DNA of 56,439 nucleotides, from positions 1-56,439 of the forward strand of contig JBKOWY010000099.1 in assembly GCA_046724655.1 (NCBI GenBank). The letters are read 5' to 3'. Under the pieces are notes generated by a model. That model saw nothing but the letters and a program-made list of their open reading frames with translations. It had not been told where the DNA came from and ran no database searches. Below, piece by piece: positions 1 through 56,439 of the stretch. Source of the DNA: Actinomycetota bacterium. GTDB lineage: Bacteria > Actinomycetota > Acidimicrobiia > IMCC26256 > JACDBD01. The position numbers were made by a program, and so were the translations under genes. Position 1 is the stretch's first letter, and every line of letters begins with the position of its first letter.

Positions 1-2
1 AG

Positions 3-677
3 CGTGCCCACGAGGAGCTGCTGGCCAAGGAGAAGGCCCACATGCGCGAGGGAGACCGGCTCGCGGCAGAGCGCCGGCGCCAGCCGATGCACGAGATCAC
101 CAAGGACTACCGCTTCGAGGGTCCTGACGGAGAGGTGATCCTGCTCGACCTGTTCGAGGGGCGCCGCCAGCTCGCGCTCTACCACTTCATGTTCGGCCCG
201 AGCCGCGATGAGGGCTGCGACGGCTGCTCGATGTTCGTCGATCAGCTCACCCGCCTCGCCCACCTGCAAGCGCGCGACACAACCTTCGTGCTGGTCTCGC
301 GCGCTCCGCTGGAGAAACTGGAGGCGTTCAAGCGCCGAATGGGATGGGACGAGATCCCGTGGTACTCCGACGGCAAGGGCGACTTCGGGGTCGACTTCGG
401 CTTCTCGCCCCCCGAGCCGCAGCCCGACCAGCATCAGGACGGCGAGATCTTCGGCTTCAACGTCTTCATCCGCGACGACGAGGGGCGCGTCTACCGCACC
501 TATTTCACCAACTGGCGTGGCGTGGAGGCGATCGGCACCGTCTGGAGCATCCTCGACCGTACCCCGCTCGGCCGCCAGGAGGAGTGGGAGGACACCCCCG
601 ACGGGCGCCCGCAGGGGCCGAAGTTCGGATGGTGGCGGCTGCACGATCGCTACGAGAACTCCAAGAAGCCGGCGTGA
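3..677 (+). CDS. DUF899 family thioredoxin-like protein (5' end truncated by window edge)
   Basis: Frame is open from the window start (RAHEELLAKEKAHMREGDRLAAERRR); LLDLFEGRRQL, YHFMF, GCDGCS and GRQEEWED...WWRLHDRY are typical DUF899 motifs. Confidence 0.85.
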   Translation, partial: RAHEELLAKEKAHMREGDRLAAERRRQPMHEITKDYRFEGPDGEVILLDLFEGRRQLALYHFMFGPSRDEGCDGCSMFVDQLTRLAHLQARDTTFVLVSRAPLEKLEAFKRRMGWDEIPWYSDGKGDFGVDFGFSPPEPQPDQHQDGEIFGFNVFIRDDEGRVYRTYFTNWRGVEAIGTVWSILDRTPLGRQEEWEDTPDGRPQGPKFGWWRLHDRYENSKKPA

Positions 678-769
678 GCGAGCGCCGGCCTCAGCGCAGC
701 GGCCTGCGAATGGGCCAATTCGCAAAGACGATGCGCGTTCGACCGGCATAGGGGGGTGCCTTGGCCTCC

Positions 770-1090
770 ATGCATTTGTCAGTGACGCGGGTCCGCGTCG
801 ACAACGACGAGCTCGAGCCCGACGTCACGGCCGGAGATCTAGAAGTCATCCGCAACGATCGTGGAGAAGTCCCAGGCTTGCTCACTTGGTCCCTCACCTT
901 CCTTACAACCGACGAGCCCTGGCACCACGGCCTTGGTGAGTGTCAGCTCGTAATCGACGTCGACGGTGGTCGCCGGTTTCGGGGCCGCGCCGTTCTCGTC
1001 CGATCCGACGAGGGGCGGTGGCACTACTTCAACGGCGTCGGGAAGCTCGAGGGTCCCGAGCCCTCTAGGTCCGACTCACGAACCGACTAG
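770..1090 (+). CDS. Hypothetical beta-rich protein
   Basis: ORF 761..1090 with protein-like composition; ATG at 770 preferred; no family recognised. Confidence 0.55.
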   Translation: MHLSVTRVRVDNDELEPDVTAGDLEVIRNDRGEVPGLLTWSLTFLTTDEPWHHGLGECQLVIDVDGGRRFRGRAVLVRSDEGRWHYFNGVGKLEGPEPSRSDSRTD

Positions 1091-1365
1091 CGAAGCAGTG
1101 AGCACGACCGAGCAGAACATGGCGGTTCATAGAACAGGCGCTCGCCGTGCATCAATCCATCTTTGAAAGGCACGATGTTCACTAGCGGGATCGTGAACTC
1201 TCGTCGCGTCGGTGCAACCGTGAGCCAAGGTCCTTTCATCGTCCAGTGCAGGTGTCCGAACGCCACGACCACGTCGTCGCCGAACGCGACGCCGCCGGAT
1301 GTCGGACCTAGGTCCAGGAACGCACCGAAGAGCTCCTCGTAGGCTCGCGTGGCGGCGTCTCGGTC
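1087..1365 (-). pseudogene. Remnant of SnoaL/NTF2-like ester cyclase (N-terminus missing)
   Basis: Frame reads DAATRAYEELFGAFLDL...VAFGDDVVVAFGHLHWTMKGPWLTVAPTRREFTIPLVNIVPFKDGLMHGERLFY, resembling a SnoaL-like C-terminal half; no proper start; degenerate tail. Confidence 0.6.
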
Positions 1366-1568
1366 ACGTCGCCGGGGACCGAGCCGACGGGGATGCCGAC
1401 GGGGTTCTTGGTCCTGGTCTCAATCGTCGACACCGTGCCGCTGTTCCTGTTGGTGACCAAGGCGGTCGGGCGACACCGCCCACGTGGCGGCACGGCCGAC
1501 ACTTCGCGCGCCTGGACCCCACCCACCAGTGCGCCCGCCAACCCGAGCACAGAACCCCACGAACCCAC
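1366..1568 (-). pseudogene. Truncated secreted YVTN beta-propeller repeat protein
   Basis: Hydrophobic N-terminus then a single ALVTNRNSGTVSTIETRT..GIPVGSVPGDV repeat that runs out of frame into the SnoaL remnant. Confidence 0.55.
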
Positions 1569-1950
1569 AGCATCCCTGCCTCCCGCCGCGCTGTTCCCCG
1601 AGCGACCAATTGGGCGACCAGGACGGCGTACGTCGCATTTGGTTTTGCGACTAGGAAGGTCCGGACCTCAACGCTTCGGCGACAAGACGGCCCGACGGGC
1701 CTTCCGGTTCACTACTCAGGTTCTTCGGAACCTCTTCGAGATTCCCGCCGAGTTGAGGCGGCTGGAAGGTGAAGACGATGAAGGCGCGCACGCCCTTGAG
1801 TAGCTCGCGCCGAGCGGGTCGCGGTCACAGGCTGGTCACGGAAAGTTGCGGACGGCCGGATTCGCCAGCACGACGGCACTTGACCGGGCCCGAATCCCGT
1901 ACGAAACAAGGCCGCCATGGACTGCACGGACAGGACCGGATAGTGCTCTG

Positions 1951-1970
1951 CTGACGGAGCGTTAGATTCT
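1951..1970. promoter_or_regulatory. Imperfect palindromic operator CTGAC-N5-GTTAG
   Basis: Reverse complement agaatctaacgctccgtcag matches 23275-23294 (agaatctgacgacccgtcag) at 17/20; lies upstream of SDR-ligase-cyclase operon. Confidence 0.55.
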
Positions 1971-2008
1971 CGCCAGGGGGCCGGATTGGCAGCCCAGAAG
2001 GGGGATGC

Positions 2009-2758
2009 ATGCCGCGATTCGCGGACCAGGTCGCGGTCGTGACGGGGGCGGGCTCGGGGCTCGGGCGCGCCACCGCCCATCGCTTTGCCGACGAGGGAGC
2101 GGCGATCGCCGTGTTCGACATCGCCGCCGACGCCGCCGAGAAGGCCGCAGCGGAGATCGGGGAGCGGGGCGCGACCGCCCGGGCTTACACAGTCGACGTC
2201 ACCGACCCCAAGGCAGCGAAAGAAACAGTCGACGCCGCCGCCGCCGATCTCGGCCGCCCGCAGGTGCTCGTCAACTCGGCCGGTATCGGCGGGTTCGCCC
2301 ACACCGTCGACGAGACGTTCGAGCGTTGGTCGGCGATCATCGGCGTCAACCTCACCGGCACCTTCCTCATGTGCCAGGCGACGCTGCCGTACCTCCTCCA
2401 CGGCGGCGGGGCCATCGTCAATGTTGCATCCAACGCCGGTCTCATGGGTCAGCCGTACTCGGCCGCTTACTGCGCATCGAAGGGTGGGGTCGTCAATCTC
2501 ACGCGTGCGCTTGCGCTCGAGTACGTGAAACGGGGTGTGCGCGTGAACGCTGTCGCCCCCGGTGGGATGAACACGCCGATGATCGCCGGGTTCTCCATGC
2601 CCGAAGGCGTCAATCTCAAGGAGTTCGCGCGCGTGACATCACCGCTCGGGTACGCCGAACCCGAAGAGCTCGCCGGACTGATCGCGTACATCGCCTCTGA
2701 TGACGCCAAGTACATGGTCGGGAGCATCGTGTCGATGGACGGCGGGATCACCGCGTGA
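2009..2758 (+). CDS. SDR family NAD(P)-dependent oxidoreductase
   Basis: TGAGSGLG, NSAG, YCASK motifs. Confidence 0.95.
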   Translation: MPRFADQVAVVTGAGSGLGRATAHRFADEGAAIAVFDIAADAAEKAAAEIGERGATARAYTVDVTDPKAAKETVDAAAADLGRPQVLVNSAGIGGFAHTVDETFERWSAIIGVNLTGTFLMCQATLPYLLHGGGAIVNVASNAGLMGQPYSAAYCASKGGVVNLTRALALEYVKRGVRVNAVAPGGMNTPMIAGFSMPEGVNLKEFARVTSPLGYAEPEELAGLIAYIASDDAKYMVGSIVSMDGGITA

Positions 2759-4302
2759 TTACCGACGCCAGGAGCCTCTGGGAGCTGATCGAGCGACGGG
2801 TCAGCGAGACGCCCGATGCGGCGCTGGGCATCGACGAGGACGGGCGCACGATGACGTACGCCGAGTACCGCGATGCTGCGGAGCGCGCCGCCGCCGGTCT
2901 GGCTCAGCTCGGTGTCGGAGAAGGCACGCCGGTGTCATGGGCCCTCCCCACATGGCTCGAGTCGCTCGTGCTCGTGGGCGCTCTCTCTCGGCTCGGCGCG
3001 GTGCAGAACCCCATCCTGCCGATCTATCGCCATCGCGAGGTCGGCTTCGTGACCAAGCAGACGGGAGCGAAGCTGCTCATCGTCCCGTCGACATGGAAAG
3101 GGTTCGACTACGAGGGCATGGCGCGCGAGATCGCCGCCGCGCAGCCGGAGCTCGACGTCCTGATCGTCGATCGCAAGTTGCCCGACGGCGATCCGGCGTC
3201 GCTTCCGCCACCGGCCATGCCGCAGGAATCTCCGGAGGAAGCGCCGGTGCGGTGGGCGTTCTACACGTCGGGCACCACGGCAGATCCGAAGGGCGCGCAG
3301 CACACGGACCGCACGATCATGGCGTCGGCGTACGGCATGACGAAGGCGCTCGCGCTCGAACCGGACGACGTCAGCGCGCTCGTCTTCCCGTTCACGCACA
3401 TCGGCGGGATCGGCTGGCTGTTCAGCTCGATGATGGTGGGCTTCAAGACGATCGTCATCGAGGCGTTCGATCCCGCGGCGACGATCCCGGTGCTGCGACG
3501 CGCGGGCGTCACGCTGGCCGGCGCCGGCACGCCGTTCCACATGGCGTACCTGGCGGCGCAACGCCAGAACCCGGGGGAGAAGCTGTTCCCCAACGCGCGG
3601 GCTTTCCCCGGCGGCGGCGCGGCCAAGCCCGTGCAGCTGCACTACGACGTGAAGAAGGAGCTCGGCGGCGTCGGCGTGGTCTCCGGCTACGGGCTCACGG
3701 AGTGCCCGATCCTCGCGATGTCGACGGTGGAGGATCCCGACGTGAAGCTGGCCGAGACCGAAGGGCGCACCACGCCCGGGGTCGAGGTCAAGGTCGTGAA
3801 ACTCGACGGGTCCGTCGCGCCGCCGGGCGAGGAAGGGGAGATCCGCGTCAAGGGTCCGATGCTCTTCCGCGGCTACATCGACTCGTCGCTCGACGCCGAG
3901 GCGTTCGACGAAGACGGCTGGTTCCGCACCGGCGACCTCGGGTTCCAGGACGCCGACGGCTACATCGCCATCACCGGCCGGCTCAAGGACGTGATCATCC
4001 GCAAGGGCGAGACGATCAGCGCCAAGGAGGTCGAGGACCTGCTCTTCACGCACCCGGGGATCGGCGACGTGGCGGTGATCGGGCTGCCCGACGACGCTTC
4101 GGGGGAGCGGGCGTGCGCGATCGTCGTGCCCGCCGACAAGGAGGCGCCGCCGAACCTCGAGGACGTCTTCGACTTCTGCACCAACGCCGGGCTCATGACC
4201 CAGAAGATCCCCGAGCAGCTCGAGATCGTCGACGTCCTGCCGCGCAACGCGACTGGCAAGGTCCTCAAGCACGAGCTCCGCAAGCAGTACGCGGCGACGT
4301 AG
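2755..4302 (+). CDS. Acyl-CoA synthetase (cyclohexanecarboxylate-CoA ligase-like)
   Basis: YTSGTTADPKG, GYGLTE, TGDLG, GRLKD, NATGKVLK; GTGA overlap with SDR. Confidence 0.93.
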   Translation: MITDARSLWELIERRVSETPDAALGIDEDGRTMTYAEYRDAAERAAAGLAQLGVGEGTPVSWALPTWLESLVLVGALSRLGAVQNPILPIYRHREVGFVTKQTGAKLLIVPSTWKGFDYEGMAREIAAAQPELDVLIVDRKLPDGDPASLPPPAMPQESPEEAPVRWAFYTSGTTADPKGAQHTDRTIMASAYGMTKALALEPDDVSALVFPFTHIGGIGWLFSSMMVGFKTIVIEAFDPAATIPVLRRAGVTLAGAGTPFHMAYLAAQRQNPGEKLFPNARAFPGGGAAKPVQLHYDVKKELGGVGVVSGYGLTECPILAMSTVEDPDVKLAETEGRTTPGVEVKVVKLDGSVAPPGEEGEIRVKGPMLFRGYIDSSLDAEAFDEDGWFRTGDLGFQDADGYIAITGRLKDVIIRKGETISAKEVEDLLFTHPGIGDVAVIGLPDDASGERACAIVVPADKEAPPNLEDVFDFCTNAGLMTQKIPEQLEIVDVLPRNATGKVLKHELRKQYAAT

Positions 4303-4306
4303 CGGT

Positions 4307-4353
4307 TTTTGGCGCCGCGTACATACCTCATGCGTATGTAGACGGCGCCAAAA
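4307..4353. repeat. Intergenic REP-like palindrome
   Basis: ttttggcgccg...cggcgccaaaa outer arms with inner tacatac/gtatgta pairing; abuts the aggagg RBS of the cyclase gene. Confidence 0.7.
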
Positions 4354-4365
4354 GGAGGGACTGAG

Positions 4366-5295
4366 ATGCCCCTGCCCGACGAGCTGAAGGAGCTGGCGAA
4401 GCGGGTCTCGAACTGGGGCCGGTGGGGCGCCGACGATCAGCGCGGCACGCTGAACTTCATCACTCCCGAGGCGGTGCAGCGGGGCGCAGCCGCGGTGCGG
4501 CGAGGGGTCACGTTCCCGCTGTCGATCCTGTACGACGAGGACGGCCCGCAGACGGGAGCAATCCCGGGCCGGATCAACCCCAAACACACGATGATCATGG
4601 CCAACGCCGCGTTCACCGGAGACCCGGCCGACTTCACGACCAGCGACGACCTCGTCGAGATGGGCGTGCAAGCCGCCACGCACTGGGACGCCCTCGCGCA
4701 TGTCGGCTACGAGGGCCTGCTCTACAACAACACGCCCGACTCAGTTGTTACCCAGGAGGGTGGGGCGACGAGGCTCGGGATCGAGCACTACGGGCCGATC
4801 GTCACCCGCGGCGTCCTCCTCGACATCGCGCGCCTGATCGGCGTCGACGTGTTCGAGGACAACTACGCCATCGGCGGTGACGACCTGGCCGCGGCAGAAC
4901 GGCAAGCGGGGGTCACGGTCGAGTCGGGGGACGCCCTGCTCGTGCGGACCGGGCAGATCGAGTGGCTGCGTCGCGGCGACAAGCAACGGTTCAACGACCC
5001 GAGCCCGGGGCTCGGCGCCGGCGCGATCGAGTACCTGCGCGACAAGGAGGTGGCGGCCGTCGCCACCGACACCCTCGTGTTCGAGGTGTGGCCGTGCGAG
5101 GACCCGGCCGTCATGCTCCCGGTGCACATGATCGACCTGCGCGACATGGGCCTCGTGCAGGGTCAGCTCTGGCACCTGGACGACCTCGCCGCCGACTGCG
5201 CCGGTGACGGCGTCTACGAGTTCTTCCTCTCCGCGACCCCGCTGCCCATCACGCACGCCGTCGGGGGCCCGGTGGCGCCGACCGCCACGAAATAG
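4366..5295 (+). CDS. Cyclase family protein (kynurenine formamidase-like metal hydrolase)
   Basis: SNWGRWGADDQRGTLN, QAATHWDALAH, RGVLLD, GDALLVRTG motifs; strong RBS. Confidence 0.92.
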   Translation: MPLPDELKELAKRVSNWGRWGADDQRGTLNFITPEAVQRGAAAVRRGVTFPLSILYDEDGPQTGAIPGRINPKHTMIMANAAFTGDPADFTTSDDLVEMGVQAATHWDALAHVGYEGLLYNNTPDSVVTQEGGATRLGIEHYGPIVTRGVLLDIARLIGVDVFEDNYAIGGDDLAAAERQAGVTVESGDALLVRTGQIEWLRRGDKQRFNDPSPGLGAGAIEYLRDKEVAAVATDTLVFEVWPCEDPAVMLPVHMIDLRDMGLVQGQLWHLDDLAADCAGDGVYEFFLSATPLPITHAVGGPVAPTATK

Positions 5296-5347
5296 AAATC
5301 GGCGTCCCCCATCTCACGAAACCCCGGTCCCGAGCGTTGAAGAGAGA

Positions 5348-5821
5348 GTGAGCCCGCCCCCCTTCCAGACCTTCCTCGAGCGGCATCGGGACGCCGTGTA
5401 CCGGTTCCTCGTGTTCTCGGTCGGGCCCGACACGGCCGACGACTGCCTCCAGGAAACGTTCACGGCGGCACTCCGCGCCTATCCGCGACTCACGGACGGC
5501 TCGAACCTGCGGGCCTGGGTGCTGACGATCGCCCACCGCAAGGCGATCGACGCCCACCGCAGCCGGGGCCGGCGGCCGGTGCCCCTGCCCGAGCTGCCGG
5601 ACCAACCGGCGCCGGCGGTGCCGGTGCCCGACCCCGGCCTCTGGGAAGCCGTGAGCAAGCTGCCACCGAAGCAGCGCGCCGCCATCGTGCTGCGCTTCGT
5701 GTCCGACCTCCCGTTCCGGCAGATCGGCAGCATCTTGGAGTCCTCCGAAGCAGCGGCGCGCCAGAACGTGCGCGAGGGACTCGCGCGGCTACGAGAGGAG
5801 TACACCGATGACGAACGCTGA
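5348..5821 (+). CDS. ECF-type RNA polymerase sigma factor
   Basis: ADDCLQETF..A, NLRAWVLTIAHRKAIDAHR (region 2); LPPKQRAAIVLRF..IGSIL (region 4); GTG start at 5348 inferred. Confidence 0.9.
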   Translation: MSPPPFQTFLERHRDAVYRFLVFSVGPDTADDCLQETFTAALRAYPRLTDGSNLRAWVLTIAHRKAIDAHRSRGRRPVPLPELPDQPAPAVPVPDPGLWEAVSKLPPKQRAAIVLRFVSDLPFRQIGSILESSEAAARQNVREGLARLREEYTDDER

Positions 5822-6425
5822 CCTCTCCGACCTCGAAGCCGCGCTTCGCCGCGGCTCGACCGTTGACGTCGCTGTGCCTGCCGACGCTGCCACACGCGCC
5901 GCGATCGCCGCCGCCGACCGAGCCGGTCTCGTGGACGTTGCCATCGGAAGTGTCGACTCGCCCGTGGGGGAGCTGTTCGTCGCGGTGACAGCTCGCGGCC
6001 TCGTGCGCCTCGCGTTCGACCCGGAGCAGCTGCGGGTGCTCGACGACCTGGCGGCACGCATCTCGCCGCGTGTCGTCGAGGCGAGCTCGCGGGTCGACCC
6101 GGTTCGCCGGGAGCTCGACGAGTACTTCGCCGGCCGTCGTCGGCAGTTCGACCTGGCTGTCGACCTTTCGCTCACCAGCGCATGGGGGCGGCGCGTGCTC
6201 GAAGCGACGGCCCGTGTCCCCGCCGGGCAGGTCACCACCTACGGCGCACTGGCGGCGAAGGTCGGGAAGCCCCGCGCCGCCCGGGCGGTGGGCAACGCAG
6301 TCGCCACGAACCCGGTTGCGATCGTCGTGCCGTGTCACCGCGTCGTGCCCGCGGGCGGCGGGGTCGGCAACTACGGCGGCGGTCCCGAGCGCAAGGCTTT
6401 CCTGCTCGAACTCGAGCGAGGTTGA
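5808..6425 (+). CDS. ogt: Methylated-DNA--protein-cysteine S-methyltransferase
   Basis: PCHRV active site, TYGALA, RAVGNA..NP motifs. Confidence 0.95.
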   Translation: MTNADLSDLEAALRRGSTVDVAVPADAATRAAIAAADRAGLVDVAIGSVDSPVGELFVAVTARGLVRLAFDPEQLRVLDDLAARISPRVVEASSRVDPVRRELDEYFAGRRRQFDLAVDLSLTSAWGRRVLEATARVPAGQVTTYGALAAKVGKPRAARAVGNAVATNPVAIVVPCHRVVPAGGGVGNYGGGPERKAFLLELERG

Positions 6426-6440
6426 TCGCACGCCGTTAGC

Positions 6441-7550
6441 GTGGCGCCGTTGTCGAATCGATCTGCGCGTGCCTTGGTGCTCGAACACCCGCGCACACTT
6501 GTGGCGCGCGAGTTGCCAGTGCCCGAGACGAGCGACGACGACGCCCTGCTGCGTGTCGAGGCGTGCGGACTGTGCGGCACCGACCACGAGCAGTACACGG
6601 GCCATCTCCCGGCCGGGTTCGCGTTCGTGCCCGGACACGAGACCGTCGGCGTGATCGAACGGATCGGGGATACGGCAGCTCAGCGGTGGGGTGTCGCGCC
6701 CGGCGACCGCGTCGCCGTCGAGGTGTTCCAGTCGTGTCGTGTGTGCGAGGCGTGCCGTGCCGGTGCGTACCAGCGCTGCGAGCGGCACGGGCTCGCCGAC
6801 ATGTACGGCTACATCCCGGTCGACAAGCCGCCGGGTCTGTGGGGCGGGTACGCGCAGTACCAGTACCTCGGGCCCGACGCGATCGCGCATCGCGTCCCAG
6901 ACGCGATCGACCCTGTTGTGGCCACGCTGTTCAATCCGCTCGGCGCCGGGGTGCGCTGGGGCGTGACCGTGCCGGGCACGAAGCCCGGTGATGTCGTCGC
7001 CGTGCTCGGTCCCGGGGTGCGCGGCCTGTCGGTTCTAGCAGCGGTGCGGGACGCCGGCGCCGGCCTCGTGATGGTGACGGGGCGCGGCGCGCGTGACGCG
7101 GAACGCCTCGCTGTGGCGCGCGACTTTGGCGCCGATCTGGTCGTCGACACCGCCGACACGGATCCGACGCGTGCGCTCCGAGATGCGACGGGCGGGCTCG
7201 CGGACGTCGTCGTCGACGTCACCGCGAAGGCGCCGGAGGCGTTCGCGCAGGCCGTCGCGCTCGCCCGTCCCGCAGGGACGGTCGTCGTCGCCGGCACCCG
7301 AGGCTCCCCGGCGCCGCCGGACTTCTGGCCCGACCACATCGTGTTCAAGGAGCTGCGGATCCTGGGTGCGCTCGGCGTCGATTCGCCCGCGTACCGCGCC
7401 GCACTCGAACTGCTTGCGGCTGGCCGTTACCCGTTCGCCGATCTTCCCCGTCGCGTCGCAGGCCTCGATGACGCGGAAGAGCTCATCCAGTCGCTCGCCG
7501 GCGAAGGCGACGTACCCCCGCCGGTCCACGGGGTGGTCGTGCCGGGCTAG
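6441..7550 (+). CDS. Zinc-binding alcohol dehydrogenase family protein
   Basis: CGLCGTD, GHE, CxxCxxC..C, GPGVRG; start may be TTG 6450 (leaderless after tagcgt). Confidence 0.92.
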   Translation: MAPLSNRSARALVLEHPRTLVARELPVPETSDDDALLRVEACGLCGTDHEQYTGHLPAGFAFVPGHETVGVIERIGDTAAQRWGVAPGDRVAVEVFQSCRVCEACRAGAYQRCERHGLADMYGYIPVDKPPGLWGGYAQYQYLGPDAIAHRVPDAIDPVVATLFNPLGAGVRWGVTVPGTKPGDVVAVLGPGVRGLSVLAAVRDAGAGLVMVTGRGARDAERLAVARDFGADLVVDTADTDPTRALRDATGGLADVVVDVTAKAPEAFAQAVALARPAGTVVVAGTRGSPAPPDFWPDHIVFKELRILGALGVDSPAYRAALELLAAGRYPFADLPRRVAGLDDAEELIQSLAGEGDVPPPVHGVVVPG

Positions 7551-7568
7551 CACATCGGCGGAGAGCCG

Positions 7569-7895
7569 TTACGCGCCCGGTGGCCGGTATTTGATTTGGT
7601 CGGCTATGCGCATGGCATCCATCGTCTCGTCGACGGTGAGGAGCACTGTCGTGTCGAATGAGCTCAACGCACCGCCGCCCGTGATCGCCAGGGCAACCGC
7701 GGCCATGGACACGTTGTCGGGCGCCTCCCACAGGCTGTAGCCGTCGTGCTTGCCGAAGGCGTACCAAAAGCCATGGAGCTTCCCACCGACCGACTCGATG
7801 TACGACTGAGCTGCCTGTCGGCGGTCCTCCGGGTTGCCGATCAGCCTCGCCCAAGTCTCCGCCGTGTAACTGAACCTCGTGAGATACAGCGGCAC
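7569..7895 (-). CDS. GYD domain-containing protein
   Basis: LYLTRFSYT..W..LI..PEDR, GGKL.GFWYAFGKHDG; RBS gaggag. Confidence 0.85.
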   Translation of the reverse strand: MPLYLTRFSYTAETWARLIGNPEDRRQAAQSYIESVGGKLHGFWYAFGKHDGYSLWEAPDNVSMAAVALAITGGGALSSFDTTVLLTVDETMDAMRIADQIKYRPPGA

Positions 7896-7910
7896 GGTCT
7901 CTCCTCTCGT

Positions 7911-8723
7911 TTAGCGCTCGGTCGGCGGGCGCCATTGCGGCTCCCGCTTCTCGGCGAATGCGCTCGGTCCTTCCTCCTGGTCGGGGTGGCCCCACATCGA
8001 CACCAGCTCGCGGGCACCGGCACGGCATGCATCGGTCAGCCCGAGCTCGAGCGCGCCCCACAGCGCGCGCTTCGTCGCCCGCATGGCGGCGGGGGAGTTG
8101 CGGGCGATCTTCTCGCCGAGGGCCTGGGCCTCCTCCCGTAGCCGCTCCGGCGGGTCTACGACCTGGCTGATCATCCCGAGCTCATAGGCCCGTTGCGCCG
8201 ACAGGCGTTCGTGGCGGCCGACGAACGCCATGCGCATCACCGCTTCGACGGGCATCTTGCGCAGTAACCCGATCGCTTCGAGCGCGACGACCTGCCCGAT
8301 GGAGACGTGCGGGTCGAAGAACGCGGCGTCGGACGCGGCGATGACGATATCGGCGTCGGCGATCCAATGGAACCCGCCGCCCGCGCACACGCCGTTGACG
8401 GCCGTGATCACGGGCTTCCAGACTTGCTGGTGCCACGACGTGAAGTGAAGATCGAAGTCCTCGAGCGAGCGCCGGTAGCGCTCCATCCCCACGCCGTCGC
8501 TGGCGATCTCGCTCACGTCGACGCCAGTCTGGAAGGCACGACCCTCGCCCGTGTGCACGATCACTCGCACCTCCGGGTCGCGGTCGAGCTCAGTCCAGGC
8601 GAGTGCGAACTCGTCACGCATACCCGCCGACATGGCGTTGAGCCGCTCGGGCCGGTTGTTGATGAGCCATCCGACCGGACCGCGCCGTTCGACTATCAGG
8701 CTCTCGAACCCCGGATAAGTCAC
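7911..8723 (-). CDS. Enoyl-CoA hydratase/isomerase (crotonase) family protein
   Basis: NRPERLNA, AFQTGVD, KPVITAVNG.CAGGG; His at both usual Glu positions. Confidence 0.93.
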   Translation of the reverse strand: MTYPGFESLIVERRGPVGWLINNRPERLNAMSAGMRDEFALAWTELDRDPEVRVIVHTGEGRAFQTGVDVSEIASDGVGMERYRRSLEDFDLHFTSWHQQVWKPVITAVNGVCAGGGFHWIADADIVIAASDAAFFDPHVSIGQVVALEAIGLLRKMPVEAVMRMAFVGRHERLSAQRAYELGMISQVVDPPERLREEAQALGEKIARNSPAAMRATKRALWGALELGLTDACRAGARELVSMWGHPDQEEGPSAFAEKREPQWRPPTER

Positions 8724-9550
8724 GCCCTTGCCCCCTCATCGTCGACCTCGATCGGCTCGAGTGGCTGCCAGACCGGCTCGCGCTTCTCCGCGAACGCCCG
8801 TGGGCCCTCCTCCTGATCGGGATGACCCCACAACGACGCGACCGCCCGGGCACCGGCACGACACGCGTCCGTCAGCCCGACGTCGAGCGCGCCCCACAGT
8901 GCCTGCTTCGTGACTCGCATTGCTGCCGGCGAGTTACGGGCGATCTCCTCCGCCAGCAGCTGCGCCTCGTCACGCAAACGGTCCGGCGGATCGACGACCT
9001 GGGACAGGATGCCGAGCTGTCTGGCCCGCGACGCTTCGATCTGTTCGTGCACTCCCGCGAGCCCCATGCGAACGATCGGCTCCATCGGTGACTTGCGGAT
9101 CAATCCGATCGCCTCGTACGCGCTCACTTGACCGAGCGAGACGTGCGGGTCGACGAACACGGCGTTCGACGACGCGATTACGACGTCGGCGTCCGCCACG
9201 AAATGGAGGCCACCACCGGCGCACGCGCCGTTGACAGCCGCGATCACCGGCTTCCACACCTCGTTGTGCCATGCCGTGAGCCGAAGGGTGGCGTCCCTCG
9301 TGCGGCGCGACTGCTCGCGCAGCACGTCCTTGTCCTGACTGAGCTGCGCGACGTCCAACCCGGTCTGGAACGCCCGCCCGTTCCCGGTGTTCACGATGAC
9401 CCGCACCGCCGGGTCGCGGTCGAGCTCCCTCCATGCGTCCTCGAGCTCGGCGAACATCGTCGCGTCCATCGCGTTCCCGACGTCCGGCCGGTCGAAGATC
9501 AGCCAACCGACGGGACCGCGCCGCTCGACGTCGAGCGTTCGGTACGTCAC
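8720..9550 (-). CDS. Enoyl-CoA hydratase/isomerase family protein (tandem paralogue)
   Basis: Same motifs as neighbour; very similar C-terminus (WGHPDQEEGP.AFAEKREP.W). Confidence 0.93.
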   Translation of the reverse strand: MTYRTLDVERRGPVGWLIFDRPDVGNAMDATMFAELEDAWRELDRDPAVRVIVNTGNGRAFQTGLDVAQLSQDKDVLREQSRRTRDATLRLTAWHNEVWKPVIAAVNGACAGGGLHFVADADVVIASSNAVFVDPHVSLGQVSAYEAIGLIRKSPMEPIVRMGLAGVHEQIEASRARQLGILSQVVDPPDRLRDEAQLLAEEIARNSPAAMRVTKQALWGALDVGLTDACRAGARAVASLWGHPDQEEGPRAFAEKREPVWQPLEPIEVDDEGARA

Positions 9551-12207
9551 CCGCTGCGTGGCACTTCACGCCACGGCTTGCCCTGCCACGGATCGGGTTC
9601 CCTAGGCAGGCCGAGCACACGTTCGCCGAGCACGTTCTTGTTGACCTCGGTGGTGCCGCCCTCGATGGTGTTCGCGCGACTGCGCAGCATCCCTCGCACC
9701 TCGAACGGCAAGGAGTCCGCGTAGTCACTGGCGGTGCTGTCCCAGGCCACCGCGTCCATGCCGAGCAGACGCACCGCTAGCGTCTGAACGCGCTGGTTGA
9801 GGTCACCCTGGTGCACCTTGCCGATCGAGCTCTCCGGTCCCGGCGGCCGGCCCGCCCGGACCTGGGCGCGGACGCGCTCGTTGGTCCAGGTCCGGATGCG
9901 CTCCTCGCTGTACACGCGCACCAGCTCCTGGCGGATGACCGGATCCGCTGACTGCGCATGCCGGCGCGACAGGTCCAGCACGTGCGCCACACCCGCTCCG
10001 CCGATGCGGTCGACGCCCCCGGATCCTTCGCCCGAGACCATCTGGCGTTCGCCCGAGAGCGTCGCGGCCGCGACGCGCCAGCCGTCTCCGATGTCGCCGA
10101 CCCGTTGTGAGTCGGGCAGCCGCGCTCCGTCGAGGAACACCTCGTTGAAATCGACTTCTCCGCCCAGGTGGCGTAGTGGGCGCACGTCCACGCCGGGCTG
10201 ATGGAGATCGAGCAGGAAGTACGTAATGCCCTTCCGCTTCGGTACGTCGGCATCGGTGCGGGCGAGCAGGACGGCGAAGTCCGACAGGTGCGCCCACGTG
10301 GTCCACACCTTCTGGCCGGTGACGACCCACTCGTCACCGTCTCGCACCGCGCTCGTGGCGAGCGACGCCAAATCGGAACCCGCGCCCGGTTCGCTGAAGA
10401 GCTGGCACCACTTCTCCTCGTTCCGCACGATCGGCGGTAGGAAGCGAAGCCTCTGTTCTTCCGTGCCGTGCGCGAACAGGGCCGGCGCGGTGAGGTTGAG
10501 ACCGAGCGGGTTGAGCCGCCCGAGGTTGTACGGCCGCAGCTCTGCTTCGGCCCGACGCGCCACGGCCGGCTCGAGGTCGAGACCGCCGTACTCCACCGGC
10601 CACGTCGGCACGGCAAGCCCGGAACGGGCGAAGACGGCGTACCACACTTCGTACTCGGCGCGCGATCGCACCTCGCGAATCGCCGGCGCGCCCCCACGGC
10701 GCGCCGCCTCCCGCCACGCCGCCGGGACATGCTGCTCGATCCACTCCCGCACGACGCTGACAACCTCCTCGGTCGACGAGCCGCGACCGATGGGAAGACG
10801 TTCCGCGGTGGCTTCGCGTGTCGCGACCAGCTCTCGTCGCAGGACCTTGCCCACCTCGCTGCGGGGGAGCGCGTCGACACGATGGAAGGCCACCGGCACC
10901 TTGTAGGCGACGAGCTGGTCCCGGCATCTCGACTCGAGCGCGGCGGGATCGGCCTCTCCGACGAAGAACGCCACCGGCACCTCGCCGAGCCGATTGTCGG
11001 CCACGCCGACCACCGCCGCGTCGCGGACCCCTGGCGCGGAGCGCATCACCTCTTCCACCTGAGCTGGGATGACTTTGTTGCCGCCGCGGTTGATGACGTC
11101 GCTGACGCGGTTCTCGACCCAGACGAAGCCTTCGTCGTCGATGCGCGCAAGGTCGCCGGTGCGGAGGTATCCCTCGGCGTCGAGCCGGTCATCGAGCGCG
11201 CCGCCCCCCACATAACCGGAGGCCATCCGCGGCGGGCGCACGGTCAGCTCACCGATCTCACCCGCGGGGACGACGTTGCCGTCGTCGCCGACGACCTTGA
11301 TCTCGACGCCCGGATGCGGCCGGCCGACGGCGCCAAGTTTCTCGGGATAGCCGCGGGCATCCGCCGCCGTCCACCCGATCACCTCGCCGATCTCCGCCTG
11401 CCCGTAGCCGTTGAGCACGACCACGCCGAACCGGTCCGCGAACCGGCGGGCCTCGCCCGGCGGCAGCGGCGCGGTGATGCTGCGCACGTACCGCAGGGGC
11501 GCGAGGTCCTCGATCGTCTCGTCGTTCGTCAGCATCTTGATCGCGGCCGGGGGCAGAACCGTCGAACGAATCCCGAAGCGGCGCACGAGGTGCGCGAAGT
11601 CGCCGGTCTCGAAGCGCTCCATGATCACGATCGAGGCGCCGGCCCGTAGCCCGAACAGCACGTTGTAGATGCCGGCGTTGAGCGCGAGCGACACGGGGAT
11701 CAGGTTCGGCATTGGCGCCGCTTCCGTGTCTCTGCGTGCCGCGCGCAGCTCTCCGAGCACCCGGTCGAGGAGCTCGAGGTATGCCGAGTGCGTGTGGAGG
11801 ATGGCCTTGGCGTCACCTGTCGTACCCGAGGTCCACTGCACGAACGCGGCGTCCGGGTCGCACTGCCTACGACCGTCGCGCATGCGGATGCCGCCGGCCT
11901 GGATCAGAGCGGCGGCGTCGACGGTCTTCATGCTGCGTTCGACTTCGGCCGCCGGTGCGCGCGCGTTGATCGGGACGAACACCGCGCCTGCCAGCCACAC
12001 ACCGAACATGGTCGTGACCATCTCCGGTGCGTTCGGGAGCTGCACCGCGACGAGTTCACCGGCCTGGACGCCTGCATCGTGCAGCTGCTCGGCAACGGCC
12101 GCGGCCAATCGTCGCGCTTCACCCGCAGTCATGCTGCTGCCGATCGTGTGGAGCAAGGGTTCGTCGTCACCGAACGGGTGCGAGACGAGCAGGTCAGCCA
12201 AGCTCAC
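9547..12207 (-). CDS. Fused acyl-CoA synthetase / acyl-CoA dehydrogenase
   Basis: N-half WTSGTTG, GYGQAE, TGDL, SEVGKVLRR; C-half WCQLFSEPGAGSDLASL, GQKVWT, FNEVFLD, TIEGGTTE in one frame; GTG start 12207 inferred. Confidence 0.9.
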   Translation of the reverse strand: MSLADLLVSHPFGDDEPLLHTIGSSMTAGEARRLAAAVAEQLHDAGVQAGELVAVQLPNAPEMVTTMFGVWLAGAVFVPINARAPAAEVERSMKTVDAAALIQAGGIRMRDGRRQCDPDAAFVQWTSGTTGDAKAILHTHSAYLELLDRVLGELRAARRDTEAAPMPNLIPVSLALNAGIYNVLFGLRAGASIVIMERFETGDFAHLVRRFGIRSTVLPPAAIKMLTNDETIEDLAPLRYVRSITAPLPPGEARRFADRFGVVVLNGYGQAEIGEVIGWTAADARGYPEKLGAVGRPHPGVEIKVVGDDGNVVPAGEIGELTVRPPRMASGYVGGGALDDRLDAEGYLRTGDLARIDDEGFVWVENRVSDVINRGGNKVIPAQVEEVMRSAPGVRDAAVVGVADNRLGEVPVAFFVGEADPAALESRCRDQLVAYKVPVAFHRVDALPRSEVGKVLRRELVATREATAERLPIGRGSSTEEVVSVVREWIEQHVPAAWREAARRGGAPAIREVRSRAEYEVWYAVFARSGLAVPTWPVEYGGLDLEPAVARRAEAELRPYNLGRLNPLGLNLTAPALFAHGTEEQRLRFLPPIVRNEEKWCQLFSEPGAGSDLASLATSAVRDGDEWVVTGQKVWTTWAHLSDFAVLLARTDADVPKRKGITYFLLDLHQPGVDVRPLRHLGGEVDFNEVFLDGARLPDSQRVGDIGDGWRVAAATLSGERQMVSGEGSGGVDRIGGAGVAHVLDLSRRHAQSADPVIRQELVRVYSEERIRTWTNERVRAQVRAGRPPGPESSIGKVHQGDLNQRVQTLAVRLLGMDAVAWDSTASDYADSLPFEVRGMLRSRANTIEGGTTEVNKNVLGERVLGLPREPDPWQGKPWREVPRSG

Positions 12208-12253
12208 ACATATTCTGTATCCAACACCGGCGGTCCTCGGCAAGGAGGCGCGT

Positions 12254-13516
12254 GTGTCCGAAGGTCCGTCGATCACGGACGAAGGCGTTGAACGGCTGTG
12301 CGCGCGGATCGGCGTGCCGCACCCGCACCCGCAGCCGCCGCACTATCGATGCCCGAACGAGGACGCGTTTCGCCATGTGGCCGAGGCTTACGGGGACGAC
12401 AACCCGCTGTGGTGTGATCCCAAGTACGCGGCGAAGACGGTGTGGGGCGGATCGATCGCACCGCCCCCGCTCGTCGGTGGCGACACCCTGATCGGCGAGA
12501 ACGAGGTCATCGAGGTCGACGAAGCGCACCGTGCGCTCCTCAAGGGTGATCCCATCCGCGGCGCCCACGCGTTCTACGCCGGCAGCTTCCGTGAATGGTG
12601 GTCGCCGCTGCGACCCGGGACGCCGGTCACGCGGCGGAACGCGCTGGTCGGCGTGCACGACAAGACGAGCGAGTTCGCCGAACGCGCCGTGCACGAATGG
12701 ACAGCGGAAGTGTTCGCGGCCCCAGGCGAGATGCTGTCGGGCCAATACCGCCTGATGATCCGCACGGAGCGCCAGAAGGCAGCGGATCGAGGGAAGTACG
12801 ACGAGACGACGATCGAGCCGTACACCGACGAGCGGCTGCGCGAGATCGACGGCGGGTACGCGTCCGAGCCGGCGCGCCGCCGGGGCGCGGAACCGCGTTG
12901 GTGGGAAGATGTCCACGAGGGCGATGAGGTGGGCCCACTGGTGAAGGGGCCGTTGCGCGTTACCGACATGGTGTGCTGGCACGTCGGCATGGGCATGGGC
13001 TTGTACGGCGTCAAGGCGCTCCGGCTCGGCTACGAGCAACGTCAACGCGTGCCGCGCTTCTTTCGTTCTGATGACCTCAACATCCCGGACGTGCAGCAGC
13101 GGGTGCACTGGGACGCCGAGTGGGCGCGGCGGGCCGGGAACCCTTCCATCTACGACTACGGCCGGATGCGGGAAACCTGGCTGATCCACCTCTGTACCGA
13201 CTGGATGGGTGACGACGCGTGGCTTTGGAAGCTTGACTGCCAGTTTCGCCGGTTCAACTACGTCGGAGACACGCACTGGATGCGTGGACGTGTGGTGAAC
13301 AAGACGCTCGTCGATGGCGACCGGCCCGCCGTCGAGCTGGAGCTGTCGGGCGAGAACCAGCGCGGCGAGCTCACGACGCCCGGGCACGCGACCGTCCTGT
13401 TGCCGAGCCGCGAGCACGGACCAGTGCGATTGCCCGAGCCCCCCGGCGGCGCGACAACCTGTCAGGCGACACTCGACGCGCTCGTCGAGCGCTTCGCCGC
13501 CGAGGAACGCGCATGA
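12254..13516 (+). CDS. MaoC-like double hot-dog dehydratase
   Basis: RHVAEAYGDDNPLWCDPKYA; second domain QRVHWDAEWA..G....YDYG, FNYVGDT; RBS aaggagg before GTG 12254. Confidence 0.88.
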   Translation: MSEGPSITDEGVERLCARIGVPHPHPQPPHYRCPNEDAFRHVAEAYGDDNPLWCDPKYAAKTVWGGSIAPPPLVGGDTLIGENEVIEVDEAHRALLKGDPIRGAHAFYAGSFREWWSPLRPGTPVTRRNALVGVHDKTSEFAERAVHEWTAEVFAAPGEMLSGQYRLMIRTERQKAADRGKYDETTIEPYTDERLREIDGGYASEPARRRGAEPRWWEDVHEGDEVGPLVKGPLRVTDMVCWHVGMGMGLYGVKALRLGYEQRQRVPRFFRSDDLNIPDVQQRVHWDAEWARRAGNPSIYDYGRMRETWLIHLCTDWMGDDAWLWKLDCQFRRFNYVGDTHWMRGRVVNKTLVDGDRPAVELELSGENQRGELTTPGHATVLLPSREHGPVRLPEPPGGATTCQATLDALVERFAAEERA

Positions 13517-14322
13517 AGGAGTACCCGCCGCCGCCCGAAGGACTGGTCGTCGAGCGCGCCGGCCCGGTGTTGGGACTCCGCCTCGACCGGCCGAAGCGTC
13601 GCAACGCCGTGACCGACGACATGGTCCTGGCGCTGGTCGAGACGATCGAAGCCGCGGGGAGCGACGAATCGATCCGGGTCATAGAGCTGTCGGCGACCGG
13701 TGAGAACTTCTGCTCCGGTTTCGACCTCGGAGAGCGGGGCGGTGCGGACGAGAGGCCGCGAGTGGGCGCGACGCAACGGCGAATGCGCTGGCAGGTGAAC
13801 CGACTCATCCCCACGATGCTCGAGACGCAGACGCCCATCGTCGCCGCCGCCCGCGGGTGGATCATCGGCCTGGGGTTGCACCTGGTGCTGGCGTCGGATT
13901 TCGCCGTGGTGGCCGAGGACGCGCGCCTCCGCACGCCGTTCGCGACGATGGGTTTCACGCCGGATTCCGGCGGATCGTGGTTGATCCCGCGGCTTGCCGG
14001 GATCGCCCGCGCCAAGGAGATGATCATGCTCGGGCACGAGGTCAGCGGCGCGCAGGCGGCGGAGTGGGGGATGGTGCACCAAGCTGTCCCGAGCGACCAG
14101 GTCGACGTCGTGGCCAAGAGCCTGATCGACGAGCTCGCATCGGCTGCAACGGTCGCGGTCGGGCTGTCGAAGCTGCTGATCCACCGGGGGTTGAGCGTGG
14201 ATCTCGAGCGTCATCTCGCCGACGAAGCGATGGCGATCGAGCTGTCGAGCCGCTCCGACGACTTCCACGAGCACTCCCGCGCACGGCGCGACAAGCGCGA
14301 CCCGAGGTTCCAAGGGCGCTGA
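13513..14322 (+). CDS. Enoyl-CoA hydratase/isomerase (PaaG-like, Asp-type)
   Basis: DRPKRRNA, FCSGFDL, PFATMGFTPDSG, KRDPRFQGR. Confidence 0.92.
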   Translation: MKEYPPPPEGLVVERAGPVLGLRLDRPKRRNAVTDDMVLALVETIEAAGSDESIRVIELSATGENFCSGFDLGERGGADERPRVGATQRRMRWQVNRLIPTMLETQTPIVAAARGWIIGLGLHLVLASDFAVVAEDARLRTPFATMGFTPDSGGSWLIPRLAGIARAKEMIMLGHEVSGAQAAEWGMVHQAVPSDQVDVVAKSLIDELASAATVAVGLSKLLIHRGLSVDLERHLADEAMAIELSSRSDDFHEHSRARRDKRDPRFQGR

Positions 14323-14388
14323 CGCAGCCACACTTCGGCGCGGCCGAATCGCCCCGACGGGCGCGCTGAGTTGCGGCAGGATGCTCGG

Positions 14389-14685
14389 ATGGTCCTTGAG
14401 CATGCAGTCCTCGACGTGATTTCAGGCGAGGAGCAGCGCTTCGAGCGTGCGTTCGCCGAGGCGAAGTCGATCATCGCCTCGATGCCCGGCTTTCGGTCCC
14501 TTACCCTCGACCGGTGCCTCGAACAGCCGACGCGGTACCTGCTTCTCGTCGAGTGGGAACGTCTCGAAGATCACACCCAAGGCTTCCGGGGCTCGCGCGA
14601 GTACGAGCGGTGGAGAGACCTCCTCCATCACTTCTACGAGCCGTTCCCAGTCGTAGAGCACTACGAGCCGCTGATCCGCGCCTGA
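14389..14685 (+). CDS. Antibiotic biosynthesis monooxygenase (ABM) family protein
   Basis: MVLEHAVLDV..G.E..FE.AF, YLLLVEWERLEDHTQGFRGS..Y..W..LLHHFYEP. Confidence 0.9.
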   Translation: MVLEHAVLDVISGEEQRFERAFAEAKSIIASMPGFRSLTLDRCLEQPTRYLLLVEWERLEDHTQGFRGSREYERWRDLLHHFYEPFPVVEHYEPLIRA

Positions 14686-14750
14686 GAGAGGCGTCGACCT
14701 CGTCGTTGCGAGACAGTGGAACCCCTGCTCGGCACGCGGTGTAGAAGGAC

Positions 14751-15527
14751 GTGTCGTCACAACCACGGCCAGGACGACGATGGAGCGGTTGGGTAGCTGG
14801 GCTGGTCTTGGTGCTGGCCGTGCTGGTCGCCGGCACTGGTTCCAGCAACGCCGACAGGGTGGGCGGCGGTGCCGGTCGAGGTAGCAGCGGGTTCGGGGCA
14901 TCGGCGGGGCCGATCGTTCCGCCGCCGACGCTGCCGGCGGGTCAAAGCACCCGGGGAGGGAGAGGGCACCGAGTGATCCCGGAGGGATTCCTGCCCGAAG
15001 AGGAGCGCGCCCACGTGCCGTTGACCCAACCGGATGTGTACTGGGTCCGCAATGACGGGGCTGACCTCCCGACGGTCCTGACTCCTTGCGGCGGGCGACT
15101 GCGCAGCGACAAGAAGCGAGTGGACGGGCGGCAGCTCGTCCTGGTGGGCCCGACTCTGTGGAAGGCGTCGCGACTGGTGGTGTACCGGGACGTCAGGGCG
15201 GCCAAGGCGGCGGTCACCGAGATCCGTAGGGCGCTACGACGATGCGAGCGGCTCGACCGCCCCAACGGGGAAACGACGGTTTGGGCATCCCAGGCGCTGC
15301 CGATCGGCGATGAAGCCTTGTTCGTTGGGGGCCAAGAGTTCCGCGGCGCCGAACGGGTGCCGGGAATCTTCCACGGTGTTGTGATGCGCTCGGGTCGAGC
15401 GGTGCAGGTGTTTCTCGTTTGCGGACAAGCAACCGAGACCCCGACGCCGCCCACCGACCTTGCCAATGACGAGGTGACCGCCATCGCGCAGAAACTCGCC
15501 CAGGCGCGTTGGGCACAGTCGTCGTAG
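14751..15527 (+). CDS. Secreted or membrane-anchored hypothetical protein
   Basis: N-terminal hydrophobic segment, Gly/Pro linker, Cys pair and GDEAL...GRAV pattern loosely like PknH-type extracellular domains. Confidence 0.65.
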   Translation: MSSQPRPGRRWSGWVAGLVLVLAVLVAGTGSSNADRVGGGAGRGSSGFGASAGPIVPPPTLPAGQSTRGGRGHRVIPEGFLPEEERAHVPLTQPDVYWVRNDGADLPTVLTPCGGRLRSDKKRVDGRQLVLVGPTLWKASRLVVYRDVRAAKAAVTEIRRALRRCERLDRPNGETTVWASQALPIGDEALFVGGQEFRGAERVPGIFHGVVMRSGRAVQVFLVCGQATETPTPPTDLANDEVTAIAQKLAQARWAQSS

Positions 15528-15536
15528 CACCGAGCG

Positions 15537-15580
15537 GTTGGGACACAAACCGGCGCCATAGGCCCACTTCGTGTCCCAAC
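15537..15580. repeat. Intergenic REP-like palindrome
   Basis: gttgggacac...gtgtcccaac 10-bp arms around a gccatagg core. Confidence 0.65.
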
Positions 15581-15614
15581 GCCGGAGGATCGTGCGGTCG
15601 CATAACGTATCCAC

Positions 15615-16904
15615 ATGAGCATGCGCGCCGACGAGATGATCCTCGTCTCGGTCGACGATCACATCTGCGAGCCCGCTGACATGTTCGTCGCGCACGTGCC
15701 GGCCCGTTATCGGGATCAGATGCCGCGTGTCGTCGACGAGCCCGACGGCTCGCAGCAGTGGTACTACGGCGAGCTCCGCGGACGGAACCTCGGGCTCAAC
15801 GCAGTCGCCGGCAAGCCCCCCGAGATGTTCAACGTCAACCCGACCCGTTACGAGGAGATGCGGCCGGGCTGCTACGACGTGCACGAGCGGGTACGGGACA
15901 TGTCAGCAGGGGGCCAGCTTGCAGGCCTGAACTTCCCCAACTGGACGGGCTTCTCGGGTCAGGTCCTCAACGCCGGGCCAGACCGCGACGTGAACCTGGT
16001 GATGATCAAGGCGTACAACGACTGGCACGTCGACGAGTGGTGCGGCGCGTACCCCGAGCGCTTCATCCCGTGCGGCATCCTGCCCTTGTTCGACGTCCAC
16101 GAGGGGGCGAAAGAGGTGCGACGGCTCGACAAGAAGGGCTGTCACGCGGTCACGTTCTCGGAGAACCCTGCCGGCCTTGGCATGCCGAGCATCCACACCG
16201 ACGCCTGGGACCCGTTGTTCGCGGCGTGCTCGGACACCGGGACCGTGCTGTGCTGCCACGTCGGATCGTCGTCGAAGAGCGCGTCGACGGCGCCGGACGC
16301 CCCGCCGCCCGTCCCGATGAACCTGTCGTCAGCGATGAGCATCTTCACGCTCGGCGACCTGCTGTGGGCCGACTTCTGGCACCGGTTCCCGAAACTCAGG
16401 TTCGCGCTGACGGAGGGCGACATCGGATGGATCCCGTACTTCCTCCAGCGCGGTGAGCACACGCTCGACCGGCACAACGCGTGGATGGGCCACGACCAGC
16501 CGCAGGGGCTGCGGCCAAGCGAGCTGTTCCGAGAGCGCATTCTCTGCTGCTTCATCGAGGATCGGGTCGGTGTGAAGCTGCTCGACGAGTTCAACATCGA
16601 CAACGTGTGCTGGGAATCCGACTACCCACACTCGGATAGCTCGTGGCCGACCGCGCCCGAGCGCATGGAGGTGCTGCTGGGTGACCTCGACCGCGAGGTC
16701 GTCGACAAGCTCACACACCGCAATGCCATGCGCCACTACCAGTTCGATCCGTTCGCAGTGCGCTCCCGGGAACAGTGCACCGTGGGTGCGCTACGGGCCG
16801 AGGCCGCCGACGTCGACACGGTGACGCACGTCGGCCGGCTCGCCGACGAACGCGACGTCGAGACCTGGCGCAAGATGACCGGCACCGCGCCACGGTCGCG
16901 CTGA
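15615..16904 (+). CDS. Amidohydrolase_2 family protein
   Basis: SVDDH, MRPGCYD, AYNDW, CHVGS, WESDYPH. Confidence 0.95.
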   Translation: MSMRADEMILVSVDDHICEPADMFVAHVPARYRDQMPRVVDEPDGSQQWYYGELRGRNLGLNAVAGKPPEMFNVNPTRYEEMRPGCYDVHERVRDMSAGGQLAGLNFPNWTGFSGQVLNAGPDRDVNLVMIKAYNDWHVDEWCGAYPERFIPCGILPLFDVHEGAKEVRRLDKKGCHAVTFSENPAGLGMPSIHTDAWDPLFAACSDTGTVLCCHVGSSSKSASTAPDAPPPVPMNLSSAMSIFTLGDLLWADFWHRFPKLRFALTEGDIGWIPYFLQRGEHTLDRHNAWMGHDQPQGLRPSELFRERILCCFIEDRVGVKLLDEFNIDNVCWESDYPHSDSSWPTAPERMEVLLGDLDREVVDKLTHRNAMRHYQFDPFAVRSREQCTVGALRAEAADVDTVTHVGRLADERDVETWRKMTGTAPRSR

Positions 16905-16923
16905 GTCGCGTAGGCGCGGCAAA

Positions 16924-17703
16924 ATGACGGATCGCGTTCGCCTTGACTACGACGGCCCGATCGCAACCATCACGAACGACAACCCCGAGAAGCACAATGC
17001 GTTCGACGACGAGATGGACGCACGGCTCTTCGAGATCCTCGGCGAGCTGCGCGACCGGCCCGATGTGCGGGTGGTCATCTGGCGGGGCGAGGGCAAATCC
17101 TTCTCGTCTGGACGCGACGTCAGCTCGATCGGCTCGATGCGGGTCCCGCTGTCGCATCACGAGCTGATGCGAAGGGGTCATCGCGGCATTCAGCAGCTCT
17201 GGGATCTCGACGCTCCGGTGCTGGTCGCATGCAAGGGCTGGGTGATGGGAGCGGCGTTCCAGCGCGCGATGCTCTGCGACATACGGATTGCCGCCCAGGA
17301 CACGCGCTTTCGCCTGCCCGAGCTGACCTACGGCGTCATCCCCGACACCGGCGGCGTCGGAGTGCTGTTCGAGATGTGCGGTCCCGGCCTGGTCACCGAC
17401 CTGGTGCTCACCAGCCGCGTGCTCGGCGCCGACGAGGCGATCACGCACGGGGTCGTCAGCCGCGTCGTGCCCGAGCAGGGCCTTGATGCCACCGTGCGAG
17501 AGATGGCCGAGCACATCGCCGGTCTGCCGGCCGTGACCGTGAAGATGGCGCGCGAGGTGATCCGGCACCTCGCCGTCCCGGCCATCCGCTCGTCGATGGC
17601 GGACGAGATGATCTACCAGACGTTCATCAACAAGAGCGACGACATCGCCGAGCTCCGAAAGGCGCGCGCCGAAGATCGCGAGCCGCGCTACACGGGCAGC
17701 TGA
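16924..17703 (+). CDS. Enoyl-CoA hydratase/isomerase family protein
   Basis: NPEKHNAF, FSSGRD, LPELTYGVIPD. Confidence 0.92.
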   Translation: MTDRVRLDYDGPIATITNDNPEKHNAFDDEMDARLFEILGELRDRPDVRVVIWRGEGKSFSSGRDVSSIGSMRVPLSHHELMRRGHRGIQQLWDLDAPVLVACKGWVMGAAFQRAMLCDIRIAAQDTRFRLPELTYGVIPDTGGVGVLFEMCGPGLVTDLVLTSRVLGADEAITHGVVSRVVPEQGLDATVREMAEHIAGLPAVTVKMAREVIRHLAVPAIRSSMADEMIYQTFINKSDDIAELRKARAEDREPRYTGS

Positions 17704-17722
17704 GCATCGGAAGGGGGAGCGC

Positions 17723-18607
17723 GTGAGCGACGTGATCGGACTGCCGGAGCCGCCTCCGGTCGGTGAGAGCGCGCTTCCGCCCGGAACGTTCGACGGCGTC
17801 AGCGTGCTGGTGACCGGGGGCGGAACCGGCCTGGGTAAGGCGATTGCGGCGGAGTTCGCGCGCCTCGGCGCGCCGATCGTGATCGCCAGCCGCAAGGAGG
17901 AGCACCTCACGGCAGGGCGAAAGGCGATTGAGGAGCTCGGCGCGCCTGTGGTGGTCGTGCCGTGCGACATCCGGCAGCCCGACGAGATCACGGCCGCGTT
18001 CGACGCCGCCGAAGACGCATTCAGCCTGCCCGGGGTCTTGGTCAACAACGCCGCCGCCAACTTCCCGGTCCCCGCCGAGGACATGTCCCCGAATGCGTGG
18101 CGCACCGTCGTCGACATCACCCTGAACGGCAGCTTCTACTGCGCCCGTGAGTTCGCCCGGCGGCACCTTGCCGCGGGCACGCCGGGCTCGATCATCAACG
18201 TCGGCGCGTCGTACGCGTGGACGGGCGGGCCCGGCTTCGCGCATTCGGCCGCGGCAAAAGCGGGCATCAAGAACCTCACCGAGTCGCTCGCGGTCGAATG
18301 GGGCCCGTACGGGATCCAGGTCAACGCGCTCGTGCCGGGGCTCTTCCCGCACGAGGACATGACCGCCGACATCCGGAGCAACCTCGACCGGACGAACGAC
18401 AAGGACCCGTGCCAGCCCGCGATGCGCGTCGGTCGCCGCCAGGAGCTCGGATGGGCGGCGACGTTCCTGGCCTCGCCGTACGCGCGGTTCATCTCCGGGC
18501 ACACGCTCGTGGTGGACGGCGCCAACTGGCAGCGCCGCAGCCTCACCAACCCGCCCGTGACGACCGTGCGGGAGCAGATGGGGAAGGGCCCCTTCGAGCC
18601 GTCCTGA
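17723..18607 (+). CDS. SDR, 2,4-dienoyl-CoA reductase-like
   Basis: TGGGTGLG, NNAAANF..PAE.MSPNAW, HSAAAKAG, SLAVEWG. Confidence 0.9.
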   Translation: MSDVIGLPEPPPVGESALPPGTFDGVSVLVTGGGTGLGKAIAAEFARLGAPIVIASRKEEHLTAGRKAIEELGAPVVVVPCDIRQPDEITAAFDAAEDAFSLPGVLVNNAAANFPVPAEDMSPNAWRTVVDITLNGSFYCAREFARRHLAAGTPGSIINVGASYAWTGGPGFAHSAAAKAGIKNLTESLAVEWGPYGIQVNALVPGLFPHEDMTADIRSNLDRTNDKDPCQPAMRVGRRQELGWAATFLASPYARFISGHTLVVDGANWQRRSLTNPPVTTVREQMGKGPFEPS

Positions 18608-18634
18608 CCAACGTGCCTGGGATCTACAGCTAGG

Positions 18635-20008
18635 TCAGTACTGCTCGAAGTTGCGGCGGCGCTCCCAGTCGGTGACGGCGAGGTTGAACCCGGCCCACTC
18701 CTGGCGCGCCGTGTTGACCAAGTGCTCGTGCACCTCGGCGCCGAAGGCCTTGATGGCCACCTCGCTCGCTTCGAGCTCGGCGATCGCGTCCACGAGCGTG
18801 TCAGGAACGCGTGCGACGTCTTGCGCCTCGTACGCGTTGCCGTCGCAGCGTGAACCGGGATCAAGGCCGTGCTCGATGCCGTGCAGGCCGCCCGCGATCG
18901 TCGCCGCGAACGCGAGGTACGGGTTCACGTCGGCGCCGGGGAGGCGCGACTCGACCCGGAAGGACTGTCCGTCGCCGACGATCCGGAACCCGCACGTGCG
19001 GTTGTCGCGGCCCCACGCGAGCGCGGTGGGCGCCCACGACTCCGGCAGATAGCGCTTGAACGAGTTCACCGTCGGGGCGAACAGCCACGCCAGCTCCCGG
19101 CCGGTTGCGATCAGCCCCCCGAGCCAGCCTCGGAACACGCCCGAAAGCTCGTCGGGCGCGGCCGCGTCCCACATCAGCGACGTCGAGGCGTCGCCGTCCC
19201 ACACGCTCGAGTGCACATGGCAGGACGAGCCGCCTTCCGCCATCGAGTACTTCGCCATGAACGTGATCGACCGGCCTGCGAGCGACGCGATCTCCTTGGC
19301 GCCGTTCTTGTAGATCACGTGCCGGTCCGCCATCTCGAGCGCGTCGGCGTACTCGAGGTTGATCTCGTGCTGACCCCTGCCGGCCTCGCCCTTCGAGAAC
19401 TCGACCGGGACCGCGGCGGCGTCCATCGCATTGCGGATGGCGCGGATCAGGTACTCGTCCCGGGTCGTCTGCAGCAGGTGATAGTCCTGAATGACGGGTG
19501 AGTGGGGCTCGAGATCCGCGTATCCCTTGGCTGCGGCTTCCTCGTACGAGTCGCGGAACAGGAAGAACTCGAGCTCCGACCCGATCTTGATCGTGTATCC
19601 CGCCGCCGCTGCCCGCTCGACCTGCCGCTGCAAGATCCGCCGGGGCGAGACCTCCACCGGGGTGCCGGTCTCGTGGTCGACGAGGTCGCACAGCACCAGC
19701 GCCGTCTTCTCGAGCCACGGCACGGGGCGCAGCGTCGTGAGGTCGGGCACGGCCTTCATGTCGCCGTAGCCCTGTTCCCAGTTGGCGAACCGGTAGCCGG
19801 GCACGGGCGTCATCTCGACGTCCACCGCGAGCAGGTAGTTGCACGCCTCGATGCCGGCTTCCTCGACGACGTGGTCGAGGAAGTAGTGGCCGGTCACGCG
19901 CTTGCCCATCAGCCGACCCTGGAGGTCGGGGAAGGTGACGAGCACGGTGTCGACGCCGCCGGAGCCGATCTGCTCCCGTAGTAACTCGAGCGTCAGCGCG
20001 CTGCTCAT
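18635..20008 (-). CDS. Glutamine synthetase-like gamma-glutamyl ligase
   Basis: DLQGRLMGK, ELEF, EAGRGQHEIN, NSFKR, DNRT, ESRLPGADVNPYL. Confidence 0.92.
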   Translation of the reverse strand: MSSALTLELLREQIGSGGVDTVLVTFPDLQGRLMGKRVTGHYFLDHVVEEAGIEACNYLLAVDVEMTPVPGYRFANWEQGYGDMKAVPDLTTLRPVPWLEKTALVLCDLVDHETGTPVEVSPRRILQRQVERAAAAGYTIKIGSELEFFLFRDSYEEAAAKGYADLEPHSPVIQDYHLLQTTRDEYLIRAIRNAMDAAAVPVEFSKGEAGRGQHEINLEYADALEMADRHVIYKNGAKEIASLAGRSITFMAKYSMAEGGSSCHVHSSVWDGDASTSLMWDAAAPDELSGVFRGWLGGLIATGRELAWLFAPTVNSFKRYLPESWAPTALAWGRDNRTCGFRIVGDGQSFRVESRLPGADVNPYLAFAATIAGGLHGIEHGLDPGSRCDGNAYEAQDVARVPDTLVDAIAELEASEVAIKAFGAEVHEHLVNTARQEWAGFNLAVTDWERRRNFEQY

Positions 20009-20021
20009 GTTGTTTCCTCGG

Positions 20022-20798
20022 CTATTCGGGTGTCACGTACGCCGCGGAGATGCCGCCGTCGACGACGAGCGCGGTACCGGTCATGAACGACGAATCGTCG
20101 CAGGCGAGGAACAGGGCGGCACGCGCGATCTCTGCCGCCTGCCCCGGACGTCCCATCGGGATATGGACGAGCCGGCTTGCCGCCCACTGCGGGTCGGCCA
20201 TGAGCTCGGCGAGCAGCGGGGTATCGATGGGGCCCGGGCACAAGATGTTGGCGCGGATCCCGCGTCGCGCGTATTCAACCGCGATCTCGCGCGTCATCGC
20301 CAGGACGCCACCTTTGCTCGCGGTGTACGCGATCTGTGGCACGGCTGATCCCATGAGCGCAACGAGCGACGACACGTTGACGATCGACCCTCCGCCCGAC
20401 TCGAGCAAGGCGGGAATCCCGTACCTGCAGCCGAGCCAGACCCCCTTCAGGTTCACGGCCATCACGCGTTCCCACGTCGCCTCGGGTGTATCGAGCGTGC
20501 CGGCGTCCTCGGACGGCATGATGCCGGCGTTGTTGTAGAGCACGTGCAAGCCGCCGAACGTGTCGAGCGCGAATCGCACCATGGATTCCGCCTCGCCGGC
20601 GCCGGACACGTCGGCCTTCACGAACGCGGCGCGCCCACCGGAGTCGCTGATGGCCTCGACCGCAGCCTTCCCTTCGCCTTCGGCGACGTCTGCGATCACG
20701 ACGGAAGCGCCTTCGGCCGCGAACAGCTCGGCCGCGACCCTGCCGATCCCGCCGGCCGCGCCGGTGATCAGCGCCACCTTTCCCTCGAGCCGTCTCAC
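20022..20798 (-). CDS. SDR family oxidoreductase
   Basis: TGAAGGIG, NNAG, QIAYTASKGG, VDGGISAAYVTP. Confidence 0.95.
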   Translation of the reverse strand: MRRLEGKVALITGAAGGIGRVAAELFAAEGASVVIADVAEGEGKAAVEAISDSGGRAAFVKADVSGAGEAESMVRFALDTFGGLHVLYNNAGIMPSEDAGTLDTPEATWERVMAVNLKGVWLGCRYGIPALLESGGGSIVNVSSLVALMGSAVPQIAYTASKGGVLAMTREIAVEYARRGIRANILCPGPIDTPLLAELMADPQWAASRLVHIPMGRPGQAAEIARAALFLACDDSSFMTGTALVVDGGISAAYVTPE

Positions 20799-20819
20799 GC
20801 CGTGTCATCATCCCGCATC

Positions 20820-21716
20820 GTGCAGGTCTCCATCACGATCTCCGGCCTCACGCGTCTGTTCGGCGGCGACCTCGCTGCCATGCTCGACGCCGCGCGGGTC
20901 GCTGACGACGCCGGCATCGACCAGCTCGTGCTGCCCGATCACGTGGTGATGGGGCCTCGCCTCGACCGCTACCCGTTCGGCAAGTTCCCGTATGGGCCCG
21001 AGGAGCCGTGGATCGAACCGCTCACGATGCTCGCCGCTATGGCGGCAGTGACGCGGCGCGTGCGCCTCGCGACGGGAGTGCTCATCACGCCGCTCCGGCC
21101 CGCGGTGTTGCTCGCCAAGACCGCCGCCACGCTCGACGTGCTGTCAGACGGACGGCTCGATCTCGGGGTCGGCACGGGATGGCAACGTGAGGAGTTCGAC
21201 GCGGTGGGAGTGCCGTTCAGCGGACGGACGGCGCGCATGGAGGACACGGTCCGCGCATGCCAGGCGTTGTGGACGCAAGAACCGCCGGTCTCGTTCTCTT
21301 CGCCCACCGTGTCGTTCGAGGACTTGTGGTGCGAGCCCCGTCCCACACAGCAAGGAGGCATTCCGGTGTGGTTCGGGGGCGGTCCGAACGAGGAGACAGC
21401 CCGCCGCGTCGCCGAGCTCGGCGTGGGCTGGATGCCCATCGGTCTGATGCCGCGCGACGAGCTCGCCCGGGCGATTGACCTTTTCCGATCCGCCTTCGAG
21501 AACGCCGGGCGCGACCCAGCCACGCTCGCCGTGCGTGCCGGCATCGCCTCGATCACTGACGACGACCACCACCTCGACCTGGACCGCACCCTCGAGCCCG
21601 TGCCCGACTTCGAAGCCATGGGCGTCACGATGGTGTCGCTCGGCCTGGGGCGCTTCTTGCACGACCCCGATGACGTCACCCAGTTCTTCGCCGACGTGGG
21701 CGCGGCGTTCGCGTGA
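20820..21716 (+). CDS. LLM class, probable F420-dependent oxidoreductase
   Basis: LPDHVV, LAKTAATLDVLSDGRLDLGVGTGW.REEF, PVWFGG; GTG 20820 inferred. Confidence 0.9.
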   Translation: MQVSITISGLTRLFGGDLAAMLDAARVADDAGIDQLVLPDHVVMGPRLDRYPFGKFPYGPEEPWIEPLTMLAAMAAVTRRVRLATGVLITPLRPAVLLAKTAATLDVLSDGRLDLGVGTGWQREEFDAVGVPFSGRTARMEDTVRACQALWTQEPPVSFSSPTVSFEDLWCEPRPTQQGGIPVWFGGGPNEETARRVAELGVGWMPIGLMPRDELARAIDLFRSAFENAGRDPATLAVRAGIASITDDDHHLDLDRTLEPVPDFEAMGVTMVSLGLGRFLHDPDDVTQFFADVGAAFA

Positions 21717-21741
21717 ACATTCGGCCGTAAGCTCGAATTCG

Positions 21742-23250
21742 GTGTTCTGCCTCCGTCGTCCGACTGTTCTCGCGTTCGCGTTCGCGCTCGCGCTGGTCGG
21801 AGTCTCCGCCGTCGCGCCTGGCAGCTCGGCCGGGGCGGCGGTGTCGCATGCGACGAAATCAGCCGTCGGAAAGCCGTCGCTCGAGCTCGACTGGAAGGGC
21901 TGCGGAGACGAGGGCGAATGCGCTCAGCTCACGGTGCCGCTCGACTATCAACGCCCGGACAACGGCCAGACTTTGAAGGTCGCGCTCTTCCGTCTCCGTG
22001 CCACTGACCGGAAGCACCGGATCGGATCGTTGCTCATGAACCCGGGAGGCCCCGGCGCGCCGGGCGCCGAGTTCGTTCGCAGCATCGAGAGTGTCCTTCC
22101 CGACGAGATCCGGAAGCGCTTCGACGTCATAGGATTCGACCCGCGCGGGAGTGGTGAGACGCACCCGGTGAAGTGTCGCGACAACCTCGACGACGTGTTC
22201 ACCCTCGACTACTCGCCCGATACGGCGGATGAGCGCGCCCGCCTCGACGCCGGATTGCAGCAGCTCGCGCAGTCGTGCGAGCAGCGCAGCGGCGACGTGC
22301 TGCGCTATGTGTCGAGCGAGAACACGGCCCGTGACATGGATCGCATCCGCAGGGCCGTCGGTGACAAGGCGCTCACCTACGTCGGCTACTCCTACGGAAC
22401 GTACATCGGGACCCTGTACGCCGAGCTCTTCCCGAAGAAGGTGCGAGCGCTCGTCTTCGACGGCGCTCTCGACCCGAACCTCACCGGCGTCGATCTGGCC
22501 TTGCAGCAGGCCGTTGGGTTCGAACGGTCGCTCGACGCGTTCCTCGCCCAGTGCTCGCGGAACAACCGATGCCCGTTCTACAACGCAGGCGATTCCGCCG
22601 GAGCGTTCGACCGCCTGATGGCGCAGGTCGACGCGCAACCGCTTCCCGGACGCAATAGCCGAGTACTCGGCGGGGGAGAGTTCGATCTGGCCGTCGCGCA
22701 AGCCTTGTACGCAGGGGACGCGGGATATGCGCAACTGGAACAGGCGCTGGCCGCCGCGCAACGGGGCGACGGCGACAGGATGCTCCGGCTCGCCGACGAG
22801 TACACCGGTCGTCGACGGGACGGCACATACGACTCGAGTCAGCCCGCGTACTGGGCGATCGGATGCCTCGACGGGCCCGTCATCGGCGGACCCGACGCCT
22901 TTCAGGCTGCGGAAGCCCGGTTCCGCGCCGCCGCGCCGCGCATCGGTGTGCCGCTGCTCAATGCCGGTCTGATCTGCGCGTACTGGCCCGTGCCCCCCGA
23001 GCCGAGCCCGGCTCCGGTCCAGATCGACGGCACACCCCCGATCCTCGTCATCGGCACCACCCACGACCCGGCTACCCCGTTGCAGTGGGCCGAGGGCCTT
23101 GCCGGCGAGATCTCGTCCGGGGTGCTGCTGACCGCCGAGGGCACGCAGCACACGTCGTTCCTGCTCGCCGACAACACGTGCGTCGACGGCAAGGTCATCA
23201 AGTACCTCCTCGATCGCACACCCCCGTCCAACCAGACGAAGTGCGGCTGA
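21742..23250 (+). CDS. Secreted alpha/beta hydrolase (TAP-like peptidase)
   Basis: Signal peptide, VPLDY, NPGGPG, DPRG, GYSYG, DPATP, QHT; leaderless GTG after taagct. Confidence 0.92.
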   Translation: MFCLRRPTVLAFAFALALVGVSAVAPGSSAGAAVSHATKSAVGKPSLELDWKGCGDEGECAQLTVPLDYQRPDNGQTLKVALFRLRATDRKHRIGSLLMNPGGPGAPGAEFVRSIESVLPDEIRKRFDVIGFDPRGSGETHPVKCRDNLDDVFTLDYSPDTADERARLDAGLQQLAQSCEQRSGDVLRYVSSENTARDMDRIRRAVGDKALTYVGYSYGTYIGTLYAELFPKKVRALVFDGALDPNLTGVDLALQQAVGFERSLDAFLAQCSRNNRCPFYNAGDSAGAFDRLMAQVDAQPLPGRNSRVLGGGEFDLAVAQALYAGDAGYAQLEQALAAAQRGDGDRMLRLADEYTGRRRDGTYDSSQPAYWAIGCLDGPVIGGPDAFQAAEARFRAAAPRIGVPLLNAGLICAYWPVPPEPSPAPVQIDGTPPILVIGTTHDPATPLQWAEGLAGEISSGVLLTAEGTQHTSFLLADNTCVDGKVIKYLLDRTPPSNQTKCG

Positions 23251-23277
23251 GGGCGCGCCTTCCCCGCCCCAACTAGA

Positions 23278-23296
23278 ATCTGACGACCCGTCAGAT
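23278..23296. promoter_or_regulatory. Palindromic operator atctgacg-acc-cgtcagat overlapping a tagaat -10 box
   Basis: 8-bp perfect arms, 24 nt upstream of the amidohydrolase-ACAD operon. Confidence 0.7.
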
Positions 23297-23320
23297 CACC
23301 TGCGCCCGGAGGACCGTCGC

Positions 23321-24547
23321 GTGGCCGACGACTTCCCGAAGATCGTCAGCGTCGACGACCACGTCGTCGAGCCGCGGCACGTCTGGGAGACGTGGCTTCC
23401 CGAGAGGTACCGCGAAGCCGGGCCCCGGGTCGAGCGGCGCGGCATCGGTCACATGAAGCACGTCGGCGGGGGGACGTACGAGCAGACCTTCGACCCCGAG
23501 GGTCCGCAGGCCGACTGCTGGGTCTACGAGGACCTCGTCTACATCCACAAGCGCCACGTCGCCGCCGTCGGCTACAGCCGTGACGAGATGACGATGTCGC
23601 CGATGACCTACGACGAGATGCGCCCGGGCTGCTACGAGCCCAAGGCACGCGTCGACGACATGGAGCTGAACTGGGTCGAGGCATCGCTCTCGTTCCCGAC
23701 CTTCCCCCGCTTCTGCGGGCAGACCTTCCTCGAAGCCAAGGACCGCGAGCTCGCCGAGGCGTGCGTGTACGCGTACAACGACTGGATGGTCGAAGAGTGG
23801 TGCGGCGACAGCGGTGGCCGCCTCATCCCGCTCCCGATCATCCCGCTCTGGGACGCCGACCTGGCCGCCGCGGAGGTGCGCCGCAACGCGCAGCGCGGGG
23901 CGCGGGCGGTGTGCTTCAGCGAGATCCCACCCGCGCTGGGTCTGCCGAGCATTCACAGCGGCGAATGGGATCCCTTCTTCGCCGCGTGCGAAGAGACGGG
24001 CACGGTCGTGTGCATGCACATCGGGTCGTCGTCGAAGATGCCGGCGACGTCCGCCGACGCGCCGGTCGCCGTCGCAGCCACGCTCAGCTTCGGCAACGCG
24101 ATGTCGTCGCTCACCGACTTCCTGTTCTCGGGCGTGCTCGTGCGGTTCCCGAGGCTGAAGCTCGCTTACAGCGAGGGGCAGATCGGCTGGATCCCATACA
24201 TCCTCGAGCGAGCGGACGACGTGTGGCTCGAGCACCGGGCCTGGGGCGGCGTGCGCGACATCGTGCCCGAGCCGCCGTCCACCTACTACTACCGCCAGGT
24301 GTTCGGCTGCTTCTTCCGCGACCGGCACGGCGTCGCGTCCCTCGAGACCGTGGGTGTCGACAACACGACGTTCGAGACCGACTACCCGCACACCGACTCG
24401 ACGTGGCCGGACACGAAGCAGGTCGCCCAGGAGCTCATGGCGGGGCTTCCCGACGACGTCGTGTACAAGCTCGTGCGCGGCAACGCGATTCGCATGCTCG
24501 AGCTGGAGCTCGACGGCCGGCTCCGCGACACCGCGGCGGCGGGCTAG
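23321..24547 (+). CDS. Amidohydrolase_2 family protein
   Basis: SVDDHVVEP, AYNDW, MHIGS, FETDYPH. Confidence 0.95.
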   Translation: MADDFPKIVSVDDHVVEPRHVWETWLPERYREAGPRVERRGIGHMKHVGGGTYEQTFDPEGPQADCWVYEDLVYIHKRHVAAVGYSRDEMTMSPMTYDEMRPGCYEPKARVDDMELNWVEASLSFPTFPRFCGQTFLEAKDRELAEACVYAYNDWMVEEWCGDSGGRLIPLPIIPLWDADLAAAEVRRNAQRGARAVCFSEIPPALGLPSIHSGEWDPFFAACEETGTVVCMHIGSSSKMPATSADAPVAVAATLSFGNAMSSLTDFLFSGVLVRFPRLKLAYSEGQIGWIPYILERADDVWLEHRAWGGVRDIVPEPPSTYYYRQVFGCFFRDRHGVASLETVGVDNTTFETDYPHTDSTWPDTKQVAQELMAGLPDDVVYKLVRGNAIRMLELELDGRLRDTAAAG

Positions 24548-24564
24548 CCGGCCGGCGCGGCATC

Positions 24565-25713
24565 GTGGACCTCCGGTACTCCGACTCCGACGAAGCATTC
24601 CGCGCCGAGCTCCGCGACTGGCTCGAGCGCACGCTGCCCGAGCTCCCGCCCCATCCCGCGTGGACCGACTGGGCCGGCCGGCGGCGCTTCGACACGGACT
24701 GGCAGCATCGTCTCTTCGACGCCGGGTACGCGGGGATCAACTGGCCCCGGGCGTACGGCGGTCGCGACGCGTCGCCGTCGGAGCAGCTCGTCTACCTCGA
24801 GGAGACGACTCGGGCCCGTGCGCCGTACGTCGGCGTGAACTTCGTCGGGTCGCTCCACGCCGGGCCGACGATCATGACCGAGGGCAGCGAGGAGCAGAAG
24901 CGCCGGTACCTGCCGCCGATCCTTCGCGGCGACGAGGTGTGGTGCCAGGGCTTCTCGGAGCCGGGTGCCGGGTCCGACCTCGCGTCGCTCCGCACCCGAG
25001 CCGTGCGCGACGGCGACCACTACGTCGTCAACGGTCAGAAGATCTGGTGCTCGTTCGCGCACATCGCTGACTACGGCGAGCTCCTGGTGCGCACGGATCC
25101 TGACGCGCCGAAGCACGGTGGCATCAGCTGGCTGATCCTGCCCATGGACACGCCAGGCATCGACGTACGCCCCATCGACACCGTGCTGGGTTCCTCGGAG
25201 TTCTGCGAGGTATTCCTCGACGACGTTCGCGTCCCGGTGACGAATCGCGTCGGTGCGGAGAACGACGGCTGGCGCATCACGCAGGTCACCTTCGCGTTCG
25301 AGCGGGGAACGGCATTCGTGAGCGAGCTCGTCGAGGCACGACGGATGGCCGAGGACCTCGCTGCGTCGACGAGCGATCCCGCGCACCGTCACGAGCTCGG
25401 GCATGTCGTCGCCGAGCTCGACGCCGTGTGGGCCCTCACCAAACGCAACGTGTCGCGCGCCGCCCGCACCGGCTCGCCGGGCGACGGCGCCCTCATGGTC
25501 AAGCTCGCGTACTCGGAGAGCCGCCAGCGGCTCGGCGACCTGTCCGTGCGCGTCCTAGACCGCAGCGCGTTGGACGTCGACAACGAATTCGTGGTCGAGC
25601 GGTTGCGCACCATTGCGCTCACGATCGCGGCGGGCACGTCGCAGATCCAACGCAACATCATCAGCGAGCGGCTGCTCGGATTGCCCAGGGAGCAAGCGTG
25701 GACTTCGACCTGA
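24565..25713 (+). CDS. Acyl-CoA dehydrogenase (catalytic-type subunit)
   Basis: WCQGFSEPGAGSDLASL, NGQKIW, FAFERG, TIAAGTSQIQRNII; GTG 24565 inferred. Confidence 0.93.
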   Translation: MDLRYSDSDEAFRAELRDWLERTLPELPPHPAWTDWAGRRRFDTDWQHRLFDAGYAGINWPRAYGGRDASPSEQLVYLEETTRARAPYVGVNFVGSLHAGPTIMTEGSEEQKRRYLPPILRGDEVWCQGFSEPGAGSDLASLRTRAVRDGDHYVVNGQKIWCSFAHIADYGELLVRTDPDAPKHGGISWLILPMDTPGIDVRPIDTVLGSSEFCEVFLDDVRVPVTNRVGAENDGWRITQVTFAFERGTAFVSELVEARRMAEDLAASTSDPAHRHELGHVVAELDAVWALTKRNVSRAARTGSPGDGALMVKLAYSESRQRLGDLSVRVLDRSALDVDNEFVVERLRTIALTIAAGTSQIQRNIISERLLGLPREQAWTST

Positions 25714-26633
25714 GCGCCGACCAGGTCGCGCTGCGCGACGGGATCCGCAGCCTGTGCGAGGGCCGCTTCCCGATCAAGCGGGTACGTGAAGGGTTCGATC
25801 GATCGGCCCACGCCGAACTCGCCGAGGCCGGCGTCTTCTCGCTGCGCTCCGACGGGTTCGGAGTCGCCGACGCCGCCGTCGTGTTCGAGGAGCTGGGGCG
25901 AACGGCCGTGCCGGGGCCGCTGGTATGGGCCTACCTCGCGCACGGCGTCGTCGACGGGATCGTCGGCGGGCTCGAAGTCGCGCATCGTCAACCGCCGTGG
26001 ATGATCGAGCACCTCGACGTGCTCGACACCCTGCTCGTCGTGGACGAGAACGGCGTCCGCGCCGTGCCGGCCGGCAAGATCGCCGGCGCCGATCCGGTGA
26101 AACGCCCGCTCGACCCGTTGACGCCCGTCCACCGCGTCGACGACCTGCCGGCCGGCGAGCCGGTCGGCGGTGACGAGCTCCTCGCGCGCTGGCGGCTCGA
26201 AGGCCCCGTCGTGACGGCGGCGTTCCTCGTCGGCGCAGCCCAGGCGTGCACCGACCTGTCGGTCGCCTACGCCAAGGAACGGCGACAGTTCGACCGCCCG
26301 ATCGGGTCGTTCCAGGCGATCAAGCATCTGCTCGCCGACATGCTCGTGCGCACCGAGGTCGCGCGCGCATCGGTCCACGCCGCCGCGTGCACGCTCGACG
26401 ACCCCGATGTCGGCGACGTCGCCCGCGCCGTCGCCGCCGCCAAGATGCTGGCGGGCGAGACCGCGATCGCGAACGGCAAGACCGCCACCCAGGTGCACGG
26501 CGGGATGGGTTTCACCTGGGAGGTCGACGTCCACCTCTACCTAAAGCGGGCGTGGGTGCTCGACACCGTGTTCGGCTCCGTCGACGAGCACGCCGACGCG
26601 GTGGCCGCGACCGTCACGAACGCTCGGCAATGA
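25698..26633 (+). CDS. Acyl-CoA dehydrogenase (short partner subunit)
   Basis: MDFDLSADQ, YAKERRQFDRPIGSFQAIKH, QVHGGMGFTWE. Confidence 0.92.
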   Translation: MDFDLSADQVALRDGIRSLCEGRFPIKRVREGFDRSAHAELAEAGVFSLRSDGFGVADAAVVFEELGRTAVPGPLVWAYLAHGVVDGIVGGLEVAHRQPPWMIEHLDVLDTLLVVDENGVRAVPAGKIAGADPVKRPLDPLTPVHRVDDLPAGEPVGGDELLARWRLEGPVVTAAFLVGAAQACTDLSVAYAKERRQFDRPIGSFQAIKHLLADMLVRTEVARASVHAAACTLDDPDVGDVARAVAAAKMLAGETAIANGKTATQVHGGMGFTWEVDVHLYLKRAWVLDTVFGSVDEHADAVAATVTNARQ

Positions 26634-28147
26634 CCGACTGGGACCCGCTGCTCAAGGACCTGCAGCAGCGGCGCGACACGGCGCGCGCGATGGGCGGTAC
26701 CGAGCGGCTCGAGCGCCACCGCGCCGGAGGCCGGCTCGACGCGCGAGCGCGCGTCGAGCGACTCCTCGACCCCGGCACGTTCATCGAGCTCGGCGCCCTG
26801 GTCGGCTCCGTGCACCGCGGCGTCGTGCCACCAGTTCCGGCTGACGGGCTCGTCGCTGGGCACGGCGTGATCGACGGCCGGCCCGTCCTCGTCGGCGCCG
26901 AGGACTTCACCGTGATGGGCGGCTCGATCGGCTTGGGTACCACCGCCAAGCGGCAGCGGCTCGCCGAGCTCGCCGGGCAGGAGCGGGTGCCGCTCGTCAT
27001 GCTGCTCGAAGGCGCGGGCGAACGCGCCCAGAACGCCTTCGAACGGCGGGGGCGCGCTCCGAACGACCTCCAGACGCTCGCGCAGATCTCGGGGCTCGTA
27101 CCGACCGTCGCGGTCGTCATGGGCGCCTCGGCCGGGCACGGCGCGCTCACGGCGCCGCTCATGGACTTCGTGGTGATGGTCGGGGGCGCATCACTGTTCT
27201 CGGCCGGACCGCCGCTGGTGAAGGAGGCGACTGGCGAGGACGTGACCAAGGACGAGCTCGGTGGCGCCGCCGTGCACACGACGGTGAGCGGTGTGGCGCA
27301 CAACGCGGCGGAAGACGATGTCGCCGCGCTCGACCTCGTTCGCCGGTACCTCTTGTACTTCCCGTCGAACGCGTGGCAGTACCCGCCCGCGTCCAGCACA
27401 GCGGCCGACATGGGGCCGCGTGACCTCGACGGGCTCACCGACCTGATCCCGGCCGACCCCCGACGTGGCTACGACATCCGGCCGGTCGTCGAGCTCGTCG
27501 CTGACCGCGACTCCGTGCTCGAGATCGAGCCGGCATTCGGTCGTCCGGTTATGACCGCGCTGGCGCGCCTCGGGGGAGAGCCGGTCGCGATCGTGGCGAA
27601 CCAGCCTGCCGCCAAGGCCGGCGCCATCGACAGTGACGCGGCCGACAAGGCCGCGCACTTCCTGGAGGTCGCCGCCGCCTTCCATCTGCCGGCCGTGTTC
27701 CTGGCGGACAACCCGGGCGTCCTCGCCGGCACCGCGGCCGAACGCAGCGGCGTCCTCCGTCACGCGGCGCGCATGTTCGCCGCGCAGGCGCGCATGCAGT
27801 CACGGAAGTTCCACGTCACGCTGCGCAAGGCCTACGGGTTCGGCAGCTCACTCATGGCCATGAACCCGTTCGATCGCCAAGCCGTCACGCTCGCGTTCCC
27901 GGGCGCACGGCTCGGCGCCATGCCGGCCACGGGTGGGGGCGCGGCGGCGGGCGTCGACGGCGACGCCCAGCAGCTGCTCGACCACGCCGAGCTCGGCGGC
28001 GTGTACTCGTCCGCCGACACGATGAGCTACGACGACGTGATAGAGCCGCGCGAGCTGCGCAACGCGTTGCTCGCGGCGCTGCGACTGACGTCGGCACGTC
28101 GATCCGAGCCGGCACGCCCCGCCCGCCATCACGGCATCCGCCCGTAA
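26630..28147 (+). CDS. Acyl-CoA carboxylase carboxyltransferase subunit
   Basis: AMGG.ER..R, DFTVMGGS, GPPLVK.ATGE, ELGG..VH, DNPG, RKAYG. Confidence 0.92.
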   Translation: MTDWDPLLKDLQQRRDTARAMGGTERLERHRAGGRLDARARVERLLDPGTFIELGALVGSVHRGVVPPVPADGLVAGHGVIDGRPVLVGAEDFTVMGGSIGLGTTAKRQRLAELAGQERVPLVMLLEGAGERAQNAFERRGRAPNDLQTLAQISGLVPTVAVVMGASAGHGALTAPLMDFVVMVGGASLFSAGPPLVKEATGEDVTKDELGGAAVHTTVSGVAHNAAEDDVAALDLVRRYLLYFPSNAWQYPPASSTAADMGPRDLDGLTDLIPADPRRGYDIRPVVELVADRDSVLEIEPAFGRPVMTALARLGGEPVAIVANQPAAKAGAIDSDAADKAAHFLEVAAAFHLPAVFLADNPGVLAGTAAERSGVLRHAARMFAAQARMQSRKFHVTLRKAYGFGSSLMAMNPFDRQAVTLAFPGARLGAMPATGGGAAAGVDGDAQQLLDHAELGGVYSSADTMSYDDVIEPRELRNALLAALRLTSARRSEPARPARHHGIRP

Positions 28148-28156
28148 GCATCACGA

Positions 28157-28195
28157 TGCGTATCTGACCGTCGCTATGCGACGGTCAGATACGCA
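28157..28195. terminator. Perfect 18-bp-stem hairpin between convergent genes (terminator or REP-like)
   Basis: tgcgtatctgaccgtcgc-tat-gcgacggtcagatacgca; contains the stop codon of the OsmC gene. Confidence 0.75.
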
Positions 28196-28643
28196 CCACC
28201 TCGGGCTCGACCACCACGTCGGTCTCGAGGCTGTTGGCGATGAAGCACTCGCGGTGGCCGACCTCAACGAGGTGGCGAACGCGGTCCACACTCACGTCGC
28301 CGCGCACCGTGATGCGAGGGCGCAGCGTGATCCGGGTGAGGCGCATCAGCTGCTCGTCCTCGGGCATCTCGCCTGCGGCGTCGTCCTGGTAGTCGACGAC
28401 GTCGATACGCGCGCGGGCCGCGACCGCGAGGAACGACAGCAGCTGACACGAAGCCGCCGCCATGACCAGCAGCTGCTCGGGGTTGAGGAGCGCCGCTGTA
28501 CCGCGGAACACCGGATCGCTCGATAGTTGCAGCGTCGCGTCGGCCGGCGGCGCGCGCGACTCGTGCGACCGGTCGTAGGCCTCGTATCCCGCGCCGGTCG
28601 ACCCGTGCCAGGCGCACGAGACGTGGTAGCGGTGGGTGCCGAT
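28185..28643 (-). CDS. OsmC/Ohr family protein
   Basis: HRY.....W.GSTG.GY..YDRSH, SSDPVFRG, NPEQLL..AASC, HRECFIANS; predicted start is ATC. Confidence 0.88.
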   Translation of the reverse strand: MGTHRYHVSCAWHGSTGAGYEAYDRSHESRAPPADATLQLSSDPVFRGTAALLNPEQLLVMAAASCQLLSFLAVAARARIDVVDYQDDAAGEMPEDEQLMRLTRITLRPRITVRGDVSVDRVRHLVEVGHRECFIANSLETDVVVEPEVVRI

Positions 28644-28668
28644 GGATGTGACGCTACTGTCAGGTCCC

Positions 28669-30273
28669 GTGACCGCGCGGCCGCAAACCACGGTGCTCGA
28701 GGCGTTGAGCCGCCGTCTCGATATCGACCCTGACAGTCCGTACCTCGACTTCGAGGGCGTCGAGTACAGCGCCCGGCGCATGGACGCCGAGAGCAACCGG
28801 CTCGCGCACGCGCTCGCCCGGCTCGGTGTCGGGAAGGGTGACCGCGTCGCGACGCTGCTCGAGAACAGCCCCGCACAGGTGGTGTCGTTCTTTGCCGCGC
28901 TCAAGCTCGGCGCCGTGCAGGTGCCGGTCAACACCGCCTACAAGGGCGACTTCCTCCAGCACCAGCTGGCGGACTCGGGCTCGAAGGTCATCGTCGTGCA
29001 GGGCGACTTCGCCGGCCGTGTCGCGCCCGTGGTCGGGACGGATCTCCCGGCGCTCGAGGCCGCGGTCGTCGTCGGGCCTCCCGACGCGGTGATCGACGGC
29101 GTCCCCGCGCACGACTGGGATGAGTTGCTCGGCGCGTCGTCGGACCAACCGGTGCCCGACGCCGGTGTGCGACCTGGCGACCTGGCTTGCTTCATCTACA
29201 CCGCCGGCACGACCGGCCCGTCCAAGGGCTGCATGCTCCCGCACAACTACATCGTGGCGCTGGCCGATCAGATCGCCCGGACGTGGCAACGGCGGCCCGA
29301 CGACGTCGTCATCACGCCGCTGCCGCTGTTCCACTTCAACGCCATCTCGGTGTGCGTGGTGGGGACGCTCGTCGTCGGCGGCAGGGCGAGCATCGCCCGG
29401 CGGTTCTCGCTGTCGCGCTTCTGGTCCGAGGTGCGCCGGACGGGGGCGACGATCGCGTCGATGCTCGGTTCGTTGGCGATCCTCATCGCCGACGCCCAGG
29501 ATCATCCCGACCAGCAGGGGCACCGGTTGCGGCTGTGCGCGGCGGCGCCGATGCCGCCTGACATCGACCGCATCTGGAACGAGCGCTTTGGATGCAAGAC
29601 GTTCAGCGCCGGCTACGGGCTCACCGAGGCGTCGCTGATCTCGATGCTGCCGGCCGGGGAGGCTAACCGGCCCGGCGCGGCGGGCAAGCCGAACGCGCTC
29701 GACTTCGAGGTGCGGCTCGTCGACGACGACGACGTCGAGGTGCCGGTGGGGGAGATCGGCGAGATTGTGTGCCGACCGACGGGCCCGAACCTGATGTTCG
29801 CCGGCTACTGGCGCCGGCCCGAGGAGACCGTCGCCGTGCTGCGCAACCTGTGGTTCCACACCGGCGACCTCGGCCGCCTCGACGAAGAGAGCTTCCTGTA
29901 CTTCCTGGACCGCAAGAAGGACTACCTGCGACGTCGGGGCGAGAACATCTCGAGCTTCGAGATGGAGCGCACGTTCCACGCGCACCCGGCAATCAAGGAC
30001 GTCGCCGTGCACTCGGTGCGGAGCGAGAAGGGGGAGGACGAGGTCAAGGTGACCGCCGTGCTCCAGCCCGACGCCGAGCTGGACGCAGCCGAGCTATGCG
30101 AATGGTCCGCCGAACGGGTCCCGTACTTCGCGATCCCGCGCTACATCGAGTTCCGCGACGACCTGCCCCGCAACCCCGTCGGCCGGGTCCTCAAGTACCA
30201 GCTGCGCGACGAAGGCGTCACCGACGCAACCTGGGACCGAGAAGCGGCGGGCGTCACCTTCGAACGCCGCTGA
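28669..30273 (+). CDS. ATP-dependent acyl-CoA ligase (CaiC-like)
   Basis: YTAGTTGPSKG, GYGLTE, WFHTGDLG, DRKKDYLRRRGENISS. Confidence 0.93.
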   Translation: MTARPQTTVLEALSRRLDIDPDSPYLDFEGVEYSARRMDAESNRLAHALARLGVGKGDRVATLLENSPAQVVSFFAALKLGAVQVPVNTAYKGDFLQHQLADSGSKVIVVQGDFAGRVAPVVGTDLPALEAAVVVGPPDAVIDGVPAHDWDELLGASSDQPVPDAGVRPGDLACFIYTAGTTGPSKGCMLPHNYIVALADQIARTWQRRPDDVVITPLPLFHFNAISVCVVGTLVVGGRASIARRFSLSRFWSEVRRTGATIASMLGSLAILIADAQDHPDQQGHRLRLCAAAPMPPDIDRIWNERFGCKTFSAGYGLTEASLISMLPAGEANRPGAAGKPNALDFEVRLVDDDDVEVPVGEIGEIVCRPTGPNLMFAGYWRRPEETVAVLRNLWFHTGDLGRLDEESFLYFLDRKKDYLRRRGENISSFEMERTFHAHPAIKDVAVHSVRSEKGEDEVKVTAVLQPDAELDAAELCEWSAERVPYFAIPRYIEFRDDLPRNPVGRVLKYQLRDEGVTDATWDREAAGVTFERR

Positions 30274-30385
30274 TCAAGCCAGCCATGACGCACGGATCGC
30301 CGGTCTCGACGGCACTGAGCTCGTTGTTATGTGCGATCGGCACCTTCCTCTGCCTCGTGCTCGGTCGCTGACGTCTCCGCAGAAA

Positions 30386-30568
30386 TCAGTATGAGATGGT
30401 GCCGTTGTCGTTGACCGTTGCGGTCGCATCGGGGTTGGCCTGCGAGCCGGTGAACGTGTCTTTGCCAGTCGCACCTCGGAATGCGCCAGTCCCACCCGTG
30501 AACGTCAGTTCGCCGTTCTGTATCACGCTGGAGTCGGACTGCAGCATTGCCTTACCTCCGCCGACCGA
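30386..30568 (-). pseudogene. C-terminal remnant of a beta-rich (probably secreted) protein
   Basis: GKAMLQSDSSVIQNGELTFTGGTGAFRGATGKDTFTGS...GTISY* immediately after an in-frame TAA; N-terminus absent. Confidence 0.5.
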
Positions 30569-30771
30569 TTACGCAGGGCTCGACGCCGCTGCCAGCCGGG
30601 TACCGAACGCGTTGCTCGAAGACGGTACGGCGCGGCGGTGGCCGTCCTCGATAAGAACACAGAACGTCGAACCAGAATGACGCTCGGGACGGCCGGTCAG
30701 CACGTACATAGCGCACATCTGGTTTGTCCACAGAGAGCAGGGCGTTGGCCGGCACATGGAAAAATGCACAG

Positions 30772-31182
30772 ATGGCAGTTCTGCCTGACTCGGGTCGGCC
30801 GAGCGAGCGCCTTCGTCAGGAGATCATCGGCTGGCTGACGACGGTCACCCGCAGCGGGCAACCGCAGAGCTCACCGGTGTGGTTCGCGGTCTACGACGAT
30901 GCGATCTATGTCCAGAGCCGGCCGGAGGCCGCGAAGCTGGCGAACATCCGTGCCGGCAGCAAGGTTTCGTTCCACCTCGACAGCGACGGCCTTGGCGGCG
31001 ACATCGTGACCATCGACGGTGACGCGGAGATACTCGATGGGCCGCCGTCGGGCCTGTATGACGCGTATTTCGCGAAGTACGAGAGGGTGATTCGTGAGCG
31101 CCTCGGCACGACGCCCGAGAAGATGATCGAGCAGTACAACACGACCATCCGCGTCGCTCCGCGGCGAGTCCGAGCCTGGTAG
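30772..31182 (+). CDS. PPOX class, probable F420-dependent oxidoreductase
   Basis: IGWLTTVTRSGQPQSSPVWF, KLANI, GGDIV, YFAKY. Confidence 0.9.
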   Translation: MAVLPDSGRPSERLRQEIIGWLTTVTRSGQPQSSPVWFAVYDDAIYVQSRPEAAKLANIRAGSKVSFHLDSDGLGGDIVTIDGDAEILDGPPSGLYDAYFAKYERVIRERLGTTPEKMIEQYNTTIRVAPRRVRAW

Positions 31183-31189
31183 GAGTTCG

Positions 31190-31807
31190 ATGCCCGATAC
31201 ACCTGACGAGCTCGCCGACGTTCCTCCGGAAGAGTTCGTCGCCGCCCGGGACGAGCTGGCGAAGCGGCTGAAGGCCGAGGGCAACGCGGAAGAGGCCGCC
31301 GCTGTCAAGAAGTTGCGCAAGCCCACTGTGGCGCGGTGGGTCACCGAGCAGGTGCGCCGTCGTCATACCCGCGAGGTCGACGCGCTCCGGGAGGCGTCGG
31401 CCGACGTGGCACAGGCCCAAGAAGCCGCCGTCACCAGGGGCGACCGCGACGCGTTGCGCGATGCGACGGCAAAACGGCGGACCGCCGCAGAGGCGGTGGG
31501 CCGAGCGGTTGACGAGGTCCTTGCCAGCAGCGGACGTCCGGTTCAGTACCGCGACGAAGCGGTGAGCGCCATCGAGTCGGACGTCAACGCCGACATCGCG
31601 ACGGGCACGTTCGGTCTTCGAGACGACCTGGAGCTCCCGAAGCGGCCGAAGAAAAAAGCACCGACGCGGGACCTCGCAGCGGAACGCCGTGCCGCCCAGG
31701 CCGAGAAGGCGATCGAAGCGGCCGAGGACCGAGTTCGTCTTGCACGCCACGAGTTGGCCAACGCCGAGTCGGATCTGGCGGCGCTGCGGGACCGCTACGG
31801 ACGCTGA
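31190..31807 (+). CDS. Conserved actinobacterial-type helical hypothetical protein
   Basis: PPEEFVAARDELAK.L...A..VKKLRKPT.A.W motif and C-terminal coiled coil; RBS ggag. Confidence 0.8.
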   Translation: MPDTPDELADVPPEEFVAARDELAKRLKAEGNAEEAAAVKKLRKPTVARWVTEQVRRRHTREVDALREASADVAQAQEAAVTRGDRDALRDATAKRRTAAEAVGRAVDEVLASSGRPVQYRDEAVSAIESDVNADIATGTFGLRDDLELPKRPKKKAPTRDLAAERRAAQAEKAIEAAEDRVRLARHELANAESDLAALRDRYGR

Positions 31808-32589
31808 CCCCAGAAGAGAATGCGCTTGAACGTGTAGAGGTACGGGCGGCGTTCGCCGATCACCTCCAGCAACCGCCGCCGGTAGCGCTCCAAGAAGACG
31901 TCGTAGAGCTCGTCCGAGAGTCGGGCGCGAAAGAACGTGAGATGGGTGCCCTTGACCCACTCGACGACGTCGGCCGACGACGCGAGGTGGTGGGGGTACA
32001 CCTGGAGGCGGACAAGCTGCTCACCGAAGCCGAGCTGGTCGAGGAGCTCCGTGTACGCCTCCGGTGCGAGGACCCGTGTCGCCGGATCAGGCGGAGGATC
32101 GTGGGCGAGCGCTTCGACGAACGGCGACTCTTGCGCGACGTCCATCCCGACGGTGTGCGAGGGGTGGTCGGTGTTGGCCGGGACCTGGACGGCGAGCTGT
32201 CCGCCCGCAGGTAATGCCGCTGTAAGCCGAGTCAGCAGCCGGCCGTGATCCGGAAGCCAGTGCAGGGCCGCGTTCGAGAACACGAGGTCGTACGGCTCGG
32301 GCTCCCACGTGGCGATGTCACCCTGCTCGAAGCGAACGCCGTCTCCCGCAAACGGCTTCGCCCGTTCCAGCATGCTCGCCGAGCTGTCGATGCCGATTGT
32401 CTCCGACGCGCCGAGATGGCGGTGCAGCTCTTTGGTGAGCTCGCCGGTGCCGCAGCCCAGATCGACGATCCGACCTTCGTGCAGGGGCTGCACGAGCGCC
32501 ACGAGATCCCAGAACGGGCGGGACCGTTCCGCCTTGAAGCGTTCGTACTGGTCCGGGTCCCACTGGGTCACGCTTGGCGCATCGGCCAT
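31795..32589 (-). CDS. tam: Trans-aconitate 2-methyltransferase-like SAM methyltransferase
   Basis: WDPDQY..F..ERSRPF.DL, DLGCGTG, SNAALHW, LAVQVP, WVKGT.L. Confidence 0.85.
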   Translation of the reverse strand: MADAPSVTQWDPDQYERFKAERSRPFWDLVALVQPLHEGRIVDLGCGTGELTKELHRHLGASETIGIDSSASMLERAKPFAGDGVRFEQGDIATWEPEPYDLVFSNAALHWLPDHGRLLTRLTAALPAGGQLAVQVPANTDHPSHTVGMDVAQESPFVEALAHDPPPDPATRVLAPEAYTELLDQLGFGEQLVRLQVYPHHLASSADVVEWVKGTHLTFFRARLSDELYDVFLERYRRRLLEVIGERRPYLYTFKRILFWGQRP

Positions 32590-32595
32590 ATGGCG

Positions 32596-33624
32596 TCAGC
32601 CGCGATCGAGGACGAGCTTAGTCGCCGGCTCCAGCCACGCTTCGGCGGCCTGCTCCCAGGGCACGACGGTCGTGGGCACTATGAGGGGATCGAGTCGGCC
32701 GTGCGCGACGAGCTCGAGAACTGGCGGGAGGAGCAAACGCGAGTCCGCCCTCGAGGTGTGGAACGTTACGCCATTGGTGTACATGTCGAGGAGCGGTATC
32801 GGTGTCGTTCTCTCGAAATAGATGGCGACACTGGTGCAGGTCCCGTAGTCGTCCGTCGAGCGCAAGGTTGCCGCGAGCCCTGCGTCGTCACCGGTGGCAT
32901 CAACCGTGATCAGCGCGCGGTCGAACCGGCGGGGCCACGGCCCCTGATGATGCTCGACGTCGGCCCCTAGGGCTTCCGCGGCCGCGCAGCGGGCGAGATC
33001 GGTATCGACGTAGCGGACGTGTTCCGAGCCGAGGGCGATTGCGGCGGCGGCTGCGTACAAGGCGATTGACACGGCCGCACCCCCGACGACGAGGACTTCC
33101 GCGCCGGGCCGGGCGGACAGCTGGGGGCCGACGGCGCGATAACCGTCCACGACGTTGTCCGGCAACGTGCTCAGCATCGTGGCCGGTAGTTCTTTCGGGC
33201 TTGGCAAGAGCATGTGATCTGCAGCGGGCACGGCAAGCAAGTCCGCGACCGCGCCGCCGTGCCCCCCTCCTACTTCACCGAAGCCGAACGCGGCCCCGAT
33301 CTGCGCGCGGTAGGTGTGGCATGCGGCAAAGCGTCCTTGGCGACAGGCCTCGCACACGCCGCACGACACCTGGAACGGGACGAGTACCCGTTCACCGATC
33401 CTGCGCTCCGACACCGCGTCCCCGACGGCGACGATCTCGGCGACGGTCTCGTGACCAACCGGGAAGGGCCCGGGAAACAAGCCGCCTGCGGCCATCGGCA
33501 GATCAACGTCGCAGCGGGCGACGGCGAGTGGGCGCACGATCGCCCCGGCCGGATCCGACGGGTCCGGCTCCGGGGCGTCACGCCACTCGACACGACCGGC
33601 GTCGACGAACGTCAGCTGGCGAAT
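32596..33624 (-). CDS. Zinc-dependent alcohol dehydrogenase family protein
   Basis: RQLTF...RVEW, RCD, GHE, CGVCEAC..C; predicted ATT start after GGAGG. Confidence 0.88.
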   Translation of the reverse strand: MRQLTFVDAGRVEWRDAPEPDPSDPAGAIVRPLAVARCDVDLPMAAGGLFPGPFPVGHETVAEIVAVGDAVSERRIGERVLVPFQVSCGVCEACRQGRFAACHTYRAQIGAAFGFGEVGGGHGGAVADLLAVPAADHMLLPSPKELPATMLSTLPDNVVDGYRAVGPQLSARPGAEVLVVGGAAVSIALYAAAAAIALGSEHVRYVDTDLARCAAAEALGADVEHHQGPWPRRFDRALITVDATGDDAGLAATLRSTDDYGTCTSVAIYFERTTPIPLLDMYTNGVTFHTSRADSRLLLPPVLELVAHGRLDPLIVPTTVVPWEQAAEAWLEPATKLVLDRG

Positions 33625-34376
33625 TTTCGTGCCCTCCAGATCTGCTCGGCGGGCCACCGGCGGGCCCAATCGTCGGGAACGAAGTCGTCGTAGGTCGTCG
33701 TGGCGCCGTCGGGCGGGCGCATCTCGATCAGGTCTTCGACCACGAACCCGTGGTCGCGCAGCAGGCGTATCCACTCGCCGTGCGGCAGCTCGAAGTCCAT
33801 GGTGCCCTCACCGAAATACATGCGCCCAAGGTCCCAGTAGGACCGGTGCAGCCGCGTGTCCTGGCGCTGACGACGCTCGTCCCACGTCAGGTACACGAGC
33901 GGCGTCGACTGGCAGAACGCGAGCAGGCCGTCGGTACGAAGCAGGCGCGCCACTTCGGGCACCGTCACCTTGGGATCACAAAAGCTCATCGCGCCGTGGT
34001 CGCAGAACACCACGTCGAACGATGCGTCGCGGAACGGTGTCGCCTCCGCGCTGGCGGCCACGAAGGGCAGTGCGACACGCGCCGCGTCGCGGTTCGCACA
34101 CGCATGCTTGAGCTGGACGAGCGACTGGTCGAGGCCGACGGGTAATGCACCTTCGCCCGCGAGTGCGATGGACCACTGGCCGGCGCCGCAACCGAGCTCG
34201 AGCATGTCGAGGCCGTCGACGTCGCCGAGCACACCCAGTTCGGACTCGGGAATTCGCCACGCCCCCCACGCCCGCGCTCTGGCGGTGAGGTCGTCGCCGT
34301 GCTGGGCCTGGTAGTCGTCGGCGTCGGCGTCCCAGAACTCGCGGTTGTGGCGCTCGTGCTGCTCGGCGCCGCTCAC
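33612..34376 (-). CDS. Class I SAM-dependent methyltransferase
   Basis: NREFWD, LELGCGAGQWS, FDVVFCDHGA; GTGA-coupled to upstream gene. Confidence 0.9.
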   Translation of the reverse strand: MSGAEQHERHNREFWDADADDYQAQHGDDLTARARAWGAWRIPESELGVLGDVDGLDMLELGCGAGQWSIALAGEGALPVGLDQSLVQLKHACANRDAARVALPFVAASAEATPFRDASFDVVFCDHGAMSFCDPKVTVPEVARLLRTDGLLAFCQSTPLVYLTWDERRQRQDTRLHRSYWDLGRMYFGEGTMDFELPHGEWIRLLRDHGFVVEDLIEMRPPDGATTTYDDFVPDDWARRWPAEQIWRARKFAS

Positions 34377-34777
34377 GCAGAGTCGATGAGCTTTTCGCGC
34401 GCTTCTTTCTGCTTCTGTCGCTGCTTCTTCCACTCCTTGAGAAGCGCCTTGTGCCCGGCCTTGGCCGCCTTGCCCGCGGCCTGGAGGTTTGCATCGATCT
34501 CATCGGCGAGGTTCGAGAACGCGTCGCCGATGCTGTCGAGGCCCTCCTCGAACTGCTTGGCCGTGCTCTTCCAGGCATCGCCGGATTTCTCGGCCGCCCG
34601 ATCGAGGCGGACCTTGAGCTCTGCTTGGCGCTTGCGCAGCACGTCGATCGCCTTCTCGAACCGCTCACGAGCCTCGGCGCCGGCCAGGTCGGCCTGCACC
34701 CTCAATTCGTCGATCTGCTGCTGAAGCTTCTCGAGCGCCTCCCGGGCCTTCGCTCGGTATTCGTCCTGGGTGGCCAT
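34373..34777 (-). CDS. Coiled-coil hypothetical protein
   Basis: IDELRVQADLA.AEARE pattern; RBS gaggag. Confidence 0.8.
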   Translation of the reverse strand: MATQDEYRAKAREALEKLQQQIDELRVQADLAGAEARERFEKAIDVLRKRQAELKVRLDRAAEKSGDAWKSTAKQFEEGLDSIGDAFSNLADEIDANLQAAGKAAKAGHKALLKEWKKQRQKQKEAREKLIDSA

Positions 34778-34835
34778 CACTGCTCCTCGGGTGGGTGGAG
34801 GGCGTTCGTGGGGGACGCGCCCCACCGTAGGCGCG

Positions 34836-35510
34836 TCATCCCTTGGGAAGCACTACGAACGCGAGCGCAGAGAAATGGAGGACCACGGCCACGAGTACGA
34901 AGACGTGAAAGAGCTCGTGGTAGCCGAAGGTGCTCGGCCACGGGTCGGGCTGCTGGGTGCCGTGGATCACCGCCCCGACCGTGTACGAGATGCCGCCCAA
35001 GAGGACGAGCACGAAGCCGGCGACGCCGAGCGACGTCCAGAGCTGCGGGAATGCGATCAGCGCGACCCAACCCAGCGCGATGTAGTTGGCGGTCACCCAG
35101 CCGCGCGGCGGGCGGTACCGCACCCATTCGAATGCGATCCCGACGAATGCTCCGAGCCATACCGCTGCGAAGACGACTGCGCGCGTCCAGCCGGACAGCG
35201 CGATCAGCGAGATCGGCGTGTACGTCCCCGCGATCAGAAGGAAGATGCAGGAGTGGTCGAGCCTGGTGAGCACCCGCGCCTGCCCGGCTGTCCAGTTCCC
35301 GCGGTGCAAGAGGGAACTGGCGCCGAGCATCGCCGAGACCGAGAAGGCGTAGACCAGAGCGGTCCACGTAGCGAGACCGCGTGGCGCGGTCGCGACGAGC
35401 ACGACGCCGAGCGGCAAGGAGATGAAGAACCCGTAGAAGTGCGTCAGGCCGCGCAGGAGCGGCTTGACCGCCTGCTCGGTGATGGCCTCGGCGACGGTGG
35501 TCTCGGGCAC
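34836..35510 (-). CDS. Hemolysin III / PAQR family membrane protein
   Basis: KPLLRG..H, RLDHSCIFLLIAGTYTP, FGYHELFH..V. Confidence 0.93.
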   Translation of the reverse strand: MPETTVAEAITEQAVKPLLRGLTHFYGFFISLPLGVVLVATAPRGLATWTALVYAFSVSAMLGASSLLHRGNWTAGQARVLTRLDHSCIFLLIAGTYTPISLIALSGWTRAVVFAAVWLGAFVGIAFEWVRYRPPRGWVTANYIALGWVALIAFPQLWTSLGVAGFVLVLLGGISYTVGAVIHGTQQPDPWPSTFGYHELFHVFVLVAVVLHFSALAFVVLPKG

Positions 35511-35520
35511 CAGTCGGACG

Positions 35521-35781
35521 CTACTGAGGGTCTGGCGCGCTCGTACCGTCGGTCCGCTCGCGGCGTCGGGCCAGGCCGCGAGCTTCCAGGCTCCGGGTCC
35601 ACGGCGCCAGGAACACGCCGGCGACGGCCGCCGCGACCGCCACGACGATGAGCGACGCGCCCAGGAACAGCGCCACGATGACGGTCAGCAGGAACGCGAC
35701 CGCGGCGTCGATGGCCCAGTGGACGATCAGCGGCCGTGGGGGCCGGTCCGGAAGCGGGCGCGGCGCTTCTCCGTCGGCCAC
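35521..35781 (-). CDS. Small membrane protein
   Basis: Two hydrophobic segments; co-oriented with neighbours. Confidence 0.65.
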   Translation of the reverse strand: MADGEAPRPLPDRPPRPLIVHWAIDAAVAFLLTVIVALFLGASLIVVAVAAAVAGVFLAPWTRSLEARGLARRRERTDGTSAPDPQ

Positions 35782-35793
35782 GCGTGGCGCGCT

Positions 35794-37077
35794 CTACGCG
35801 GTCGGCGACAGGTCGGTGATCTTGACCGGCCCCTCGCGTTCGGTCTTGGGCCGTTTCGCCGTCGCACGCGGCTCCACGTCGACGCCCGCGGCCTCGGCGC
35901 GCAGCGCGCCCACGGTGCACTGCTCTCGCGGTCGGTGCTGGAACGGCTCGTACGAGAAGAACCGCATCGCATTGAGGTGCGTCATGCGGTCGATCTCGTC
36001 GTCGGCGAGGTCGGCGGCGCTGAACTCGCCGTGCAGGCGTTCCGGTGCCCGCGGCCACGTGGTGTCCGAGTGCGGGTAGTCGATCTCGACGGTGATGCGG
36101 TCGACCCCGATGTCGCGCGCGAGCCGGGCACCAACCGCGTCGGAGATGAAGCACAGCACGACGTGCTCCATGAACACCTCGCTCGGCATCTTCGATCCGA
36201 AGTCGGCGCCCGTCCAGGCTTTGTGCACCCGGTAGCTGTGGTCGAGGCGCTCGAGGAAGTACGGCACCCAACCGATCCCGCCCTCCGAGAGCGCGACCGT
36301 GACGTCGGGGAACTTCTTGAACACCGGCGAGTGGATGAGGTCGGCGGCGGCCTGCACGATGTTCATCGGCTGCAGGACGATCATGACGTCGATCGGCGCA
36401 TCGGCCGCCGTCGTCACGAGCTTCGACGACGACCCGATGTGCATGCACACAATGGTTCCCTCGTCTGCACACGCCTTCCAGAACGGGTCCCAGTGGTCGG
36501 AGTGCAGGCTCGGCAGCCCCAGCGGCTCGGGGTTCTCGGGGAACGTCACCGCATGGCAGTCCTTCTTCGCGACGCGGTGGATCTCGCCCGCCAGCGTTTC
36601 CGGATCCCAGATCGTCGGGACCGCGAGCGGAATGAAGCGGCCAGGGAACGTGCCGCACCACTCGTCGATGTGCCAGTCGTTGTACGCCTGGGCGAGGGTG
36701 AGCGCAGCCTCCTTGTCTTCGAGTGCGGCGAAGAGACGGCCGGCAAAGCCCGGCAAAGACGGGAAGTTGAGCGAGCCCAGAACACCGTTCGCGTTCATGT
36801 CGAGGATCCGCTTCTCGATGTCGAAGCAGCCCTCGCGGATCTCATCGAAGCTGGTCGGGTCGATGCCGTACTCCTCCGGCGGCCGGCCCGCGACCGCGTT
36901 CAGCCCGATGTTCGGCACCTCGAACTCGAGGAACTGCCAGACGTCAGTGCCATCGTCCTTGTGCACGATCTTGGGCGCGATGTCGCGGTATTTGGCGGGA
37001 AGATGGCGCTCGAAGAGGTCGGGTGGCTCGACGACGTGGTCGTCGACACTGACGATGATCATGTCTTCGGTCCTCAT
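35794..37077 (-). CDS. Amidohydrolase_2 family protein
   Basis: SVDDHVVEP, AYNDW, MHIGS, EIDYPH. Confidence 0.95.
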   Translation of the reverse strand: MRTEDMIIVSVDDHVVEPPDLFERHLPAKYRDIAPKIVHKDDGTDVWQFLEFEVPNIGLNAVAGRPPEEYGIDPTSFDEIREGCFDIEKRILDMNANGVLGSLNFPSLPGFAGRLFAALEDKEAALTLAQAYNDWHIDEWCGTFPGRFIPLAVPTIWDPETLAGEIHRVAKKDCHAVTFPENPEPLGLPSLHSDHWDPFWKACADEGTIVCMHIGSSSKLVTTAADAPIDVMIVLQPMNIVQAAADLIHSPVFKKFPDVTVALSEGGIGWVPYFLERLDHSYRVHKAWTGADFGSKMPSEVFMEHVVLCFISDAVGARLARDIGVDRITVEIDYPHSDTTWPRAPERLHGEFSAADLADDEIDRMTHLNAMRFFSYEPFQHRPREQCTVGALRAEAAGVDVEPRATAKRPKTEREGPVKITDLSPTA

Positions 37078-37093
37078 GACGGCCAGCGTACCG

Positions 37094-37861
37094 TCAGTCC
37101 GGTGGTTCTTCGCCGGGCGCTTCCGGTTGCACCTCGATGGTGTCGACGTGCACCCCCGCCGGCGCCGTCACGGCTGTCACCACCGCGCGGGCGACGTCCT
37201 CGGGCTGGAGGTACCCGGTGTGACGCTGGAGACCGTAACGGGGCCAGAACTGCATGAGCTCGTCGAGTTGGTCCTGCGGCCAGCGCGCGCCGAATTCACT
37301 GACCGTGGGCCCGACCCGCACGATGGTGGAACGAATGCCGGTGCCCTCGAGCTCCATGGCCAGCGACCGCGCCAGCAGCTCGAGCCCCGCCTTCGTCGCG
37401 CTGTACGCGGCCATGCGCGGGCGCGCGTGGCGCGTCGCGTCCGAGGAGATGAACACGAGATCGCCGGCGTCGCCGCGCTCCAGCATCGCCGCGATCGCCC
37501 GCCGGCTGATCAGCATCGGTCCCAGCAAGTTCGTCTCGACCTCGCACCGCAACGCGTCGTCGGCGATCGTGTGGAGGGGGCCGGGGGTGGCGGTGCCGGC
37601 GTTGTTCACGAGGACGTCGACGGGCCCGAAGGTGCCCTCGGTGGCGGCGAAGAAGTCGTCGATCGACCGCGCGTCCGTTACGTCGAGGACATGGGCAAAC
37701 GGCCGGCCCCCAGCCGCCTCGACCTCCGCTGCGGTCACTTCGAGTCGCACGTCACGACGGGCGCCGACAGCGACCCTCCAGCGCTTGGCGCCGAACGCAC
37801 ACGCGATCGCGCGCCCGATCCCGGACGACGCGCCCGTCACGATCGCCGTCCGCGGCTCCAT
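37094..37861 (-). CDS. SDR family oxidoreductase
   Basis: TGASSGIG, NNAG, YSATK; ATG 37861 inferred. Confidence 0.92.
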   Translation of the reverse strand: MEPRTAIVTGASSGIGRAIACAFGAKRWRVAVGARRDVRLEVTAAEVEAAGGRPFAHVLDVTDARSIDDFFAATEGTFGPVDVLVNNAGTATPGPLHTIADDALRCEVETNLLGPMLISRRAIAAMLERGDAGDLVFISSDATRHARPRMAAYSATKAGLELLARSLAMELEGTGIRSTIVRVGPTVSEFGARWPQDQLDELMQFWPRYGLQRHTGYLQPEDVARAVVTAVTAPAGVHVDTIEVQPEAPGEEPPD

Positions 37862-37871
37862 CGGCCGGAGG

Positions 37872-38918
37872 CTATTCGCCGACGGACAGGCCGCCCCAGG
37901 CCACGACCGGCCCGGCGGCGTCGACGAGCGCGCGCGTGAGGGAGGCGTCGACGGGCACGTCCAGGATCGACACGCCGGGCTCACGCGTCGCCGCTTCGAG
38001 GTGCTCGAGGTGGTCGGCGGCGACGCGCACCGGGCCTCCTTCGCTCCACACGTCGACGACGAGCGCGGCGCCGAGCTCGGTGGCGAGCTCGAGCAGGGTC
38101 AGCGTCGCGTGGTGGAGCGGCTCGGTGGTCACTGCCACGGCGGCAAAGCCGCGCCGCGAGGCGACGAGTGCGAGCGCGGTGGCGAGACCAGGCGTGGCGA
38201 CGGCGGGGACGACGACCGTCCCCGGCTCGGTCGTCGGGAACGTGCGCGCCACCCACAGACCGGCCAGGCCGGGATCGGCCGTGATCACCCCACGCGGCGG
38301 AAGTGCGGCGCGGAGGTCGCCGACCGCGCGCGCGGGGTGCAGTGGCACGCGGTCATCGACGTATCCCGGCTGCGCGATTGCTGACAGGCGCCGGTAGAGC
38401 TCCGTCATGGGCATCGGCTCCGTCGCCGGCGCGATAGAGGCGGCGAGGCGCCCCAGCTGCTGAGGCGCGACCTCGACGACCGGCGCGAGAGCGACCCGTT
38501 CGGAAGGAGACTCGACAAAGTCGGTTCCGGTGGCGACGATCGCGTCGTAACGCGCGAAGTCGAGCAGCTCGAAGTCGCGCGCTTGCAGCCCGCACGTTCC
38601 CATGTGCTGCGGACTGTCCCACGGGAGAACACCCTTGGCGCCCCACGTGTTCGCGACAGGGACGTTGGCGGCGTCCGCGAAAGCACGGAGCGCCTCGATG
38701 CTTCTCGTGGCGACGACTCCAGGGCCGGCGAGCACGACGAAGCGACCGGCCGGGAGGTCCGCCGTCTGCACGCGGTCGCGTGCGTCGTCCGGTTCAGGGT
38801 CCAAGCCGAGCGAATACGCCAGCGCGGCCGGCACTTCGATGTGGTCGAAAGCCTCGGCGATCGGTTCGACGTCGGTACCTGTGGCCGCCGCACGCACTAG
38901 AAGGCCGACCGTTTCCAC
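37872..38918 (-). CDS. Degenerate thiamine-diphosphate-enzyme-like protein (central and C-terminal domains only)
   Basis: VVLAGPGV, PVANTWGAKGV.PWDSP.H.G, PLHPAR, ITADPG...WVAR; no GDG motif and no Pyr domain. Confidence 0.7.
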   Translation of the reverse strand: METVGLLVRAAATGTDVEPIAEAFDHIEVPAALAYSLGLDPEPDDARDRVQTADLPAGRFVVLAGPGVVATRSIEALRAFADAANVPVANTWGAKGVLPWDSPQHMGTCGLQARDFELLDFARYDAIVATGTDFVESPSERVALAPVVEVAPQQLGRLAASIAPATEPMPMTELYRRLSAIAQPGYVDDRVPLHPARAVGDLRAALPPRGVITADPGLAGLWVARTFPTTEPGTVVVPAVATPGLATALALVASRRGFAAVAVTTEPLHHATLTLLELATELGAALVVDVWSEGGPVRVAADHLEHLEAATREPGVSILDVPVDASLTRALVDAAGPVVAWGGLSVGE

Positions 38919-38971
38919 GCCGCCATCGTCCCACGGGGGTGAAAGTTGGCGGCAGATACAGTCACTCCGCC

Positions 38972-39679
38972 ATGCCCCACCGCAACCTCTATCTCCACGA
39001 GCTGATCGACATCGTCGGTGAGGGCGCGATGCGCTACATGGACCACACGGCCGGGTTCAACGCCGAAGCGGCGGCCGACCGTGGTCTCGAGCTCGTCGGC
39101 ACCTGGTACACGATGGGCTCCACGGGCCGGTGGCCGCAGGTCGTGAACCTGTGGGAGAGCGTCGAGGGATGGTCAGGGTGGCACCGGCTCATGGAGGCGA
39201 CGAACCTACGCCGAACCCGGAACCCGGAGCTCGTCGAGTGGTGGCAAGAAGCGCTGAAGACGCGCACCGGGGGATTCGACCGGCTGCTCGGCGCCGCGCC
39301 CGGTTGCCCGTCGCTCGCCGAGCTGCGCGCGAGCGGCGTGACGGGCTCGGTGTTCGTGCACGAGATCTCGGAGGTGCGCCCGGGCGACGCCCTGAACTAT
39401 CTCGCATCGGTGCGGGAGCTTCGGGCACCGATCCTGGCCGACCACGGCCACAGCCTCGTCGGTCTGTACGAGGTGCTGCTGACCGACGTCGAAGTGGTGA
39501 CGGTCTGGGCGACTGACCCGGCCGGGCACGAGTCGCTGATGCGTGCTGCCGACGAGCGGACCGACGACCGCATCGCCCGCTGGCACGAACAGGCGCGCGC
39601 CGCCGGTCGCACTCGCTGGCGCGAGGAGCTCATGACTCCGCACCCCGACACCCTGCTGTCGCGCGGCGACTCACTGTGA
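38972..39679 (+). CDS. NIPSNAP-like dimeric alpha/beta barrel protein
   Basis: Two repeats (LYLHE..I / VFVHE..EV), G.W.T.GSTGRWPQVVNLWE. Confidence 0.8.
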   Translation: MPHRNLYLHELIDIVGEGAMRYMDHTAGFNAEAAADRGLELVGTWYTMGSTGRWPQVVNLWESVEGWSGWHRLMEATNLRRTRNPELVEWWQEALKTRTGGFDRLLGAAPGCPSLAELRASGVTGSVFVHEISEVRPGDALNYLASVRELRAPILADHGHSLVGLYEVLLTDVEVVTVWATDPAGHESLMRAADERTDDRIARWHEQARAAGRTRWREELMTPHPDTLLSRGDSL

Positions 39680-40932
39680 GCCCGGCGCCGGCCTCGGGCC
39701 CGCTGAAGGGTGTGCGCGTGATCGAGAGCTCGTTGCTCGGGCCGGGCGAGCTCACGTCGTTTCTCGCCGATCTTGGCGCCGATGTGATCAAGGTCGAGCC
39801 ACCGCAGGGCGACTACGTGCGCCAGATGACGTGGCCGATCGTCGAGGGCGAATCCCTCTTGCACCTGCACATCCACCGCGGGAAGCGGAGTGTGACGCTC
39901 GATCTGCACAACCCTGCTGCGGTCGAGGTGTACACGGACCTCGTCCGCAACGCCGACGCGGTGGTCGAAGCGATGCGACCGGGGGCGCTCGAGCGGCGCG
40001 GCCTCGGGTACGAGCGCCTCAAGGAGGTGAACCCGCAGATCGTGTTCTGCACGCTCTCGGGTTACGGCATGACCGGGCCGTACCGGGACCTGCCCGCGCA
40101 CGGGATCGCGTTCGACACCTGGGCCGGCGTCGTGCAGCCCGCGTCCGACGACGAGGGCTTCTGCTACATGCCCGAACACCCGTCGATCGGGATCCACGCC
40201 GGACCGCTCCTCGGTGCGTTCGCGCTGCTCGCCGGCGTCGTGCGGGCGCGAGCGACGGGTACCGGATGCCAGATCGAGGTCGCGCAGTCCGACGCCGCCG
40301 CCTACATGGACTGGTACCGCATCGAGACCTGGAAGGCATACGAGCGCCCCGAGTCCGAGGTCACCGGGAACCCGAGCGACGACTACGAGCGCCGCGCGCC
40401 CGGCACCGCAGGTATGCGCGATGGGGTTCGCTACCAGATCTACGAGTCGTCCGACGGCCACGTGCTGTTCATGGCGTCCGAGCAGGCGTTCTGGCGCAAC
40501 TTCTGCCAAGGCGTCGGCCGCATGGACCTGTTCGAGCGTTGGCCCGGCAAGGCCTATGCGGATCACGCCCGCAACAACCGCGAGCTGCAGCGCGAGCTGC
40601 GCGAGATCTTCAAGACGAAGACGAGCGCGGAGTGGATCGACTTCGGCAACGAGGTCAACGTGCCCATCGCGCCCGTGAACTCGGCGCGCTCCATCGCCGA
40701 CGATCCGCAGTTCCGCGACCGCTTCCCCTGGATCTCGGCGTCGCGCCTCGGCGCCGACGAGATCCCGCTGCCGGTGCACGTCCTCGGTGAGGACCTCCCG
40801 GCGCCGGCGCGGGCGCCGAGGGTCGGTGAGCACACCGACGAAGTCCTGGCCGACGTGCTCGGCTACGACGCATCGCGAATCGAGCAGCTCCGCGGCGACG
40901 GTGCGCTCGGCGAGCCCGGCCCCGGGACCTGA
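39676..40932 (+). CDS. CaiB/BaiF family III CoA-transferase-like protein
   Basis: GPLKGVRV, LADLGADVIKVE, RGKRS..LDL, ADAVVE..RPG, SGYG.TGP, AP.VGEHT. Confidence 0.92.
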   Translation: MSPAPASGPLKGVRVIESSLLGPGELTSFLADLGADVIKVEPPQGDYVRQMTWPIVEGESLLHLHIHRGKRSVTLDLHNPAAVEVYTDLVRNADAVVEAMRPGALERRGLGYERLKEVNPQIVFCTLSGYGMTGPYRDLPAHGIAFDTWAGVVQPASDDEGFCYMPEHPSIGIHAGPLLGAFALLAGVVRARATGTGCQIEVAQSDAAAYMDWYRIETWKAYERPESEVTGNPSDDYERRAPGTAGMRDGVRYQIYESSDGHVLFMASEQAFWRNFCQGVGRMDLFERWPGKAYADHARNNRELQRELREIFKTKTSAEWIDFGNEVNVPIAPVNSARSIADDPQFRDRFPWISASRLGADEIPLPVHVLGEDLPAPARAPRVGEHTDEVLADVLGYDASRIEQLRGDGALGEPGPGT

Positions 40933-40946
40933 CGGACCGTCAGGTC
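40926..40946. promoter_or_regulatory. Perfect palindrome gacctgacgg-a-ccgtcaggtc upstream of TetR gene
   Basis: 10-bp arms; same CTGAC-N5-GTCAG core as 23278 and 1951. Confidence 0.6.
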
Positions 40947-41041
40947 GAGCGCTACCGACGGGTAGCCTGACAGGCCGCGGCGAGCGGCGGCTTGGCCGAC
41001 CGCCGCCGCAAAGCCGGAGCTTGCGACGGCGAAGGAGGAAA

Positions 41042-41707
41042 ATGAGCTCGTCGCCGACGACCGCGGCCACGACCGAGTCGGCGGTAGCGCTCGACGGTCG
41101 GCCCCTGGGAAAACGGGGTGCTGCGACTCGCCGGCGCCTGGTCGAAGCAACCGCGCAGCTGCTCGAGAGCCAGGGTGTACGCGATCTTCGGGTTGTCGAC
41201 ATCGCCCGGGTGGTCGGCACTTCTCCGGCGACCTTCTACCAGTACTTCCGTGACGTCGAGGAGGCGGTGCTGGCACTGACCGCGGAGGTCGGGGAGGAGC
41301 TGGCGCCCGTCGACGAGCTCCTGCGCCGGTCGTGGACGGGCCCCTCGGGACTCGACGCCGCTCGGGAGATGGTCGACGCGTTCATTCGTTACTGGGACGA
41401 GCACCGGGCCGTGCTCCGTACCCGCAACCTCGCCGCCCAGGAAGGCGACCCGCGCTTCCGGCACGTCCGCAACGACTCGCTGCGGCCGCTCACCGATCAT
41501 CTCGCCGCCGCGGTCGCCGACTCGCAGGCGGCGGGGCGTGTCAGCACCGAGATCGCGCCGATGGCGGCGGCGGCAGCGCTCGTCGCGCTGCTCGAGCGCA
41601 TGGCCGCCTTCCACCGTGACCTGGAGACACTCGGCATCACCCGCGCCGACGTGGTCGAGACGACAGCCCGCATCGTGCACCAGACCGTGACCGGCGGGAA
41701 GGACTAG
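41042..41707 (+). CDS. TetR family transcriptional regulator
   Basis: TRRRLVEAT..LL...G...LRVVDIAR.VGTSPATFYQYF; RBS aaggagg. Confidence 0.95.
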   Translation: MSSSPTTAATTESAVALDGRPLGKRGAATRRRLVEATAQLLESQGVRDLRVVDIARVVGTSPATFYQYFRDVEEAVLALTAEVGEELAPVDELLRRSWTGPSGLDAAREMVDAFIRYWDEHRAVLRTRNLAAQEGDPRFRHVRNDSLRPLTDHLAAAVADSQAAGRVSTEIAPMAAAAALVALLERMAAFHRDLETLGITRADVVETTARIVHQTVTGGKD

Positions 41708-41709
41708 GG

Positions 41710-42255
41710 ATCACGCCTTCCCTCGACATCGTCTTTCTCTGCACCGGCAACGCGGCCCGCTCGGTGATGGCAGGCGCGTTCCTCGAGAACCGAGTGCCGG
41801 GCCTGCGCGTCACGACGGCGGGGACGCACGTCGTCGAAGGCATGCCGATGAGCTGGCGCACGCGCGACGCGATTGCGGAGTTCGGCGCGGAACGCACCAT
41901 GCACCGCAGCCATCAGCTCAACGACGCCGACGTCACCTCCGCAGATGTCGTGATCTGCATGGCCGCGGAGCACGTCGCTTACATGCGGCGCATCCACCCC
42001 GAGGCCGCCGCGAAGACGGTCACGCTCCGGCGGCTGGTCCGCGACCTCCCTTCCGCGCCCGGCGCGACCTTCCGTGAGCGCATCGCGTCGCTGGGTCTCG
42101 CCGACGTCGAGCTCGAACCGGCGGAGGACGTCGAGGACCCCGCTGGAGGCGACCTGCCGGTTTTCCGCGCCTGCGCGCGCGAGATCCACGACCTGATCGA
42201 CCTGCTCGTCCCCGAGCTCGGGGACAGAGCCACGCGCGACGAGGAGATCGCGTAG
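41710..42255 (+). CDS. Low-molecular-weight protein-tyrosine phosphatase / ArsC-like protein
   Basis: IVFLCTGNAARS P-loop upstream of the ORF-track start, TAGT, ADVVICM, DVEDP.G; predicted ATC start. Confidence 0.88.
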   Translation: MTPSLDIVFLCTGNAARSVMAGAFLENRVPGLRVTTAGTHVVEGMPMSWRTRDAIAEFGAERTMHRSHQLNDADVTSADVVICMAAEHVAYMRRIHPEAAAKTVTLRRLVRDLPSAPGATFRERIASLGLADVELEPAEDVEDPAGGDLPVFRACAREIHDLIDLLVPELGDRATRDEEIA

Positions 42256-42258
42256 CGA

Positions 42259-43818
42259 CTACGACGCCGCGAGCGCAGCCCTCGTGCCCGACGGGTGGGC
42301 CGTCACCTCGAGCTCGCGGCCGAAGACCTTCTCGAACAGGTCGCGCTTGCGGTGCGTTGCCCACCGTTCGAGCTCGGTGTCGCGATCGGTTGACAGCCGG
42401 ATCATCACCAGCGACGGCCCCACTCGGACGTCGATCGCCTCCACCGCCTGGCTACGGCTGCGGTCGAGACCGTCGGCGATGCGCAACAGCGCGGCCAACT
42501 TTCGTAGCCGCTTCTCGTCGCCGGGGTCGATCGGGGCCAGCTCGTCCGCAGCGCGGGGATCTCCGCGCCGGTGCCACCGGGCAAGCGCGCCCAGAAGTGC
42601 AACCTCCTCGGGCGCGAAGCCGCGCAGCTGCCCGTGTCGGACGAGATACGCGGCGTGAAGGTGGTGCCCGTCGTGGGCGACGTGCTCCCCGATGTCGTGC
42701 AGCAGCGCGGCGTACTCGAGCAGCTCGCGCTCGGTCTCGCCGAGCCCGTGCAGCTCCTCGGTCTGGTCGAACAGGTTGAGCGCAAGGCGGGCAACCTGGC
42801 GCGAGTGCTCCTCCGGGAAGCTGCACCGCCGAGCCAGGCTCTGCACCGACGCCCGCCGAATCGCGCGAGGATCATCAGTCCAGTCCGCCGGATCGTGGTG
42901 ACCGATCGCATCGAGCAGGATGCCCTCACGCAGCGACCATTCGCTCACGATCATCTTGCCGAAATCGAATACCTCCATCGCGGTCGCCAGGAACATCGAG
43001 CCGGCGACGATGAGGTCGACGCGCCGCGGCTCGAGCCCGTCCATCTTGCGCCGCTCGGACGCCTTCGAGGACAGAAGGTCCTCGTGCAGCGCGAAGAACT
43101 CATCGCGCGTGAACGCAAGCTGGTTGAGCGAAACGGGCACCTGCGCGTCGCGCCGGGCCGCGACCATGCGGGCGAGGTCCTCGAGGGTCCCGCTGCTACC
43201 CACCACGAGCTTCGGTTCGAAGCTGCTGATGTGGTCGGCTGTGGGACGCAGCGTGTCCCGCAGGTGCTCGCGCAGTGCGCGCCGGTCCGGCTTCGAGATC
43301 GGGTCGGAGTGCACGAAGTCGGCGGTGAGGCGGGCGACGCCGATGTTCTCGCTCGCCGCCCACTGCAGACCGGCGGCGGTGCCGACCATCACCTCGAGGC
43401 TGCCGCCGCCGAGGTCGAAGCACAGCGCCGGCGCCGGCTCGAGCACCACGCTGGCGCGGATGGCGCCGAAGATGAGCCGGGCCTCGGTCAGGCCGTTGAT
43501 CACGTCGACTTTGACGCCGGTCTCGCGCTCGATGCGGTCGACGAGATCGCAACCGTTGACGGCCTGCCGGATGGCGCTCGTCGCGCACGCGATGAACTCG
43601 GGCGTGTCAGCTGCGTCGGCCAGCATCTTCATGCGGCGCACGGTGGCGACGGCAAGGTCGGCGGCGTCCGGCGGGATGCGACCTTCGCGGCTCACGTGGT
43701 CGCCGAGGCGGAGCATCTCCTTCTCGCGGGCGAGCGGCGTGAAACTGCCGTCCTCATGGACGTCGGCGATCAAAAGGTGGAACGAGTTGGTTCCCAGGTC
43801 GAGCGCCGCGATGCGCAT
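42259..43818 (-). CDS. ppx: Ppx/GppA exopolyphosphatase with HD domain
   Basis: AALDLGTNSFH, ATSA.R, EARL, DLGGGS.E, LREG, LLHDIG. Confidence 0.93.
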   Translation of the reverse strand: MRIAALDLGTNSFHLLIADVHEDGSFTPLAREKEMLRLGDHVSREGRIPPDAADLAVATVRRMKMLADAADTPEFIACATSAIRQAVNGCDLVDRIERETGVKVDVINGLTEARLIFGAIRASVVLEPAPALCFDLGGGSLEVMVGTAAGLQWAASENIGVARLTADFVHSDPISKPDRRALREHLRDTLRPTADHISSFEPKLVVGSSGTLEDLARMVAARRDAQVPVSLNQLAFTRDEFFALHEDLLSSKASERRKMDGLEPRRVDLIVAGSMFLATAMEVFDFGKMIVSEWSLREGILLDAIGHHDPADWTDDPRAIRRASVQSLARRCSFPEEHSRQVARLALNLFDQTEELHGLGETERELLEYAALLHDIGEHVAHDGHHLHAAYLVRHGQLRGFAPEEVALLGALARWHRRGDPRAADELAPIDPGDEKRLRKLAALLRIADGLDRSRSQAVEAIDVRVGPSLVMIRLSTDRDTELERWATHRKRDLFEKVFGRELEVTAHPSGTRAALAAS

Positions 43819-43865
43819 TACGGCCGACTGTAACGGCGTTACCCGCCCAGAGTTACGATCTCCGC

Positions 43866-45338
43866 ATGAGCGAACTGATGGCTGAGCAACGGATGCTGAT
43901 CGACGGCAAGCTCTTCGAGGCGGCGTCGGGAGCCACGTACGGCAACATCAACCCGGCCACCGAAGACGTCGCGGGCGAGGTGGCCGACGGGGGCGCCGAG
44001 GACATGGACCGGGCGATCGACGCCGCTCGTCGTGCGTTCGATGACACCGACTGGGCGGGGAATCCGGCGTTCCGGAAGCGATGCCTGCGGCAGCTGAAGG
44101 ACGCGCTCGACAAGGAGAAGGAGACGCTCCGGCCGCAGATCGTGACCGAGGTCGGCGCGCCGATCATGCTCACGTACGCCGTGCAGCAGGACTCCTGCAT
44201 CGAGGACATGCAGTGGGAGATCGATCTCATCGACCGGTACGACTGGGAGCAGGAGCTCCCGGTCCATGAGTTCATGGGCATGCGCAGCTCACGCAAGGTC
44301 GTGCGCGAGCCGGTGGGCGTGGTCGGCGCGATCACCCCGTGGAACTTCCCCTTCATGCTCAACCTGTCGAAGATCACGCCTGCGCTGGCGGCCGGCAACA
44401 CCGTCGTCCTCAAGCCCGCGCCCGATACACCCTGGAGCGCGACGTTCATCGGTCGCGTCGCCGCCGAGCAGACAGACATCCCGGCGGGTGTGCTCAACAT
44501 CGTCACGTCGAGTGATCCGGCGACGGTAGGCGAGGTACTGGCCAACGACCCGCGCGTCGACATGATCAGCTTCACCGGCTCCACCGCCACGGGGCGCCGC
44601 ATTATGGCCAACGGGGCTCAGACGCTAAAGAAGGTGTTCCTCGAGCTCGGCGGCAAGTCCGCAAACGTGATCCTCGACGACGCCGACCTCGCGTCGACTG
44701 TCCCGTCCGGGTCCATGGTGTGCATGCATGGCGGGCAGGGCTGCGCGATCACGACACGGATGTTGCTGCCGAAGTCGCGTTACGACGAGGCGGTCGACAT
44801 GCTCAAGGCCGCGTTCGAGGCCGTCCCGTACGGCGACCCGACCGATCCCGGCAACATCATGGGGCCCCTGATCAACGCCCGGCAGCGCGACCGCGTGCTC
44901 GGCTACATCGAAAAGGGCAAGGCCGAGGGAGCCAAGCTGCTCGTCGGCGGCGGCCGTCCACGGCATCTCGAGAAGGGCTACTACGTCGAACCGACGCTGT
45001 TCGTGGATGTCGACCCCGACGCGACGATCGCCCAGGAGGAGATCTTCGGGCCCGTGCTGTGCGTCCTGAAGTACGAGAACGACGACGACGCCGTCCGCAT
45101 CGCCAACAACTCCATGTACGGGCTGTCCGGCGCCGTGACGAGCGCGTCGATCGACCGAGCCGAGGCCGTCGCCCGGCGCATCCGCACCGGCACGGTCGCC
45201 GTGAACGGCGGCCTGTGGTTTGGTCCGGATTCGCCGTTCGGTGGGTACCGTCAGAGTGGCAACGGACGCGAGCACGGAATCGAAGGATTCGAGGAGTACC
45301 TCGAGACGAAGACGCTGGGATTCCCCGCCCCGGCGTAG
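43866..45338 (+). CDS. Aldehyde dehydrogenase
   Basis: PWNFP, FTGS, LELGGK, GQGC, EEIFGP. Confidence 0.96.
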   Translation: MSELMAEQRMLIDGKLFEAASGATYGNINPATEDVAGEVADGGAEDMDRAIDAARRAFDDTDWAGNPAFRKRCLRQLKDALDKEKETLRPQIVTEVGAPIMLTYAVQQDSCIEDMQWEIDLIDRYDWEQELPVHEFMGMRSSRKVVREPVGVVGAITPWNFPFMLNLSKITPALAAGNTVVLKPAPDTPWSATFIGRVAAEQTDIPAGVLNIVTSSDPATVGEVLANDPRVDMISFTGSTATGRRIMANGAQTLKKVFLELGGKSANVILDDADLASTVPSGSMVCMHGGQGCAITTRMLLPKSRYDEAVDMLKAAFEAVPYGDPTDPGNIMGPLINARQRDRVLGYIEKGKAEGAKLLVGGGRPRHLEKGYYVEPTLFVDVDPDATIAQEEIFGPVLCVLKYENDDDAVRIANNSMYGLSGAVTSASIDRAEAVARRIRTGTVAVNGGLWFGPDSPFGGYRQSGNGREHGIEGFEEYLETKTLGFPAPA

Positions 45339-45348
45339 GAGGAACGAC

Positions 45349-46131
45349 GTGACAACGAACGAGATCGAGACGCTCATGCAGGGAACGAACTACCTGCCGA
45401 AGTTCGAGACCGTCGAGGAGGATCGCCTGCACCGCAAGCAGCGGCTGGCGGCGGCGTTCCGGCTCTTCGGGCGGTTCGGGTTCGACGAGGGTGTCGCCGG
45501 CCACATCACGGCCCGGGACCCCGAGCGCCTCGACCACTTCTGGGTGAACCCGTTCGGCATGAACTTCAGCCACATCCGCGTATCCGACCTGATCCTCGTG
45601 GACGACAAGGGCGAGGTCGTCGAGGGTGAGTACGGCGTGAACACGGCGGCGTTCGTCATCCACTCGCAGGTGCACGCCGCCCGCCCAGACGTGATCGCTG
45701 CTGCGCACGCGCACTCGATCTACGGCAAGTCGTGGTCAGCTCTGGGCCGGCTGCTCGACCCGATCACCCAGGACGTGTGTGCCTTCTACGAGGACCACGC
45801 GCTCTTCGACGACTACACCGGCGTCGTGCTCGACCTCGAAGAAGGCAAGCGTCTCGCCCACGCGCTCGGCGACAAGAAGTCGGTCATCCTCCGGAACCAC
45901 GGCCTGCTCACGGTCGGTCACTCGGTCGACGAGGCAGCGTGGTGGTTCATCACGATGGAGCGGTCGTGCCAAGCGCAGCTGCTCGCGCAAGCGGCCGGCG
46001 ACCCCGTGCTGATCGAACCCGACATGGCGAAGCTCACCGCGTCGCAGGTGGGCTCGCACGCGGCAGGGTACTTCAGCTTCCAGCCTCTCTACGACAAGAT
46101 CGTCCGCGACCAACCGGACCTGCTCGAGTAA
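45349..46131 (+). CDS. Class II aldolase/adducin family protein
   Basis: EGVAGHITARDP, AAFVIHS, AAAHAHS, ILRNHG; RBS aggagg. Confidence 0.93.
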   Translation: MTTNEIETLMQGTNYLPKFETVEEDRLHRKQRLAAAFRLFGRFGFDEGVAGHITARDPERLDHFWVNPFGMNFSHIRVSDLILVDDKGEVVEGEYGVNTAAFVIHSQVHAARPDVIAAAHAHSIYGKSWSALGRLLDPITQDVCAFYEDHALFDDYTGVVLDLEEGKRLAHALGDKKSVILRNHGLLTVGHSVDEAAWWFITMERSCQAQLLAQAAGDPVLIEPDMAKLTASQVGSHAAGYFSFQPLYDKIVRDQPDLLE

Positions 46132-46183
46132 CGCGCATGGGCAGGCGTGACTACGAGAACGAAGCTCGCGCGGAGGAAGCCGA

Positions 46184-46978
46184 CTAGCTCCCGGCGCGGC
46201 GGCTCCGCAGGTATTCGATCGAGCCCTGCAGGAACCTGTCGGGGTCGGCGACCTTGCCGGCGACGATGTCTTGGAACCACTCCGGCACGTAGATCTCCAA
46301 CGTGCCCGAGTCGAGCTGGTTCACGACGGGCTGCACGACGGCGTCGACAGGGAGCGCCATGCTCATGTCGGCGATGGGCTCGTCGTTGTCGGGCAACCGG
46401 AACAGCTCGGTGTCGATGATGCCCGGGTTCACGACGTGGACCTTCACGCCGGTGTCGGCGAGGTCGACGGCCATCGCTTCGGAGAACGCGGTCAGCGCCG
46501 CCTTGGAGGCGGCGTAGGCGGCCTCCGTCCCAGGCCCGAGCCGCGCTGCGACCGACGAGATGTTCACGATCCGTCCGTCTCGATCGGTCAGGCCAGGCAG
46601 TAGCGCGAGCGTCAGGCGTACGGGCGACAAGTAGTTGAGCGCCATCACCGACTCGACGACGTCGGGCGTCAACTGCGTGACGGCGCGGCGCTTAGGGACA
46701 CCGGCGTTGTTCACCAGCACGTCGATCCCGCCCAGCTCGTCGACGGCGAGGCGCGCGAACGGCTCAATCCCGTCGAGTTCAGACAGGTCGATCACCCAGG
46801 ACCGTGACTCGGGCGAGTGTTGACGGACGCGTTCGAGCACGTCACGCAGACGGTCTTCACGCCGCGCGCAGATCCCGACGATCGCGCCGCGTTCGGCAAA
46901 GCCCTCGGCAAGCGCCGCGCCGATGCCCGACGACGCTCCGGTGATCAAGACCTTCCTGTTTGCAAGCGAGTAGCTCGT
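46184..46978 (-). CDS. SDR family oxidoreductase
   Basis: TGASSGIG, NNAG, YAASK; start ACG 46978 (leaderless) or TTG 46948. Confidence 0.9.
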   Translation of the reverse strand, partial: TSYSLANRKVLITGASSGIGAALAEGFAERGAIVGICARREDRLRDVLERVRQHSPESRSWVIDLSELDGIEPFARLAVDELGGIDVLVNNAGVPKRRAVTQLTPDVVESVMALNYLSPVRLTLALLPGLTDRDGRIVNISSVAARLGPGTEAAYAASKAALTAFSEAMAVDLADTGVKVHVVNPGIIDTELFRLPDNDEPIADMSMALPVDAVVQPVVNQLDSGTLEIYVPEWFQDIVAGKVADPDRFLQGSIEYLRSRRAGS

Positions 46979-47014
46979 GCCGGGCAGCTTAGGAGGGCGG
47001 TAGCCTGCGCCGCC

Positions 47015-47794
47015 GTGCCGCTCGAACCGTCCGCCGCGCTCTTGACGGATCGCGTCGCGGTCGTCACCGGCGCGGCCGTCGGCATCGGTGAAGCGATCGC
47101 GCTCGGCTTCGCCAACTTCGGCGCCCACCTCGCGATCTGTGACCGAGACGTTCCCAATCTCGACCAGACCGCAGACGCGATCGAAGCCATCGGGCGGCGC
47201 GTCGTCGCCGCGGAGCTCGACGTGCGTGAGGCCGATCAGGTCGACGGCTTCCTCGGTGTCGTGGGAGAGCAATTCGGGCGCGTCGACGTCCTCGTGAACA
47301 ACGCCGGAGGCGGTTTTCAGGCGGCGTTCCTCGAGGTGAACGCCAAGGGCCAGGACTCGCTGATACGCGAGAACTTCGTGAGCGTCACGCATTTCATCCG
47401 GAGTGCCGTCCCGCTGATGGTTGACGCCGGCGGCTCGATCGTCAACCTCACTTCGATCGAGGCCCATCGCGCCGCGCCCGGCTACGCGGTGTACGCGTCG
47501 ATGAAGGCCGCCGTCGCGAACCTCACCAAGACACTGGCGCTCGAGCTGGGTGACCGCATGATCCGGGTCAATTGCATCGCTCCCGACGTGATTCCCACAC
47601 CCGGCATCGGCGCAGACCTCCCGATGAACACACCGTTGCCTCGTCGCGGTGACGTGGACGACGTCGCTGCCGCGGCCGTCTACCTGGCCAGTGACCTCGG
47701 CCGGTTCGTTTCCGGTACCACGATCCACGTCGATGGCGGCAACTTTGCCGCCGGTGGATGGCGCCGCGCCGACGACGGAAGCTTCACGACGTGA
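47015..47794 (+). CDS. SDR family oxidoreductase
   Basis: TGAAVGIG, NNAGG, YASMK; GTG 8 nt after tagcct. Confidence 0.92.
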   Translation: MPLEPSAALLTDRVAVVTGAAVGIGEAIALGFANFGAHLAICDRDVPNLDQTADAIEAIGRRVVAAELDVREADQVDGFLGVVGEQFGRVDVLVNNAGGGFQAAFLEVNAKGQDSLIRENFVSVTHFIRSAVPLMVDAGGSIVNLTSIEAHRAAPGYAVYASMKAAVANLTKTLALELGDRMIRVNCIAPDVIPTPGIGADLPMNTPLPRRGDVDDVAAAAVYLASDLGRFVSGTTIHVDGGNFAAGGWRRADDGSFTT

Positions 47795-48642
47795 AGTTCG
47801 GGATCGCCCTTGGCGCGCTCAACGCCCATTTCCACTTCGACGTCACGGACGAGGCCGAGCGCCTCGGCTACGAGTCGGTCTGGCTGCCCGAGCACCTCGT
47901 GCTTCCCGTGCGGATGAGCCGGTCGCCGCATCCGGGGGAGGAGCACCCGCCCGTGCCGCCGACGACACCCGTGTTCGACGCCTTCACGTATCTCGGCTAC
48001 CTCGCGGGCCGCACCAGCCATGTGCGGCTGGGAACGCACGTGTACAACATCGGGCTCCGCCATCCGTTCATCGCCGCGCGCGCCGTGCAGACTCTCGACG
48101 TCGTGTCCGGCGGACGGGTCGAGTTCGGCGTGGGCGCGAGCTGGCTCGAAGAGGAGTGGCGCGCCGTCGAACTCGATTTCGAGTCCCGGGGGCGCCGTGT
48201 CGACGAGGCCCTCGAGGTGTGCAAGCGGCTGTGGAGCGAGCCCGAGGTCGCCCACCAAGGGGAGTTCTTTCGGTTCGACGCGGTCGCCTTCGAGCCCAAG
48301 CCGGTCCAGCAACCGTGGCCGCCGATCCTGATCGGCGGAGAAAGCCCCGCCGCGCTGCGACGCGCCGCTCGCCTCGGTGATGGCTGGGTCGGCATGGGCC
48401 ACACGCTCGAGACCGCCGGCGCACAGATCACGCGTCTGCGCGAGCTGCGTGGCGAGTACGGGCGCGATGACGCGTCATTCGAGATCTGCCTCGGCGGCGC
48501 GATCGAGACCGCCGACGACGTGAAGCGGTGGGAGGAGATCGGAGTGACGCGGCTCATCGTGTCGCCGTGGCGCCGGTCGCCCGAGGCGATCGACGGCATG
48601 CGTCGCTTTGCCGACCTCGTGGGGCTCGAGCCGCGCGGCTAG
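47791..48642 (+). CDS. LLM class, probable F420-dependent oxidoreductase
   Basis: ESVWLPEH, TLDVVSGGRV..GVG..W..EE, PKPVQ, ILIGG. Confidence 0.92.
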   Translation: MKFGIALGALNAHFHFDVTDEAERLGYESVWLPEHLVLPVRMSRSPHPGEEHPPVPPTTPVFDAFTYLGYLAGRTSHVRLGTHVYNIGLRHPFIAARAVQTLDVVSGGRVEFGVGASWLEEEWRAVELDFESRGRRVDEALEVCKRLWSEPEVAHQGEFFRFDAVAFEPKPVQQPWPPILIGGESPAALRRAARLGDGWVGMGHTLETAGAQITRLRELRGEYGRDDASFEICLGGAIETADDVKRWEEIGVTRLIVSPWRRSPEAIDGMRRFADLVGLEPRG

Positions 48643-48653
48643 CTAGTCACGCA

Positions 48654-49430
48654 TCAGGACTCACGCAACAGAGCGTCGGGGTGGCGTGCGAAGTCACGGA
48701 TGCTGCCCCGATTGCGAAACGCGACGGGCATGACCGACGACTGCATCGTGTAGCAGACGCCGCCCATCATCGGGCCGAGCTCGGCGGCCGAGTCGTAGGC
48801 CTCGAGGTCCATGCCCCGGCCCATGCCGATCTCGCACGCCCGGCGCAACACGATCGCGGCCTCGGCCGTCTCGGGGTCGAACGTCCGGTCTGCCCACCGG
48901 AAGAAGCCACCCCGCCACGGCGCGGCGTCGTACGGCGGGCTGTCGACGAGCCGGCGCAGACCGTCGCGCCCTGACAGCGTCCACACCAGCACGACCTCGC
49001 CGTCTCGCCAGAGGCGCGGTGCCATCATTCCGTCGACTGCGGGCGGGATCTCGGCGTCGTACTGGCGCCGCTCGAGCCGGCGGGCAGCGTGGCTGATGCA
49101 CAGGCCGGCGAGGTCGAACTGGTGGGTGCAGTTCATGCGCGGGTCGGCGACCGCGGCGATCGCAGTGCACCGAAGGGACAGGGGCATCCCCACGATCGGC
49201 TGCAGCTGCGCGGCCGCGTCGGGGCACGTGGCCCACGGCCAGCGGCGGGAGCGGGCCTCGATGCCGGTCACGCGCTCGCCGTCGTGGCGCAGCGTCACCT
49301 CGAAGTGGTGGAAGTCGTCCTCGAGCCCGCCCTCGACGACGCCGTTCTCCGCCGTGACGGTTCGGATCCGCCGCCGGTACGGTCCGTCAGGATCGCCGAC
49401 GCGGACGACCGGCGCGTCACGGTCCCTCAC
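48654..49430 (-). CDS. DUF2889-like Cys-rich protein
   Basis: YRRRI, LEDDFHHF, R.PW.TCP, NCTHQFDLA, LRRAC, CY; GTGA-coupled to upstream gene. Confidence 0.75.
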   Translation of the reverse strand: MRDRDAPVVRVGDPDGPYRRRIRTVTAENGVVEGGLEDDFHHFEVTLRHDGERVTGIEARSRRWPWATCPDAAAQLQPIVGMPLSLRCTAIAAVADPRMNCTHQFDLAGLCISHAARRLERRQYDAEIPPAVDGMMAPRLWRDGEVVLVWTLSGRDGLRRLVDSPPYDAAPWRGGFFRWADRTFDPETAEAAIVLRRACEIGMGRGMDLEAYDSAAELGPMMGGVCYTMQSSVMPVAFRNRGSIRDFARHPDALLRES

Positions 49431-51016
49431 GCGCTCCGGTTCCTTCCGCCTGGATATCCACCCCCGCCGAACTGCGCGTCGAGGGCGTCGTAATCGACCG
49501 CGAAGCCGTGCCGGGGTAGCTTCTCGACGAACTCCACTGTGCGCGGCTTCTTGTAGGACGCGATGTGCGAACGCGAGTGCTCGATGATCTCCTCCGCGGT
49601 CGCGGTCGCCCCGTCCTTCAACACGACGATCGCCTTCACGCTCTGCGTCCACCGTTCGTCAGGCACGCCGATGACCGCGCACTCGGCGACGGCGGGATGC
49701 TTGGCGATGGCGCACTCCACCTCGGCCGGGTAGATGTTCTCGGCCGCCGATTTGATCATGCGCGTCGCCGGCCCGATGAACGTGATCGTCCCGTCGGTCT
49801 CCCGTCGGCCGAGGTCGTTCGTGTGATGCCAACCGTTGCGCTGACGGCGCGCGTTCTCCTCGGGGCGGTTCCAATATCCGTTCATGACGGTCGGCCCACG
49901 CGCCACAATCTCGCCTGTCTCACCTGGCGCCACCTCGTGGTCGTCGGGGTCGACGATTCGGACCTGGACGACCGGCGACGGGCGGCCGTGTGAACCGATC
50001 GCGGCGTCGGCGAGCGTGTTGAACGTCAACATCCCCATGACCTCGGTCTGGCCGTAGCCGCCGGGATCGCGCGCCCACGGGCTCGTGTCGACCGTGATCA
50101 TCTCGTTCCATGCCCGCTTGCCCCGGAAGGCGCGGAGTGTCTTGAGGTTGTACCGGTGGTCCTTGTTCACCTCGAGGATCTGCTCGAGCGTCGGGCCGAT
50201 GAGGAACGCGCCCGTGCAGCGCTCCGCCTCGATGAGCCGGCACAGCTCCTCGGCGTCGACCCGCCGGGTGAACACGTTGGTGCCGCCGGCGACGAACGTC
50301 GCCAGAGTGGTCATGAACGTAGCGATGTGGAACAGCGGGCCACAGTTCAGGTACACGTAGTCGGCACCGATGTCGGCGAGGTGTCCCATCACGACGCCCT
50401 GGGTGATGAGCGCGGTGTGGCTGAGCATGGCGCCGTTGGGACGGCCGCTGAACGCGGCCGTGTAGATGAGGAGCAACGACGACGCCGGATCGATGACGTC
50501 TCCGCGGTCGTCGCTCGGTGCGTCGGCGATGAACTGCTCGTAGCTCCCATCGCCGTCGGCGTCGTGCCGGAGCCACAACGCCGAAGATCCGGCGAGGTCG
50601 CGAGCACCGCGGACGGTGTCGCCGATCTCCTCGTCCTGCCAGATGACGACCTTCGCGTCGACGTCGTCGACGACGAACGCCATCTCGTCGGCGCTCTGCC
50701 GCCAGTTGGCGGGGCAGAACATCGCTCCGAGCTTCGCCGCCGCCACCAGCCCTTCGACGACGCGGAACGAGTTCTGGCCGAGCCACAGCACCCGGTCACC
50801 CGGCTCGACCCCCGCGTCGCCGAGCGCGTTTGCGAGCCCGTTCACGCGGTCGTCGAGCTCTGCGTACGTGAGGCGGACGCCGCGACGGAAGTCGCGATCG
50901 ACGACGGCCGGCTTCTGGGGCCAGCTTCGCCGGTGCTCGCGCAGCACGTCGGCGAACGTGAGCCCGTGCAGCGCGTCCACCGCGTCCACCGCGTCCACCG
51001 CGGCATCTTCCCACAT
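49427..51016 (-). CDS. AMP-binding (ANL) superfamily protein with degenerate motifs
   Basis: PLFH, GYGQTE, GEIVARGP.VM.GYW, ENIYPAEVE present; P-loop reads YTAAFSGRPNG; start is ATG 51016 or a nearby GTG. Confidence 0.88.
   Translation of the reverse strand: MWEDAAVDAVDAVDALHGLTFADVLREHRRSWPQKPAVVDRDFRRGVRLTYAELDDRVNGLANALGDAGVEPGDRVLWLGQNSFRVVEGLVAAAKLGAMFCPANWRQSADEMAFVVDDVDAKVVIWQDEEIGDTVRGARDLAGSSALWLRHDADGDGSYEQFIADAPSDDRGDVIDPASSLLLIYTAAFSGRPNGAMLSHTALITQGVVMGHLADIGADYVYLNCGPLFHIATFMTTLATFVAGGTNVFTRRVDAEELCRLIEAERCTGAFLIGPTLEQILEVNKDHRYNLKTLRAFRGKRAWNEMITVDTSPWARDPGGYGQTEVMGMLTFNTLADAAIGSHGRPSPVVQVRIVDPDDHEVAPGETGEIVARGPTVMNGYWNRPEENARRQRNGWHHTNDLGRRETDGTITFIGPATRMIKSAAENIYPAEVECAIAKHPAVAECAVIGVPDERWTQSVKAIVVLKDGATATAEEIIEHSRSHIASYKKPRTVEFVEKLPRHGFAVDYDALDAQFGGGGYPGGRNRSA
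50972..51002. repeat. 9-bp tandem repeat (cgcgtccac x3)
   Basis: Encodes VDAVDAVDA at the N-terminus of the minus-strand gene. Confidence 0.8.
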
Positions 51017-51020
51017 TGAC

Positions 51021-51036
51021 CTGACACCAGTGTCAG
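51021..51036. promoter_or_regulatory. Palindrome ctgacac-ca-gtgtcag in divergent promoter
   Basis: 7-bp perfect arms between divergent genes. Confidence 0.55.
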
Positions 51037-51067
51037 CCGCGCGCGGTGACGAGTATCCTCCGCGCGC

Positions 51068-52231
51068 ATGAGCGGGCCCGGAGTGATCGACTGCGACCAG
51101 CACCTCTTCGAGTCGAGGACGCTGTGGACCGACTACGCCGACGCCCGCGGCCGCGACCAGGTGTTGCAGATCGTCGACGACGATGCCGGCAACTCGTGGC
51201 TGACGTGGCACGGACGCCGCATCGTCCTCGCCGACGTGACCATCCCCGGCGAGACCGACGAGGTCGGCGCCCGGCTCCAGCGCGCGCTGGCGGGGAACCC
51301 GCCCGAGCATCGGTACGACGACGCGCTCCCTCTTGAGTACTGGCAGCCCGCGGCCCGCATCGCCGAGCTCGACCGCCTCGGCCTCGAGGAGGCCTTCCTG
51401 TTCCCCAACTACGGCCTCGTGTGGGAACACACGCTCGCCGGCGACCTCGACGCCACGAAGACGAACATGGCGGCCTGGAACCGGTGGGCACTCGAGGTCA
51501 CGGCCGAGGGCAACGGCCGCTTCCACCCGGTCGCGCACCTGACGCTGCGCGACCTCGACTGGCTGGACGAGCAACTGGCCGCGCTAGCGGGCGGCGGCGT
51601 GCGGCTGGCGATGATCGCGCCGGCGCTCGTCGACGGACGGCCGCTGTCGCATCCCGAGCTCGATCGCGCCTGGGCAGCGTTCATCCAGCACGACATCGCG
51701 CCAGTGTTCCATGTCGCCAACCAGCAGCGGCCGTTCGACGAGGCGTGGTACGCGACCGACCCCGAGCCGACCAATCCGGTGCTGTCGTCAGTCTTCCTGT
51801 GGGTGCCGGCAGCTCTCGGAATCGCCGACCTCGTCGTGAACGGCGTGCTCGAGCGGCGTCCGGAGCTGCGCATAGGCGTCATCGAGCTGTCGGCGGTCTG
51901 GATGCCGATGTTCCTCATGTACCTCGACGGCGGCGTCCGCTTCGTGACGCGCCTCCACGGCAAGGCGATCACCGATCTGCCGCTGGCGCCCAGCGAGTAC
52001 GTGCGCCGCCAGGTGCGCGTCGCTGCGTTCTCGTATGAGCGTCCGGAGCGGCTGATCCAGAAGGTCGGCGATCTGTTCATGTGCTGCAGCGACTACCCGC
52101 ACTCCGAAGGCACCGCGCACCCGCTCGAGGACTACCGCGCCCTCGACGACACGACTTCCGATCCCGCGAACGCGCCCGGGCTGTACCGCAACAACGCGGC
52201 GTGGCTCCTCGGGCGGGGCAACGGCGCGTGA
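51068..52231 (+). CDS. Amidohydrolase_2 family protein
   Basis: IDCDQH, LFPN, AWNRW, FHV, SDYPHSEG. Confidence 0.92.
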   Translation: MSGPGVIDCDQHLFESRTLWTDYADARGRDQVLQIVDDDAGNSWLTWHGRRIVLADVTIPGETDEVGARLQRALAGNPPEHRYDDALPLEYWQPAARIAELDRLGLEEAFLFPNYGLVWEHTLAGDLDATKTNMAAWNRWALEVTAEGNGRFHPVAHLTLRDLDWLDEQLAALAGGGVRLAMIAPALVDGRPLSHPELDRAWAAFIQHDIAPVFHVANQQRPFDEAWYATDPEPTNPVLSSVFLWVPAALGIADLVVNGVLERRPELRIGVIELSAVWMPMFLMYLDGGVRFVTRLHGKAITDLPLAPSEYVRRQVRVAAFSYERPERLIQKVGDLFMCCSDYPHSEGTAHPLEDYRALDDTTSDPANAPGLYRNNAAWLLGRGNGA

Positions 52232-53121
52232 CCACCGCCAACGCCGAGTTCGAGTTCCTCGCTCCTCGCCACGACGTTCCAGCCGGCGGCCGCAGCGGCT
52301 TCACGATCGTCGACGAGCGACAGGTCCACTATCTGGAGTGGGGCCGCAGCTCGGCGCGGCCCGTGGTGTGTCTGCATGGCGGTGGCCAGACCGCGTACAT
52401 GTGGGAGGAGTTGGGCGCGACGCTCGCCACGACGCATCACGTTCTCGCGCCCGACCTCCCGGGCCACGGCGACTCGGACCCCATCGACGCGATGGATCGT
52501 CACTCGCTCGCTGCCACGATCCCGCCGCTGCTCGACGAGTTCGGCATCGAGCGCGCTGCGTTCGTGGGCGCCTCGCTGGGCGGGATCGTGAGCCTGACAC
52601 TCGCCGCCCGGAAGCCCGAGGTCGCCGTCGCCATCGCGCTGATCGACATCGGCCATCGACTCGAGGACGAAGGCGTCAACCGCATCATCGACTTCATGAC
52701 GCGCCACGAGTCGTTCGGCTCGCTCGAGGAGGCGGCGGCCGAGGTGGCCGAGTACCTGCCGCATCGCCGTCAGGTGAAGGTCGACAACCTGCGTCGTAAC
52801 CTGCGTCAACGGCCGGACGGCCGGTGGGAATGGAAGCACTCGTACGGACGGCGGCTCCGCTCCGCGGGCCAGCCCCCGGGAGGATGGCGCCAGCTCCTCG
52901 CCGGTCTCGACGCCGAGGTCACCGGGCTCACGTGCCCGGTGCTCGTGCTTCGAGGCGCGAAGAGTGACGTGCTCTCGAGCGAGGGGGCGGAGGAGGTGGC
53001 AGCGTTGATTCCCGACGCCCAGCTGGCGACGGTGGGCAGCGCCGGACATCACGCCGCCGGCGACAATCCCGAGACGACCGTCAGCTTGGTTCGGGCGTTC
53101 CTGGCCGAGACCGGTTGGTGA
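52228..53121 (+). CDS. Alpha/beta fold hydrolase
   Basis: LHGGGQ, DLPGHG, GASLGG, SD, AGH. Confidence 0.93.
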   Translation: MTTANAEFEFLAPRHDVPAGGRSGFTIVDERQVHYLEWGRSSARPVVCLHGGGQTAYMWEELGATLATTHHVLAPDLPGHGDSDPIDAMDRHSLAATIPPLLDEFGIERAAFVGASLGGIVSLTLAARKPEVAVAIALIDIGHRLEDEGVNRIIDFMTRHESFGSLEEAAAEVAEYLPHRRQVKVDNLRRNLRQRPDGRWEWKHSYGRRLRSAGQPPGGWRQLLAGLDAEVTGLTCPVLVLRGAKSDVLSSEGAEEVAALIPDAQLATVGSAGHHAAGDNPETTVSLVRAFLAETGW

Positions 53122-53129
53122 ACGCAGCC

Positions 53130-53176
53130 TTCTTGCGTCAGCTAGGCCCGTTATGGGTGCCTATTTGACGCAAGAA
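53130..53176. repeat. REP-like palindrome between convergent genes
   Basis: ttcttgcgtca...tgacgcaagaa 11-bp arms; contains the SDR stop codon. Confidence 0.7.
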
Positions 53177-54047
53177 CACTCGGATCGACCGGAAAGCCGA
53201 CGGAAGCCAGGAGCCGCTCGCTCTCGTCCCACAGGCGATCGGCGGCCGCGTCGTCGCGCGCCGCCCTGCTCATGTGGCCGGGGCGGCGGCGCACCCAGTA
53301 GCCACCCGTGACGCCGTCGAGTGACGGCTCGGAGGCCAGGTGGATCGACGTGCGCGCACCCCTCTTCGCGCTGATCTCGAACAGCCGAAAGATCTTGTTG
53401 CCGAACCCGAGGAAACCTTTCATGTCGCCGTCCATGCCGAACCCACTGCGAACGGCTCCCGGGTGTAGAGCGTTGGCGGTCACCTGCTGCGGTTCGAGGC
53501 GACGAGCCAAACCGCGCGTGAAGAGAACGTTGGCCAGCTTGGATTGGGAATACGCTCGCATCGCTGTGTAGCCGCGCTTGGTCTGCAGGTCATGCCACCG
53601 CATCCCTCGCATCCGCACGTGGTGACCGACCGACGCCACGTTGATTATGCGCGCCGGCGCGGAGGCCTTGAGGCGGTCGAGAAGCAGCGTGGTCAGGTAG
53701 AAGTGGCCGAGGTGATTGACGCCGAAGGTCTGCTCGAAACCCTGTGCGGTCATGCGCCGCTTCGTCCACATCCCGCCCGCGTTGTTGATCAACACGTCGA
53801 GGCGCGGCCAGACCTTGCTGATTTCCTCGGCGCACGCTCGGACGCTGGCAAGGTCGGCGAGATCGAGCCTGACGACGTGCACGTTCTCGCTCCCAGAGCG
53901 AGCCTTTACCTCGGCGGCGGCGACGATGGCCTTCTCCTGGTTGCGGCAGACCAGCACCACGGTGGCGCCCATCGAAGACAGCGCAACCGCGGTCTCCTTG
54001 CCGATGCCGACGTTCGATCCGGTGATGACGACGACCTTGCCGTCCAT
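53151..54047 (-). CDS. SDR, retinol dehydrogenase/WWOX-like
   Basis: TGSNVGIG, NNAG, VNHLGHF, YSQSKLAN, HPG.V. Confidence 0.93.
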   Translation of the reverse strand: MDGKVVVITGSNVGIGKETAVALSSMGATVVLVCRNQEKAIVAAAEVKARSGSENVHVVRLDLADLASVRACAEEISKVWPRLDVLINNAGGMWTKRRMTAQGFEQTFGVNHLGHFYLTTLLLDRLKASAPARIINVASVGHHVRMRGMRWHDLQTKRGYTAMRAYSQSKLANVLFTRGLARRLEPQQVTANALHPGAVRSGFGMDGDMKGFLGFGNKIFRLFEISAKRGARTSIHLASEPSLDGVTGGYWVRRRPGHMSRAARDDAAADRLWDESERLLASVGFPVDPSVLASNRHP

Positions 54048-54979
54048 CAGCCCGAAAGCGGGGTTCCGTCTCGGCGCACACCGGCAACGCGCCGCCACGG
54101 ACGCGGGATGCGTCCTCGCTTGATGACGCCGGCGTCGATCAGCGCGTTGAGGACGGCACCGGCGCACTGACGGCGGAGCTCGATGCGCCGCGGCAGGCGG
54201 CGAACCTTGCGCCAGGTTCGGAATGAAGGCAGCCCGACCGTCGCGTAGACGAACGGCTGCACCATGAAGTCGAACATGCCGACGATGCCGAACGGCACGA
54301 TCCTGCGGACCGCGAAGCGATCCGTCCAGGTGGCATTCCGGTAGTGCTCGCCCACTGTGGTGCGCGCGAAGGCGAGGTGACGGGCTTCCTCCATGCGGTG
54401 GTAGCGGCTGACGTCGCGCACGTAGTCGTCGGTATCGGGGTGCTCGGCGGCGAGCTTCTGGAAGAGATCGGGGATCTCCTCGCCCGCGAGCACGAAGGCG
54501 TCGAGCGTGGCCGGGCGGCGCATCAGCAACGGGAGCATGCGCGAGCGGATGCGAGCAGCGAGGGGGCTCTCGAACGGGTTGTGTTGCTTCGGCTCGAGCT
54601 GGTCGACGAGTCGCACGAACAGGCGGGAGTGACGTGTCTCCTCGCCGAGCTCGTGGAGCGCGTAGGTGAAGCGTGGGTCGGTGACGTCGGTGCTGAGCGC
54701 GAGCTGGTAGCCGAAGCCGGAAAGGAGGATTGCCTCGAAGAGGATCCCGAACCGCACGATGGAGGCCATCTCCTCCCGGGCCAGGGTGGCCCGCTGCTCG
54801 GGGGTGAGATCGAGGTCGAGCCCGTCGATCGAGAGCAGCTCGTCCGGGATCACCTGCTGCTTGGTCAGGGTGCCGGTGACCTCTTCGTCGGGCTCGATGA
54901 TCCGGCGCAGCGACGCCCGGTTGAGCTGCTCGATCCGCTTCGTGTTGCCGGTCTCGGGCCGGGTCTCGGTCGCAGTGAT
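54047..54979 (-). CDS. AurF-like diiron oxygenase
   Basis: FE..L, EETRH, GEE..D, EEARH ligand pattern; predicted ATC start after AGGAAGGA. Confidence 0.9.
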   Translation of the reverse strand: MTATETRPETGNTKRIEQLNRASLRRIIEPDEEVTGTLTKQQVIPDELLSIDGLDLDLTPEQRATLAREEMASIVRFGILFEAILLSGFGYQLALSTDVTDPRFTYALHELGEETRHSRLFVRLVDQLEPKQHNPFESPLAARIRSRMLPLLMRRPATLDAFVLAGEEIPDLFQKLAAEHPDTDDYVRDVSRYHRMEEARHLAFARTTVGEHYRNATWTDRFAVRRIVPFGIVGMFDFMVQPFVYATVGLPSFRTWRKVRRLPRRIELRRQCAGAVLNALIDAGVIKRGRIPRPWRRVAGVRRDGTPLSG

Positions 54980-55125
54980 GACTGTCCTTCCTGGGCTCGA
55001 GGACGATCGGGTCCAGATGAACGGCGGACGAAATGCCCAAAGGGCGCGGTACCGACCGCCTTCCCGTAATGTAGAGGATCTGAGAAGTTGATGCAATCCC
55101 TCATTTCAGGAGTTATGCTCTGCCG

Positions 55126-55725
55126 GTGGCCCAGCGAAACCCGTCGATGACCAAGGGGGAGCGCACCCGCCAGGCGCTGCTCGATGCGGCGATCGCCCGT
55201 TTCGGCCGTGACGGCTACCGGGGAACGTCGGTGGCCGAGGTCGCCCGCGACGCGCGGCTGAGCGGGACCGCGGCGTACGTCTACTTCCCGAACAAGGAGG
55301 CGCTGTTCCTCGCCGCCGTCGACGAGGACGCCGCCGCAGTCGTCGACGAGGGACTGGCGAGCCTCACCGACGCCGTCGACCTCGACCACTGGCGGGGGAC
55401 CCTCATCTTCACGCTCCTGTCCGCGGTCGACCGCCATCCGCTGGCGCGGCGGGTCCTCACCGGCCTGGAACCAGAGTTCACGGTGCGGCTGATCACGATC
55501 CCCGCGCTCGAGCAGCTGCGCAAGGAGTGCGGTGAACGGATCGCGTCCGAGCAGCTCGCCGGGCAGGTCCGGACCGACATCGACGCCCAGCAGATCGCGA
55601 ACGGACTGGTGACGATCGTGTTGTCGTTGCTCATGTCGTTGCTGCAGACGGGCGCCGATCCCGCAACGCTGCTCGGCGCCGACGTGGCCGCGGTCGTCGA
55701 GGCCGCACTCAGCCCGCCGCGATAG
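55126..55725 (+). CDS. TetR family transcriptional regulator
   Basis: TRQALLDAA...F...GY..TSV.EVAR.A.LS....Y.YFPNKEALF. Confidence 0.95.
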   Translation: MAQRNPSMTKGERTRQALLDAAIARFGRDGYRGTSVAEVARDARLSGTAAYVYFPNKEALFLAAVDEDAAAVVDEGLASLTDAVDLDHWRGTLIFTLLSAVDRHPLARRVLTGLEPEFTVRLITIPALEQLRKECGERIASEQLAGQVRTDIDAQQIANGLVTIVLSLLMSLLQTGADPATLLGADVAAVVEAALSPPR

Positions 55726-55733
55726 CCGTCGCC

Positions 55734-56276
55734 GTGAGCGCGACACCGAAGCGACGCTCGCTCGTCGGACCGGTGCTCGTGAGCCTGGGGTTCGTCCTGT
55801 TCGTCGGCCCCGGTCCGCTCACCGTGCTCGTGCCGTGGCTCCTCTCGGGCTGGAAGCTGCACGAGCCGTTGCTGGGATGGACTTGGCTGCGCGCGCTCGG
55901 CGTCGCCCTCATCGTCTTCGGCACCCCGGTGCTCGCCGAGTCGATCGCACGCTTCGTGTGGCGAGGCCGCGGGACGCTGACGCCTGCGGTGCCGACGCAG
56001 CATCTTGTGATCAGCGGCCTCTACCGATTCGCTCGGAACCCGATGTACCTCGGCGTCGTCGCGATCATCGTCGGCGAGGCGTTGCTATTCGGCACCGGCC
56101 ACGTGCTGATCTACGCGGCCGTCGTCGCGCTGGGCTTCCATCTCTTTGTCGTGCTGTATGAGGAGCCGACACTGCGCCGGACCTACGGGTCCGAATACGA
56201 CGAGTACTGCACCCGAGTGCGGCGCTGGATCCCACGGGTCGTACCTGTTCAACCATCGACCGGCAGTGAGGACTAA
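55734..56276 (+). CDS. Isoprenylcysteine carboxyl methyltransferase / PEMT family membrane protein
   Basis: GRGTL.P, LV.SGLYRF.RNPMY, EEP.L...YG..Y..Y...V.RW. Confidence 0.9.
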   Translation: MSATPKRRSLVGPVLVSLGFVLFVGPGPLTVLVPWLLSGWKLHEPLLGWTWLRALGVALIVFGTPVLAESIARFVWRGRGTLTPAVPTQHLVISGLYRFARNPMYLGVVAIIVGEALLFGTGHVLIYAAVVALGFHLFVVLYEEPTLRRTYGSEYDEYCTRVRRWIPRVVPVQPSTGSED

Positions 56277-56439
56277 TGCGCTCGCGCACCGGATCGCCCT
56301 TGGTCTCAGGGGATCAACGCAACAGCACCCTCGATCGGGTTCGATCGGATCGGGAGGTGCGGCATGGATCGGTTGTCGGAACGTGAGAAGGAACGGATCG
56401 CAGAGCTGTGGGCGGCGCAGGCTCCGGCGTGGGTGATCC

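Follow-up and report, generated by a model that had tools for sequence, protein, structure and literature searches.

The window, a 56,439-nt stretch from an uncultured soil Acidimicrobiia species that other soil metagenomes also hold, contains five genes with unusual start codons. They encode an OsmC-family protein, a Zn-dependent alcohol dehydrogenase (Zn-ADH), a low-molecular-weight phosphotyrosine phosphatase (LMW-PTP), a short-chain dehydrogenase (SDR), and an AurF-like di-iron oxygenase (Table 1). An earlier note on this DNA had described five otherwise intact genes beginning one base from ATG, and all five codons are where it placed them. The reading frames are open over 152–342 codons with no frameshift or stop seen, and a profile search of the five products identified the Pfam domains OsmC, ADH_N, LMWPc, adh_short, and AurF, each scoring above its own cut-off.

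Table 1. Genes and putative initiation signals around the five odd start codons.
Feature	Position	Strand	Basis
OsmC-family gene, 152 codons from ATC 28643-28641	28185..28643	-	Pfam OsmC 1.5e-15
-10-like hexamer TAGCGT, 7 nt before ATC 28643	28651..28656	-	read from sequence
Acyl-CoA synthetase, divergent from OsmC	28669..30273	+	Pfam AMP-binding 2.5e-78
Zn-ADH, 342 codons from ATT 33624-33622	32596..33624	-	Pfam ADH_N 1.4e-17
Shine-Dalgarno-like GGAGGG, 7 nt before ATT, in conserved flank	33632..33637	-	relatives GGAAGG at same place
TetR-family regulator, TAG stop 41705-41707	41042..41707	+	Pfam TetR_C_38 3.3e-33 and TetR_N
Shine-Dalgarno-like GGGAAGGA, 6 nt before ATC 41710	41696..41703	+	read from sequence
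LMW-PTP, 181 codons from ATC	41710..42255	+	Pfam LMWPc 4.5e-19
SDR, 264 codons from ACG 46978-46976	46184..46978	-	Pfam adh_short 4.2e-51
-10-like hexamer TAAGCT, 7 nt before ACG	46986..46991	-	read from sequence
Second SDR, divergent, start GTG 47015	47015..47794	+	Pfam adh_short_C2 5.4e-58
AurF-like gene, 310 codons from ATC 54979-54977	54047..54979	-	Pfam AurF 1.4e-41
Shine-Dalgarno-like AGGAAGGA, 5 nt before ATC	54985..54992	-	read from sequence

Orthologue N-termini, with metagenome loci added for the AurF-like gene, put the ancestral starts at or next to the odd codons, in support of the earlier note, and not at alternative canonical codons. The canonical start of the relatives is the same codon in Zn-ADH, SDR, and the AurF-like gene, and lies four codons upstream in OsmC and two codons upstream in LMW-PTP. 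For 29 of the window's canonical starts, relatives have ATG, GTG, or TTG wherever they align (position 4366 was gapped, and three further, mis-assigned positions were set aside). A point-mutated start (AurF-like, SDR) necessarily differs from ATG by a single base, so this feature is uninformative by itself. The count, by contrast, does carry information, with five odd starts among 62 candidate coding ORFs, several of them overlapping or spurious.

Three of the odd starts are common to other species. The SDR ACG is found in four genomes, the loss of the LMW-PTP GTG in three, and the OsmC ATC in two. Their recurrence in other species, whose genomes were assembled independently, shows that they did not arise in assembly, and at least these three odd starts appear to be older than speciation. 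The Zn-ADH ATT and the AurF-like ATC are confined to the genome carrying the window (G000) and could reflect either a recent loss of the start codon or an error. That the odd codons as a set are assembly or consensus errors is extremely improbable. In its favor, the genome is a metagenome-assembled, 84%-complete bin of 202 contigs, and two of the five codons occur only there. Against it stand the recurrence of the other three, the clean frames, and the differing kinds of change, among them a deletion of 48 nt and the junction of a 1-kb insertion.

Translation could instead begin at other canonical in-frame codons (SDR TTG +10, OsmC GTG -16, Zn-ADH GTG -11 or TTG -15, AurF-like TTG -39), leaving the near-cognates as ordinary sense or untranslated codons. 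This alternative draws on the presence of such codons in four genes of G000, and it is unlikely in view of the individual loci. The SDR ACG is carried by G000, G007, G005, and G019, which are four of the 18 full-length orthologues on the tree and fall at three tree positions. Those same-genus relatives that start canonically read TAGGCT-N7-ATG/GTG, with the start at the position of the ACG codon. The divergent second SDR has its GTG start in 7/7 relatives, and the spacer to the ACG gene is 36 nt. In favor of canonical starts, AGGAAGG precedes the TTG at codon +10 (46948) of the G000 gene, and G005 has gained an ATG four codons upstream of ACG. Against them, G007 has no canonical codon in 42 open codons upstream of ACG, and in G019 neither +9 nor +10 is canonical. 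The stretch from ACG to TTG retains Y, L, K, and V in all four carriers despite synonymous differences, and a start at the TTG would cost the product much the greater part of its first beta-strand, which precedes TGxxxGIG.

LMW-PTP is the gene without any canonical alternative ahead of its catalytic cysteine. Counted from ATC, residue 7 corresponds to LMWPc profile position 1, and the P-loop CTGNAARS runs from codon 11 (TGC 41740-41742). The frame is open from 30 codons upstream, and in both G000 and G012 there is no ATG, GTG, or TTG from the upstream in-frame stop to codon +18, where the first canonical codon (GTG) lies past the P-loop (CX5R). ATC 41710 follows the TetR stop by 2 nt, and the site of GGGAAGGA reads GGGAGGGG in G012 and GGGAAGGG in G005. 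A GTG overlaps the upstream TGA (GTGA) in five of the eight same-genus loci listed. This site has become CTAG in G000, GTAA in G012, and ATAG in G005, and the ATC two codons on is kept in all three. Since that ATC is an ordinary Ile codon in three GTG-starting relatives, its conservation is not initiation-specific.

OsmC of same-genus relatives starts with GTG or ATG behind TAAGCT-N7. The ATC is common to G000 and G012, both about 48 nt shorter here than G004 and G006; G012, the one other genome sharing this start, is unpublished. The divergent acyl-CoA synthetase has its consensus start at GTG 28669 (GTG or ATG at that column in 4/4 relatives), leaving a 25-nt spacer. The nearest canonical codons of OsmC are GTG -16 and GTG +44 in G000, and GTG -39 and ATG +60 in G012. 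As with the SDR TTG, the alternative is not common to the carriers: GTG -16 of G000 is GTC in G012.

The start of Zn-ADH is GTG in the orthologues of G005 and G011 and TTG in paralogues of 45–46% identity, and the ATT is unique among the three orthologues. G001, G009, G002, and G013 lack the gene at the syntenic position. The alignment of these four relatives ends at 33625-33632 and restarts at 32563-32572, which puts the junction of a ~1-kb insertion at the Zn-ADH start. ATT 33624 lies 10 nt before the stop of an upstream methyltransferase gene, giving a 13-nt overlap with the 3' end of that gene. In the AurF-like product, the Pfam match begins at residue 15. In G007, whose gene is 88% identical, this start codon is ATG, and all eight metagenome loci with a readable start region, two of them identical to G007 over the stretch shown, have ATG or GTG at the site or two codons off. 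The only other canonical codons in G000 are TTG -39 and GTG +42. Use of the former is opposed by the lack of conservation of the 39-residue extension in G007 and by in-frame stops 1–4 codons upstream of the consensus start in 3/8 metagenome loci.

The motifs upstream of the odd codons are where the earlier note described them, but its treatment of all of them as initiation signals needs correcting, as TAGCGT and TAAGCT are of the -10 type (TANNNT) and are not ribosome-binding sites. Across the genome, TANNNT shows a sharp maximum at -12 to -15 relative to ORF starts, and the SDR and OsmC hexamers sit at this preferred leaderless distance. With a -10 hexamer 7 nt upstream, OsmC and SDR look leaderless, which is the surprising part. 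Zn-ADH, LMW-PTP, and the AurF-like gene have Shine-Dalgarno-like motifs 5–7 nt upstream.

Against same-genus and G019 orthologues, dN/dS is 0.11–0.26 for all five genes, a range that for the G000-only odd starts (Zn-ADH, AurF-like) does not distinguish the period preceding the change from the one following it. Pairs in which both members have the odd start (SDR, LMW-PTP, OsmC) give 0.12–0.24 over dS of 0.4–0.7, with OsmC at 0.12–0.24 against G012, LMW-PTP at 0.17 against G012 and 0.15 against G005, and SDR at 0.136 against G007. The background of 27 window genes has a median of 0.146 and a range of 0.084–0.360. On its scale OsmC (0.251) and LMW-PTP (0.209) fall in the upper quartile, and SDR is at 0.143. 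Purifying selection has thus continued on SDR, LMW-PTP, and OsmC since the change, so these genes must still be translated, and its persistence fits weak near-cognate starts.

Silencing by start loss, which would make the genes young pseudogenes without further defects, is quite unlikely for the set and most plausible for Zn-ADH and the AurF-like gene. The Zn-ADH start is unique and falls on the insertion junction, the AurF-like ATC is unique against eight readable orthologues, and in G007 the AurF-like copy is interrupted by a TGA and gives a split match; the upper-quartile values of OsmC and LMW-PTP also lean this way. The intact frames and the dN/dS of the pairs sharing an odd start, within the range of neighboring genes, argue against it. 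Given the sharing, these dN/dS values, and the lack of a canonical alternative in LMW-PTP, near-cognate initiation is the best reading for SDR, LMW-PTP, and OsmC, whose translation probably begins at the non-standard codon.

A near-cognate infC start is the usual mark of IF3 policing. The earlier note had proposed relaxed start-codon selection in the lineage; its reading is partly supported overall, but this part of it is not. Weakened IF3 or initiator-tRNA discrimination, with near-cognates common across the genome, is highly doubtful. It would account for the high local density (five in one 56-kb window), for further cases in the sister genomes G012, G007, and G005, and for a distinct IF3 N-terminal/linker patch common to G000, G007, and G012. 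However, C93, a control contig of 44 kb from this genome, has no near-cognate start in 41 evaluable ORFs except infC, which starts with ATA. That ATA is kept in 6/6 correctly oriented same-genus loci. Across 11 sequences from carriers and non-carriers, the C-terminal domain of IF3 hardly varies, and G005 has two odd starts yet an ordinary patch. Five separate mutational routes and the confinement of two cases to G000 also speak against relaxation. The initiator tRNA is not in the G000 assembly.

The preferred explanation, with a probability of about 0.55 on sequence evidence, is that the ancestral starts of five accessory genes changed and that weak starts are tolerated in low-demand genes, with no genome-wide loosening. 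The five routes are a deletion of ~48 nt that took the promoter and start of OsmC, an insertion junction right at the Zn-ADH start codon, conversion of the upstream TGA stop to TAA or TAG that destroyed the overlapping LMW-PTP GTG, a T-to-C point change in SDR, and a G-to-C point change in the AurF-like gene. Initiation would take place on exactly these codons at low efficiency, most likely by low-rate pairing of the initiator tRNA with AUC, ACG, and AUU. A strong Shine-Dalgarno at 5–7 nt would aid Zn-ADH, the AurF-like gene, and LMW-PTP, and ribosomes terminating on the upstream gene would aid LMW-PTP and Zn-ADH. Against this explanation stand the canonical in-frame codons of four genes, the upstream ATG of the G005 SDR, and the leaderless look of SDR and OsmC, as mycobacterial leaderless translation needs ATG or GTG.

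Translational coupling can occur by stop-start overlap, as GTGA or ATGA. LMW-PTP resembles this arrangement through the GTG of its relatives, which overlaps the TetR TGA, and through its own ATC just past the stop, and Zn-ADH through an ATT just before the upstream gene's stop. They differ in that the putative restart codon is not NTG (LMW-PTP AUC, Zn-ADH AUU).

For E. coli, bioRxiv 10.1101/063800 gives AUA, AUC, AUU, and CUG as 1–2% of AUG and ACG-type codons as 0.1–1%, and names infC and pcnB as the only two confirmed non-canonical starts. The AUU/AUA starts of those genes, which are IF3-sensed and autoregulatory, likewise combine a weak start and a good Shine-Dalgarno with low, initiation-factor-dependent expression. 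Unlike them, the five genes show no sign of regulating translation or of feedback via the weak start. In mycobacteria, ATT initiation on leadered mRNAs is robust, and leaderless translation requires a 5' ATG or GTG, with ATC as a negative control (PMC4633059). SDR and OsmC resemble actinobacterial leaderless mRNAs as presented there, with TANNNT 7 nt upstream and, in SDR orthologues, ATG or GTG at the site, but ACG or ATC replaces the 5' ATG or GTG, a change that in mycobacteria abolishes leaderless translation. Near-cognates also drastically lower leaderless reporters in Caulobacter (PMC8459731). In Deinococcus, N-terminal proteomics found an ATC-initiated dnaA, conserved in three species, and a CTG start of rpsL, given as a conserved non-NTG start (PMC2830850). 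Those genes are essential and highly expressed with an N-terminal peptide observed, unlike the five here, which are accessory, known from sequence, and include ACG. As in dnaA and rpsL, the near-cognate stands where conservation begins, is common to several species of the lineage, and may have been missed by annotation.

Five genes of the window, which is contig C103 of a metagenome-assembled genome (G000; 3.04 Mb in 202 contigs, 84% complete) and has a G+C content of ~69%, carry a near-cognate codon at, or within four codons of, the site where their orthologues have ATG or GTG. These codons, termed odd starts here, were read from the sequence at the coordinates and on the strands that the earlier note had reported, and the upstream signals it had described are present in all five genes. 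An open frame of 152–342 codons lies behind each. A point change necessarily leaves a mutated ATG one base off ATG, so near-cognate identity alone is no evidence that a codon is used.

Start regions were compared after searching 41 related genomes with each of the five proteins, and the 19 genomes available for the genus were all sampled; G012, G020, G021, and G022 are unpublished. Alignment of the orthologues to other canonical starts, which the earlier note had named as an outcome that would speak against its reading, was not seen in these regions, because the canonical orthologue starts lie at the odd codons or two to four codons from them. The odd starts have five different origins, which are a deletion, an insertion junction, a change in an upstream stop, and two point changes.

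Genes with odd starts, their upstream signals (Shine–Dalgarno-like runs 5–7 nt upstream, −10-type hexamers 7 nt upstream), family matches, and dN/dS between G000 and its orthologues
Gene	Odd start and strand	Upstream signal	Pfam match, bits (gathering cut-off)	dN/dS	Individual values
OsmC	ATC 28643 (−)	−10-type hexamer TAGCGT	OsmC, 57.8 (27.5)	0.12–0.26	0.12 and 0.24 on two G012 pieces
Zn-ADH	ATT 33624 (−)	Shine–Dalgarno-like GGAGGG	ADH_N, 64.3 (23.5)	0.14–0.16	
LMW-PTP	ATC 41710 (+)	Shine–Dalgarno-like GGGAAGGA	LMWPc, 69.5 (23.2)	0.15–0.22	G012 0.17; G005 0.15
SDR	ACG 46978 (−)	−10-type hexamer TAAGCT	adh_short, 173.6 (26.6)	0.11–0.21	G007 0.136 at dS 0.42; G005 0.14; G019 0.21
AurF-like	ATC 54979 (−)	Shine–Dalgarno-like AGGAAGGA	AurF, 142.9 (29.6)	0.115–0.13	

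All five frames are under purifying selection, with dN/dS values of 0.11–0.26 by the Nei–Gojobori method against orthologues of the same genus and of G019, a genome of another genus. The table omits two distant pairs, a 45% Zn-ADH paralogue (0.36) and a 56% AurF orthologue (0.49). For 27 other window genes compared with G009, G001, and G013, the median is 0.146 (quartiles 0.117/0.146/0.193, range 0.084–0.360), and the same measure gives 0.251 for OsmC, 0.209 for LMW-PTP, and 0.143 for SDR. In the shared cases, the path from one genome with the odd codon to another mostly postdates the change, which means that selection has preserved the function of these genes in the absence of a canonical start. 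For Zn-ADH and the AurF-like gene, whose odd codons occur in G000 only, dN/dS is uninformative on function since the start change. The three shared cases provide comparative evidence, independent of any single assembly, for the long persistence of non-NTG starts in ordinary enzyme genes; the sharing depends on G012 alone for OsmC and in part for LMW-PTP. The nearest documented parallel is dnaA of Deinococcus, in which an ATC start is conserved in three species (PMC2830850).

Same-genus relatives of the SDR gene with a canonical start have TAGGCT-N7-ATG/GTG exactly at the ACG codon, and in G003 the ATG at this position is preceded by no other canonical codon in the open frame. ACG, which originated by a T-to-C change, is found in G000, G007, G005, and G019. 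In a maximum-likelihood tree of 18 orthologues, two of whose rows are G021 and G022, it appears at three separate places: the G000 and G007 pair (support 100/98), G005 within an ATG clade (99/98), and G019, the outgroup to the genus. The canonical codons that might serve in its stead vary among these genomes. Counted in codons from the odd start, the in-frame alternative in G000 is TTG at +10; G007 has zero canonical codons across the 42 open codons upstream of ACG and only TTG at +10; G005 has ATG at −4; and G019 has TTG at −20, none at +9 or +10, and GAGGGGG 7 nt ahead of ACG.

The OsmC relatives in the genus start with GTG or ATG after TAAGCT-N7, four codons ahead of the ATC position. G000 and G012 have in common TAGCGT-cacatcc-ATC, and their region is ~48 nt shorter than those of G004 and G006; the origin is a deletion of ~48 nt, which took out the TAAGCT hexamer together with the GTG start. 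G000 and G012 do not have their nearest canonical codons in common: these lie at −16 (GTG) and +44 in G000 and at −39 and +60 in G012. Of the explanations that would hold for every genome with the SDR and OsmC odd starts, near-cognate initiation is the best. Another conceivable route for SDR would be C-to-U editing of ACG to AUG, of the type found in plant organelles. Among the papers listed for bacterial ACG initiation, going by title and abstract opening, no natural bacterial ACG start is described. In E. coli, a preprint puts initiation relative to AUG at 1–2% for AUC and AUU and at 0.1–1% for ACG-class codons (bioRxiv 10.1101/063800); efficiencies of this order would be expected at the odd starts.

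For LMW-PTP, five of the eight displayed same-genus loci have a GTG that overlaps the upstream TGA (GTGA), two codons before the ATC. The odd start originated with a G-to-A change within this overlap. The upstream stop is now TAG in G000, TAA in G012, and TAG in G005; the ancestral GTG site is CTA, GTA, and ATA, respectively, and the ATC two codons on is kept in all three, preceded by GGGAAGGA, GGGAGGGG, or GGGAAGGG in the same order. The open frame starts 30 codons upstream of ATC in G000 and 55 codons upstream in G012, and from there to codon +18 neither genome has an ATG, GTG, or TTG. Codon +18, the first canonical one, is past the catalytic CTGNAARS loop (CX5R; codons 11–18), and in the LMWPc match residue 7 corresponds to profile position 1. 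Judged from the reading frames, near-cognate initiation appears to be the only way to an active enzyme. It could occur directly on the ATC or by re-initiation of ribosomes that have terminated at the TAG (41705–41707), which is separated from the ATC by 2 nt. Start-site annotation in uncultured bacteria relies almost wholly on ATG, GTG, and TTG. Genes such as LMW-PTP would be annotated as truncated, without the catalytic loop, or discarded as pseudogenes.

The Zn-ADH gene is a ~1.06-kb insert (window 32573–33631) between methyltransferase genes at 33612–34433 and 31795–32589 on the minus strand, and its upstream junction is at the start codon. The alignment of relatives to G000 stops at 33625–33632, right at the ATT, and picks up again at 32563–32572; the gene is missing from the syntenic site in G001, G009, G002, and G013. 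The GGAGGG run is part of the conserved flank (GGAAGG in relatives), the ATT lies 10 nt ahead of the TGA of the upstream methyltransferase gene, and homology to the G005 gene runs from codon 2 on. By position, Zn-ADH and LMW-PTP both match the layout of stop–start coupled gene pairs. Two orthologues, in G005 and G011 (78–79% identical), have GTG exactly at the ATT codon and neither has ATT; two paralogues of 45–46% identity have TTG there. It is plausible that Zn-ADH initiates at ATT behind a borrowed Shine–Dalgarno sequence. The alternative is a start at GTG −11, which together with TTG −15 is available in frame in G000.

The ATC of the AurF-like gene, the result of a G-to-C change, is private to G000. 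The orthologue in G007 (88%) has ATG at this codon, and eight of eight metagenome loci (73–94%; two of them identical to G007 over the stretch shown) have ATG or GTG at the ATC position or two codons from it. None of the eight other orthologues with a readable start region has ATC. An in-frame stop lies 1–4 codons upstream in three of the eight metagenome loci, which fixes the start site. The in-frame alternatives in G000 are TTG −39 and GTG +42. In the window, a TetR gene (55126–55725) lies divergently to it. The closest orthologue (locus L076, on contig C30 of G007) is split into two matches with an internal TGA, and two metagenome or WGS records (L236 and L237) are identical to it over the part of the start region shown, their match breaking off at that same residue. 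Either the copy is frameshifted or the records have an assembly error in common. The AurF paralogues of the genus (46–51%; loci L083–L097) have a conserved stretch of the type TTGACTCGTCAATTC ~30 nt before ATG, which could be a repressor site.

The hexamers before SDR and OsmC resemble those of leaderless genes. Among 1675 ORFs of G000 whose first canonical codon is at most 40 codons from the upstream stop, TANNNT is found 89 times at −12, 49 times at −13, 29 times at −14, and 34 times at −15, with ~3 at other offsets. This sharp peak 6–9 nt before the start, which comprises about 200 of the 1675, indicates that leaderless genes are frequent in G000; GGAG/GAGG peaks at −8 to −12 in the same set. 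The SDR and OsmC hexamers both begin at −13, within the spacing of 6–9 nt from a −10 hexamer that marks leaderless genes of Actinobacteria; the 5′ ATG or GTG that also marks them is replaced at the predicted transcript ends by ACG in SDR and ATC in OsmC. Counting such near-cognate starts across all of G000 would not be informative, since more TANNNT hits are expected by background than any plausible signal would give. A scan for E. coli-type two-hexamer promoters around both starts gave no match, and neither did shuffled sequences, which makes it uninformative for this phylum. Among the sequencing runs listed, 20 labelled as soil or sediment metagenomes contain part of 38000–47900, and none is an RNA run.

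In mycobacteria, leaderless translation is reported to need a 5′ ATG or GTG and to need nothing more, ATC having served as the negative control, and ATT initiates robustly on leadered mRNAs (PMC4633059). In Caulobacter, near-cognate codons drastically lower the expression of leaderless reporters (PMC8459731). Selection implies that SDR and OsmC are translated and the known leaderless rule forbids their predicted 5′ ends, which makes these two genes the hard part. They are a testable challenge to the 5′ AUG/GUG requirement. That this clade of Acidimicrobiia translates leaderless mRNAs beginning with 5′-ACG or 5′-AUC is unlikely, at roughly one chance in five. If true, such translation would break the “AUG/GUG only” leaderless rule of Actinobacteria and would have a counterpart in mitochondria, with their non-AUG leaderless mRNAs. 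The interchange of ATG and ACG at three places in the SDR tree would then be a nearly neutral exchange of one usable leaderless start for another. Both odd starts face short divergent spacers, of 36 nt to GTG 47015 for SDR and 25 nt to the acyl-CoA synthetase GTG 28669 for OsmC. Across the former (46979–47014), two SDR genes diverge with hexamers back-to-back, TAAGCT (−) and TAGCCT (+). Around the latter (28636–28669), GTG 28669 is the most likely start of the acyl-CoA synthetase: four of four relatives have ATG or GTG at this position, and TACTGT precedes it by 8 nt. GTG 28636 and ATG 28642, the longest-ORF choices, are probably not the start.

The lineage appears neither recoded nor globally relaxed in start choice. 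The window has 62 ORFs with coding-type codon-position G+C, several of them overlapping or spurious; screened by the onset of codon-position divergence against eight relatives and by eye, the five genes alone are without a nearby canonical start. Thirty-two canonical G000 start positions were tabulated and three of them, the mis-assigned 35402, 37861, and 45376, were then left out; at those kept all aligned codons of relatives are ATG, GTG, or TTG, with gaps only at 4366. An identical screen with 12 relatives was applied to C93, a 44-kb control contig of G000 that contains infC. Two of its 44 ORFs were without cover and one was cut by the contig end; across the 41 evaluated, eight ambiguous ones having been inspected, a canonical start stands at or adjoining the consensus column, with the exception of infC. 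This gene (about 26069, locus L135) has an ATA start behind AGGGGTGAT, as do six of six same-genus loci with correct orientation, and starts with ATC, ATT, CTG, or ATA in other families of the order. Its product, IF3, has few differing positions in the C-terminal domain among 11 sequences. In the N-terminal and linker part, a distinct patch is common to G000, G007, and G012 and absent in G005; by IF3 sequence these three form a close sister group (98% and 95% identity) and G005 stands separate, a grouping that depends in part on G012. The lineage-wide relaxation of start selection put forward in the earlier note is not supported: against it stand the control contig, which has no odd starts except infC, the retained ATA of infC, and the conserved IF3 C-terminal domain. 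Odd starts are thus dense locally rather than across the genome, and IF3 discrimination has left its usual mark.

An initiator tRNA was not found in the G000 assembly by ARAGORN or by a short anticodon-arm motif; the two CAT tRNAs that ARAGORN called are both elongator-like, and one is cut by a contig end. A tRNA-like stretch on the minus strand of contig C2 near 46418, in which the anticodon-loop motif reads CTCATAA and the T-loop TTCAAAT, received no ARAGORN call and may be a tRNA fragment.

Several further candidates were canonical on inspection, namely the flags at 43866 and 45349 in the window and at 11367, 14514, 7948, 19064, 2566, 38683, 42411, and 33025 in C93. What had looked like a frameshifted gene at 38602–39679 is an ordinary divergent pair of genes, with starts at GTG 38918 (−) and ATG 38972 (+). 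Five relatives with syntenic loci (G001, G002, G004, G009, and G013; L098–L112) are assembled in very few contigs at only 60–75% completeness, and in many cases the orthologous frame is interrupted, with short stop-to-stop pieces and single-base gaps that look like indel errors of long-read assemblies.
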